Of a DNA stretch of 64,000 nucleotides, positions 1-64,000 are shown one piece after another (position 1 is the first letter of the stretch; every line of letters begins with the position of its first letter). Origin of the DNA: Perna viridis (taxonomy: Eukaryota); contig CM074518.1 in assembly GCA_037379345.1 (NCBI GenBank), forward strand, positions 18,910,001 through 18,974,000, in the 5' to 3' direction. The notes beneath the pieces are model-generated. The model saw nothing but the letters and a program-made list of their open reading frames with translations. It was not told where the DNA came from and did no database searches. Position numbers and translations under genes: made by a program.

Positions 1-1662
1 CTAACTGACATGCCAGCTCCAGACCAGTTTAAACCTACTGAAAGCTATGTTCCCGTCGTATGTAAAATCCCCATTCTTCCCATGCTGGGTGGAGAACCAG
101 GGTAAATCATACATGTAAGTCACACAATAAGGACACAACCCATGTCATGCCAAAAACTGCTTTTAAATATTGTCTTAATTTCTATGTAAAGATCCATGAG
201 AGATCCAATGTTAATACCAAAAAATACTATCCTTAACAATTTGACAACAATTTCATAACTATATCCCTTACTAATGAGCCTAGTCAACAGTTTAGTTAAC
301 TTATTGGACAAGTATCAAGCTTCCCATGCTTTGGGTAGAATATTACTGTAAAACAAAGGGTGAGAGATACCCGCACATATGTATGTATCTCCTTTTAGTT
401 TTTGCAGATCAAGTTACCCACACACATTACCTGATGAAAAAATAAAAAGATCACTGAATTTCTTGCAATCAAAATAAAAATTTAGATAACACCAATTATT
501 ATGTTTTTTTTCAATTTCCATTCCTACACACATCCTATCCTATTTCATTTAAATTTCCAAGAAGGAAGCTTCAGCACCACAAGGTAATTAAAGACACTTC
601 TCTTAAGGCTTCTATGATTGGAATCTGATTCACTGAGAAATTGAACAATTACAAAAAGCCATTCTATCTTTTCTATTATACCGGTTAAGAAACCATTTCT
701 AGTGACTTCAAGGGGAATCATCATTTGTAAAATCCAAATCTAGAAAGTGAAAGTGAGTAGATTGTTTTATTGTGAAACAACAAATTGCAATGTAACCAAG
801 ACTGATTGGTTTTAATATTGGCAGACGCTCTTAAAAGTCATTGTGCAGTCAGCTCCTTCAAGACACCATTCTTTACAAAAATGATCCAAATGGTATGCAC
901 AGAGGAATGTGATACATACAGATGGAATCATCAGTCTCATTATATATTTACCAAGTTCTTCGTTAGAATTTTATGGAAAATCACACATCAAAGCATTTAC
1001 TGCTACAAATCATTCACAAAAGTTTGACATAAATCCTTCAAAAATGGAAGCAACCAGCCTAAAAAGTTATAATAAACTATGTACCTGTTCTAAAAAGGTG
1101 GTCATGTTTGTCAGATTTCTAAAAAAAATCAATCCTGTCAAAGCTTTTAATGTTACTTACCAATCACAAAAGTTTGAGGGAAATCTATCTTAAATGGAGG
1201 CGACATTTATCTCAGCAAATAACCTAAATCAGTATATCTTAACTAAAACTCCCTTCCAAAAAGCAGTCTCCTTGACAAATCAAGTAAAATCAATCCTATC
1301 AAATATTGCATTGCTTCTGTTTTAAATCACTAAATCCCCTCCCAAAATAAGTGGCCCCTGGCCGTAGACCCATTTCTGTGAAAATCAATCCTATCCTAGA
1401 TTTCATTTCTACTAATTCGAAGAAGAGAAATAAGAAATGAGGATCTACCCAGGCGACAAATTGCTAAGGCACAGACAGACTGATGATTGACAGGTCAAAA
1501 GCCGTATACCCAGGCAACATTGTCTAAAGAATAATAATGATGACAACAAACACAGTGATTGCAATAGCTCACATTATCTTAAAACTTGCCCTCACATTTC
1601 CAAAGCAAGTGTTTAAAGGGAAATACTTGTTTATACGACACATGTTTAATCAAACAACTCAC

Positions 1663-1723
1663 CACGCTACCACCTGGTGTTGAACAGCCACTTCTTCCAG
1701 AAGAGTGATATCCCCGTAAATGC
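1663..1723 (-). CDS. Unknown gene: internal exon (RHLRGYHSSGRSGCSTPGGSV)
   Basis: CTTTTTAG acceptor, GTG|GTGAGT donor, phase 2-0. Confidence 0.75.
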
Positions 1724-4700
1724 CTAAAAAGAGTTATGTTTAAATAAGAATTAATTAAAGCTGATTTATTCATAAAAAAATATATTTCAAAAATAAAATT
1801 ATAGAAATGTGGTCATCTCTCTTGTAAATACTATGATGGAACTTCAACTTTATTTTCAGGGGTCGAAATTTTCTTTCGACACTAATAAGTCTAATGATCA
1901 TACATGTATGTCATGGTTGCTGATAAAATTTACCAATATCCTCCTTTAGTTAATTGATGGTCAAGCAAGATACAATTCAACAGTAAACTAGATGCCAACT
2001 GAGCTATACTTACAACTAACCAATGTCTACACTCCCAATGCAAGCTTAATAATTGCCAATAAGTACTGTTCAGCTATTTCCATGTCAGTAAATTAAAATG
2101 ATGAAATAAAACAAGCCACATCAATTCCTATGTGGCAATTAAAATGCAACTATTATCATCAGAGGGGATATATGCAAACTGGTAACAAATTAATTATTAA
2201 TTACATTTTTGTAGTTAGATCAGAACTAAAATGTTCGATATGTTTTCTTTGAAGATCATTTCAATTTCATGTGACTCAGCAACATTAACAAATTTAAAAC
2301 TATGAAAAGAGATTGATACCAGAAACAATGAAAAATAAAAGCAGGCATGAACTTACCATAAGACAATAAATCCTAAACTTTAAATTAATTTTATGAAAAT
2401 TACTGATTTTAGAAAATTTTTGTCTTGTTTTCATCTTTACATATTACTGTATGGTGGACATAAAATTTGACAATTTTTAGGCAAAAAGGTAGAAGAAAAT
2501 TTTTACAGATGTTTAGTGGTACAAAAAGTACTTGAGCCCAAAGTAAATATTACATGGAATTTATTTTGGCATTTTTAGACAGACTGCAAAAATTACCCCT
2601 TTTATGGTAATAACAAATAGTAGTTCTACTCTGTACTTGTCCTGGAAATTTTCTATACATGAATCAATCATTTCAGTCAATTGATGAAAACTGCTAGAAC
2701 ATCTTATTAGCTATTGACAAAATGTAAAAGCCTTTGAATAATGTATATTTTACTAACAAAATACATATCCCAAGATAGATATATATAAATACCAAAGTGT
2801 CATGCTAATGAGCAAATTTATCAAAATTCATTATTTAGTACAATTGACTCTATACAAACTCAATAAAGTGATTCTACTGATTCCCTCTATGAATGAAAGT
2901 ACACTTTAGCAGCTTTTTGCTATTGATTTCTGTTCACTTATTCATCAAAGAGATCAGTAGATCCTCTTAGCAAAAATCAGGGTCAGAGTGTTCTATAAGA
3001 AGCTCTGTTCTTAATTTAATATCAGTCTTGAGTTATCTCCCTTTACATGGTTTCTTGCCCACATTTATCAATACCACTTTTTTAACATGTATATTGGGTG
3101 GTGTTTCTTGTTTGTGTTTGAAAAAAACAAAATTCATCCAAAATTACATGATATCATGCTTACACAGGAAAAAGGACTATAGACTTGTTTATAAACTGTT
3201 GTTTATTTTGAAAGGACTACAATGTTCTCACTTGAACTATTTTCTCTTTTGATAGTTGCTCACAGAAAAAAAATGCTTATTTTTTATGCAAAAAACAAAA
3301 ACAACCGTGATTTCCCCATCCCATTGACAGTGCTTGAATATAGAATCTGATGAGTTGCATTAAAAAGCTGTGTCAGTACAGTATTTTGAAAAATAGGCTT
3401 TGACTATGAAAAGACAGAGCTATTAATTCATGTTTCAGGGTATCTATTTAGGATGTTGCTGATGCTCTGACCATATAATTTAAAAGGGCATTAATCCAAA
3501 TTTCATTGAAATTTCCACAACCACATATAAGAAAAAAAATAAATTATATTTTCAAAGGGACATAACTCCAACAATTTAGTGAATTACTATTTCCTTGTAC
3601 ATGTAATATACACAACTCCATATGGTGTTCTTACTACTATCAAAACATGAAATTTTGTTACACAGTTTCAAGGTTTTTTTTTTTAAATTCATTACTTGGA
3701 ACAGGAAATTTAACAACTCTACAAGATTATTAAAATATGCAAATCATTTTGACAATTTGAGTTATGGGCAGACAGGTGGATGGGCAGACAAAAATGAAAC
3801 AATATGTCTGGTCATCAAAGTCAGGGGAGACACAATTTAAATAATAGACTTCTAAGAGATCCACTCAATGCATATCAATTTATATTTCAGGTGTCTTAAA
3901 ATTTTCTCTTATTTGTTATGAAATGAAAAATGTGTTAGATAAATATGTGTCGAAACTGAACCACTTTTGAAAAATGGTTTGTTTTCAGACATGTGTTTTG
4001 TTTCTCAAGGTTCAAAACACATTAAACTGATATAACAGGACTATGATAAATGTTATGACAGGTTTTCAGATTTTCTGGGTTTGGATGAGACCGGTTATCA
4101 GATTTTCTGGGTTTGGATTAGACAGGTTTTCAGATTTTCTGTGTTTGGATGAATCAGGTTTTCAGATTTGACATGTTTTGGATTAGAAAGGTTTCACTGT
4201 ATATTCTAACAAACCTGAAGTCAATTTCTGACATTATATCATCATGGCTATCATCATGGTACAAGTGTCCTTGACGTCTCATTCTGTCTCGTTCTCTCTT
4301 GGTTAACACCAGTCGTCTTCTGTTCTCTTTACGGGGATCATAGTTCTAAAAACATATCAAAACAGAATGTGAAGCTGAAGCCGAGGTTTCTAAAAACAGC
4401 AATATGAGACAATAAGCATAATATTAAGATAATTAGATATTGCATCATAATACATTAGTACATGTAGTACAAGTAAAGAATGCTTACTTTCTTATTAATA
4501 TCTGAGAAATATCTGAATAAATAAACCATGAATAATTCCTTATGCTTCATTGGTTACATTTATTCACACTGACTGAACAAGGAACAATTTGTAGGAACAA
4601 ATAAGGGGAGATAACAACCTCCTCAATGAGAATTCTTTGCTTCTCTCGTTGTCGTAATTTGTTATGTAATCTTTCTAACTGTGACCTATCATCCAAACTA

Positions 4701-7700
4701 AGTTCTTCTTCATTATCAGGTGGTACACTCTGAAAGGAAATAGACTAAAGCTAAGTATATGTACTAGCAAAACCAGCTGTCCATGCAAAAATGTAGAAAC
4801 ATTTCACTACGGGATCCATACTGGTTGTTTATATTAATAATTAAACATAATTATCTGTTTTTTTGGCAATTTATACTTAGATAATTAAAAAAATAAATAA
4901 ATAAAATCATATACCAAAAATTCTGAAATTACTGTTTACTTTCATTACTGACAAAAAAAAGATTGTAATATATATATTATTTTTAACACTACTGAATTTC
5001 ACACAACAAATTTTGACCCAACTAAAATGTTTCTACACTAGTTATTAGCAGGAAGAACTACATTACAAGCCTCTAAGAATGAAAATCTTGTTGCATAGAT
5101 TTTAAAGATCTGGTATCCTTTTGATTTGAAAGACAGAAAATGAACCTACATATTTAAGCCTAGCTTCTACATATGTATTCCAAAACAGACAGTAAATCAC
5201 ATTATTGTAAATGTAAAATTACATCAACTAGATAATGTATCACCATGACAATGACAACTCTGCATAAATCAACAAATGGGATCTTTTGTACTACATGTTT
5301 GTTTTTTTTCTAAAACTGATGATGCGCATGTACAGATACATCAGGATAAATGAAGGTGTGATTCTATCCTCCTTCAAAAAGATGAATGTGCATGATTGAC
5401 CCACATATGAAAAATCTTTATCATGTACATGTATCTTTACTTTTAGAATGCAGACTTTAATGATTCCTCATGATTTAGGAGGAGTTTTGTATATGAATTG
5501 AGTACTCTAAGGCTGAAAAAGGTATATTCAAGTATTGTGTTTGCTATTCTCCTACCTACTCATAAAAATGGCCATACTAAAAAAAATTCACTGAATTTTA
5601 AAATTAAATTTGTTTTATTTTGTTTTATCCTATTGATTTACATCTCAAGTTGTCATAAATTTATAAAGATAACAATAGGTTTTTGTGTCTGTCCATGAAA
5701 TGAAATTCATTCCTATTTATCTATCCATGTTCTGACCTATGAGTAGGGGAACAACTAAACAAACACACTATCTTGTTTGGCCTAATTTATTGCTAGAATA
5801 TCCATTCCCATGTTACATTAACTGAAATCCACAACTCATTATCAGAACAAAGGTGCAAGATAAAATACCTGACAGCACTTCCCTCAAAGTTTCAATAAAA
5901 TCCATTAGGTCAGTAGATCAAACTTATTTCCAAGACTGGAAGGTCATAAACATCTACCGGTAATTGTATTATTGTATAGTTAGAGGAAAGAAAAAAAATT
6001 GTTGTGGTATCGAATTTCTTACAAAAACTGATCGATTTATTTTTGTATTGTCTCATCTGGTAAGGTACAACAATGTACATTTTTGAGTAAATTATGAAGA
6101 TAGTTACCCTATTATGAAATTATCCATTTTTTCACTTTGTTTTGCAAATAAGAATTTCTTACGTGGATAAGATGGAAAAAAAATTATTTTGCTTTGTTTT
6201 TCGTTTGTTTGATTTTTTTGGGTGGTTTCCTATGCAAATATAGGTGTACAATTTAAAGCGGAAAGCACTGTATAAGTGCAAGTAATCAAGTAATTATGCA
6301 CTTCATCGGATTAAGTAAACAGAAATTATAAGTATGTATGGTAGAGTTGCTAATGATATAGCTTAAACTACAAATGTATAACACTGTAAATATTTGATTG
6401 AGTGTGATGTAGTTTGGTATATCTGTCAACATGATCACATGACAGAAATTAATGGGTAGAAGGATATGATCTTCATGATATATCATAAAATGCAAGATCT
6501 AATCAGAAATTAAATTAAATTTCAATTCCCACTTATAAAGAAGGTTATGTACAGATTTTTTTCTCTTTCAATTGATTTTTCTTTTGCAAGTTATAAAATC
6601 ATTGACAGTAACAATGATAAATAGAGTTTATCATATTCTACACATTCTAACATGAAATTTAAACTTAAGTTATTCAATAACAATTTGCTTTTGTTGTAAA
6701 AAAAACTTTTAGCATCAGCAAGTGACTCAAGGTTAGCCAGTCACATCTTTATTTAAAATAAGATATTTTGAACATGACAGCTCCAGAAAAAATCATTACT
6801 TTGATATAGTTACTTCTATAAACTAGACAATGCTGATCAATGTAACATAAACTAGTCAGTGCTGATCAATGTAGCATTAACTAGACAGTGCTGATCAATG
6901 TAGCATAAACAAGACACTGCTGATCAATGTAGCATGAACCAGAAAATGCTGATCAATGTAGCATTAACTAAACAATGCTGATCAATGTAGCACGAACTAG
7001 ACAGTGCTGATCAATGTAACATAAACTAGACAATGCTGATCAATGTAGCATTAACTAGACACTACTGATCAATGTAGCATTAACTAGAAAATGCTGATAA
7101 TTGTAGCATTAACTAGACACTGCTGATCAATGGGGCATAAAATAGACAGTGCTGATCAATGTAGCATAAACTAGACAATGCTGATCAAATGTAACATTAA
7201 CTAGACAATGCTGATCAATGGGGCATAAACTAGACAGTGCTGATCAATGTAGCATAAACTAGACAATGCTGATCAAATGTAACATTAACTAGACAATGCT
7301 GATCAATGGGGCATAAACTAGACAATGCTGACCAATGTAGCATTCACTAGACACTACTGATCAATGTAGCATTAACTAGAAAATGCAGATAATTGTAGCA
7401 TTAACTAGACAATGCTGATCAATGGGGCATAAACTAGACACTGCTGATCAATGTTACATAAACTAGACAATGCTGATCAATGTTACATAAACTAGACAAT
7501 GCTGATCAATGTTACATAAACTAGACAGTGCTGATCAATGTAGCATTAACTAAACAATGCTGATCAATGTAGCATTAACTAGAAAATGCTGATAATTGTA
7601 GCATTAACTAGACAATGCTGATCAATGGGGCATAAACTAGACAGTGCTGATCAATGTAACATAAACTAGACAGTGCTGATCAATGTAGCATAAACTAGAC

Positions 7701-10309
7701 AGTGCTGCTCAATGTAGCATAACTAGACAGTGCTGATCAATGTAACATAAACTAGATAATGCTGATCAATGTAGCATAACTAGACAGTGCTGATCAATGT
7801 AGCATAAACTAGACAGTGTTAATCAATGTAACATAAACTAGACAGTGCTGATCAATGTAACATAAACTAGACAGTGCTGATCAAATGTAACATTAACTAG
7901 ACAATGCTGATCAATGGGGCATAAACTAGACACTGCTGATCAATGTAGCATAACTAGACAGTGCTGATCAATGTAGCATAACTACACAGTGCTGATCAAT
8001 GTAACATAAACTAGACAATGCTGATCAATGTAACATAAACTAGACAATGCTGATCAATGTAACATAAACTAGACAATGCTGATCAATGTTACATAAACTA
8101 GACAATGCTGATCAATGTAACATCAACTAGACAATGCTGATCAATGTAACATAAACTAGACAGTGCTGATCAATGTAACATCAACTAGACAATGCTGATC
8201 AATGTAGCATAACTAGATAGTGCTGATCAATGTAGCATAAACTAGACAATGCTGATCAATGTAGCATTTAGAAGAAAACCAATATTTTCTATTTTACTTA
8301 TTCTTTACAACCAAGCTATCAATACTAAATGCAATATGTGTTCAGAACAAATAAATCATCATTTTTATACCAAAACATGTACAGAAAATATAGATTTATT
8401 TCTCAGAATAAAGCAAATATAGAATTTCTATGTAAATGAATGGAATGATAAGATTATCAAATAAAATATCCACAAATTCAATGTTGGTAACAAATAAAAA
8501 AAAAACATAATATTTTTCTTTCCAAATTAAGTATGTTTCACTGTACCAAACCTAGAAATCATATTATCATAGGTGTTAAGTCTCCTGCTTTTGGCAGAAG
8601 CCTCCATTATTAAAAAAACAATCTCTGCTTACATGCTTAAGTCAAAGTGGATCATTTAGCCACATTCAAAATGTCTCTGGTCATATTTGAATTTTCAGCT
8701 TAAAATAATAAATTATATACTTTAAATCATGTCCAAACAAACTGATCTCAGACCACTCATTAACTATGGTTATAGAGGAAAACATTCGTGCAGTGAAGTT
8801 GGATTTCAGTCAAATAAGGTCTGTTACTAAACATTGAGCATATAGAGAAAAAACATTGGCAAATCTCCTGGTTTGAGAAAATTTTAAGAGGAGATCTCCT
8901 GCTTTATAATTTTTGATGATTAAAACTTAATAAAAGTATTATTGAAAATTTAAAATAGCTTTGCCATCGAAACATTGCCTTATATAAATTAAATGAGCAA
9001 GCTTTCAGGCCAGTAGACAGCATGGGGTATGTAGGGAGGAAAAAATTAATAGTGAACAGACTGAGAAGGGGAATCCAAATCTTAGAAGTCTTAATTTCTT
9101 AGGTACTAAATGATTAACAAGCAGTCTCAGATTTTTTTCTCATCAGATATATATGTAACAGAACAAATATTAAACCAGATCTGTACTCTAACCCTCTGTT
9201 ATACACAAGTTGAAAGAAGGACCAATCAACTAAAAATTCAGCAGACTCTACCTATTAGGCTGTGTCAAGCAATTCTTCCACCTGAAATGCACCATAATTA
9301 CCTTTTGGAATAGTGGTTTATTAGTATCAGGTTGGCTAGGCAGTCTTGGTGTATCTATATCAGTATTACAATCAGTTGATACTTCATGTTTCTGTTTACT
9401 CTCAGTATCTTTGGCAGGTTCTGGTGGTCGGTATGTCACATTTCTCAATTTGACTTTTGGTATACCTCTAGGTTGTTGGTCAGGCAGAGGTTTTGGTAAA
9501 CGGCTCATTTTGGCCAGTTGTTCCACGTGACCAGCTGTCATCTATGTTGGGGAAAAAGCAGAATTTTTTTTCAGATTTTCATATGTAGTTTTGTAGTTTG
9601 ATGTTTTGGGTCCTATTTTTCAAGTTAAGAACTTTGTTCAAAATGCTTTCTTTGTAAGAAACCACATGTAAAAGAAAGTATGAATGGTTTCAGGTACTGA
9701 AGATTGATTAATTAAAGGGTTTTCTTTACGACACAAAACAATTAACTAATGTAATCTTTACAGGCTGTGTTTAAAGATCATGTCTGGGGAAGGATATCTT
9801 CATTCTACAGTAAAAGTTCACTTACTATACACAGGGTATTTTACATAATGGAAGTAAAGGTGACCACATTTTCGCCATAATTAGACTCTCCATTATGATT
9901 TGAGGTGACGTGTAGTTATATGATAATTAACTGGAATTAATAACCAAAATGCATGTATGATCACGATTGTCAAAGAACGTCAAGATTTAAGAAACTTGTT
10001 TAAAGCATGAGTTTTATCTTGAAGCATTCTTGGCACTATTTATTATATTTTGGTTATTCACGATTATTGAGAATTTCTCAATCATTCATTGCTATTTTCA
10101 ACATTAATTTTTGTGATTGGTAGATTGATATTCATGACGTGACCCTTCGGCAGGAGAAAGTAGGAGAGTAAAATTATCAAATTTATTTCAGTGTGAATAA
10201 TTGATGCTATCTAAATATAATAATAAAGTACAGTCATATTATGGTTGAGTAGAGATGGAGGGTACTACTTTCTATTGTAGTTAGTGCTTACCATGATGGG
10301 ACTGGCCAT
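1663..10309 (-). CDS. 5' part of an unidentified protein-coding gene (exons 10292-10309, 9302-9541, 4619-4729, 4215-4345, 1663-1723; continues leftward)
   Basis: GT-AG junctions with consistent phases give MASPIMMTAGHVEQLAKMSRLPKPLPDQQPRGIPKVKLR...PLFQK/SVPPDNEEELSLDDRSQLERLHNKLRQREKQRILIEE/NYDPRKENRRRLVLTKRERDRMRRQGH...EIDFR/HLRGYHSSGRSGCSTPGGSV. Hydrophilic, with a charged coiled-coil-like stretch. Family not recognised. Confidence 0.75.
4057..4201. repeat. 32-bp tandem repeat (4-5 copies) ending in GGTTTCACTGTA, a probable MITE end
   Basis: Units GACAGGTTTTCAGATTTTCTGGGTTTGGAT(G/T)A start at 4057, 4089 and 4121. Confidence 0.7.
4215..4345 (-). CDS. Unknown gene: internal exon (Arg-rich then His/Asp-rich)
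   Basis: TTTTTAG acceptor, CAG|GTTTG donor, phase 0-2. Confidence 0.8.
4619..4729 (-). CDS. Unknown gene: internal exon (37 codons, charged helix)
   Basis: TTTCCTTTCAG acceptor, GAG|GTTG donor, phase 0-0. Confidence 0.8.
6818..8268. repeat. 29-bp tandem satellite, about 50 copies (consensus CATAAACTAGACA[A/G]TGCTGATCAATGTA[A/G])
   Basis: Direct reading; GCTGATC recurs every 29 nt (e.g. 7991, 8020). Intronic in the unknown gene. Confidence 0.95.
9302..9541 (-). CDS. Unknown gene: internal exon (80 codons)
   Basis: TAG acceptor, AAG|GTAAT donor; lies within ORF 9248..9541. Confidence 0.8.
9920..10222. mobile_element. Diverged copy of the palindromic interspersed repeat at ~63 kb
   Basis: Colinear shared blocks with 62960-63335. 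Confidence 0.7.
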
Positions 10310-10400
10310 AATTCTGTAGGGGTAAATAGGAAAGGGTGGGTTTGGAGGGAGAATCAAGTTGTCTTCTGTACTACTGTCATTTTCAATAAATCCAAGAAGT
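10292..10400 (-). CDS. Unknown gene: exon containing the probable start (ATG at 10309, MASPIM)
   Basis: Poly-T + CAG acceptor, ATG|GTAAGC donor, phase 0 into the 9541 exon. The upstream part of the exon is open in the same frame, so an earlier start cannot be excluded. Confidence 0.65.
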
Positions 10401-10510
10401 CTGAAAAAAAGAAAAAAAAATTCCTCTTTATTTTTGTGTTCATTAAAATCTAACTAGATTAAATATCTTTAATTTCTCTCTAAAATTAGCTGAAGTATAT
10501 AAAGTCTCAT

Positions 10511-10749
10511 TTGGCCAAAAAAAAATTCTTGTTTCCTGCTACCCTACCTACCCCATTGTTTAGTGCCTCCAGTAACATTTTATGGCCTTTTTGGCTCAAG
10601 CACTGTTTAAAGTCTAGATTGTTTCTCAATTAACTAAATGTAAAATGCTTTTGAAAAAAATAATAATTTCCCTTCTAACATGTACCTACCCCCATTTTCT
10701 CTTGCTAGAAGCAGGAAACAAGAGTATTATTTTTTTTTTTTTGGCTTAA
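10511..10749. mobile_element. MITE-like element with terminal inverted repeats
   Basis: GGCCAAAAAAAAAATTCTTGTTTCCTGCT at the left and AGCAGGAAACAAGAG...TTTTTTTGGCT at the right; internal CCTACCTACCC motifs. Confidence 0.65.
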
Positions 10750-11121
10750 CATATATAAGCAATTATCAATATATAAAAAATCTTATTCAGATAAAAAACA
10801 ATAAATTATTCACAGTTATGATATAATAATTATTGATTGACAAGTACTGACAACAATCTTAAATCTTAAAAAATCAATTCTAATGTTCTAAAATCAAATT
10901 AATTTAAAAATTTAATATCTGCTTAAGATCTATACTTATATAATGTATTAAATGATTGAATAGTATAACTAGTTTACCCACAAAAAAAAACCTCTAAAGA
11001 ATAGAATATATGTACTGCATATAATCTGAATTAGAAAAAAAAAAGAATATTTATACTGTCAATGTGATATGTTTATGGTTAAGAATGATGTTTGACAGCC
11101 AAAGAAACTGAATAATGATGA

Positions 11122-11500
11122 AAGAGTAGTCAAGGGAACCAAGGTTACAGCGGTAGTCAAAAGAATGTAATTCAGGGACAAAGACCAGACATGGAAAACA
11201 GACATACACAACAAAGACCATAAAGTAACTAAAATCATACATACAAAATAACAAAAGCAAATGAGCAACTCGGACTCCACTAAAAACTGGGAGAATGGAC
11301 CAAGTGCACTGGTAGGGTAAGCGTCCTCTGCTTTTCTAGAAACACCCGCCGAGTTGATCATAAAAAGTCAAGTCCGGGGTAGACAAACGAGGAAAGGAAA
11401 ACTATGACCCATTGAATAAATCAGTTTTCATGGTGCAGATCGATACACCATAACAATCCACAAGTTCATGAGGATGACCAAAAAATTTCTGTAGTGAAAA
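11122..11500 (-). mobile_element. 3'-end copy of the Penelope-like element
   Basis: High similarity to ~56942-57320; same spurious peptide (SAGVSRKAEDAYP). Confidence 0.85.
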
Positions 11501-13330
11501 ACTGTTTAGGTTCCATGCATATTTTAATATACTCATTGAAAGTTTATAGGAAATCTTACATGGTGTTGGATATTGACTTTATATAAATATTAAACATTTT
11601 AATAATTTTGTTTCTATAAAGTCAAAAATATAAATGCACTAAAGGTGCCTTAAGACAACAAAGATTGAGAAATTGAAACAAGTTCGGACAATACACTGGA
11701 ACTTAATAAAGCTTTGAATTTGAATTGTGATAAAATGTTTGACAAAGTTCAAGTTTCTGGCAGAGAAAGTGGCCTAGCAACTTAGAAATGGAAATTGGAC
11801 ATTAATCTACTCTAGTTCAATCTTATTATAAGAACAGTATCTTTCAGCATCCAGTTTTTGTCGAAATCAATATTGATTTTGGATCTTTAGGTTTACCTTG
11901 AAAACATGACCAAAATTAAAAAAATAACCTAAACATCCGGTATGATTCCCTATGCAAGGATTTGAAGGTCTGAAGCCACGGGACCATATATCCATTAACT
12001 TTATCATCTCAGTAACTTATTTAAAGTGTTCAAAAATGGCCCCATTAAAAAAAGAAAATCAATAAAAAAATGCTGTAATTGCCCAAATGAGCAAGACCCC
12101 TTTCCAAACTCTGAGCATATGAAAGAACCTAAATAATATAAGATTTAATTTTTAAAAGACCAATTGAAAAGCAATTCATAGAGAGTATAAAAATGTTAGT
12201 TTTAGACTCCTAATTCCCAATCCTTTAGGATCATAATTAATACTCAAAAAACATTCCAAACCTTCCCTGTGGATATTGAAACTTGTGCTACAATATTATA
12301 CTTAAGTTATTTCTGGAAACAAAAAATGAACATTTAGGGTTAAAGTTCCCAAAATTATATTTACCTTCTTTTTGCAGTATGAAACCTTGTGATCAATGTC
12401 AAAGTATTCCACACTACTACTCAAATTATGCTATGACGGAATTACTTTTTCACTCATATTTAATCATGATACTCTTGATTTATAATGTATTACCAAATTT
12501 TCATTTTTATGTAAGAAAGTATTACATGGCTGCTTTTGATGATAAAAGCTGTTTTAGGTCTTTATTCCATCATACAGACCATTTATCACAATTTGCCTTA
12601 AATCTACAAACAGATAAGCCATTGCTTTTACTGAGATAGTTCATTCATAATCTAGATAGACCTCTAAAGCTTATACTCAAATATTAATGACAATTTCTGT
12701 GATAAGACTTCATCAATGTAATAATCATGCGGAATTAATCTTTCTGAAACCATTTCAGAAGTGAGTATTTACTATTTAAAGTTCCCAAAGGTATTGATAA
12801 ACAAATTTTGTGAGATATTGATCAGTTTTGAAAGTCAATTGCCTGAAGAGCTGTTTTACCTGTAGTAAGTAAACTCAATGGATACATTTCTATGTAACAG
12901 TAAAGGTGTCAGAAAAAAGGCATTTAACAATATGTATGTACATGCATAAATATGGCATACTGATAGGATTATGATAAAAATATAATTTTAAAGTTTAAAA
13001 GGTTTTTATTGAAAACATTGTTTTGTCTTTGTATTCACTACAGAACATATATACATGTACTTAATAACTTTAGCTACTAGTACATGTATATGTATATGTC
13101 CTTGCATGTACTTTTAAAGATAATAGACTATTGTTCATCATTCTACTGAAATCACACATACATGTATTTGTACAAATGTTAATTAAATATGGAAAAATTT
13201 CTTTTATTTAAAGCCATTTGAGAACCACAAAATACCTGAAACTCAATGTTTCACTTATTCCAAAACCTAAGTACTGTATGAACAGTAACAGAAATTAGCA
13301 AAAGACTAACAGTCAATATCCTTAAAGAAC

Positions 13331-13536
13331 CATGTCTATCCTACAGAAAATCACATATAAATAATCATGTCTGTCCTATAGGAAATCACATATAAATAAT
13401 CAGGTCTGTCCTATAGGATATCACATATAAATAATCATGTCTGTCCTATAGGAAATCACATATAAATAATCACATCTGTCCTATAGGAAATCACATATAA
13501 ATAATCACATCTGTCCTATAGGATATCACATATAAA
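13331..13536. repeat. 35-bp minisatellite, about 6 copies, with a CCTATAGG palindrome core
   Basis: Unit starts at 13331, 13366, 13401, 13436, 13471 and 13506. Confidence 0.9.
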
Positions 13537-16174
13537 CAACCAAAACAAGCATCATGAGAGTATGGCAATACAAAGTCCCCTACCAGAAGCAAAATCTGTC
13601 AAAAAGAACAAAATGCTAACTTCATGCTAAATGTGTTGACAAGAAAAGTGTCTGCATCAATTTTCTAGATCCAATGGCCAGAACTCAGCAAAAAATCAAC
13701 AGACTTAAACAAAATTTGAACTTGATCTGTAACTTGTCATGACAAAGCATTATGTACATCTGTATGAATGACGAAAAAAATCTGGAAAACTGAGTTATGA
13801 AATATTTTTTCAAGTCCAATGGCCATAACTCAGCAAAAAATCAACGGACCAAAACAAAATTCTAACTTGACCTGCTACTTTTCATGGAAAAACAATACAC
13901 TAAATTATAGTATGTATATATGCAAGCATAAAGAAGATGTTGATAATCCTGTATCATAAACATACAGACCGATCTGCTGTATTTATTAAGCTATCAGTGT
14001 GACTGTAACTGTATATAACAATTATTTACATTGAATTGTTACCCTAATTTGATATTGTTTGCTTTTGAGTAGATGCACATGTTGCATACATTTTACATCT
14101 GAATCTTGAGCTTGCTTACATATTTGGTTCTAATGCTGCTAATTAGAGATCACTCCTTGAAACATGTGTACATCATACCAACATATCAGAGACAGAGAGA
14201 ATAAAGGACAACCTTTAAACTATAGATACAATGTACTTTGTAATATACCATCAGCCCAGGTGTGGTAATCAATAGAGCACAATATAGGTAATGATTATAG
14301 ATCACAAGTAATCATACCTCTAGACTAGTACAGGTGATAGCAAGGTCTATAATAATATCGATTTGTTTTCCCATCTTATTATCCTTTTTCAGACCTTAAG
14401 TTCTTAAAATGATATCCAATGAGTCTATACACATGTTACCATTTAGGTATATAAAATATAAAAAATTTGCTTTACCAGTGTTCATCCTGATAATTTAAAT
14501 AACAAAAACTGATACTACATGTACTTATACTAGTGGGATACATGTAATAAGGAAGCAAGCTATAAGAGTAGTTATTTCCCCTGGGCTATATAGCATCACA
14601 TTGCCCAGATGCTATATTTTTATCAGGATGCTATCCAAAAAGAACTGCCCATAAGGTCCAATACAAATGTGACGCTATCATTTTTAAATGCTGATGCAAG
14701 ATTCTACATGTAAATTAAAATTCAGGGGTTACCAGGATGAAACATATATTTGTTGTATCTGTAAACTGTAAGAGATAACAGAGTTATCAAAATTTATACT
14801 ATTAAAAAAATATTTAACTAGACCGATCAGACTGTGCATATCAAAAGACTACTTATTATAATATTGGTACATATTGATATTCCAAAATATATAGAAAAAA
14901 GGAAATACAGGAAATTACTGGAAAACAAGTGTAAAATAGAACACTCCAGTGTTAACCATACACATACATGTACATGTATATATACTGTTAAAGTCACACA
15001 TGCAATCCATAAATTCAGAAGTGTGTATGTTCATGACAATAGGAAAATACATGTACACAAATGTAAAATTCTAAAATTCAAAATGCTATATATCAAAATT
15101 TTAAAATTGAAAACAAGTTAGGACTAAAAATAACATAATTCATTTAAATTTTCAGGTGCTGTCAAAAAAATCCAATAACATTCCAAGTATTTGCCACTGT
15201 TCTGGGAAATAAGGAGAATACCAACCTTATGTGGTATCTGTATGCCCTTCACTAAGGCCAAGAAAAAAAATATGTCTGTTTACGGTTACACGATCACCTC
15301 CATTTTTTTACAAAACAACTAATAAGAATATCCCAGTAATTAAATTTGAAAAAAAGTATAATATAACATGAATAGGTATGGTATACATGTATATTTCAAA
15401 GAGACAACAACCCCACCAGGACGAAAATGTAAACCCAAGGCCATCCATTGGTCTTCAAGGAATGAGGAAACCCACTAACAACAGGGCAGGCTGCAGTTGG
15501 CCCTAAAACATCATTATAGACAGGTACAGATAAATAGTTGCCCCTCTATACTCAAGTAACATAAAAATAAACTTAAGGTGAAAATAAATCAAGGCATTCA
15601 TAAGCCAGAAATTCCTGATGGGACAGGCGCAAAAAAATGAGATGGGGTTCAAGTACTTTGGCATGATCACAACCCTCCCCTTTTAAAATCAGGCCACTGT
15701 GGAAATAATGTTACACAATTAAACACACCTAAAAATCAGTTCAAAAAGGTCTGAATAACTGCACAAGAAAGCTATCAAAAATAATATCCTGCTTTGTGGC
15801 AAGTGTATAAAAATATAGACACAAGTGATGCTTTGGTTGTATAAAAAAGAAGAGAAATCCACTGGGAGCATATTAATTATTTTTAACTGTTCTCATTTTG
15901 TTAAATATAACAGTGGAACATGACGTTTACAGACAATTTTGTTTGAAAAAGGGATGGGTGAAAAATCGCTGTCAAGCTTATGCTAATGATGTACATGTAC
16001 ATGTAGATCATTTGTTTCTAACTAAGAGGTGTTACGAACTACTAAGCAAGTGGGTCTGATAATTTGAGGTTGGGAAAATTTATTTTTTTAAGATTTTAAG
16101 TTATAGGAATTTCCTTCTAGAAAGGGTCAAAGGGAGCATTTCACCCTTTTAAGTTTTCTAAATGATATTTTCTA

Positions 16175-17320
16175 TTTCATTCAGGATTCTTCTTTCTACA
16201 AGTACACTGATGACAATACTCTCTTTCTTAAGCTGGATACAATCTTGATAAAGTCAAACAAAACAAAATTGAAGTCAGATAGCTTAAAATTGATAGATTG
16301 GTTTGAAGTGAATCAGATGAAAGCCAACCCTGATAAATTTCAGGCACTTAACATAGGCTGAAAAACTTATGATGAAAATATTTCTTAAATGATCTTGGTG
16401 ATATCACAAAATGTGAGGAAGTAAAACTTTTGGGAGTAACAATAGATTACTAGTTAAAATTTGATACTCATATAGCCAACATTTGCAAAAAGGCCTCAAA
16501 ACAGTTAAATGTTTTTTTTAAAAAGGATGGATAATCACTTAATTTAACTGAGTAGGTTAACAATTTATCACTTTTTTATTTTGTCCAATTTTAATTACTG
16601 TCTTGTCACTTGGCACTTTTGTAGTGGGGTGAATACTAATAAAATGGAAAAAAAATCAAGAAAGGGCCCTTAAATTAACCTATAACAACTATTCTAGTAC
16701 TTATGAGGAGCTTCTGTTAAAATCGAAAATGCCATCACTGAAAGTAGGAAGAATAAGAAAAAATGCAGCTGATTCTTTCAAGACAATAAATAGACAGAGC
16801 CCAGTAAACATACATGACCTAACTGAAATAAAGGAAAATAAATAAAATTTCAGATATCAGAACACAGCAAAACTACCCAGCATTAGAACATCAAAGTATG
16901 GGTTAAATTCCTTCAAATATTTTGCTGCAAAAACCTGGAATGACCTGCCAAACCATTTTGGTAGAGAATCCTCTTATACCCAATTTAAGAATCTTCTAAA
17001 CTAGTGGAATGGCAGGTCATGTCATTGTTCTGCTTGCTATTCATAACAGCTCTTCTTTATCTGCATTTACATTGTTGACTATGTATAGTGCTGCACTTTC
17101 ATTTTAATCTTATTTGCATCTGCTACTATTTGCCTTATATGTTGACTGTTGATTTATTTATTTCTGCATGAAAAGTACTAAATAAATGCCATGTATTGTA
17201 CTTGTGATAAAAATGTTATTTATTGTAGTGCATGTATGTTGATTTTAAAAGCTCCCAAGAGCTTATATTGTACATTTTAAAATATAGATGTTAAATAAAG
17301 CTTTTGTATTATTGTATTGT
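16175..17320 (+). mobile_element. Decayed 3' portion of a non-LTR retrotransposon (CR1/L2/Jockey-like)
   Basis: Reading across frameshifts gives YTDDNTL, DWFEVNQMKANPDKFQAL, KLLGVTID and HIANICKKASKQLN; ends with AATAAA and a (TATTG)n-like tail. Confidence 0.75.
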
Positions 17321-17991
17321 ACAGGTGCACCAATAGGGTACCTAGAAATACCTAAAAATTCAGAAAAATTGCCTGAATATACCTGAAATATTGCTGCTCG
17401 GGTATTAAACCCCAACAAACAAACAAACTAAACTGACATAAAATATGTTGAAACGTAGATTGAAGTATTGGCCTTATATCATTTTAGCTAACTATTATCA
17501 TCTGATAAATACTTTGTAAAAATGTTTTGAAAACTTTTTACCTAAATGTAAAAAAGCCAAAAATTTAATACTGAAACAGGTGCCCTGACCGAAAACAGAG
17601 TATGACAGTTATATTTTGAACTCTGCCATTCAGCACCAGTCAATGACAGTAATGTACCTAGGTCTCTTGTCACATGTGCATATATACCTTCTGGAGAAGT
17701 AAAACAGACACAAGAATATCTGCATGTTAATTTGTAAGTTTAGTCTCTTGTTGACTCGTGTGAAGATGCAACACATTTTTTAAACATTGAACGTAAGCCG
17801 CAAGTTGAAATGCAGCACTGTTAAACAAATAAACAATGATATGCTTGCATCTATTATTTCCTTTTTATCTTAATATTTGTCAAATGCAGAAGAACAGGAG
17901 GATCTTTGAAGCAGAACCAATGCAACGTGTTCAAGAAAAAGGAGGTGCATGTTCGTACCACTTTCAAGCGCAGTTGCATTTTTTAACTTAC

Positions 17992-18190
17992 CATGAGAAA
18001 ATTTCCTTTTTCATAATCATTAACAGATCAATATTCCGTAATCACTTTGGATAAAGGCCAAACGGGTTTTTATTTTTTTCACCGAATGCCAGTTGTTTGG
18101 TTGTCACGAAGTCATTCGCAAACAACTTCCGAATGGATTTTTTCCCCGGAAGTTCAATATTTTCCCGCTAAATTCAAAAACTTTCAAATG
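17992..18190 (-). promoter_or_regulatory. Putative promoter and first (largely non-coding) exon of the unknown gene
   Basis: Locally CpG-richer DNA; CCGGAAGT (ETS) at 18146-18153, TTTCCCGC (E2F-type) at 18161-18168, TTCAAA (CHR-type) at 18173-18178 and 18183-18188; strong donor ATG|GTAAGT at 17992. Confidence 0.5.
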
Positions 18191-19594
18191 AAATAGTTTG
18201 TGTTTCGCTGTCAAGTTCCGATTTTTTTACATAGAATTTCAAATTATGACACACAAACAATACTTAATTTATGAAACACGTACATAGAAATTTACTGAAA
18301 AAATCTTAAACTCGGCTAGCGCTTACATCAGGGAGTGTAAAGTCCCAGCTTACTAAGTATCAAGGAGTTTTCAAACACCAGTATATAAGCTTTCTTGAAA
18401 TTGTTCAGTTAAGTAGGTGCACACGTCTGATAATAAACAAAAAAGTTTTTTTGCCATCTGTTAATTGCCGGTTTATGAGAACAGGGAGTATCGATGTAAA
18501 AAATAAGTTATCAAATTAAATGTCCCTGTCATATTGGGAAAATCGACAAATGCAAATTATTCTTTTATTTTTCACCCAATCGGTATAAATGACAATGGTA
18601 GATGCAGATGACATAGTGCTACACACAACACTTAATTACAAACTGCCGAATCTTTCTCAATCTAAAGGAAATAGAGCAACTGCATATATAGAGCCTGGGG
18701 GAAGCACAGGGTCAGTCTTTACCTTTAATCTTAAATCGCATTCAGTGTCGTGTAATGCTTTGTGATGTAACCTGACATGGACAAATCAAATCAAACTTTA
18801 GCATTCTATTCGTAAGGAGAGGGGATACGTCATACAGAAAAAAAATCTTGAATCGAATATAACATGCATGGAGTATAAGACCATGAACAGAGACACGTCA
18901 CATCTCCATTTTAGATTCTAAGCACAGACAAGCATGATTGCGTACACCAGGACTGCATTTTCATAAACTTGAAAACCGTGTTTGAAGTACCAAACTTTTA
19001 AATTTTCGGTCTGCATTTACGCACTTGTAGATATATAGGAAGTGTTCAAATAGTAGTTCTAAAACACTTGAAGTTCATGAATTGAATGATTACATACCAA
19101 TATGCAACGCAAGCTACCAATTTCAATCCAATAGCTGCATAACCGATTACCGATTTCTGCATGCAAGCGTAAAAGCTTTTATAATGTAAACATACCCTCT
19201 GAGCAGGACACTGACCACCGCACATATAAACTGATCTCAATTGATTTGGAATATATTAGTCCCTGAACATAGACATGTCATACCTCTAGTTGAGATTTTA
19301 AGCATAGGCAAGAATAATTGCGTAAACCAGAATTGCATTTTCTTTAAAGTTGAAAACCGTCTTTGAAATGCAGAATTTTAAATTTGGTTCGTAATTGTAA
19401 TTAAACTCGTAAAACTCGCGCATGACAAATAACAGTAACATATACGTGCCGAGATAAAAAGGAAACCCTTGATACCAATGTTACATAGTATAGAAGCTGA
19501 TTATACAAGATAGTATTAAAGCTAAAAGGTAAAAAAAGAAAGAAGAAAAGCAAAACACCTTTCATTTCAGACCACTTACAGAAGAAAAGAAAGT

Positions 19595-19622
19595 TTACTT
19601 ATCGAACTTCGTGGCAATTTGT
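19595..19622 (-). CDS. Candidate terminal exon 20 (..R-QIATKFDK*)
   Basis: Good acceptor TCTTATTGTTCTCTGTAG. Phase 2 joins the donor at 20097 and gives a short in-frame C-terminus. Confidence 0.45.
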
Positions 19623-19696
19623 CTACAGAGAACAATAAGAAAACATTTAACAGTAGAGATTAACGGTAAGGTTTTAATTCTTGTTCCTTCAACCAA

Positions 19697-19828
19697 TGAT
19701 ATTTCCATCAAGTATTAAATATTCTCCACTCTCCGTCATATGATATTTCCTTCAAGTATTAAATATTCTCCACTCTCCGTCATGTGATATTTCCATCAAG
19801 TATTAAATATTCTCCACTGTCCGTCATA
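19697..19828. repeat. 44-bp tandem repeat, 3 copies
   Basis: TGATATTTCCATCAAGTATTAAATATTCTCCACTCTCCGTCATA-like units at 19697, 19741 and 19785. Confidence 0.9.
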
Positions 19829-20092
19829 TGCTTAACACATATGTTTTAATAGCTTCGCCTAATTTAATCAGCATTTCAGGCTTGATTCATTTAGACCAGC
19901 ACATCATATTAGCTCGAGTTTACATATAAATTCTTAATGTTTAAAACTTTTAACGTTGCAACTTATTTTATAGTTATCAGTAAGAAGAATCTAGGGAAAC
20001 TTGTTTTTTGTGCAGTGATCGACCAGTGGTTTGTTGTGTGTGTGTGTGACCTTAATGATATTATATAAGAAAGTTCTCACAATTATCACCAC

Positions 20093-21052
20093 TTACCGAA
20101 CTTTGTCATCTCTATCATGACGCCGAATTCTCTCGGTGTGTTTCATTTTATCAGAGCTCGAGGTGTTACCAGGCCAGACAGAATGCTCAGATGGATAAAC
20201 GGTCGGTGGTGTCGATGGAATTGAACGTTCAGGATTTTCAAACTCGTTGGTAAAAATATAATCCGAACTGAATACAAGTTTTCCAGGATGAGATTTATCA
20301 CCTATATATTCACTTATGTTCATATTGGATGGACATGGTTCGTAATGGGGGGCTATTGGTCTATTATACACACAAGATTTATTCAAATTGTTTTGAGGCT
20401 GGGGCTTACTAGGAAGACCATATACTTCAGGACGTGGTATTTGATACGGAAGGTCATCCCTCGTCGATTTACTTTCATTCTGAATAGAGAAACCTGCATT
20501 CTCGTACTCAAATGAACCAGGGACATCTTCAAACACGGGCGACAGCATAGGCCCAGAGTCTTGACCACTTGAACCTGGCATTGGGTACCCGGAATCTCTC
20601 CGTTTGAACTCTTTTCCTCTTTTCCTAGGTTTCTTGTTTGATTTATATCGGCGAGGTAAGTTTTGGTCATGTTGATGACCGTCGTTTTTCTCCGGTACGT
20701 TGAATGCCGTGGCCTCTGTCTCAAAGAATATTTCATCCAAGTAACTTTCAGGCATCCCTAGCAGGTGCGTTTTGCTCGTTCCTTTTATATCAAAGTTTGG
20801 ATTCGTTTTAGGAAACATTTTATCTTCTTCATCAGAATATTGATTAGTAGGCGGATTGAAGCGAACATTTTTAGCAAGAGGACGTAGGTTAGTATCATCT
20901 GCATCAGTTAAGTTTCGAAGGGAAAAATTGTCGTCCGTAGCAAAAGAATAGTTGTCATCGTTTGACTCATACGGACGTTTATACGAGAACGAGGCCGTAG
21001 ATGATCCATCAAGTGACCCCTTTTCTGTATCAAGGCGTTCTGTGTCGTCATG
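20093..21052 (-). CDS. Exon 19: cytoplasmic tail (HDDTERLDTEKGSLDG...RHDRDDKVR*)
   Basis: TATTTCAG acceptor, phase 0, open and in frame with ORF 20093..20818. The TAA overlaps a perfect donor (CG|GTAAGT). Confidence 0.85.
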   Translation of the reverse strand, partial: HDDTERLDTEKGSLDGSSTASFSYKRPYESNDDNYSFATDDNFSLRNLTDADDTNLRPLAKNVRFNPPTNQYSDEEDKMFPKTNPNFDIKGTSKTHLLGMPESYLDEIFFETEATAFNVPEKNDGHQHDQNLPRRYKSNKKPRKRGKEFKRRDSGYPMPGSSGQDSGPMLSPVFEDVPGSFEYENAGFSIQNESKSTRDDLPYQIPRPEVYGLPSKPQPQNNLNKSCVYNRPIAPHYEPCPSNMNISEYIGDKSHPGKLVFSSDYIFTNEFENPERSIPSTPPTVYPSEHSVWPGNTSSSDKMKHTERIRRHDRDDKVR

Positions 21053-24000
21053 CTGAAATACGATTCCAAATTACCATATGCTAATCATTACATATTACGA
21101 AAAATTCAAAAATAAAGTATTCTGTTTTTCTGGCTAGGCCATGTCATTTAAGTTATGTACATCACATTTCAGTATTGAAAATTTCTAAAACATCAGTGGA
21201 ATATCATTGCAAAATCTTTCCCCTTATGATTTTCAATCGTAAGTAAACGATCCGAGACAAATAATTAATTTAAAAACTCTATATTTAAAACTTTCATCGG
21301 ATACATGTACGTTACCCTATCATGACTTATGTAACTTAGCATATACATGAGAACACGAAAAGTATGTAGAACTGAAATCTCATTAGATAAGACAAAGACA
21401 ATGCAGAAAGAAAAAAAAAAACGCACGGAACAAATATTTGATAATCAACCTATTCGGACGATGGAACACAAGGACCAGATCTACTAGAAAACTATTAATA
21501 AAATAGGAGATGTGGTATAATTGCCAAACGAATGTGGCATCCTCCAAATGCCAAGCAACGACCAATCCACCAAATATCAAGCAACGACTAATCCACCAAA
21601 ATGCCAAGCAACGACCACTTAAACTTCTACAGGTCACCACACCGTCTTCAATAATGGGCAAAACCCATACCATAAAGCAAGCCGTAACAGGTCCAAAAAT
21701 TACTGAAAACCACTATGATACCTTCCGAGCTTAAATTCAAAACCCCTGTCTTTTTATAATTAAACTGTACAATGCTTAAATGTTTGTCGCTTACCCCTGT
21801 TATTTCCCATGAACGGGTATTAATGTGAATATATAAGAAAATTATAGTTGCTATAATAGCTAGACCCGAAGGTACAGCAACTAAGATGATAATTAAAGGT
21901 CCATCAAAGTCACTCCAGTCCACGCCAACATCTGGTGATGGTCTCTGTGTTACTGCCACGATGGGCTTTGCCACCTAAAACGATAGAAATACAGTTATAA
22001 GGAGATCATTGCAAGCTGCATCCTTACCGAAAAATGTCACGATAGAGCAGTAACAATATTCAATAAGTTTATTCAATGTATAGTAAGATAATCGAATAAC
22101 CGAACTTCTTGATCTGATTGAATTTAAAGAGACGAGATTGCAGTTTTACGCATAAGAGCTAGATGTTCACTATAGCATAAAGGAACTATACACCCGTGTG
22201 AAAAACATTCGTATTGCCTGATAATAATAATAAAAAACACGTTCTTACGAGAACATGTAATTACAACAAGAAAGACAAAAAATAAAATTACACACAGAGA
22301 TTAGGAGCACGAACCTTTCACACAAATAAAACCAACCAAAAAATAAAATAAAATAAAGTGAAATAAAATAAAAAATAAAGCAGGATTGGAACAGGTCCTC
22401 CGGAACCGTAAGTAGTTTTTGCTTCTTATGAGACACTTGACATGCCGCCATGCTGCCAATACAACTTGTTTAAGTTCATGGCAACAAGGGAAACACAATG
22501 ACATACTTACAGGATAACCAATAGCTGCACTCAACTGTAAATCTGACAATGTCTTGTATGTATTCTCAGCATCAGTTGCCGGAACAACGGCACCATCTTT
22601 GTATACTTCAAATGTTACATCTACCGAAATACCGTCGGTTCTCTTGATATCTGTTATCTGTAATTGAAATATTTTGGTATGCAAGACACTTGTTCATAAA
22701 TTCCATATTGATATAAATCGGTTTATCTGTTGACTTTTTGTGGATGAGATGCATCGTAAATAACGAATATTACCAGCCACAAATTTATTTCAATCAGCTA
22801 ATACTTTGTTTAAAAAGGCGTCCACTAACAAGGCATTCCTCACTGCTTCTTTTACAAAAGTGTGATTCGAACAATTAATGTTTTATGGAAGAAGGCATTG
22901 TATACATAGAAACATACCTTGACATCTACGCCAGTTCCACTTTCCCGTTTCTCCTTAGCAAATCTTTTCCGACGTGATCCACTAGCTTCAATATAACTCT
23001 TTTGAAGACCTTTCCGAAATAGACATTCTTATATTTTAATCGTCACTTATTAACATTGCAAATATACTTCAAATAATAGTCAAACCAAGAATCTTTTAAG
23101 TAAACCATTACTTTTAACTTTTTAGAGAAGGGGGATGTATATAGTCAGAGTTTTAGGTAAAGGAGGGGGCAAAACATTCTTGACATAATCACCGGTAATG
23201 ATCCGAAGTGATCCGAATTTGCTAGGGGGATTGGGGGCATGCTACCCCAAGAAAATTTGAAATCCTGCATTCTGAGGGTGTCTTGAACAATTTTTCAATA
23301 CCAATTCTGTACTGGATTTGTACATCTAATGTTTTGGTTTGAATACGTTTTTGGTTTATATTATTTCAGACATTGAAATTCTAAAAAGTATACATGTACA
23401 TACAAGACAAAGGGGAATGTGTTTGTTCATTAGAAAGCCAAATTTATAGTAATTCTTGTTTTATACACGTTGCGTTTAAGAAGGTCCTAAAAATGTACAT
23501 TATGTTATTATATCAAAGTAACGTTATTGGTGTCAACATAAATTTGTTCAATATCTTTTCATAATAATAATTGAGGATATAGACGTATACCTTCCTCAAT
23601 GTTCTTTTTGAATTCAGGACTGTTGACATCAACGTTTTCATTAACACTTAGTGTCATCATAAGTCGGTTGTCTGCAGGTGGTGTTATAGATGAAGTTGTA
23701 ACCTCGGTTGAAGACATTGTTGTAGTTGCTCTACTTGACACAGCTGTAGAAGTTGCGATAACTTCTACAGTTGATGGGGCAGTGACTGTGGCAGTTGATA
23801 TTAACTCCGATGCTAGAGGAGTCTGACTTACAGCGGTAGTTACTACGGACGTAACAATCAATGTAGATTCGTCTATAGATTCTAAATTTGGATTAACTGT
23901 TAAAGATACTTCATCCAGAGTTGAAGTCGAAGCTTCTGAAGTCCAAGATGGAACAGTCGTTGCCTCATTTACAGTTGATGTCTTGTCGATGAAAAAGGTT

Positions 24001-27000
24001 CCTTGTACAGATATTGAAGTTAAGGAGAATGTAGTTGACATTGTAGAATTTCTTTTCAATGATGTTGAATATTGACTGAGCGTAGAAAGTACCCTTGTCG
24101 ATGATGAATGTTGACTGAGAATAGAAGATAATTCTGTTGATGATGAACGTCGATCAAGTGTAGAAGGGATTTTCGGCATTGTTTGGTTGACGGTTAGAAC
24201 TGTATCTTTCAAAGATGAAGGTAAACTTGCAACAATAGTTTGTTCCTCAGATGTTGAATATTGAATAGCAATAGAGGTCGTTTCCTGCAATGTTGAAGTT
24301 GGAATAATTGTAAAAAATCCTTCCGACGCCGACGTCGTCGTACTTGATAACATTTTAGACAATGTTTCTGATGTCATTCTAGTAGGTATTATTCTATGAG
24401 TTCCTTCCGATAACATTTGTGTTTTATTGATAGAATTAGAAATGATTGAAAACGATTCCATTGATACTATGGGTGTAAAAGATAGATATGTTGTTTTTAC
24501 TTGGTCTGTTGATGAAGGGTTCAAATTGACCAATACAGAAACCAAGTCCACTGATATTGAAGTTTTAATGAATGATGAAGTAGTTTCTTGTATTATTGGA
24601 GCTGTATTGATCACAGGTGATACTCCCCTAGAGTAAGAAGAAGATGTTAAAGATATATCTGAAGTTGTCAGTATTTCACTAACAGAAAAAGATAGTTCTG
24701 TATAAGGCATCTGTATATTTGTAGAGGAATATACAACTTCAGATGCTGCCGAAGTTAAAATAAGTGCTAAAGTCGACGCCTCTTTTTCTGTTGCAGTAAA
24801 AGCAGGACTAGATGGAAACGAAAAACTAAAACTTGAAGGCAGTGAATTAATGATTGATTTTCTTATTGATTCGAATGTTGAAATACTGCCTATTAACTCT
24901 GATTTAAATGGAGATACTTCAAAAGTTGTATTTAAGCCAGGTACGTCAGACAGTAGTGTCAAAACATAACTATTTACTGGAATAGTGAAAACATCTAATG
25001 TCTTTGATGTTTTATCAATAGAGGGTAAACCCACTACTGAGTTCAATGTTCGATTTAGATTAAGACTAAACTCTGAAGATGTTACTTTTTCTGTCGTCGA
25101 TATTATTTGTAACTTAGAAGATGCAACTAAATCTGATGAAAGACTTGTCGTTTTCTGTACAACAGAAGAAAATAAGTCTGATGTAGCTTTCAGTGGGTTT
25201 AATGATGACAAACCCCATGAGAAAGCTGTTGTCGATTCCGTGTTTTGGATTGTTGTGTGGAAAACAGAGGATAGATTTCTTTGAACGCTGGATGTAAAAC
25301 TGTTGAGGCTTATTGTGGAAGTTGTCATTTCTGTTGATTCTGAAATCCAACTTAATGAAAAGGTTTCCAGTAATGATGTTACTGAGACTTGGTTGATTGA
25401 ACGAAACAACGACCTAGGTGTTACAGTTGATAAGTAATTAGGTTCGGAAAATAGTAATGTATTAGATGTTTGCAGTCCCTCACTTGGAAAAGTAAATATC
25501 GTTCCGATCAAACTTGAACTGTCCGTTTCAGTATCACTTGAGTGCAAATTTTTAGCTGAAGTGCTCATAGGTAAAAAGTCAAACGACGTTGTATTTAATA
25601 TTCTTGTGGAAAGGTTCGAAATGTCATTGATTAACAGGGTGTCCATCGGTGAAATTGAGAAATATAATTTAATACCAGACGATTCAACATATGAGGTTTT
25701 AACGGTAGTCTTTGTTAAAGGTTCTCCTATTGCAGATGATGTGGACACGGCAAAGTGTGATATTGCAAAATCTGTGTTGTTTAAAACTAACTGCGATTCT
25801 AAAGCAATGCTAGTTCTTAAGGTGGTAGGAATTTGTTTAGATTTTGATTTAAATGCATGAGGTGAAACTAGGTGTGTGAAATCAGGAGTGGTTTTGATGT
25901 AAGTGGCAACCTGTGTTGCCGTCATTTGAATAAAACTCCTGACGTCTGACGGTCCTGAAATTACTGCCACAACATTCACGACCTACAAAGAAAGAACATA
26001 TATACTTTTATATGGTTCCTTTAAGAGCATATGTATACAGCAAATTATTATTTATTTGAATTAATTTCGGTGTTGTGCACATTTTCGAGGTTTCCCGGGC
26101 AACTCTTATATGTAGATTAACTACTGATATCATTAACCAATGGGAAACGGGAACATCACACTACCATTAACATCTAAAAACCCGATATTCAAAATGACAT
26201 AAGAGCCAGACTATCTTATACCTTATTTGCCGTGCGTTTGCAGCAAAACAAAGCTTTAAAAAGAATCAGACAAATGTGAAAAAAAAACAGAAACAGTCAT
26301 GTCAAAATCCCATCGATCTGACAATATTACTTCACTCAAGGATAATAAAGGTCCATTATTAGGTCCCTGCGTCACTGCATTTGTTTAGAAATCTTTCAAT
26401 AAAATGTTAGAAACAAATTATTTTTTTGACAGAATTATCTGTCCCTGAAATGTTCATTTTAATGCATTTCATTGAAATTATAACTCGACCAAAGTGATTT
26501 TGAAAATCTTGTCTTTTTTTTTTTTCATTCTGATGCAGCAAATATTGTTTTGTTTTCATAACATGTTTCACCAACTGTCTGATTCTTAAAAAATGACACT
26601 GAAGCACATTTCGGATTTCGTTTCAAATCTTTCACCTACCGGATAACCTATGAGTTTACTGAGTTCCACAGATGACAACTTGTTGAATATTACTTCTGCT
26701 TCCTCTGCTGGTATAATGATACTTTGGTTGTATACTTTAAAGAAGATGTTAACCTTGCCATCTGCATTCCTTTCTATCCCTGTTATCTGTAAGGTAGGTG
26801 TATAAAAATTGCACATAAGGATAATATTTGGCATTTAAAAAAAAAAATAAGTTGTCAAAGTTTTCTAGATGAAAGGTAACGACAAAACAGTACGGTGAAT
26901 GTTAAAAGAATGCCCAGAAAAATTATGTATAAAAGATAAAGAAATTTAAAGAGGATTGAAATTTGTAACTTCGTAAATGTACAACCTTCACTTCGATTTC

Positions 27001-30000
27001 GTCGCTTGATTGTCTTTTGATTCTTGCAGAGCGTTTTCGTCTGGTAACAAGTGCCTCTAAGAAGCTTTGTCTAAGACCTATGGCAAAATTAAAACATTGC
27101 AATAATATGATACTAAACAGTGCAAGTTTTGTTTCAAAATTGTTAGTAATGTATCACCAATTCTTCAATTCACGAAGACCATTGGAAAACAGTATACAAG
27201 GTATTCACAATGTTTAACACTGCTAAATATGCATCAGCTAAGACAGTCATTAATATTCATAGTAAGAATAAGTAATAGGTTTGATTTATAAAGGATATGG
27301 AATCTGTGACTGATCTCCTATTGTTGTGGGACCTTGCTGAATGTGTGTTTACACTAGCTTGTTGTTAGGGCGACCTCTGAAGGTATTTGCTGTTTTTTTT
27401 AAATAAAATTATACGTTTGCTGTTTTTCAACGTATCCGTTCTTTTTTCTATCATGTATCTGAATAAGTACATTTAAATGAAATTTACGGAAAACATACCT
27501 TCTGCAACTTGTTGTTTGAACAAAGGATCTGTGATATTTATGTTCGTTGCTACATTTAAAGTTAATACCAATCTATTATCTGTATGAACTATACTGCTGG
27601 TTGACGTTGATTTGCTAGTAAATCTATCGTGTCGATTAGCTGTTGGATGTAGAACTGTTGAGGAAACGAGAATCTGCTGTGTTTGTGATCTTGATACGTT
27701 AGCGGAGTCAATGGACGATGTCTTTATTAAATTCATCGTCGATTCAAGACTTGAGAGTTGTTTTGACGATGCTTGCACCAGTATAGAAGATGTATGCAAC
27801 ATTTCTGCTGTATTATTCTTAATGGAATGTAAAGTTGTTGTTGATAGATTTTCGACCGATGTCATGCTAAAGACTCCTGGTATAACTGTGCTAGACATAT
27901 TGGACCGTCGCATAGTTTTCACTGCAGAGGATTTAAATACTGGCATGCTTCTTGTCGTTATTGACGAGACAGTATGCAATACATTGGTCTTTAATAAAAC
28001 ATCGGATAATGATAAACTCATTACAGGAGAGATTGTGAAAAAAGAAAACCCTAGCATTGATTTATCTGCCATCTGTGATGATTTCAATATTGGCATGCTG
28101 GTCAAAAATGGGGTTTGAAACAGTGATGACGTTAGGATTGGCGTAACAAAGAAATGCATTGTAGATGTTGATAATCTTTTTAACCTTTGCGTTCTAGTTG
28201 TAAAATAAGACGGCAAATCTTTCGCTGTGGTTACTGACGTTTTCGACATTCCAAATGAAGACCTGCTTGAAACTAGTACAGAGTTAGACATTGAAGCCGA
28301 TTCCAATACTTGCGTGGTTGTCATGTTTTCTATTATTGAAGACTCGAATGTTGGTGTACTTGGTGATATTGACGACCTGGGTATAGAACTATTGAAAACA
28401 GATGAAACCGGAATATCTGTCATGGTAGTTGATTCAGACACTGGGATATTTGTCAATTTTAAGGCATCAGATGACCATAAAAGAGACGATTCAAACAGTA
28501 ATGATTTCTCAAATCCTTGCATACTGGACAACAATAGTGATATTGTTTTAAGTTTAGACATTTCTTTGGTTGTGATTTGTGGTAATTCTATTGAAATATT
28601 AGACTCAATGAATGGTTCAGTATTCGACATGCTAATCTCTGGTGAAAATAGAGACACCGACATACTGGTAACGATTACTTCAGTGTTTGGCTTTTTTGAA
28701 ATTGATAACTTTTCGGAGGTCTGCAAAATCGTCGAACCCAAGGACTGAAACATAGACATACTTCCAGTATGTAATGTTTCGGGCATTGATACAATTTTGT
28801 CTGCTGAGGATTTGAATTTTGTTTCGGTTGTGGACGGTGAGGTATGGAATGTAAGTATACTGCTTTTTGGGTGGAAATTTGGATTGATACTGAGTGATGA
28901 AACATTGTTGAGCAACGGAATACTGGAAAGTATGAAAGATTCGGAAATTGGTACAGCCAATGCCGACGATATTATTGATATCGGCATACTTGACAAGACG
29001 GGAGTTGAGAGTGATGGCCAGATATTTGATGATACCAAATATCCCGACTTTCTCACTGAGAGTGACTCATAATTAGCTATTGACGTTATGAGTGGTCCCG
29101 TTCCTGACGTTAATCCTCTTATTGACTGTGACTGTCTCGTATGGAGCCATTCTGTCTCAATAAACTCACTCAATGAGGTTTTAAAAGTGGATTGGACGAT
29201 TGAGGGGTTGATATATCCTACCAAAGTTGTTAGTGAAAGTGTTGACACTGGAATTGACTTCTTTATATTTGTAGATGATCCGAACTCGAGCATAGTCGTT
29301 GATTTCACTGATCCCGGCATGATTATTGATAATGATGTAAACAGTGTAGTGACATTTGATTGCAAGACTGCTGATGCCGCAAGCATTGATGGAAAAGTAA
29401 CCAAATCAGTCGGAAAAGTACTGTTTAATGAAAGCAATTCTGACTGAATCTTTGATGTTATTTTTGTTTCTGTTAGCATTGCAGTGCCTGTAAATGTTCT
29501 TGTTACAGACTGAACTGTTTGTGTCCGTATATATTCGGAGCTAAATATTGGATTTGGGTCGAGTAATTCAGAATAAATCGTTTGTGATGATTCTAACTCG
29601 AATTGTGACTCCTTAATTAAATCTGTCAAATGTTTTGTTCTGAATGTTTGTAGAATCGAGTGAAACTTTGGAGTTGAATTGAACGATCCTGATATGATAG
29701 ATGAATATAGTGAAGACTTAGTCATCAATGTTGAAAGTACTGATTTTGACCAAAGAAATGTTGAATTGAAATTCTCTGATTGATTTCTTATCACTGATGA
29801 AGATAATTCAAGCATTGGTGATGTAAACAGCAAACGTGACTCAAAACTGTGTGGTTTAATTTGTGATTGTGAATCTAACTTTCCTGCAGATTTACTGGAT
29901 CCAGACTCTAAAAAGAGTGTTGTAGTGCCCGACTCTTGGCTTGGTACCGATGAAAATGATTCCGAATCTAGCATAAGTGTCGAATGAAATATTTCAATTG

Positions 30001-33000
30001 GAGAGAGTGATTCCAAATTAAGCGTTGGTGATGGGGTTACAGAATCAGAAATAGATAATGCTGAATTAAGCGCTGTCGATGCAGGCGTTGATGCTAGAGT
30101 TAATAAATGTGACCCTTCATTAATTGTTGATTCTAAACTAGGCGCAAGTGATCCTGACCAGATCGACAATACTGAAATGAGTGATCTTAACTTGGAGTGT
30201 GATATTGAGGTTGGTGATCCAAGTATCAGTGCTGATGTAAGATTATGTCTTTGTGTTGATGGAGGAAAGTCTGACTCCAATCTTGGTGTTAAAACTAGTG
30301 CTTTTGACACAAACATTGGCATTGAAGTAAATAATTTTGACTCCAACATTAGTGTTGATCCTGATTTCAGTTTTTGTGGCAATGTGAATTGTCCTGAGTC
30401 AGCCGTTGACTCAAGTATTGGTAATAATGTGACTGAACCAGAACCTTGAATTGCTTTTGAGGTCAGCGATATTGACTCAAGCGTTGATGTTATATTAGTT
30501 TGATCGGATCTAGTTATAGATGTGGACTCAAATGATGCTGAATTAAGATTTAATGCTGTTTTGAGTGTGTCTGGCCAAAGAACAGACATTGAATTTGGTG
30601 AAACTGTTTGAATAATTGATTTTGATAAAAAATGTGATCTTGAATCGTACATTGTTGTCGAAATTCTTGGTGTTGACTCAAAAGACGTTGAAAGCCTTGA
30701 ACTTCGCATCACGTATGATGTATATAACATTAATTCCATAATGCCAATCGATCCATATCCTGACTGACTGTTTTGGGTTGTCAAAAAACTACTAACATCT
30801 AATGATCTAATCCCTGCTGCAGTTACTGCCTTAACAACCTGAAGCAAACAAACAACTATTTATGTTTTGAATCCTAAAATACCCACATTTTCTGCTCTGT
30901 TAATAAAATTGATTTAAGTTTCAGAATAGTTTTAGTATAATTTAAAAATAAACACATTCAATGAGATGTCCTTTGCTATCAAATTTAAACTAGGAACCAT
31001 TGACATTTAAAAAACAAATGCATCCACATTATTGGTACAAAAATGTACTGTTCACAGACTATATCAATTTATTCTTTTCTATGCCAGAGCTTGCCGAAAC
31101 TACGCAGACTTTTTGTATTGCACTAGAACTCTAACAAATAGACTTCTGGAACCGGGGTATGTTGCTACAAGATTGAAGTAATCACTACAGAAGTTCTATG
31201 GTCGTCATCATGAACTCACGGATCGTTATGGTGTATCCATCTGCACCATGAAAACTGATTTATTCAACGGGTCATAGGTTTCCATTCCTCGTTTGTCTAC
31301 CCCGGACTGGACTTTTTATGAGCAACTCGGCGGGTGTTTCTAGAAAAGCAGAGGACGCTTACCCTACCGGTGCACCTGGTCCATGCTCCCAGTTTTTAGT
31401 GGGGTCCGAGTTGCTCATTTGCTTTTGTTACTTTGTATGTATGATTTTAGTTACTGTATGTTCTTTGTTGTGTATGTCTGTTTTCCATATCGGGTCTTTG
31501 TCCCTGGATTACATTCTTTTGATTACCGCTATAACCCTTGGTTCCCTTGATTACCCTTTCTACAAACTTTCTACACTTCGTTGGTTGTGACGTTGCTTTT
31601 ATTCAATATACTCTACAACATTCAGTAATGTACCAAAAAAAACCAAAAAAAAAAAAAAAAAAAAAACACAAACGAACAACATAAAACCTGACATGAGAAA
31701 GCATAAAACACTTACAGTGAATCCAATATCAGTGGACAGCTGATTATTTGACAGCTTTTGGAAGGTGTTGACAGCATCATTAGCCTGGACAATGGTTCCA
31801 TTGTTATAAACCTCAAATTCAACATCAACATTTGTATCTCTAGTTCTTTTAATATCTGTGACCTGTAAATCGCAGAAAACTTTATGACACAGATCTAATG
31901 GAAATAGCTAAAAAAAGTTTGGAAATAGTTAACGATAAAACGCAATATTAAGATGATAATTTTACAAACTGTTTTAGCATTATAAATAAATTGTTCCAGC
32001 ATTTGTTTCTGTATGGAATGGATCAATGGATCAAAGCAATACTAGGTATTTCCAGTAAAATTCAGTTAGTTTATTGGGACCAGAATTTAACAGATACCGG
32101 TTGTTTGCTCAGTACAGCTACTTTGTGGGGGCACATTTCATAAATCTCGATTCATTTTTCCCGCTATATTTGTTTTAATACTATTTCTGTCGCGACTGTC
32201 TCCTTTGAAATTAACGCGTGAAGTTTTAATATCAAAACTAAAACCAAACTTGTATTCCTGAACTTGTGTATATTGTGAATAAGGATATAAAAACAAACCT
32301 TAACGTCTATATCGCTCCCTACTGCTCGTCGATTCCTCAGTGATCTCTTCCGACGAACAGTCTGTGCCTCAATGAAACTTTGCTGTAAGCCTAAAATTAG
32401 TTTTTCATATATTGAATGGTGCATTTAGAAAGACAATACATAATACTTCACAGTTAATCTTTAAAACTCTATAAATTGTGTTAAATATTAAGCATTTCCT
32501 ATGTTTGCTTTGGTTTTCCATTCATTCATCAAAATGACACTAAATCAAATGGTAAAATAAAAACAAGTAATATATTTTGACATTCGTTTTTAAAGTATAT
32601 ATCATACATTATAATAAAAAAACATATCTTTTTGTATATGTATTATACGTAATTGTTTAAACCTTATGTCGTTTACTCCATATTACATGCTTTTTATCGC
32701 ATCCTAGACCTATATCGCAACCCAACTCGGAACACGTTTGAAGCATAGTTGAAATATACAATGTAACGAACATGCACGTCAAAGTCTGTATCCCATGACA
32801 TATCAATCCTCGACCTACAGGCGGTGGCCCTTTGGGTAATATAGGAGGTTTGAGTTGATATTGCATGCGATACATATTTCGACATGTTATATTCAGTATA
32901 TACTGAGTATACTTGATATACCTTTACGTTCAAGACATCTTAACAGTCTTTATCTAATCAATGTCTGTTTTATGAGACGTCTTGAATATGTTTAAATTGT

Positions 33001-36000
33001 TCTGACCTCATTTTATTAGACGTCTGAAGTGATTTAAGAGTAATCAAGGGAACCAAGGTTATAGCGGTAATCACAAGAATGCAATCCAGGGACAAAGACC
33101 AGACATGGAAAACAGATATACACAACACAGAACATAAAGTAACTAAAATCATACATACAAAGTAACAAAAGCAAATGAGCAACTCCACTAAAAACTGGAA
33201 GCATGGACCAGTGTATTATTATCAGGTGTCTTACGTGGGAACATGTTACATCATTTTAAAGTCTCTTTAAAATGTATATCGTGACACATTATCAGAGTTG
33301 TAAATGATTTATATCTATAGCTACCTTTCTCTACTTGTTGTTTGAACGTTGCACTGGAGATATCAATAGCCATAGGTACGTTCAGTGATATAACTAGTCT
33401 GTTGTCAGTAGATACAGACGATATAAGTTTCGATGTCGTTAAAACTGTTGTCATCTGTGTTGTGAATGCATTTGTTGTATTGTTCCAAATTCTTGACTGA
33501 GTAACAAAATTACGAGTTGTCAACACTGCGCTGGATTCGTTTGGCCTTGATGCTGTTGATCTTTCCACCATTGATAATGATGTCACTGATTCTAACCCAA
33601 TAAACACTGATGATAATATTGACTCTGGCTTGGTCATTAGGGGTAATGATTCTAACTGTAGCCTGAGGGTAAATGAACGCAATCCCGTGACTGGCACCGA
33701 AATTAACGTTAATAAGTCAGATTCGAGCATTGGTAATGACTGCATTGATCCTAATTCGAGCATTCGTGTAGATTTCAGTGACTCAGTCTCTACCATTGTT
33801 TCGGTTGGTGATAATGGTACTTCTAGCATGAACGCCGACATTAGTGAATCTGATTCTAAGGATTGCATCTGAAGCGTATAAGATGAGCTCCGAGACTCAG
33901 ACTTTTCCAATGGTGTAGAAAGAGACGACAGTGTTCCTGAATCCAATATTATGGTTGATAATGACGACCCAGAATGATGCCTTGGTGTCATTGATACAAT
34001 CTCCTGCAATCGTGTTGATGATAGCGATCCAGTACTAAACATTGAAGTCGACATAATCGATTCTATCTCTTCCATATGTGTAGACGACATTGTTCTAGAC
34101 TGTAACAATTGTGTGGATTGCAGCATTCTTGACAGCTGCGATGAAAAATGGTACCCTGAACTACGCATTTCTGTTGTCAATGGCAATTCAGATTCTAGTG
34201 TTAATGTTGGAATATGCGATGACAAAGTAAATTCAGCAGTTGATCGCAGTGATGAAAGCTCTTGTACTGTCCCTAATATCACTGATTCTGATCCTTGAAT
34301 TGGTGTTGATGTCAGTGATGAAATTTGTTGTACTGGTGCTAATGTAAAAGAATCTGACCTTAGTTTTGATATTGATATTAATGAAGTGACATTTAACACA
34401 GTAGTTGATTGCATATCTGACAGTAATCCTCGTTCCAGAAATGGTATTGATGACAGTAATCCTGATTCAATCATTGATTTTGATGACAGTAGATGTAATT
34501 CTGATTCAATCATTGATTTAGATGGCAGTACATGTAATTCTGATTCAATCATTGACCTTGATGGCAGTACATGTAATTCTGATTCAATCATTGATTTTGA
34601 TAGCAGTACATGTACTTCTGATTCAATCGTTGGTGTTGATGGCAGTAATTCTGATTCAATCGTTGGTGTTGATGACAATAGTCCTGGCTCAAGCATTGGT
34701 GTGGATGAGAGTAAAATTGGTTCAAGCATTGGGCTTGATGATAATAACCCAGATTCAGGCATTGATGTAAAGTATATTGATTCTAATTCAGTGAGTCGTG
34801 TCGACAACAGGGATCTTGATTCAAACATTTGTGTTGACGACAGTCGATCTAAATGTAAAACAGATTTTGACGACATTGATATTAACACATGATTAGGTGT
34901 TGATGACCGCGATGGTATTGATAATAGTGACCCTGGCTTGATCATTGGGGTTGACGACTGGGATTTTGACTCTAGCAACGATGCTGATTGCAGTGAACCT
35001 GAGTCAATTATAAATGTTGATGACACTGGCACAGACACAAACATTTGTGATGGCGATTGTAACACTAAAGTTGACCTCAATGATCCTAACAGTTGTACTT
35101 TAGCTGGTGACAGTGATTCTTGCTCCAGCAATTGTGTAGAATCGTATAATGCTGATTCTAGCGAAAATGTAGACGACAGTGCCTCGGTTTGTAACAATGC
35201 TGTGGAAGGCAAAGAACTATATGTCGAAAACAGGGATTCTGAATGAATCACTATAGGTGACGTAAGCGATATTAACCCAAACATCGGTGTTGTCAACACT
35301 GCTTTCGACATAGGTATTGGTACTTTTGAAAGGGATTTTGAATCAATTGCTGGTGTTAATGACAATGATTCTGTTTTCAGCGACAGTGTTCTAGATTCTA
35401 ACATTGAATTTGACAACACTGACCCTGCCTTTTGTATAACAGTTGATAGTGAACCTGACCCAATCGATGGTGATTCAAACTCAAGCATTGGTGTTAGCGA
35501 TACTGATTGTGAATCGATAGTTGACGATACTGGTCCTAATACTTGTAGTGCTGAAGCTAGTGAATCTTGCTCAGACATTGGTGTTGATGAGAGTGTCACT
35601 GACACCAGCATGATTGTTGATGACATTGGTCCTGACTCAAAATTTTGAAATATAGAGAGCGATTCTGATTTAAGCAGAGATATTGAAGGTAGTGATCCTG
35701 ACTCAAACACTGACTCTGCTTCTAGTGTCGAAAACTGTGATTCTGTCTCAGACATAAGTGTTGAAAGCAATGGTTCGGACACCAGCATAAGTGTTGGTGA
35801 TAAGTGTTTGGAGTTGAGAATTGATGTGAAAGAAAATTGTTCAGACACAAGCATTGTCGTTGATGACCCATATTTCTTTGTTGATGGCAGTAATCCTGAT
35901 TTGAGCATTAGCTGTGTCGACAGTGAATCTAACTCTTGACTTGACCCATACATTGATATTGAATATAGCGGTCCTGGTTCAACAAGATTTGGTTTGGACG

Positions 36001-39000
36001 AAAACATTTTTAAATCAACAATTTGTGTTGATGGCAGTAAGCGTGACATATGCGGTGGTGTTGACAAAAGTGTTTCTAACACATCTAATGATGATGACGA
36101 CAGTGAACTTGGCTCCAGCAATGATAATGACGAGACTGATAATGGCTTCAGCAATGGTTTTTGGGTCAGTGAAGTAGGCTTCAGCAATGATGACAACGAC
36201 AGTGATGTTGGCTCCAGCAATTGGATAGAGGACATTGTACCTGACTCAAATTTGGGGGATATCGACAGTGATTCTGCTTTTGACATTAGAGTCGACGACA
36301 CTGATCTTAACACTTTTGTAATTGATGATAGTAATCCTCGCTCAGATATTGGTGCTGATGACAGAGTAGATGACATAAGCACGAGTGTTGGTGATATTCG
36401 ACCTGACTCAAGATTTTGAAAGCTTGACAGTGATCCTGATTCAAGTAAAGTTTTAAATGATAGTGATCCAGAATGAAGCAGTGACTTCTGCTTTTGAGTC
36501 GTAAACAGTAATCCTGACTCAGGCATTGGGGATGATGACAATGATCGTAACACCACCATCGATGTTGACATTTGCGTATCATAGTCAATAATTGATGTTG
36601 ACAAAAGTTTGTCTGACACAACCATTGACGTTGACGGCATTAATCCTGACTTTACCAGTCTTGTCAATGGAAGTAAGCCTGATTCAAGCCTTGTGGAGGA
36701 CGATATAGATCCCGAATTCAACACTGGCCCCGATAATGATATTGACAATTGCGAGCCTGGCTCAGGCTTTGGTTTAGACATAAAAAATTCTGACTCAAGC
36801 GTAGATGTTGACACCAATTCTTGCTTAAGAAATGTTGCTGACATAGTTGATCTCAACTCAGGTATTGACGTTGATGACAGTGGACCTGAATAAAGTACTG
36901 ATATCGACGAAAGGGAATCTGACTGAAGCATTTGTGTTGACAACAATGGTTTGGACCCAACTGTTGTTGCAAAAGACGGTAATGCTTTAATTGGCATTGA
37001 CAACAGCGATTTTAATAGTAAAACTGTTGATTTTAACAATGATCCTGATGCAGAATTTTCCATTGACAGAGATTCTGACGACATCATCGGTTCAGATGAC
37101 AATAATTCTAACACTAGCATTGGTGTTGATGACAGTGATGTAGACTGGTAAATTGACATTGACGAAAGTAATACTGATTCATGCAATGACTCAAACGTTA
37201 CTGTCGATGTTTCTGAATTTAATGGTACAGTTAAAGAAAATAAACCTGATACTGGTAAAGACGACAGTGTTTGACTTGATGAAAGTAGTTCTGAATCAAA
37301 CATTTGGGATGATGTCAACAATCCTGACATCAACCATCGTGTAATTTGAATGGACCCTGATTCTAACATTGCTTTTGTATATAATTCAGATTGAATCAAA
37401 GATATTGATGTCACTAAAGCTGGTTCAAGCGATAAGGATGATGTGAATGACAATGGTTGAAATCCACTTGTTGGAGAGTTTACCAGGGACCTAGGCACAA
37501 AAGTTTCGAGAAGTACTGTATCTTTCCATAACGTTCTATCGGTTAACACTGTCTCTAGTATATGCGTCCTTGAATTTCTTGATTTCAGTATTTGGTTTGA
37601 TGTAAACAGTTTAAACCTGAGTGCGATGCCTGTCAGAGACGTCGTTGAGGGACTGGTTGTATATGATGACATATTTCCGCTAGCTGTGACCCCTTTTTCA
37701 ACCTAGACACCAAAAATAAATACATTATAATTTATTACGCAATACTTAACGCAGTTACCGTTTGTAAGCCTTATTATAAACAATAATCTATTTGCTTCAT
37801 TTTCATTAATGTATCTCTAAGATATCATTTTCCTTTAGTGGAAACTAATGTAAACTAAAATTCTATTCACCTAATTATTTAACTTGAAAAAAGCTTATTT
37901 CTAAGGACCATAACTTTAACATCTTTTGACAAACTAACCAATACCACATATGATATATTATAAACCACTTACAGGGAATCCAATAGCGGTGGACAGTTTA
38001 TCCTTTGATAGTTTTTTAAAGGTCTTCAAAGCATCATTAGCCTGGACAATGGTTCCATTGTTATAAACCTCGAATTCGACGTCAACATTTGTTTCTCCGG
38101 TTCTTTTGATATCTGTGACCTATAAAACACATGTACAACGTTTTCAGTAATATACAACACGTACAATTCAAAATTTATGCTATCGTTTTTTTTGGAAATA
38201 ACTGAAAGCAAGACCATACCAATAAAAACGGTAGAACTTTGTAAAAACTTTGTACATTTAAATGAATTAATTGTTTAAGGTGCAGAAAAAATAATTTGGT
38301 TTTTAACGCTTTATACTACGTTGAAATTAAACCTTCGGAATGCAATCCATTTCTTTTTATTATTGTTGTTTTTTATTTAGTTTTGTTTTTCACAGGTTTT
38401 TTGTCTAGTATTACATCTGTTAAAACTGTTATGGAATACTGAACATTACATTGACCCTATTTTATCTTTTCTTATATAGCTATAGACTGCAACTTAAACA
38501 CTCTGTCGACGATTCAGATGACATAACACAATTCTGTCCCCATTGTTTTCAATTTGAATATGAGCACACCTTGACTTCTACATCACTCTCTACTGCTCGT
38601 CGTTCTCTCACAGATCTCCTCCGACGGACAGTATGTGCCTCAACAAAACTTTGCCTTAAGCCTGTTAATAAAATATTCCAAATAAGTCTTTCAACTTCTT
38701 TAACGTTTTTACGATGTACTTATTATTCCGCTGGTATATAAAAACACAAATGAAACTTAACAATATAAAATTCTGATAGTAATGTTATATTCCGGTTTGT
38801 GTTCAAGTATTTAGTTTTTGTAACACCTTTTTATTTGAACTTAACTTTTTTTTATCAAAATAAAATGTCCTACCTGTTTCCACTTGTTGTATGAACTGTG
38901 GACTGTTGATATCGACATCCCGTGGTACATTTAACATTATAGATAGTTTGTTATTTGTATGTGAGGGTTGCACTGCCTCTGATATTGTTGACTTAATAGC

Positions 39001-42000
39001 GTCCATGTTAAATGATGCCGTAGAGGACGGTGTTATCAATATTGTAATTGGCGTTGAAAGGACCTCTTTGTGAGGTATCGTGTTCACTTCTGTTCTTTCT
39101 GGTGTTGATGTCACGACTATTTCTGCTCTCGCAGAAGACAACATCACTAGTTTTGATGTAGCTTTGAATTGTGTCATTGCCTTCAATGTATCTCTTGAAG
39201 TCGTCATCATAATTTGTAAATCTTTTGATGTTTTCATTGACCCTAAAGCAGCCGCGAATGTTAAAATAGAGTCTATTTGTGCACTTGTAACTGCTTCTGA
39301 TGGAATTTGTGACATCGTTGAAGACTCTTGCATAGCAATGGGTGACATTATAGGTTTTGGTGTAGTGCTGGATGCTTTTATACGCGATTGTGCAATTGTT
39401 GTTAGCACAGGTGTTGCTGTGTAAGTTGCTGAAGAGTATGTTACGGCTACAGATGAAATTATAAGTTCTCGAGTTATTGTCGATGCATCCATGTTATCCA
39501 TCGATACGGGTTTTGATTCTAATATAGCCATCGAGCTGAATACAGACTTTGATGAAGGTTGGGCTATCAATATAGGGTATGTCGTAGCAGCTAGTTGTGT
39601 CGAGCTTGGCCTAGAATCCTGGAGAGCTGTTGACATTGGCAGAGATGACTCGACCGTAAATATCGATGTTGGTTCAATCACAAGTGCAGTTGACGATGTT
39701 AGGTTTGTTGCTACTGATGAAATGTGTAGTGTCTCTAGCGTATATGTCATTAATGGCCTAGACTGAAGTGTATATGTCGAAGTTGATTTATATTCTTCTG
39801 TGACTGATGATGATTGCACAGACTCAGGTGAATTTTGTGAGGTTCTAATTGTTTTTTGAATTTCTGCTGATATTTGTCTCGACTCTTGTAAATTAGTTGT
39901 TGACTTATACTCCAGTGTTACTTCTGATGTTCCGATTAAATTAGGTAAAGAAGTTATTGCTTTTTGTGTGGATTTGGATGATGCTGTAAACTCTTGAACA
40001 GCCATGAATTTCGACATGGAGTATGATATGACTATCGATGATATATAAGGCTTTGGTGTATCAGTTAGTGGTTGGATAGATTCTGGTATAACTTTTGATG
40101 TTAAAGTTGAACCTGGTGTAGCTATAGAAGAAGTAATGTTAGTTGAATTTTTCACCGACGTAGCTGTTGGTTTCTGGTAAGATTCTAGTGTTGATGCGAA
40201 ATTTGGTATATTCCTTTGATTAGTTTTGATGTATGTTTGTAAAGAATCTAGAGCAGCTAATGCTGATGATATAGGCTCTGTTGTTATTGACGATATTGGC
40301 AAAGACTCAGAGATACCTACTGTTTGTATAACTAGTAGTTTGACAGTTGATTGTTCTAGTGTATAGCTGTTACGTACCACTGACATTGGTTCAGTAATTG
40401 ATGTTGTCAGGGGCTCAGACAGAGACATAAGTGTCGAAGAAATTGATCTTGACCTATGCGTTTGGACCAACAACAGTGTTCCGGATTCTATAAAGGATGT
40501 GGACAAAAGTAACACTGAGTCAAGCAATGGTGTTGATAAAACTAATCCTGACTGAAGTTTTTGTGCTGATGGCAATAATCGCGAATCTAGGACTTTTGTT
40601 GACATAAGTGATCCTGTGTCACGAATCGGCATGGAAGACAATGACTCAAGCATTTGGGTTGATGGTTGTGATACTGGTTCAAACACAAGTGGTGACAACA
40701 TTGATTTTGACTCGAACAGTTGGGTTGATAACAATAGAAACTTCGATTGAACCATTTGTGTCGAATGTTTGTTTGATTCAAATATTGGTGTTGACGAAAG
40801 TAATCCTGATGCTTGCATTTGCATGGAAAACGACAATTTTGACGAATGGGGTTCTATTGCTAAAATTGTTTTCGATGACAGTGAAGCTGACGTCATATTG
40901 TGTTGAGAAGACAAAAAGTCTGACGCCTCGATTAATTTTGACGGAAGAGATTCTGACGCAAAATCTGATATTGCTAATTTCGAGTCAAGCTTTGATTTAA
41001 ACATTGTTTTTGATGTTGATGATTCTGACACTTCTGTTAAAGAAAAGAAACTCGACACTGGAAACGACGGTAGAATTTCAGTCGATTGAAGTAATTCTGA
41101 GTCAAACATTAGTGATGCTGATAACGAATCTGACACAGGCTGTCGTGTTGTCTGAGAGCGGCTTTGCTCCAAGATTGATAATTCTGACACACTAGTAAAT
41201 GTTGATAGTACGGAACCTGACAGCTCCGCTGATTTTGAGTAAAGCCCATTTGTTTGAAAGTTTGACACGGACTCTGACGTTGAAAGGTGTCCTAACGTAC
41301 TGATTAAAACAGTCTCCAGAAAATGTTTTATAGAATATTCTCTTGTCAGTTCAAACTTGGTGTTAGACAGAGGTGCCGTAGATAGATAATTGTTATAGGA
41401 TGATTTAGTCACGGCAACTGTAACTCCCTTTTCAATCTGCAAAACAAGGATTAACACATATTTCATTATACAATTTTTTGCGAGGCATTCTGTATAAGCT
41501 GTAGATGTGCGTATTTTTTATTCTGACTTAAATGTCTTAAATTATGGGGAAAATAAAGTTCTGTAAATCAACTAAACTTAATGCTATAAGTCAATACCGG
41601 CATAAAATACCGAAACGTCAGAAGTGCGATGCTTCAAGCAATGGGTTGTAGTTTGTTTTTTACTTGTAGACACATTTACAAACAAACCCAAACTAAACGA
41701 AACTACATATAATAAGCCACTTACAGGAAATCCAATATTGGTTGACAGCTGATCATTTGACAGTTTTTGAAAGGTGTTCACAGCATCATCAGCCTGTATT
41801 ATGCTGCCGTTGGTATAAACCTCGAATTCGACATCAACATTTGTTTCTCCATTTCTTTTTATATCTGTCACCTGTACATTACATGTATGTAAAATTTATT
41901 GAATGATACACTTATCAATATACACATTTTTTTTCGAAAGCGTATACTGGTATACCATTGAAGAATTTCCAAAAGACAACTATGCTGTAATGTTCATATT

Positions 42001-45000
42001 CATATTGTTTGATAGCAAAATATTGTTAGCTTTGTCCTTAATATTAAGAAGTCCTTTAATAAACTTTCAATTTAACATAAGGTATGTCATGTGCAATGTT
42101 TATTCCAATTGTTTTTAATTTGTTTGTTTGTTAACGTTTCCTTAAGGGAGTTATTTTGGGGGTATTTTCATTCAAATATTCTGTGGAAGATTCAGATGAC
42201 ATTACACAATTCGTTCACATTGTTTTTCATTTGAATATGAACGCACCTTGACTTCTACATCACTCTCTATTGCTCGTCGTTTCCTTACAGATCTCTTCCG
42301 ATGGACCGTTTGTGCCTCAATGAAACCTTGCTTTAAGCCTTTGAATAAAATATGTCCAATTAATCTTTTTTTTTTTTCATCAGTTGTTACCTTACTGTTT
42401 TTAGCACGTAAAGTTGTTCAATGTTGTGTACATTATCGTAATCACTATTCAAGTTTTTTGTCTTGTATATAAAAATAAAACAATACAACATTTCACTGAT
42501 AAAAACTTCATAACAAGTCAAATAAAACAAAATATGCAATGGTAGTTTTGTAAGAGTAATCAAGGGAACCAAGATTCTAGCATAAATCAGAAGATTGTTT
42601 ATCGAGGGACAAAGACCAGACATGGAAAACAGACGGAATATAAAAAGAACAAAAGAGTAACAAAAGTAAAGAGCAACTCGGACTTCACTGAAAACTGGAA
42701 GCATGGAGCGGGTGCAACGGTTGTGTGAACTTCTTTTGCCCTTAAAAGTGTCGTCTACTGCAATTAAAAGAATTTTTATTAATATTAAAGTAAGGTTTTC
42801 CTACCTGCTTCCACTTGTTGTATGAACTGTGAACTGTAAATATCGACATCCTGTGGTACATTTAACATAATAGATAGTCTGTTGTTTGTAGGTAAGGGTT
42901 GTACAACTTTTGATAGGGTAGAATTTATGAGATCTGGTATCATCGCTGGAGTTGATTTATTAGCGTCCAAGTTAAAGGATGTTTTGGAAGATGGAGTTAC
43001 CAATATTATTATTGGTGTCGAATGGACTTCTGAGTTTAATATCGTGTTCATTTCCACTCTTTCAGTTAATAACGTTAAAAGTTCTAATGTTGCTGTCATT
43101 GGTGTTGTTGGCTTTATTGTATTATTAGATATCTTCGTTACAATAAGTGAATCTTTCATTGTTGAGAATGATACAATAGAGTCGGCATTTGCATTTGACG
43201 ATATTGCGGACTCTGATGAAGCTTGTAGCTTTGATGAAGACTGTGATGTATTGCTAGATGGTATCATAGAGTTTTGAAAATCGCTGGATGCTTTTATTGA
43301 CACTAACGTGACTGCTGTTAGCTCATGCGGTGATAATTTCAAAGACTCTACTCCATTTCTTAATATTGTTATTGTTTGAGGTGTAGCTGTCTGTAATGGT
43401 ATAGACTCTTGTGAATCTAGTTGTGCTTCCCACGTTGTAACATGCTGTTGTTCCCGTTTTAAAGAAGGTATTAACAAATGTGTATTTGTAGCCGATGTTG
43501 TCGCCTCTGTAGTTGATGTGGACATCGAAAAAGAGTCTAATGCAGTCATTGGTTGTATTTTTAGCTCTGGTTTATCAGTTGACATTTGGATGGATTCTGT
43601 CGAACTTTGGGCTTCTGTATTTGATGTAATAGCTGTAATTGGCAGCGGAGCAGCCGTTGTTGTCTGGATAGACTGTAATGTTGTTGTGTATGTTGGTATA
43701 TACTCTTGTACAGATATGGTTGATTGTATAGAGAATGATTTAAGTGCAGATATAGACGTTGATATATATTTTTGTATACCTATGGATGTCAGTGAAGGTT
43801 TAGCTAGTGTATGTGTTACGAAGCCTTTGGTAGTTTGAAGTACTATTGAAGGTGTTTGCGTAGCACTGGAAGCTGGTATTGACATCGGAACATCTCTTTT
43901 GCTACTAGTAGTCTCTTGGTGTAATGATGATGTTGTTATCGACCCTAATGAATTTGGTGTTAGTATAGACTCCGAATTTGGCATACTTAGGGATATTTGT
44001 TCAAAGACATCTGTAGCATTCGGTGATTCTTTAAAACCTTTTATTGTCGTTGATGTTAGTAAAGATTTTATCGCACCTGTTGTTAAAAGTTTGAACTCTA
44101 TGTTTTCCGTCAATGATTGCATTGCGTCTTGCGTATATGAAAATGTTGGTATTACCTTTATTTTTAAGGTTGATGGTGGTATTGACTTAACTGCATTCGA
44201 TAACGGTAAAGACGTAAATGTAGCTATAGACGTTAATTTTGATTCAAGTGCAACTGTCGATGATTGTCTTAAATCATGCATGGCTGCCGATATTGGTCTG
44301 AACTCTATTGCGGTTGTCACTGACGGTATAGACTCCAATGTAGATGTTGATGTTTGTATAGACTCAAAGCTAGCCATTGTCATTAGCATAGACTCTAGAT
44401 TGGATGATGTTTGACCAAAGGCTAGTAAATCTGTCTTTGATCTATCCGAGACTTTTGTAGCTTTCAATATTTGGCTATGATCTATCGAAGTTTCTGAAGT
44501 TCTAGACTTCAATATAAATGCTGATATAAGAGAAGACTGCGAAATTGCTGTCGATTTTTGTGCTGTGTCTGGTGTTGCTGTAGATTTTGAACGTGCTACT
44601 GATGTTGACATTGACCCAAATATACCTGGTACTGTTTGTGTAGACCAAAATGTGACTGTCGATGTTGGTAATGACTCAAATGTACCAGTTTGCGTGTGTA
44701 TTGACTCTAATGAATCTATTGATAATTGCATAGAATCATGTATGGTGGTAAAGGATATAGACTGTAGTGTAGCTGTCCTGGTTGGTCTCGTCCCTAGTGT
44801 TGTTGTCGATGTTAGTATTGACTCAAATGTATTTTTTGATGTATTAATTGTCTCCAGCGTTGCTATCGATAATTGTGTAGACTCATGTGTGAATATCGAT
44901 AATGAAAGAGGCTGTAGTGAAGCTGTCGGTGTTGGTTTTAGATATGTTGTAACTGTCGTTGTTGGCCTTGATTCTAGAGGTGTTGTCGATGTAAGCTTTG

Positions 45001-48000
45001 ACAAATATGGACTTTTTGATGTTTCTTTTGGCTCTAATGAATATATCGATGATTCGATAAACTCGTATGAGGATTTCAACAGTATCGTCTGTAGTCTAGC
45101 TGTCGTTTGCCTTGCATCCACTGTTTTTTTCGATGTTGATATTGCCCCGAATGTAATTTTGGATGTATGTGTTGACTTTTGTGTATCTATTGATGATTCT
45201 TTAGAATCACGTGTGACTGTCGCCGATATAGACTGTAGTGTAGGTGTCCTGGTTGGTGTTGTCTTTAGTGTTGTTGTCAATGTTGGTATTGACAAAAAAT
45301 TGTTTGTTGATGTATTTATTGACACCGGTGTAGATATAGATGATTCTGTAGACTCTTGTAAAGCTGTCGATAATAACAAAGGCTGTTGTGAAGCTGTCGA
45401 TGTTGGTTTTAAAATTGGTGAAGCTGTGTTTGTAAGCCTTGACTGTAGTGCTGTTGTTGATGATTGCATTGACCAATATGCATTTGTGGACGTTTTCCGT
45501 GGCTCTAATGAATATATCGATGATTCAATAGACTCCTGTGTAGCTTCCGACGAAGCAGTCTGTAGTGTAGATGTCGTTGTAGCCATTGCCTCTAGTGTTT
45601 TTTTCGAAGTTGTTATTAATCCAAATGTATTTGTTAATGTAGCTTTCGTAATTGGTCTTATCTCTAGTGCTGTTGTTGATCTTAGTGGTAGCCCAATTGT
45701 ACCAGTTTGCGTTTGTATTGATCCTTGTTTAGCCAGTGACGATTCAATAGACTCATGTGTGGCTGTGGATAATGACAGAGACTGTTGTGTAACTGTCGAT
45801 GTTTGTTTTAAATCTAATGTAACTGTCGTTGTTAACAACGACCCTAGTGCTATTCTCGTTGTCGGTATGGACAAAAATGTACCAGTTTGTGTTTTTATTG
45901 GCTCTAGTTTAGCTATTGACGATTCTATATAACTATGTATGGCTGTCAATGACTGTAGTGTTACTGTCGTTGTTGGTCTAATCACTGGATCTAGTATTGC
46001 TGTTGAGAGTTGAATAGAATCTAAAGTAGATATCAATACTTTTCTAGAATCCAGCGTGGCTTTCGATTGTTCTATTTGATCTAGCATCGCTGTAGTTGAT
46101 GGTATAGATACATAAGCCCATGTTGCAATTGACTCTGGTTCAGCTTCAAAAGTTGTAATTGGCACTCGTGTTGCTTCTGATATAGAATCTGTTTTAGTTT
46201 TTGATTTGGGTAAGACGACTAAGTTAGTGTTTGGTAATGCTATTAATTCTGATATATGTTTTGATGTTTGGTTGGATTTTCTCATAGCTATTGAATCGAG
46301 TGCAGCTTTGGAAAATGAGCGTAATTCTGTTGAAAGTTTTGGTGTTGTTTTTGAGACTTGTATTGCTGTAGATGTTTGTATAGACTCTAATATAGTCGTG
46401 ACTGCAGTTATAGATTGTGTTGAACCTGTGGATGTTATTAGAAAGTCTTGCTTATCTATTGATGGTGATATTGTGTGCTCTTGTATTACTGTGGATATTG
46501 GTATAGGCTTTAACACTGCTGTTGATGATCTAACTATCTCTTGAGCGACCCTTGACTTTATTGATAATTCTGATTTAGCACTTGTCGGTACTTCATTTTC
46601 TTGTATATCACTGGAAGCTGTTACTGGCATTCGAGTACCTTTCGTACTATTGGACTTCGTTGTAGCCATGAATATTGAAAAGGATTCCAGTGTAATTGTG
46701 GGTGATAAAGCCGTATGCATACTTAAAGAGTTTGCAGAAGTAACTTTGGCTCTAGACACGGAATCCGAATTCATCGATGATGTTATAGACTTTGATATTA
46801 TTGCTGATGTTAGTAAAGACTTCAGTTTAGTATAGAAAAATGTGATAGACTTCAATGTGGCTGTGACAGGTATTGACTTTGGTGTATCTGTTGATGTTTG
46901 AATTAAATCTAAAGTAGTTTTGAATGTTTGTTCAGAGTCTGTTTTTGCAATAGACGTTGTCGTGGAATCTTTTTCAAATTTTGATACTATTGAAGAATCT
47001 TCTCTAGCACTAGTTGATATTGAAATGTTTGGTATAGCAATTGATGATAATGAAACTGATGTAGATTTGAATACAAAGATGGACTCTGATATGGCTGTGG
47101 AAGCTGTTGTTGGCACAGTAATAGTAGTGAATATTTGTAAAGAATCTCGTGTAGATATTAAAGATGTTATAGCATTTGCTAATGCTGTGTATACCGATGC
47201 AGTAATTAATTTTGGCTGTGACTGAAGCGTAGCTTTTGCTTGGGTTATGGGTGTTGTTACTGACTCTGATGTAGCTGTCGATGACAATGTGGACTCTAAA
47301 ATTAGAGCGGGCATTATTGTGGATTTAGATTTAGCTATTGTTGTTTCTAATAAAAGTGATAAGTTATTTGAAATTATTGCTGATTCTTGTTCATCGAAGG
47401 TATTATGCGTTCGCAATATGGGATTTTCTGTCATGTGACGTTTTGTATTAAGAAACACATTTTGATTATTGTATGATGTGGCATAAGTTTGCTGTGTATT
47501 TTCTTTTGTTTCTTTTAAATTTAAACTTTCTGTAGAAATATAGTTTGTTTTGTTAGATAAATGCGCTGGTGAAGTATTAACAAGAAGCGGTAAAGTTTGA
47601 TTTAATTTGTATGAAGTTTGCATTGTTTTCATTTTCTGTCCAAATGTGATTGAATCTCCGGATGGCAAAATTGAAGCATCTGAATGAGTCTTTTGAGATA
47701 ATATGCTTGTCCTCTGTGTTGTTAGCGATGGTGTATTTGCAGAATCTCTTGGCTGTGTTGTCTGACTGACACTTGTGTTATACTGTGTTTTTTCAATTGC
47801 CGTGGATTCAAATTTAACGTTTTGATTTATAAAAGTTGTAATGCTGTTTGATGGTGAGATATCTTGAATTTCAACTATTCTCACAGGTTTATGTACACTC
47901 AAAGTAGTTTCCATCAAAGGCGACGTGACTACTTTGAAATTGTGATTTGTTACAACTGTTAACGGTAATGTAATTGCTTGATCTGTTTTAGATAAGAGCA

Positions 48001-51000
48001 AATTCTGCGTCATGGAATTATATGTCGGCGAATGTTTTTGGATAGTAATGTCATTGGGTGATGATGAGTGTGTTTGAATGGTTATGCGACTAAATGTTGA
48101 CGAGTGTGTTTTAACGGTTTTATCATTAAATATTGATTGGTGAGTTTGAGTGTTTTTTTCATTGAATATTGAAAGGTGCGCTTGAATAGTTGTGTTATTA
48201 AATGATGATGGATGTGTTTTAATGGTTGTGTCATAAATCATTGATTGGTATGACTGTTTTGTTATATAATCGGTAATGGACGGTGATATTACTTGGGTTG
48301 TGATTGTTGAGTTGTTTGAGGTAGATGTCGATTCGAGCAGAAATTGTGTGTTATTCTCATTTGTTTTAAATTGAGTATGTACCTCTTTTATAGATGTTGC
48401 AATTGAACTTAGGTCTTTTGAATTTACTCTCTGAGTTGTTTCGGGTACTATGGTCTCTTCTTTGGATGATGATGGGTCTGAAAGTAAAGGGAAGCCCATT
48501 TATAATTATGTTACTGTTTTCTTTTTAACTGTAGCGCTGTGCTATAGAACACTTACATGAACAAGAACCATATGACAAGCAATGGGCGTATTAAAACATG
48601 GAACAACCTAGAGGTGTTTTTCCTTTTAACAATGTCCCCTCTGACTACCAACAGATATATCCGTACAGAAAATATTTAGCAGAGCATGTACTTGATCTGA
48701 AACTGAAACATGATTGTATTTGATAATCTGACCCAAACTTTGTTGCTGTTTACATTTTCTTTCTAACTTTTTGAATTTGACTAAAAACAAACAATAAAGT
48801 TGTCCTTCTATTGACCAGCATGTCAATTTAAAAACCACTTATCTCCAAATGTGGTACATCTTAATTTAGTTTTTTTACACTGTGTGTGAAATCGATAAAA
48901 AATGCACAGCGTAATTATTTTATGATATTAAAATATTCTAAAACAGAAAATACATTTTAATTCGAATTATCTACGGCCAGCCTTGCTTTACATTTAACAT
49001 TTCATAGTGCACTTTCGGTGGGAAAGTTTTGGTGAAATAAGGCCTATATTAGTCAAAAGATCATGATGAACCTTACAAATAAAAAAAAGAACTAAATAGG
49101 GTCGTTCATTTTATATTTCAGAATATGTATTCATATTCCTATACACCTTGTTTCCCAGAGCTTTGATTAAATGTGTACTTTTATTTTTATCTGAACGTAT
49201 AAAAAACAGACCATTGTTTTTGAGTCGTCAGAAACTAAATCAATTCAATAGAAAGACATTTTAACTAAAACGGTTGACAATCAAAATGCAAAGGTTTTCA
49301 TTGATTACTTACTTGCACAGCTGTCTAGGGCGTGTCATTAACTTAATACAAACATTAATTTGTACACCGTGAAACAAAACTTCTATCAATGTTTAATAGG
49401 AAAATAAATATGAAAAACGTATGTCTAAAGAATAATCCATGGAAAATATCAATGTTAACTGAATAATGAAGCATAACATAAGGCACAATAACCAATCTTA
49501 CATGTAGCAATATCTGATTGTACTGATAGATAACCTACGGAGATAACCTTGTCACACGTTGTAATTGATCGTAGTCATACTGTACAATTTAACTGAGTGA
49601 CGCTGAACAACAGGTGCACCACTGGATGCAGTTGTCCATCGTTTTAATGAAAGGGGACAGATTTGATTTGTTTTGTTTTTGTTTGTTTGTTTGTTTGTTT
49701 TGTTTTTGTTTTTGTTTGTTGGTTTTTTTTTTTTGTGAAAAGGCATGAATGCCTTACGTTTTATGTGTATAAAAGTGGTTTTCATATAAAAGTAGCCATA
49801 CTAGCTATTTGACCCTCACTTCTTAGTCATAAACGAAAACAACTCTTACAAATTATTGGAACGTTTATATTCAGCATTTAACATCAATCTCATGTAAGCA
49901 TCAACCTTACTTGGATTGATTTCATTCTGTTTCAAGTGAAAGCTTGATAGGCTTTGGTGAAATTGAATATGATACAAACATATCACTGATTTTAGGAGTT
50001 GTGACCCTTAACTTAGGTCTACCACCTTAAGTAAAACTATGCTTGCACAATTTTGTTCCTACGTCATCATCATGGCCACCAAATATTAAAGATATTGATA
50101 CAGTGGCAGTCAATTTCTTACCTCTACAAAGTAGTAAATAACAAGTTTATATAGAAGTAAAGTGGTTGTCCAGGACAGACAAACTGGGGTCTATAACTCA
50201 TTTTACAGGTTCTCATATATGTTTCCATGTCATGTGGGAAACAGCGTATTAGATTGAAGTTTAGGTTGTGCTTATATCACTTGACTTGTATGCAGCATTA
50301 CAAAATTTACATTTAATGCATCAAAACTGGTCAAATAGACAAACATCTTGCATAACTACGAGTATACCATCCGATAAAACTTGATGCAGTATATAACATT
50401 TGCAATACACTTTTTACCTTATGATTGTTGTAGGTGGCATCATTTTAATGTGGAATTACATAGTTACTTTTGTACTCATATCTGTAATATTCTTGCGGTT
50501 TCACAATAAATTTTGATCGACCAATATAGGTGAACGTCAATTATTACATATATTTTTATACTTTCGTAAACTGGCCAGGCGATGGTTTAATATGCTACAT
50601 ATTAAGGATAAGCAGTGTTCTTAATAACAATGTCAGTCACACTCTTTTTCTTTGTGGCTGTTGATATTTCGAAAGATTTTTAAAAACAAAAATGTCGAAG
50701 AGCATGTTAACAGTACAAAATAGGACCGTGTAGGAACAAGGATCTTCTATCAGTACTAAATAGAATTATTCTAGTATGATAATCTATAATTATCTATGTT
50801 TATCCATTCAGAAAGAAAAAAACAACTAATTCCTTTTACCAAAAAAAAATGTTTTTTATGCGTAATATGTAGGTAATATAATTAAAAGTGTTTACATACA
50901 TAGATTGATGATTGATTTTATTAGTTGTTTCTATTTTTTTCTTGATTAAATTTTGACTCCAAATTTGTGTGAGTTAATTGAGAAAAAAAATGGTGTGTTC

Positions 51001-61440: not shown

Positions 61441-62959
61441 GAATACGCGGGATATTATTTCATCCGTAGAAGACGAAAAATTTAAGTCTGAATTAAGTCA
61501 CTTTCAAACGAACCAATTAAGAAATTCAACTTCCGTCCTCGGAAACTTTTTGCCGTCGTAGCTTAGGTTGCACTATACAAATGGGATTTAGGTGCACTGT
61601 TTCGTACACAAAACTGACCCGGTCTAATTTTGTAAAGCTTAAAAATAAAAGGGGAAACTTGGTGGAAATATTGATTGTGTATAGAAGAGCAATCGTATAA
61701 AATAGATGCAATACTTGTGAAGGTAAAGAGGTGTAAAATGCATGCTTTAAGCTATCCGGAAAGATTCAGGTCCTCACCAGATTGTATTCTCTTCCCTGTA
61801 GCAACAGGCTGTTTTTCCAAAAATGCAAATTTTCGCACGAACTTTAAGAATTAAGATCATGAACAAATGAGCAGAAAAAGGTACATTTTTTTTTATTAAA
61901 TTATACCATCCCAACTTACTTTTCTGGCAGTTTTCAAGTTCCTGATATTGTAGAAAACCAGTTTTTTGACAATTAACTTTGGAAAGGCACCCAAAATTTG
62001 TTACGAAAACTGATGTATGTTTTTATTATATTACCATGGCTACAGATTTTCATAACAAAACAGAAAAGAATATATATTTTTTTTATGGATCTCCATAATG
62101 TAAGGTTTTGAAAATGTATACTTTTTACAGGAAAAAAATGTTGGATCTGCTTTTGATTAAGTGTCTCAATATAGCTTTATTTCCACAAATTGTCATAAAG
62201 TTATCTGCAGTGACCTATCTATATAGTGGAACCTTACACATAAAATACGTCTTCACCATCACGGACGTCATAAACAATTCCATGCAATTTCTGAATCGGT
62301 CCCTTGAGTGGTTTTGAAAGTAAACGATCACCAGATGCCATGAAAAGACATTTTCGTTCTTTCCTGGTAAAATGACGCATATTTTATGAACTTTTGTGAA
62401 AAATGTTATAAGTTGTGATAATGAAATATAAATGTAGGAAAATCTTCATTTGGACTGAATTGATGCTATGAGTTCCATAATAAAGTCAAAATTTCAGTTC
62501 ATTTCAGAAATATGTATCTAATTTTCATATTCAAAGAAAAAAAAAGCGTTGCTTCTGTTTCCGATTTAATGCTAATATTTACTGTCCTAATCTTGTGGCT
62601 TGGCGTTGAACATTTTTCTAGATCTGTGCGGTAGGCCTGTGAGAAAACCTTTAAATCTAATTTCCCTTATTGATATTTAGTTTAGAACTATTCGCTTTTG
62701 TTAACTTACACGGGAAGTGTGGTGTGCTTGATTAATTCATGTTAAAATATCATATTTGAAATTGAACAAATTTATTCCGTTTAGATATAAAATTTGTTTA
62801 AACAAAGAATTGTAAATTTACATTTTTGAATACTCAATTTTAAACAAATTTACACTCTCATAGCATTTAATAACAAGCACACAGGACTGATATCAGGACG
62901 TCATTTTAGGGTCAATTAGTTTGATGTCAGTGACATTCCAACATTTCGGCCTAATTATA

Positions 62960-63335
62960 GTAGGATAATTAATTGGAAAGTGTGAATAACCAAAATATGA
63001 TCACGATTGCCACAGAACGCCTAGAATTAACGAGTGTGCGTAACTTGTTCCGCGCACGAGTTAAATCTTAACGCGTTCTTGGCACGAATGATCATATTTT
63101 GGTTATTCACGATAACCAGCTGATTATCCTATTTATCATATAAATTTCCCCCATTATTCATTGTTATTTTCAAAACAAATTTAAAATTTCGTGAACGGCG
63201 GATTGATATTCGTGTTGTGACATTTTGACGGGAGAAAGCGCGAGAGGGAAATTACCGAATTTATTTCACAGTGTGAATTATCGAAAAAAAATTACACTTG
63301 GAACAATCGGTAAATCACTGCTATCTATATTATGA
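62960..63335. mobile_element. Interspersed repeat with a long internal palindrome (a diverged second copy lies at ~9920-10220)
   Basis: Perfect 22-bp inverted repeat at 62982-63003 / 63089-63110. Both copies share TAACCAAAAT..ATGATCACGATTG, TTCTTGGCAC, TTTTGGTTATTCACGAT, GATTGATATTC, GGAGAAAG and a TGCTATCTA end. Confidence 0.75.
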
Positions 63336-63927
63336 AATGTTTTTTACACATATCGTAAGGTAGTATGACGGTATCATTTATTTTGACAGACTACATGAAG
63401 CATTATACATGTAGTTCATATTTTGTAATTTGCCTGTTCGAAGTTGATTGTGACCATTATTAGGATGGAACCTTTAACAAATTTTTATGATCATAACCTT
63501 GCAATGCAGCGCGTTTTCCAAATTTGAACAAACAATTTCAGAAAAAAAAGTGTTACATCATAACTGACCGGACATTGTCAAACGTATGGTTGCAGATCGC
63601 AATATTCAGTATGTTACACAATCGGTTTCACAACGACTTACATAAGTATATAGCTGAATATTGCTAATGCATGAAGCCAATACTCTGAATGTACTGTGAG
63701 TTCCGGTGTTTTCTGTACTATGCTTGATAAAAATGTTCTATTTCTCAATACGTATCAAACAATTAGAGCTGACATACATGTCACATATTTAGGTCACTAT
63801 AATTGTGTCTATTTATGTATCACTTGTCACTCTAGTATATTTAATTGTATAAGGGGCTCTTACGCCATAACGAATTGAACGAACGATCTTCTAATGAATT
63901 GGATAAAATAGAAAAGTGATCTGTCAA

Positions 63928-64000
63928 CAGTGGCGGATCCAGGGGGCCAGGGTGGCCCGGCGCCACTTAGAAAATTGCAATTTAAAAAAAAATGTTCAAT
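63928..64000. mobile_element. Probable left end of a MITE or DNA transposon (CAGTGGCGGATCCAGGGG...)
   Basis: GC-rich terminal motif typical of hAT-like non-autonomous elements; the other end is not in the window. Confidence 0.45.

Follow-up and report, generated by a model that had tools for sequence, protein, structure and literature searches.

The window, a stretch of 64,000 nucleotides from Perna viridis, carries on its minus strand a spliced gene for a type I membrane mucin of about 7,000–7,500 residues, in which a Ser/Thr-rich segment and a SEA-like domain recur as five modules. The evidence for transcription lies in spliced joints, no run being recorded as RNA and depth being left unused. 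All coordinates given here are on the minus strand. The coding part of the first exon (55945..55987), seen in a spliced contig, holds the ATG and a hydrophobic, signal-peptide-like start, and exon 2 (51752..52000), whose joint 48477-51752 is found in two of four runs, encodes a Ser/Thr-rich N-terminus. Three exons then make up each module. The giant A exons contain 33-36% Ser plus Thr: A1 (42805..48477; 5,673 nt) ends in strand 1 and the first half of helix 1 of domain 1, A2 (38874..41436) holds strand 4 of domain 1, a mucin segment and the start of domain 2, and A3 (33325..37702), A4 (27499..30838) and A5 (23591..25982) each combine a mucin segment with the start of domain 3, 4 or 5. They are followed by short B exons and by C exons of 147 nt, namely C1 (41725..41871), which covers strands 2-3 and helices 2-3, C2 (37973..38119), C3 (31716..31862), C4 (26640..26786) and C5 (22511..22657).

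Downstream lie an exon that supplies the only transmembrane helix as well as strand 4 of domain 5 (21795..21974), a first cytoplasmic exon of 956 nt (20097..21052; joints in all four runs; 33% identical to Mytilus edulis) and a 43-nt exon (19580..19622; joint 19622-20097 in all four runs), whose in-frame TAA yields a short-tail form of 6,998 residues. On the basis of M. edulis homology and an open frame, a long form of about 7,456 residues is predicted, with five more cytoplasmic exons in the window (10400-10292, 9541-9302, 4729-4619, 4345-4215 and 1723-1663) and three more located 24-30 kb past its start. The protein has a hydrophobic N-terminus and one transmembrane stretch at residue 6638; its SEA-like domains are separated by 800-1,900 mucin residues, and the ectodomain is devoid of cysteines.

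The five B exons, B1 (42338-42247), B2 (38661-38570), B3 (32390-32299), B4 (27077-26986) and the membrane-proximal B5 (23009-22918), are all bounded by AG and GT, exactly 92 nt long, entered in phase 1 and left in phase 0. Spliced contigs directly show both joints of B1 and B2, and contigs of all four runs have 239 nt (92 + 147) between the exons flanking B5 and C5; the joints of B3 and B4 are not listed directly. The encoded loops read HRKR/SVRKRR/A, RRRR/SVRERR/A, RRKR/SLRNRR/A, RRKR/SARIKR/Q and RRKR/FAKEKR/E, with the two P1 arginines six residues apart in every module. As the first-pass annotation had described, modules 2-4 carry the canonical R-X-K/R-R motif at both sites, module 1 has it at the second site alone and module 5 at the first alone; it is thus present in eight of ten sites, the other two having His or Lys at P4. 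The pairing is not a matter of chance: shuffles of each domain produced the paired pattern 5-46 times per 200,000, a figure to be read with a pattern set post hoc and copies that are not independent, and the 6,019 mucin residues contain a single canonical site.

These exons are nevertheless not dedicated to the cleavage sites, as had been proposed, since each also codes for half of helix 1 and the beginning of strand 2. Nor is their length remarkable, because the neighbouring 147-nt exon is just as invariant over the five modules and the entire domain is free of indels, with no gap column in an alignment of the five window domains and two Mytilus domains. Exon length and site spacing have stayed constant because the unit of three exons was copied with no indels, and neither the length nor the number six has a special meaning.

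The fold was approached through the M. edulis domain, to which structure models were confined, the window domains being 43-65% identical to it. Its AlphaFold model (pLDDT 85.4, pTM 0.77) places a helix at 21-41, coil at 42-56 and a strand at 57-68, with pLDDT below 50 at 44-46 and 48-53 and the P1 arginines at 45 and 51. The best fold match is the ferredoxin-like domain of Nup54 (Z 11.1, rmsd 2.4, 96 aligned), along with the membrane-adjacent domains of PCDH15 and CDH23 (Z 9.3-9.5) and the SEA domain of MUC16 (Z 7.4-7.6). The domain is therefore predicted to adopt a SEA fold, as first annotated, with both sites exposed in a disordered loop between helix 1 and strand 2. Flexible, accessible flanks are described as a trait of furin substrates in the available text of PMC3281273, and the low-pLDDT coil predicted for the orthologue at 42-56 agrees with it. 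A search with PF01390 gave no match, and the G/SXXX motif is absent from the strand 2-3 turn of all five window domains, where Mytilus has GSAV. The GSVVV autoproteolysis motif of classical SEA domains sits between strands 2 and 3, so that the basic sites, lying in a different loop, did not replace it as had been suggested; the helix 1-strand 2 position is already basic in cnidarian members.

In sequence comparisons the gene is likely related to KIAA1549/UPF0606 (PF12877). Against this profile (cut-off 24 bits) the M. edulis orthologue P0004 scores 26.8 bits, P0047 29.9 and P0060 26.7, while the isolated M. edulis domain, with an E of 2.9e-8, reaches 33 bits; of 11 aligned domains, 10 match at E <= 1. 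Scanned singly, the window exons all stay under the cut-off (best E = 0.056, a weak match of C4), and no match was obtained with P0045, P0051, P0053, P0061 or the full RefSeq proteins of M. edulis and M. trossulus. Tail motifs may be shared with cnidarian members scoring 69-98 bits. The M. galloprovincialis fragment P0049 matches profile positions 474-542 (E 0.018) and corresponds to window exon 4729-4619, part of the predicted long form only. The top ESM Atlas cluster, 'SEA domain-containing protein' with PF12877 (score 0.82), serves as a lead only. A type I topology with a long Ser/Thr-rich ectodomain is found here, and in all five domains the loop between helix and strand 2 bears a convertase motif. 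The human and cnidarian layout of three adjacent membrane-side SEA-like domains is replaced by five mucin-spaced ones, a departure we regard as a variant rather than an exclusion because other molluscan members and the same-genome paralogue depart too. A further PF12877 match, at C11 of the genome, was rejected for want of SEA exons nearby, and at C8:8638208 in the paralogue a further possible basic exon was left uncounted, its phase not fitting.

Both sites look selected, because 35 of 36 key positions are basic while synonymous sites are saturated. Over the five modules and M. edulis, P4, P2 and P1 are basic in 17/18 cases at site 1 and 18/18 at site 2, against 1/66 at the other loop positions, with pairwise identities among four deep lineages of 18/18, 12/18 and 11/66. 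pS amounts to 0.73-0.83 in pairs involving module 4 or 5, and dN/dS to 0.25-0.34 among modules 1-3. The outcomes by which the first-pass annotation would have been refuted, non-conserved or buried basic residues, were not observed in M. edulis, whose domain is 65% identical to that of module 5; outside modules 1-3 and module 5 plus Mytilus, the domain tree is poorly resolved. Wider comparisons drew on 9 of 26 profile matches, leaving out 11 single-exon ORFs in which the loop is missing and 6 repeat proteins that are unrelated; the loop table omits Acropora P0033, a near-duplicate of P0022, and an incomplete Batillaria domain that has no N-half. Spacing is six in all seven mytilid-type domains examined. 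Of seven further domains from molluscs and sea urchin, five also have paired sites, spaced 8, 11, 21, 22 and 32/56 residues apart but never six, which removes the weight that had been laid on exactly six residues. A single site is present in 6/9 cnidarian domains, the paralogue and 2/7 other bilaterian domains, and the basic loop is wholly absent from one of three cnidarian domains. Members differ little in how far strand 2 lies from the last site. In the genome, 23 matches to the convertase P-domain are present.

Cleavage of the window-gene loops is likely by analogy, because experiments have demonstrated it in the corresponding loop of human KIAA1549, cut at R1208MWR1211 between helix and strand 2 according to PMC13570299 and the available text of preprint 10.1101/2025.08.18.670743, which also describes the motif as conserved from human to placozoa. 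We hold it probable that the gene encodes a five-module KIAA1549-related mucin in which a furin-like convertase cuts each exposed helix 1-strand 2 loop at one or both sites, the halves likely remaining interlocked. As judged from human KIAA1549 and Notch S1, the cut would take place in the Golgi; the second site would complete the opening of the loop and leave the new N-terminus clean, with the spacer of six residues presumably as waste. Fail-safe processing and spacer excision may both account for the pair. The second site is conserved in every module beyond what pure redundancy predicts, an observation that counts against this best explanation.

That the loop stays uncut and forms a polyanion-binding or sorting patch is hardly credible: cleavage of the window protein is itself a prediction and one of the three cnidarian domains does without the basic loop, but the disordered loop shows a convertase pattern, a fixed P1 Arg with basic P2 and P4, two times over, and the available preprint text reports the equivalent human loop as cut (10.1101/2025.08.18.670743). 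Bioactive basic hexapeptides, along with an order of segment release set by graded site strength, would be the strongest form of the first-pass proposal. The constant spacing of the mytilid-type domains and the site-to-site variation in canonical match would suit this proposal, but the spacing follows from the domain-wide lack of indels and the non-basic spacer residues are not conserved. Carboxypeptidase activity trims the basic ends of peptides, which here would leave two to four unrelated residues (SV, SVRE, SLRN, SARI, FAKE). Site grading is not conserved either, because both sites are canonical in the Mytilus counterpart of module 5, and every window module has at least one canonical site; we found no support for either part of the proposal and consider it highly improbable.

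Whether spacer removal is itself needed, in the manner of a miniature C-peptide, to relieve strain, fix a new N-terminus or prime release, is a more serious question. Both cuts would then be required, whatever the spacer's sequence and length. Both sites have been kept through saturated divergence, the distance to strand 2 is maintained, and in the 5/7 mollusc and sea-urchin domains named above at least two sites recur, separated by spacers of 8-56 residues that are unrelated to one another. One site nevertheless suffices in the single-site cnidarian, paralogue and bilaterian domains and is all that is reported for human KIAA1549, and a departure from the canonical motif at one site is tolerated in modules 1 and 5, so that obligatory double cleavage appears unlikely. 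A broader proposal, in which molluscs and echinoderms made of the single KIAA1549 furin loop a paired-site loop with obligatory spacer excision, and the mussel chained five such domains into one mucin of 7,000 residues, strikes us as rather doubtful. That mucin would be a six-piece filament at the cell surface, held together by nothing but five split-domain clasps and shortened stepwise by shear until the last break bares a signalling stub.

In the interlocked reading that we prefer, the two halves of each cut domain would stay locked as in Notch1, where furin cuts the SEA-like heterodimerisation domain after R1633 and R1664 and the halves remain assembled (PMC2726630). ESMFold2 reassembled halves 1-45 and 52-120 without the six residues (score 0.77, best of three controls 0.02; at least 91% of contacts shared between runs; partner pLDDT at least 80), a mark reached by 51/78 solved against 2/108 mismatched pairs (eukaryotes 39/65 against 2/126), although halves of a single domain tend to pass through likeness to solved folds. 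In the prediction, strand 1 lies between strands 3 and 4 and pairs with both, making about 140 contacts. The mature ectodomain would then be made of a membrane stub and five glycosylated pieces, each 870-1,980 residues long, joined through five non-covalent links that may part under shear. Should the halves instead separate after the cut, the polyprotein would secrete five mucins and leave a signalling stub. The ectodomain without cysteines and the mucin size of every piece would allow it, and KIAA1549 halves may part, because the secreted form of a soluble, furin-processed construct lacks the C-terminal tag; the authors consider the ectodomain likely secreted (PMC13570299). The predicted strand pairing and the integrity of cut Notch1 oppose such shedding, and no ectodomain shed from full-length KIAA1549 was detected (PMC13570299), which makes this outcome distinctly unlikely.

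Homologue searches with the P0004 domain retrieved Mytilus proteins only (1/659 and 3/866 candidates), metagenome scans for more loci confirmed 0/312 and 0/188 candidates, and the mucin segment of module 5 found no match among 7,974 candidates, which is weak evidence. We found no literature on the gene or on paired sites in the KIAA1549 family, though the preprint alignment (10.1101/2025.08.18.670743, Supplemental Fig. 8) may show some.

A convertase-cut SEA-like loop is a known trait of the KIAA1549 family; new are the doubled site and its fivefold repetition. The helix 1-strand 2 loop tolerates from zero to three sites, and the window gene offers five natural, compact variants of one paired-site domain, suited to measurements of cleavage, reassembly and force. 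For mussel biology, a previously unannotated, expressed giant surface mucin can now be named.

Among the closest known systems are the uncharacterised Mytilus orthologues (M. edulis CAG2239036.1 and XP_071121016-21, M. galloprovincialis LOC143083087, M. trossulus LOC134682970), with the same double site and spacing and homologous transmembrane and tail exons; their models show one SEA-like domain, but lack a signal peptide and start partway through the mucin region. Haliotis XP_046364164.2, also arranged mucin-SEA-mucin-SEA-TM, Batillaria KAG5699447.1, Saccostrea XP_062613829.1 and Lytechinus XP_041472732.1 share the domain and loop, but have one to three domains and other spacings. Human KIAA1549, for which POMT1/2 O-mannosylation and furin processing have been shown (PMC13570299), resembles the window gene in its signal peptide, long Ser/Thr-rich ectodomain, single transmembrane helix, long tail, SEA-like domains without the autoproteolysis motif and convertase site in the helix-to-strand-2 loop, and its reported new N-terminal peptide can be aligned by eye to the residues that follow the second site of the window gene. 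It differs in having three adjacent domains and one reported site, whereas the window protein, at about 7,000-7,500 residues, has five mucin-spaced domains, all with basic loops and two separate sites in each. Notch1 S1 offers two cuts within one SEA-like domain loop, which the available preprint text places between strands 2 and 3 (10.1101/2025.08.18.670743). Its spacing is however 31, in the single domain of a ligand-activated receptor. The classical SEA mucins MUC1 and MUC16, and dystroglycan, have in common with the window gene the SEA fold, a glycosylated stalk and a membrane anchor, but they cleave themselves at G/SXXX in the turn between strands 2 and 3.

The five 92-nt exons, all on the minus strand and bounded by AG and GT (B1, 42338-42247; B2, 38661-38570; B3, 32390-32299; B4, 27077-26986; B5, 23009-22918), keep both their length and the distance of six residues between the two P1 arginines in 5/5 modules, as the first-pass annotation had claimed. 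Its reading of the motifs also holds, with the canonical R-X-K/R-R at 8 of the 10 sites and exceptions at site 1 of module 1 (His at P4) and site 2 of module 5 (Lys at P4). The paired pattern, defined post hoc and shared by related copies, arose in 5-46 of 200,000 shuffles per domain. The idea of an exon dedicated to cleavage has to be abandoned: the 92 nt correspond to residues 30-60 of the Mytilus edulis model, that is, half of helix 1, the loop and the start of strand 2, and every domain is encoded across four exons, beginning in the last part of a giant exon, running through the 92-nt and 147-nt exons and finishing in the first part of the exon that follows. Nor is the constant length special, the 147-nt exon being equally invariant. 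The alignment of the five domains with two Mytilus domains has no gap column, and amino-acid identity averages 0.50, 0.55 and 0.57 across the three main domain parts. Constant exon length and spacing are explained by tandem duplication without indels.

Across the five modules and M. edulis, basic residues fill 17/18 of the P4, P2 and P1 cells at site 1 and 18/18 at site 2, and 1/66 at other loop positions; they are kept in the orthologue, as the annotation required. In pairs with module 4 or 5, synonymous sites are near saturation (pS 0.73-0.83). Pairwise identity among four deep lineages is 18/18, 12/18 and 11/66 for site 1, site 2 and the other loop positions. Codons of both the CGN and the AGR type encode the P1 arginines. 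Both sites are therefore maintained.

In a loop table of 25 domains, a small sample with some possibly imperfect gene models, at least two basic clusters occur in 7/7 mytilid-type domains (spacing 6), in 5/7 other mollusc or sea-urchin domains (spacings 8, 11, 21, 22 and 32/56) and in 0/9 cnidarian domains (six single, three none); the paralogue and one further record lack pairs. This distribution indicates that pairing is a trait wider than mytilids and that the spacing of six is a mytilid inheritance.

The modules belong to a single gene whose coding sequence opens with an ATG at 55987, continues with five repeats (giant exon, 92-nt, 147-nt) and ends with a transmembrane (TM) exon and cytoplasmic tail. 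The giant exons are Ser/Thr-rich (2.4-5.7 kb, S+T 33-36%), and the ectodomain lacks cysteine but contains 60 N-glycan sequons. Contigs from 4 of 24 listed runs (four studies, presumed RNA) show both joints of the first two 92-nt exons and those of the TM and tail exons spliced; a 239-nt insert equals the summed lengths of B5 and C5. The contig-supported form has 6,998 residues; a predicted long form, based on Mytilus homology, would have about 7,456. A 43-nt exon (19622-19580, minus strand) has a TAA in frame as well as a GTAAGT donor of its own; contigs of 4/4 runs show it joined to the transcript, which ends the tail at about 336 residues. Farther downstream, eight exons make up an open long tail, and seven of these share 59-86% identity with Mytilus. 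The 43-nt exon could be a poison exon or yield a regulated short form, or the conserved distal tail could be expressed separately. In-frame length variants between runs fall in mucin exons at 28533 and 46772 (15 nt and 3 nt, each 2/4), and none among the variants listed for the four runs lies in a SEA exon.

The window also holds repeats: a 29-bp tandem array of 50 copies within a long-form intron (6818-8267), internal repeats of period 471 in mucin exon A1 (44754-45617), and high-copy intronic repeats of very high contig depth (31080-31540, 33030-33210, 42550-42710, 49840-50020), of which 33035-33207 matches 42551-42707. Upstream of the gene, broken frames at 61208-57227 (minus strand) resemble, by eye, reverse-transcriptase retroelement copies; a similar one adjoins the paralogue at C8:8,654-8,655 kb.

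In the tree, modules 1-3 group together with support; they are 71-77% identical and also have intron and mucin sequence in common. Module 5 clusters with the Mytilus domain (98/96). The paralogue, a second KIAA1549-family gene in the same genome (G000:C8:8,625,000-8,645,000, L012-L014, minus strand), has another exon layout (155 and 169 nt, with an intron in strand 1 and none in helix 1). Its mucin exon lies in an open frame of 1,326 codons, its one SEA-like domain bears a lone RRKR/F site, and TM and tail motifs are present.

Searching 1.84 billion proteins with a profile built from the five 147-nt exons gave 26 matches, nine of them full-length relatives (Mytilus, Saccostrea, Haliotis, Batillaria, Lytechinus, Hydractinia, Nematostella, an Acropora cluster and one further record). 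Judging by the closest relatives, the source of the window is probably a mytilid mussel. The M. edulis protein is the orthologue, its domain being 65% identical to module 5 and its TM and tail exons corresponding; it exceeds the cut-off of PF12877 (KIAA1549/UPF0606), and two cnidarian matches score 84 and 98 bits. Two results weigh against this assignment: scanned singly, all window exons fall under that cut-off, and PF12877 found no match in four longer isoforms from Mytilus. In two cnidarian members the mucin region contains an extra polybasic site that belongs to no SEA-like domain (P0008 residue 550, P0014 residue 1085).

Built from 11 sequences, the AlphaFold model of the M. edulis domain (pLDDT 85.4) predicts strand 6-11, helix 21-41, coil 42-56, strands 57-68 and 71-80, helices 87-94 and 99-106 and strand 110-116, with P1 arginines 45 and 51 both in a low-confidence loop. 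Fold search placed Nup54 first (Z 11.1, rmsd 2.4, 96 aligned), with the membrane-adjacent domains of PCDH15 and CDH23 at Z 9.3-9.5 and MUC16 SEA at 7.4-7.6. The basic sites had been proposed to replace GSVVV autoproteolysis. This misplaces them, because classical SEA domains carry their autoproteolysis motif in a different loop, between strands 2 and 3 (10.1101/2025.08.18.670743), and the basic loop joins helix 1 to strand 2; the latter is already present in cnidarian members. At residues 96-99 (model 69-72), the turn between strands 2 and 3 where classical SEA domains self-cleave, Mytilus P0004 reads GSAV, perhaps by coincidence; all window domains lack it.

Most likely, a furin-like convertase would open each loop in the Golgi; the 723 Mb genome holds 23 convertase P-domain matches. 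Cutting would give computed fragments of 1,984, 928, 1,533, 1,187 and 871 residues plus an 82-residue stub before the membrane, with strand 1 of each upstream piece predicted to keep its place in the downstream one, flanked by strands 3 and 4. In ESMFold2, M. edulis 1-45 and 52-120 reassemble (score 0.77 vs 0.02 for the best control; contact agreement between runs at least 91%, partner pLDDT at least 80), the expected outcome when halves come from one fold; 51/78 solved vs 2/108 mismatched pairs attain the mark (eukaryotes, 39/65 vs 2/126). The product may be a chain joined by five breakable, non-covalent links, whose pieces shear could release. Graded release by site strength finds no support, since every module has at least one canonical site and the weak site 2 of module 5 is canonical in Mytilus. 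Carboxypeptidase activity trims basic peptide ends. The excised hexapeptide is probably waste, because its non-basic residues vary and such trimming would leave 2-4 unrelated residues.

The paired-site feature is real and selected, and is largely accounted for by a known family trait and exon-block duplication. Within article text, our literature searches found no account of this gene or of site pairs in the KIAA1549 family. The three SEA-like domains of human KIAA1549 lack the autoproteolysis motif, and the membrane-proximal one is cleaved at R1208MWR1211 in a helix-to-strand-2 loop, as N-terminomics, an inhibitor, deletion and mutation demonstrated; conservation of this cleavage motif reportedly extends from human to placozoa (10.1101/2025.08.18.670743, PMC13570299). 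Furin sites require a P6-P2' core with accessible flanks (PMC3281273). In the Notch1 S1 loop, furin cleaves after R1633 and after R1664, and the structure of the domain is retained (PMC2726630). Beside these systems, the novelty is modest: two sites per loop, and a mucin-SEA chain of five modules.

What the first reader, a model, noticed from the sequence alone, without database searches (positions are those of the whole stretch)
21795..48477. Giant membrane mucin built from five modules, each linked by a SEA-like domain with an internal convertase cassette
Seen in sequence: five repeats of a strict three-exon module (giant S/T exon, 92-nt exon, 147-nt exon). Each rebuilds a ~115-aa domain of the form NRLxxxLNV..D+.S..F.QQVE.GL.QS++EA...RRKR..R.RR.....++VK+TDIKR....VDV.FEVY..G.++.A.DA...F.KLS...LS..IG+PV. 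Established knowledge: SEA domains in MUC1-type mucins are cleaved yet stay non-covalently associated. KIAA1549/UPF0606 proteins, as I recall, have only a membrane-proximal pair of such domains after one S/T region. Inference: here SEA-like 'clasps' are interspersed between five separate 800-1,900-aa glycosylated segments. The ~7,000-aa precursor would be cut into six or more subunits held as a chain that can be shed segment by segment, a break-away glycocalyx or mucus tether. I know of no description of this architecture.
Basis: partly seen in the sequence, partly recalled or inferred. Interest (0 to 1): 0.88.

Follow-up and report, generated by a model that had tools for sequence, protein, structure and literature searches.

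The report
Five-module KIAA1549-like membrane glycoprotein gene
A mussel-like bivalve carries one very large gene for a membrane glycoprotein related to human KIAA1549. Its sugar-carrying stretch and its small protease-cuttable SEA-like domain are repeated five times in a row, an unusual expansion of a protein family whose function is still unknown.

Summary
On the minus strand, five modules follow one another. Each has a giant Ser/Thr-rich exon (797-1,890 codons), a 92-nt exon and a 147-nt exon, all with AG/GT borders and the same phases. A transmembrane exon (21974-21795) and cytoplasmic exons follow.

Intron-free contigs from three independent data sets join modules 1, 2 and 3 at exactly the predicted sites. 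The links 3-4-5-TM and the 5' end were not tested.

Each module rebuilds a ~115-aa domain. The Mytilus edulis orthologue of module 5 passes Pfam's KIAA1549 threshold. Its model is confident (pLDDT 91-98) and has a beta-alpha-beta-beta-alpha-beta fold. The best structural matches are SEA and SEA-like domains: Nup54 Z 11.3, PCDH15 MAD12 Z 10.4, MUC16 SEA Z 8.8, and Gpr126, Notch and dystroglycan near Z 7.4.

The double R-x-K/R-R cassette lies in a flexible loop between helix 1 and strand 2. A basic site at this position is conserved in all but one of the homologue domain copies inspected, from cnidarians to sea urchins. Human KIAA1549 is furin-cleaved in such a domain.

So this is a lineage-specific expansion of a known family, not a new kind of system. 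Abalone homologues already have two spaced modules. Cleavage, continued association of the halves and stepwise shedding remain inference. The complex predictor was unavailable.

The parts
51752..52055 (-). Candidate first coding exon. It starts with ATG and a hydrophobic N-terminus (MRLISISPLYLKCLLFF...), continues Ser/Thr-rich, and ends at a CAG|GTAAAA donor in phase 1.
   Evidence: Read from sequence. The donor phase matches the phase-1 acceptor at 48477. It was not checked against RNA, and an internal acceptor near 51999 is also possible.
42805..48477 (-). Giant exon 1 (5,673 nt, 1,890 full codons; 35% Ser+Thr). It contains a ~157-aa repeat at 44754-45617. Its last 28 codons encode strand 1 and the first half of helix 1 of SEA-like domain 1.
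   Evidence: The 3' junction appears in spliced contigs, and one 4,473-nt contig covers more than 4.1 kb of this exon.
42247..42338 (-). 92-nt exon of module 1: second half of helix 1, cassette HRKR-SV-RKRR, and the start of strand 2.
   Evidence: Both junctions are seen in contigs of all four runs.
41725..41871 (-). 147-nt exon of module 1: strands 2-3 and helix 2 of the SEA-like domain.
   Evidence: Both junctions are seen in contigs: the upstream one in all four runs, the downstream one (to giant exon 2) in three (X1, X18, X19).
38874..41436 (-). Giant exon 2 (2,563 nt). It opens with the last strand of domain 1 (IEKGVTVAV) and ends with the start of domain 2.
   Evidence: Both junctions and the exon body are covered by contigs.
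38570..38661 (-). 92-nt exon of module 2, cassette RRRR-SV-RERR.
   Evidence: junctions.
37973..38119 (-). 147-nt exon of module 2.
   Evidence: junctions.
33325..37702 (-). Giant exon 3 (4,378 nt; 34% Ser+Thr, 17% Leu; 33-66-nt repeats).
   Evidence: Its 5' junction (37973 to 37702) is seen in two runs. Its 3' junction is read from sequence only.
32299..32390 (-). 92-nt exon of module 3, cassette RRKR-SL-RNRR.
   Evidence: sequence only.
31716..31862 (-). 147-nt exon of module 3.
   Evidence: sequence only.
27499..30838 (-). Giant exon 4 (3,340 nt).
   Evidence: sequence only.
26986..27077 (-). 92-nt exon of module 4, cassette RRKR-SA-RIKR.
   Evidence: sequence only.
26640..26786 (-). 147-nt exon of module 4. 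It gives a weak Pfam hint to PF12877 on its own (E 0.056).
23591..25982 (-). Giant exon 5 (2,392 nt).
   Evidence: Its tail aligns to Mytilus P0046.
22918..23009 (-). 92-nt exon of module 5, cassette RRKR-FA-KEKR. It is 59% identical to the Mytilus orthologue.
22511..22657 (-). 147-nt exon of module 5, 67% identical to the Mytilus orthologue.
21795..21974 (-). Exon carrying the last strand of domain 5 (VAKPIVAV), the conserved W-S-D-F-D/N-G-P motif and the single transmembrane helix (LIIILVAVPSGLAIIATIIFLYI).
20231..21055 (-). Large cytoplasmic exon. The acceptor is near 21055 and the 3' border was not fixed. It includes the motif PGKLVFSSDYIF shared with Mytilus.
1663..9595 (-). Further cytoplasmic-tail exons at about 9595-9302, 4342-4199 and 1728-1663. 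The 3' end of the gene was not found in the window or in the 20 kb beyond it.

Best explanation
This is one gene for a type I membrane glycoprotein of roughly 7,400-7,500 residues from the KIAA1549/UPF0606 family.

Its ectodomain is five tandem copies of one unit. Each unit is a long, Cys-free, Ser/Thr-rich segment that is probably unfolded and heavily O-glycosylated, followed by a ~115-residue SEA-like (ferredoxin-like) domain. The unit was multiplied by duplication of a three-exon, frame-neutral block. Modules 1-3 are the youngest; modules 4 and 5 are old.

Each SEA-like domain carries two R-x-K/R-R sites six residues apart in a flexible loop between helix 1 and strand 2. The most likely course is that furin-type convertases cut each loop in the Golgi, as shown for human KIAA1549. 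This would give six chains.

Strand 1 and helix 1 of each domain stay on the upstream chain, and the other three strands and helix 2 on the downstream chain. The halves probably remain docked without a covalent bond, as in cleaved Notch and GPR126. The cell-surface form would then be a chain of glyco-segments anchored by the last piece and its long conserved cytoplasmic tail.

Shown here: gene structure, splicing of modules 1-3, family, fold, and position and conservation of the sites. Inferred: cleavage, association of the halves, glycan type and any shedding.
For: - Gene structure and phases.
- Spliced contigs from three independent data sets join giant exon 1, its two small exons, giant exon 2, its two small exons and giant exon 3 at the exact predicted GT..AG sites. 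The genome holds no second copy that could be a retrocopy.
- Family: the M. edulis protein P0004 is the orthologue of module 5 plus TM plus tail. It is 67% identical over the 147-nt exon. It scores 26.8 bits on PF12877 against a cut-off of 24. Nematostella and Acropora homologues found with the exon profile score E 1.3e-23 and 3.4e-19.
- Fold: the AlphaFold2 model of P0004 has pLDDT 91-98 over the domain outside the cassette loop (residues 30-140), falling to ~73 over 141-150 and 63 in the cassette loop. Its order of elements is beta-alpha-beta-beta-alpha-beta. VIA-align gives Z 11.3 to Nup54, 10.1-10.4 to PCDH15/CDH23 membrane-adjacent domains, 8.8 and 7.9 to MUC16 SEA, 7.5 to Gpr126 SEA, 7.4 to Notch2 HD and 7.4 to dystroglycan. 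Foldseek's best E-value is 3.3e-4.
- All five window domains align without gaps to P0004, apart from a misplaced second half of the 92-nt-exon rows.
- A basic R-x-K/R-R site sits about 10 residues before strand 2 in all but one of the domain copies inspected in Hydractinia, Nematostella, Acropora, Batillaria, Haliotis, Saccostrea, Lytechinus and Mytilus. The exception is Batillaria's middle domain.
- dN/dS is 0.23-0.33 between modules 1-3 at dS 0.33-0.67, while their introns no longer align.
- Furin cleavage of human KIAA1549 in its SEA-like domain 3 was shown with dec-RVKR-CMK (PMC13570299). The motif is reported as conserved from human to placozoa (10.1101/2025.08.18.670743).
- Furin-cleaved GPR126 SEA stays together on gel filtration (10.1101/805515).
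- The genome encodes many convertase P-domains and two PMT-type O-mannosyltransferase loci.
Against: - No protein-level data exist for this animal.
- Junctions for modules 3-4-5-TM and the 5' exon are read from sequence only.
- The window's own exons are too short to pass Pfam alone. The best is 12.3 bits.
- The fold was predicted for the Mytilus orthologue of module 5, not for the window's own domains.
- The cut site is in a different loop from MUC1 and Notch, so continued association cannot simply be carried over from them.
- For human KIAA1549 the fate of the N-terminal piece is unresolved. No shed ectodomain was detected (PMC13570299, section 7).
- The complex predictor did not complete.
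- Public Mytilus gene models start inside the last Ser/Thr exon. This could mean shorter products exist.
Confidence: 0.6

Rival explanations
1. Polyprotein precursor. The convertase cuts are real, but the halves fall apart. The gene would then mainly supply five soluble Ser/Thr-rich glycoproteins to mucus or matrix, leaving a short membrane stub that may signal.
For: - The cut removes only one strand and one helix from each domain.
- The double site would excise a hexapeptide and may loosen the loop.
- The authors of PMC13570299 and 10.1101/2025.08.18.670743 consider secretion of the human ectodomain likely.
Against: - In a ferredoxin-like sheet, strand 1 is usually central (general knowledge, not measured on this model). 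That position favours retention.
- Both halves of the domain are under purifying selection in every copy. Simple linker sites would not need this.
- No shed ectodomain was detected from membrane-bound human constructs (PMC13570299, section 7).
- Cleaved GPR126 SEA stays associated (10.1101/805515).
Confidence: 0.2
2. Mostly uncleaved giant chain. The basic cassettes are cut rarely or only in the membrane-proximal domain. The SEA-like domains would serve chiefly as folded spacers or folding checkpoints between glyco-segments.
For: - In transient expression only a minor fraction of human KIAA1549 was processed (PMC13570299).
- The human domains 1 and 2 carry no furin motif (10.1101/2025.08.18.670743).
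- MUC16 has many SEA domains that are mostly uncleaved (general knowledge).
Against: - All five copies keep both R-x-K/R-R sites with the same spacing, although synonymous sites between modules 4, 5 and the rest are saturated.
- The site is kept in all but one of the inspected homologue domains across four phyla.
- The loop has low model confidence and is probably exposed.
- Stable low-level expression of human KIAA1549 gave efficient cleavage (PMC13570299).
Confidence: 0.12
3. More than one transcription unit. Internal promoters or alternative splicing would give shorter proteins, for example only the last module plus TM and tail as in the Mytilus gene models. The full five-module protein would then be rare or absent.
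For: - M. edulis and M. trossulus models begin inside the last Ser/Thr exon.
- Junctions from module 3 to the TM exon were not tested.
- Whole modules are frame-neutral, so skipping them would keep the reading frame.
Against: - Modules 1, 2 and 3 are joined in contigs of three independent data sets, and only the canonical junctions were seen.
- There is an open frame and there are matched phases through all five modules.
- Automated models often truncate at giant low-complexity exons (general knowledge).
Confidence: 0.08

Closest known systems
Human KIAA1549 (UPF0606; Pfam PF12877)
   Same: - Type I membrane protein with a long Ser/Thr-rich ectodomain.
- SEA-like/ferredoxin-like domains next to the membrane.
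- A furin motif in a loop before strand 2 of such a domain.
- A single TM helix and a long cytoplasmic tail.

The homology rests on the Pfam match of the Mytilus orthologue. The human features come from PMC13570299 and 10.1101/2025.08.18.670743.
   Different: The human protein has one glyco-region followed by three adjacent SEA-like domains, and only the last has a furin motif. Here there are five domains, each separated by 800-1,900 residues of Ser/Thr-rich sequence, and each has a double site.
Abalone homologues (Haliotis rufescens XP_046364164.2 and the H. rubra and H. asinina proteins, named after unrelated adhesins)
   Same: Same domain family, with spaced modules: a Ser/Thr region, a domain with a furin site, about 1,200-1,400 residues of Ser/Thr, a second domain with a double site, then the TM helix.
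   Different: They have two modules, not five. The architecture is not described in any paper I could find.
Cnidarian and gastropod KIAA1549 homologues (Acropora palmata XP_074637811.1, Nematostella XP_048584954.1, Batillaria KAG5699447.1)
   Same: Same domain. Furin sites are present in the first and third domain copies.
   Different: Acropora and Batillaria have three adjacent domains directly before the TM helix. The profile found two in Nematostella, with a gap where a degenerate middle copy may lie. This is probably the ancestral layout. There is no long glyco-segment between domains.
MUC16 (CA125) and other SEA-bearing membrane mucins (MUC1, MUC3/12/17)
   Same: Membrane-tethered O-glycoproteins. 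In MUC16 many SEA domains alternate with Ser/Thr-rich linkers. The fold matches MUC16 SEA at Z 8.8 and 7.9.
   Different: - No Pfam SEA (PF01390) match.
- No G|SVVV self-cleavage motif.
- MUC16 linkers are short (general knowledge).
- The cleavage chemistry here would be convertase-dependent and in a different loop.
Notch heterodimerisation domain and human GPR126 SEA domain
   Same: SEA-like fold cut by furin in the secretory pathway, with the halves staying associated until force or ligand separates them (10.1101/805515). The fold matches at Z 7.4-7.5.
   Different: Those cuts lie between strands 2 and 3 and occur once per protein. Here the cut lies between helix 1 and strand 2 and would occur five times per protein.

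Membership tests
KIAA1549 / UPF0606 (Pfam PF12877) | Match to PF12877 above its gathering score | tested here: inconclusive
   The window's exons were searched one by one. Only the 147-nt exon of module 4 gives a hint (12.3 bits, E 0.056; cut-off 24). The joined domain was not searched. The M. edulis orthologue P0004 passes with 26.8 bits. Nematostella and Acropora homologues found with the window's exon profile score E 1.3e-23 and 3.4e-19.
KIAA1549 / UPF0606 (Pfam PF12877) | Type I layout: long Ser/Thr-rich ectodomain, juxtamembrane folded domains, one TM helix, long cytoplasmic tail | tested here: met
   The pre-TM motif F-N/D-G-P is shared with homologues from several phyla.
KIAA1549 / UPF0606 (Pfam PF12877) | Juxtamembrane domains with a ferredoxin/SEA-like fold | tested here: met
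   Met for the orthologue. The model has pLDDT 91-98 and Z up to 11.3 against SEA-like domains. The window's five domains align to it gap-free.
KIAA1549 / UPF0606 (Pfam PF12877) | Convertase motif in the loop before strand 2 of the membrane-proximal domain, cleaved by furin | tested here: met
   The motif and its position are met in all five copies. Cleavage itself cannot be tested with these tools.
KIAA1549 / UPF0606 (Pfam PF12877) | Three adjacent SEA-like domains directly before the TM helix | tested here: not met
   There are five domains, each separated by 797-1,459 codons of Ser/Thr-rich exon. I treat this as a difference in layout, not a failure of homology.
KIAA1549 / UPF0606 (Pfam PF12877) | POMT1/2-dependent O-mannosylation of the Ser/Thr region | not testable with these tools
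   Only indirect support. The composition is like that of the homologues, and two PMT-family loci are present in the genome.
Canonical SEA domain (Pfam PF01390) | Sequence match to PF01390 | tested here: not met
   No hit for the window's exons at E up to 10 or for P0004 at E up to 0.01.
Canonical SEA domain (Pfam PF01390) | Beta-alpha-beta-beta-alpha-beta fold superposable on solved SEA domains | tested here: met
   MUC16 SEA Z 8.8 (rmsd 3.5 A, 103 aligned) and Z 7.9; Gpr126 SEA Z 7.5; TMPRSS-type SEA Z 5.6.
Canonical SEA domain (Pfam PF01390) | G|S-V-V-V self-cleavage motif in the strand 2-3 turn | tested here: not met
   The turns read NGET, TGET, TRDT, NADGK and TDGIS.
Classical mucin (PTS) domain | Pro/Thr/Ser-rich tandem repeats | tested here: inconclusive
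   Ser+Thr is 32-36%, but Pro is only 4-6% and Leu+Ile+Val is 22-27%. The repeats are degenerate: a 10-11-residue period and a ~157-aa repeat in exon 1.

The most novel reading that the evidence does not exclude
After processing, the mature protein would be a chain of six separate polypeptides held end to end by five split SEA-like domains. Each would act as a non-covalent clasp that opens under load. The cell-surface coat could then give way segment by segment, a serial mechanical fuse, and the release could perhaps be reported through the conserved cytoplasmic tail.
Probability: 0.3. Interest if true: 0.75.

Novelty: new variant of a known kind. Interest (0 to 1): 0.5.

Why it matters
KIAA1549 is known mainly as the partner of BRAF in childhood pilocytic astrocytoma, and its normal function is unknown. 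Its SEA-like domains and furin processing were described only in 2025-2026.

This gene gives two useful pieces of comparative evidence. First, evolution has multiplied the pair 'glyco-segment plus cleavable SEA-like domain' as one unit. Second, both basic sites have been kept in every copy under purifying selection. This argues that cleavage inside the domain is central to the family's function.

The gene also offers a natural multi-clasp protein for testing whether convertase-cut SEA-like domains hold together. It also shows that public mollusc gene models of this family are truncated or misnamed.

Tried and rejected
- **Exon-by-exon Pfam scan of the window** gave almost nothing: one hint at E 0.056. 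There are no Pfam domains in the giant exons.
- **Profile of the domain alignment against PDB sequences** gave nothing meaningful.
- **Canonical SEA (PF01390) in the own genome** gave no exon-level match. The controls did not ring either, so this is uninformative.
- **The look-up of encoding contigs for P0004** found nothing on record.
- **Word-based searches:** P0004 found only Mytilus models. The tail of giant exon 1 found nothing. So module numbers in other mussels could not be counted.
- **Tree of the 49-residue half-domains** is unresolved. Only module 5 with Mytilus (94) and modules 1-3 together (85) have support. I could not decide whether the five modules descend from one or from several of the three ancestral domains (the Acropora domain 2 row was left out as too gappy).
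- **The last ~250 residues of the Mytilus tail** were not found in the window or in the 20 kb beyond it.
- **ESM Atlas** gave a first hit at 0.83 to a 'SEA domain-containing protein'/PF12877 cluster. This is a lead only.
- **Complex prediction on the two halves of the P0004 domain** never ran. The tool was busy and was then declared unavailable. There is therefore no verdict on binding of the halves.
- **Rejected reading: a processed pseudogene or DNA-level deletion as the source of the intron-free contigs.** The genome has only these five copies of the exon.
- **Odd joints at 42132 to 42553/42554** in two runs lie in an abundant interspersed repeat. I take them for assembly artefacts.

Full report
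**What is in the sequence**

The minus strand between 48.5 and 23.5 kb holds five very long open frames. Their products are 32-36% Ser+Thr, have no cysteine, about 5% proline and 22-27% Leu+Ile+Val.

Each frame ends one base into a Gly codon at a GT donor. Each is followed by a 92-nt exon and a 147-nt exon with AG/GT borders. The next giant exon opens in phase 0 behind a pyrimidine-rich acceptor. One module (giant exon + 92 + 147) is therefore frame-neutral.

After module 5 comes a 180-nt exon (21974-21795). It carries the last strand of the domain, a conserved W-S-D-F-D-G-P motif and a single transmembrane helix. Cytoplasmic exons follow. They align to Mytilus proteins down to window position 1663.

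A candidate first exon (52055-51752) has an ATG, a hydrophobic start and a phase-1 donor that fits the phase-1 acceptor at 48477. It was not verified.

From that ATG to the end of the TM exon the coding length is about 20.0 kb (about 6,675 codons). With a Mytilus-like tail the protein would have about 7,400-7,500 residues.

**Is it more than chance, and is it one gene?**

A profile of the five 147-nt exons finds exactly five places in the 723-Mb genome, all in this gene, with E 1e-24 to 1e-28.

I laid the contigs of four public runs on 37650-42900. All six predicted introns in that stretch are skipped at the exact coordinates, with GT..AG ends on the minus strand:
- 42805 to 42338
- 42247 to 41871
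- 41725 to 41436
- 38874 to 38661
- 38570 to 38119
- 37973 to 37702

One contig of 4,473 nt runs from more than 4.1 kb of giant exon 1 through both small exons into giant exon 2. Others link giant exon 2 to its small exons and on into giant exon 3.

Two of the runs (X1, X19) look like one data set filed twice, so I count three independent data sets. The runs are only guessed to be RNA. However, intron-free contigs can come only from spliced RNA or from a retrocopy, and the genome has no second copy.

Modules 1-3 are therefore parts of one transcript.

**What the domain is**

Exons were searched one by one by reference, and the joined step was left out. An annotated orthologue stood in for the joined domain.

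The exon profile, run against 1.84 billion representative proteins, found 26 hits. The best annotated hit is Mytilus edulis CAG2239036.1 (P0004, 907 aa). It is the orthologue of module 5 plus TM plus tail and is 67% identical over the 147-nt exon.

P0004 passes Pfam's KIAA1549/UPF0606 model (26.8 bits, cut-off 24; residues 39-139 on profile positions 18-115). Nematostella and Acropora hits match the same family at E 1.3e-23 and 3.4e-19.

The window's exon pieces align to P0004's domain without gaps, apart from a misplaced second half of the 92-nt-exon rows in the first alignment.

**Fold**

AlphaFold2 was run on P0004 with a 29-row alignment. It gives pLDDT 91-98 over the domain outside the cassette loop (residues 30-140), about 73 over 141-150, and 63 in the loop that carries the basic sites. 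The elements are:
- strand 33-38
- helix 48-69
- loop 70-83
- strands 84-95 and 98-107
- helices 114-133
- strand 137-143
- the TM helix at 161-192

Foldseek's best PDB match is the ferredoxin-like domain of Nup54 (E 3.3e-4). The VIA-align second look reads like a roster of SEA and SEA-like domains:

| Structure | Z |
|---|---|
| Nup54 (rmsd 2.0 A, 93 aligned) | 11.3 |
| PCDH15 MAD12 | 10.4 |
| CDH23 MAD28 | 10.1 |
| MUC16 SEA | 8.8 and 7.9 |
| CELSR1 | 8.2 |
| ACE2 neck domain | ~8 |
| Gpr126 SEA | 7.5 |
| Notch2 HD | 7.4 |
| dystroglycan | 7.4 |
| phogrin ectodomain | 7.2 |

Values under 8 are not decisive alone, but the consistency of the list and the top scores are. The Pfam SEA model itself does not match. 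The G|SVVV self-cleavage motif is absent from the strand 2-3 turn. 'SEA-like' is therefore the right term.

The last strand of each domain is encoded at the start of the following exon (IEKGVTVAV, VEKGVTASG, VVKAVTAAG, VVNVVAVIS, VAKPIVAV). Each domain thus spans four exons.

**The basic cassette**

All five 92-nt exons read R/H-R/K-K/R-R, two residues, R/K-x-K/R-R. That is two convertase motifs whose cuts would lie six residues apart. This confirms an earlier scan note on the same stretch (s1-751551). In the model the cassette lies in the low-confidence loop between helix 1 and strand 2.

I inspected domain copies in homologues from Hydractinia, Nematostella, Acropora, Batillaria, Haliotis, Saccostrea, Lytechinus and Mytilus. 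All but one, the middle domain of Batillaria, have an R-x-K/R-R site about ten residues before strand 2. Several have a second site.

Between modules 1-3 the domain-coding pieces show dN/dS 0.23-0.33 at dS 0.33-0.67, while their introns no longer align. Against modules 4 and 5, synonymous sites are saturated. The copies are old and kept by selection, cassette included.

The genome encodes many convertase P-domains and two PMT-type O-mannosyltransferase loci.

**What is already known**

Two recent papers describe human KIAA1549 (PMC13570299; bioRxiv 10.1101/2025.08.18.670743). They report:
- a type I membrane protein with an O-mannosylated Ser/Thr region;
- three AlphaFold-predicted ferredoxin/SEA-like domains;
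- a furin motif in a loop before strand 2 of the third domain, said to be conserved from human to placozoa;
- cleavage that is blocked by dec-RVKR-CMK.

They could not detect a shed ectodomain from membrane-bound constructs, so the fate of the N-terminal piece is open.

For GPR126, furin-cleaved SEA stays together on gel filtration. MUC1 and Notch are cut between strands 2 and 3 (10.1101/805515). The cut position here differs from those.

**How the layout compares**

A full-domain profile built from the homologues gives the following picture:

| Species | Domain layout |
|---|---|
| Acropora, Batillaria | three adjacent domains before the TM helix, as in human |
| Nematostella | two domains found, with a gap where a degenerate middle copy may lie |
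| Lytechinus | two adjacent domains |
| Saccostrea | one domain |
| Three Haliotis species | two domains about 1,200-1,400 Ser/Thr-rich residues apart |
| This gene | five spaced domains |

The spaced layout is therefore not unique to this gene. Five modules is the largest number seen.

I found no paper on invertebrate KIAA1549 proteins or on this layout. The abalone and coral proteins carry names borrowed from unrelated adhesins. The Mytilus models begin inside the last Ser/Thr exon. They are probably truncated, but I could not test that.

**Most likely mechanism**

Shown:
- one gene, with splicing of modules 1-3 confirmed;
- membership of the KIAA1549 family;
- five SEA-like domains, each with an exposed double convertase site;
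- a TM anchor and a conserved tail.

Inferred, in falling order of confidence:
1. Convertases cut each loop in the Golgi, by homology with the human protein and from conservation of the sites.
2. The halves stay docked, because strand 1 and helix 1 are integral parts of the fold and by analogy with GPR126 and Notch.
3. The resulting six chains form a tethered string that can part under load. Their sizes would be about 2,000, 930, 1,530, 1,190 and 870 residues, plus the anchor piece.

The Ser/Thr exons are more like the O-mannose region of the human protein than a proline-rich mucin domain. The glycan type is unknown. The main rivals are release of the pieces as soluble glycoproteins, little or no cleavage, and shorter transcripts.

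**Verdict**

The family, the fold and the furin site are already known from the human protein, and a two-module form exists in abalone. This is therefore a new variant of a known kind and is of moderate interest. The break-away chain idea is not excluded but is untested. The complex predictor was unavailable throughout the session.

Noticed in passing
window 42402-42760, 33035-33207, 31348-31558, 11119-11331, 56914-57153: A ~200-bp interspersed repeat occurs five times in the window, at 70-73% identity. Three copies lie in introns of this gene. In the transcript contigs its summed depth exceeds 20,000, so it is very abundant in expressed sequence. It also causes odd joints at 42132 to 42553/42554.
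   Followed up: partly
window 57224-61049, minus strand: A run of broken, overlapping ORFs gives weak reverse-transcriptase matches (RVT_1, E 6.7e-5 and 5.4e-4, both below Pfam's cut-off). This is a decayed retrotransposon upstream of the gene.
   Followed up: partly
window 23592-48475, the giant exons: Giant exons 1-4 share a weak 10-11-residue periodicity (z 3.5-7.3). Exon 1 also has a ~157-aa repeat (44754-45617), and exon 3 has 33-66-nt repeats. Exons 1 and 2 share about 260 nt at their 3' ends, and exons 2 and 3 share about 270 nt near their 5' ends.
   Followed up: partly
window 147-nt exons of modules 1-4 (e.g. 41871-41725): An N-x-S/T sequon sits at the same place after strand 3 in modules 1-4 (YTNGS, YNNGT, YNNGT, YNQS). 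It is absent in module 5 and in the Mytilus orthologue (YKDG).
   Followed up: no
public proteins P0004, P0045, P0046 (Mytilus edulis, M. trossulus LOC134682970): The Mytilus gene models start inside the last Ser/Thr exon and hold only one module. Given the five-module transcript here, they may be truncated. The Mytilus genomes could not be reached with these tools.
   Followed up: no
public proteins P0013, P0047, P0048, P0014, P0033: KIAA1549-family proteins of abalone, sea anemone and coral are named after unrelated proteins ('threonine-rich GPI-anchored glycoprotein PJ4664.02-like', 'serine-rich adhesin for platelets', 'streptococcal hemagglutinin-like'). The Acropora protein also has N-terminal immunoglobulin domains.
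   Followed up: partly
same genome, another piece (scan note s1-753433): An earlier first-stage note describes a furin-family protease on a mucin-like stalk with a predicted GPI anchor. It could be a candidate enzyme for these cassettes. I did not examine it.
   Followed up: no
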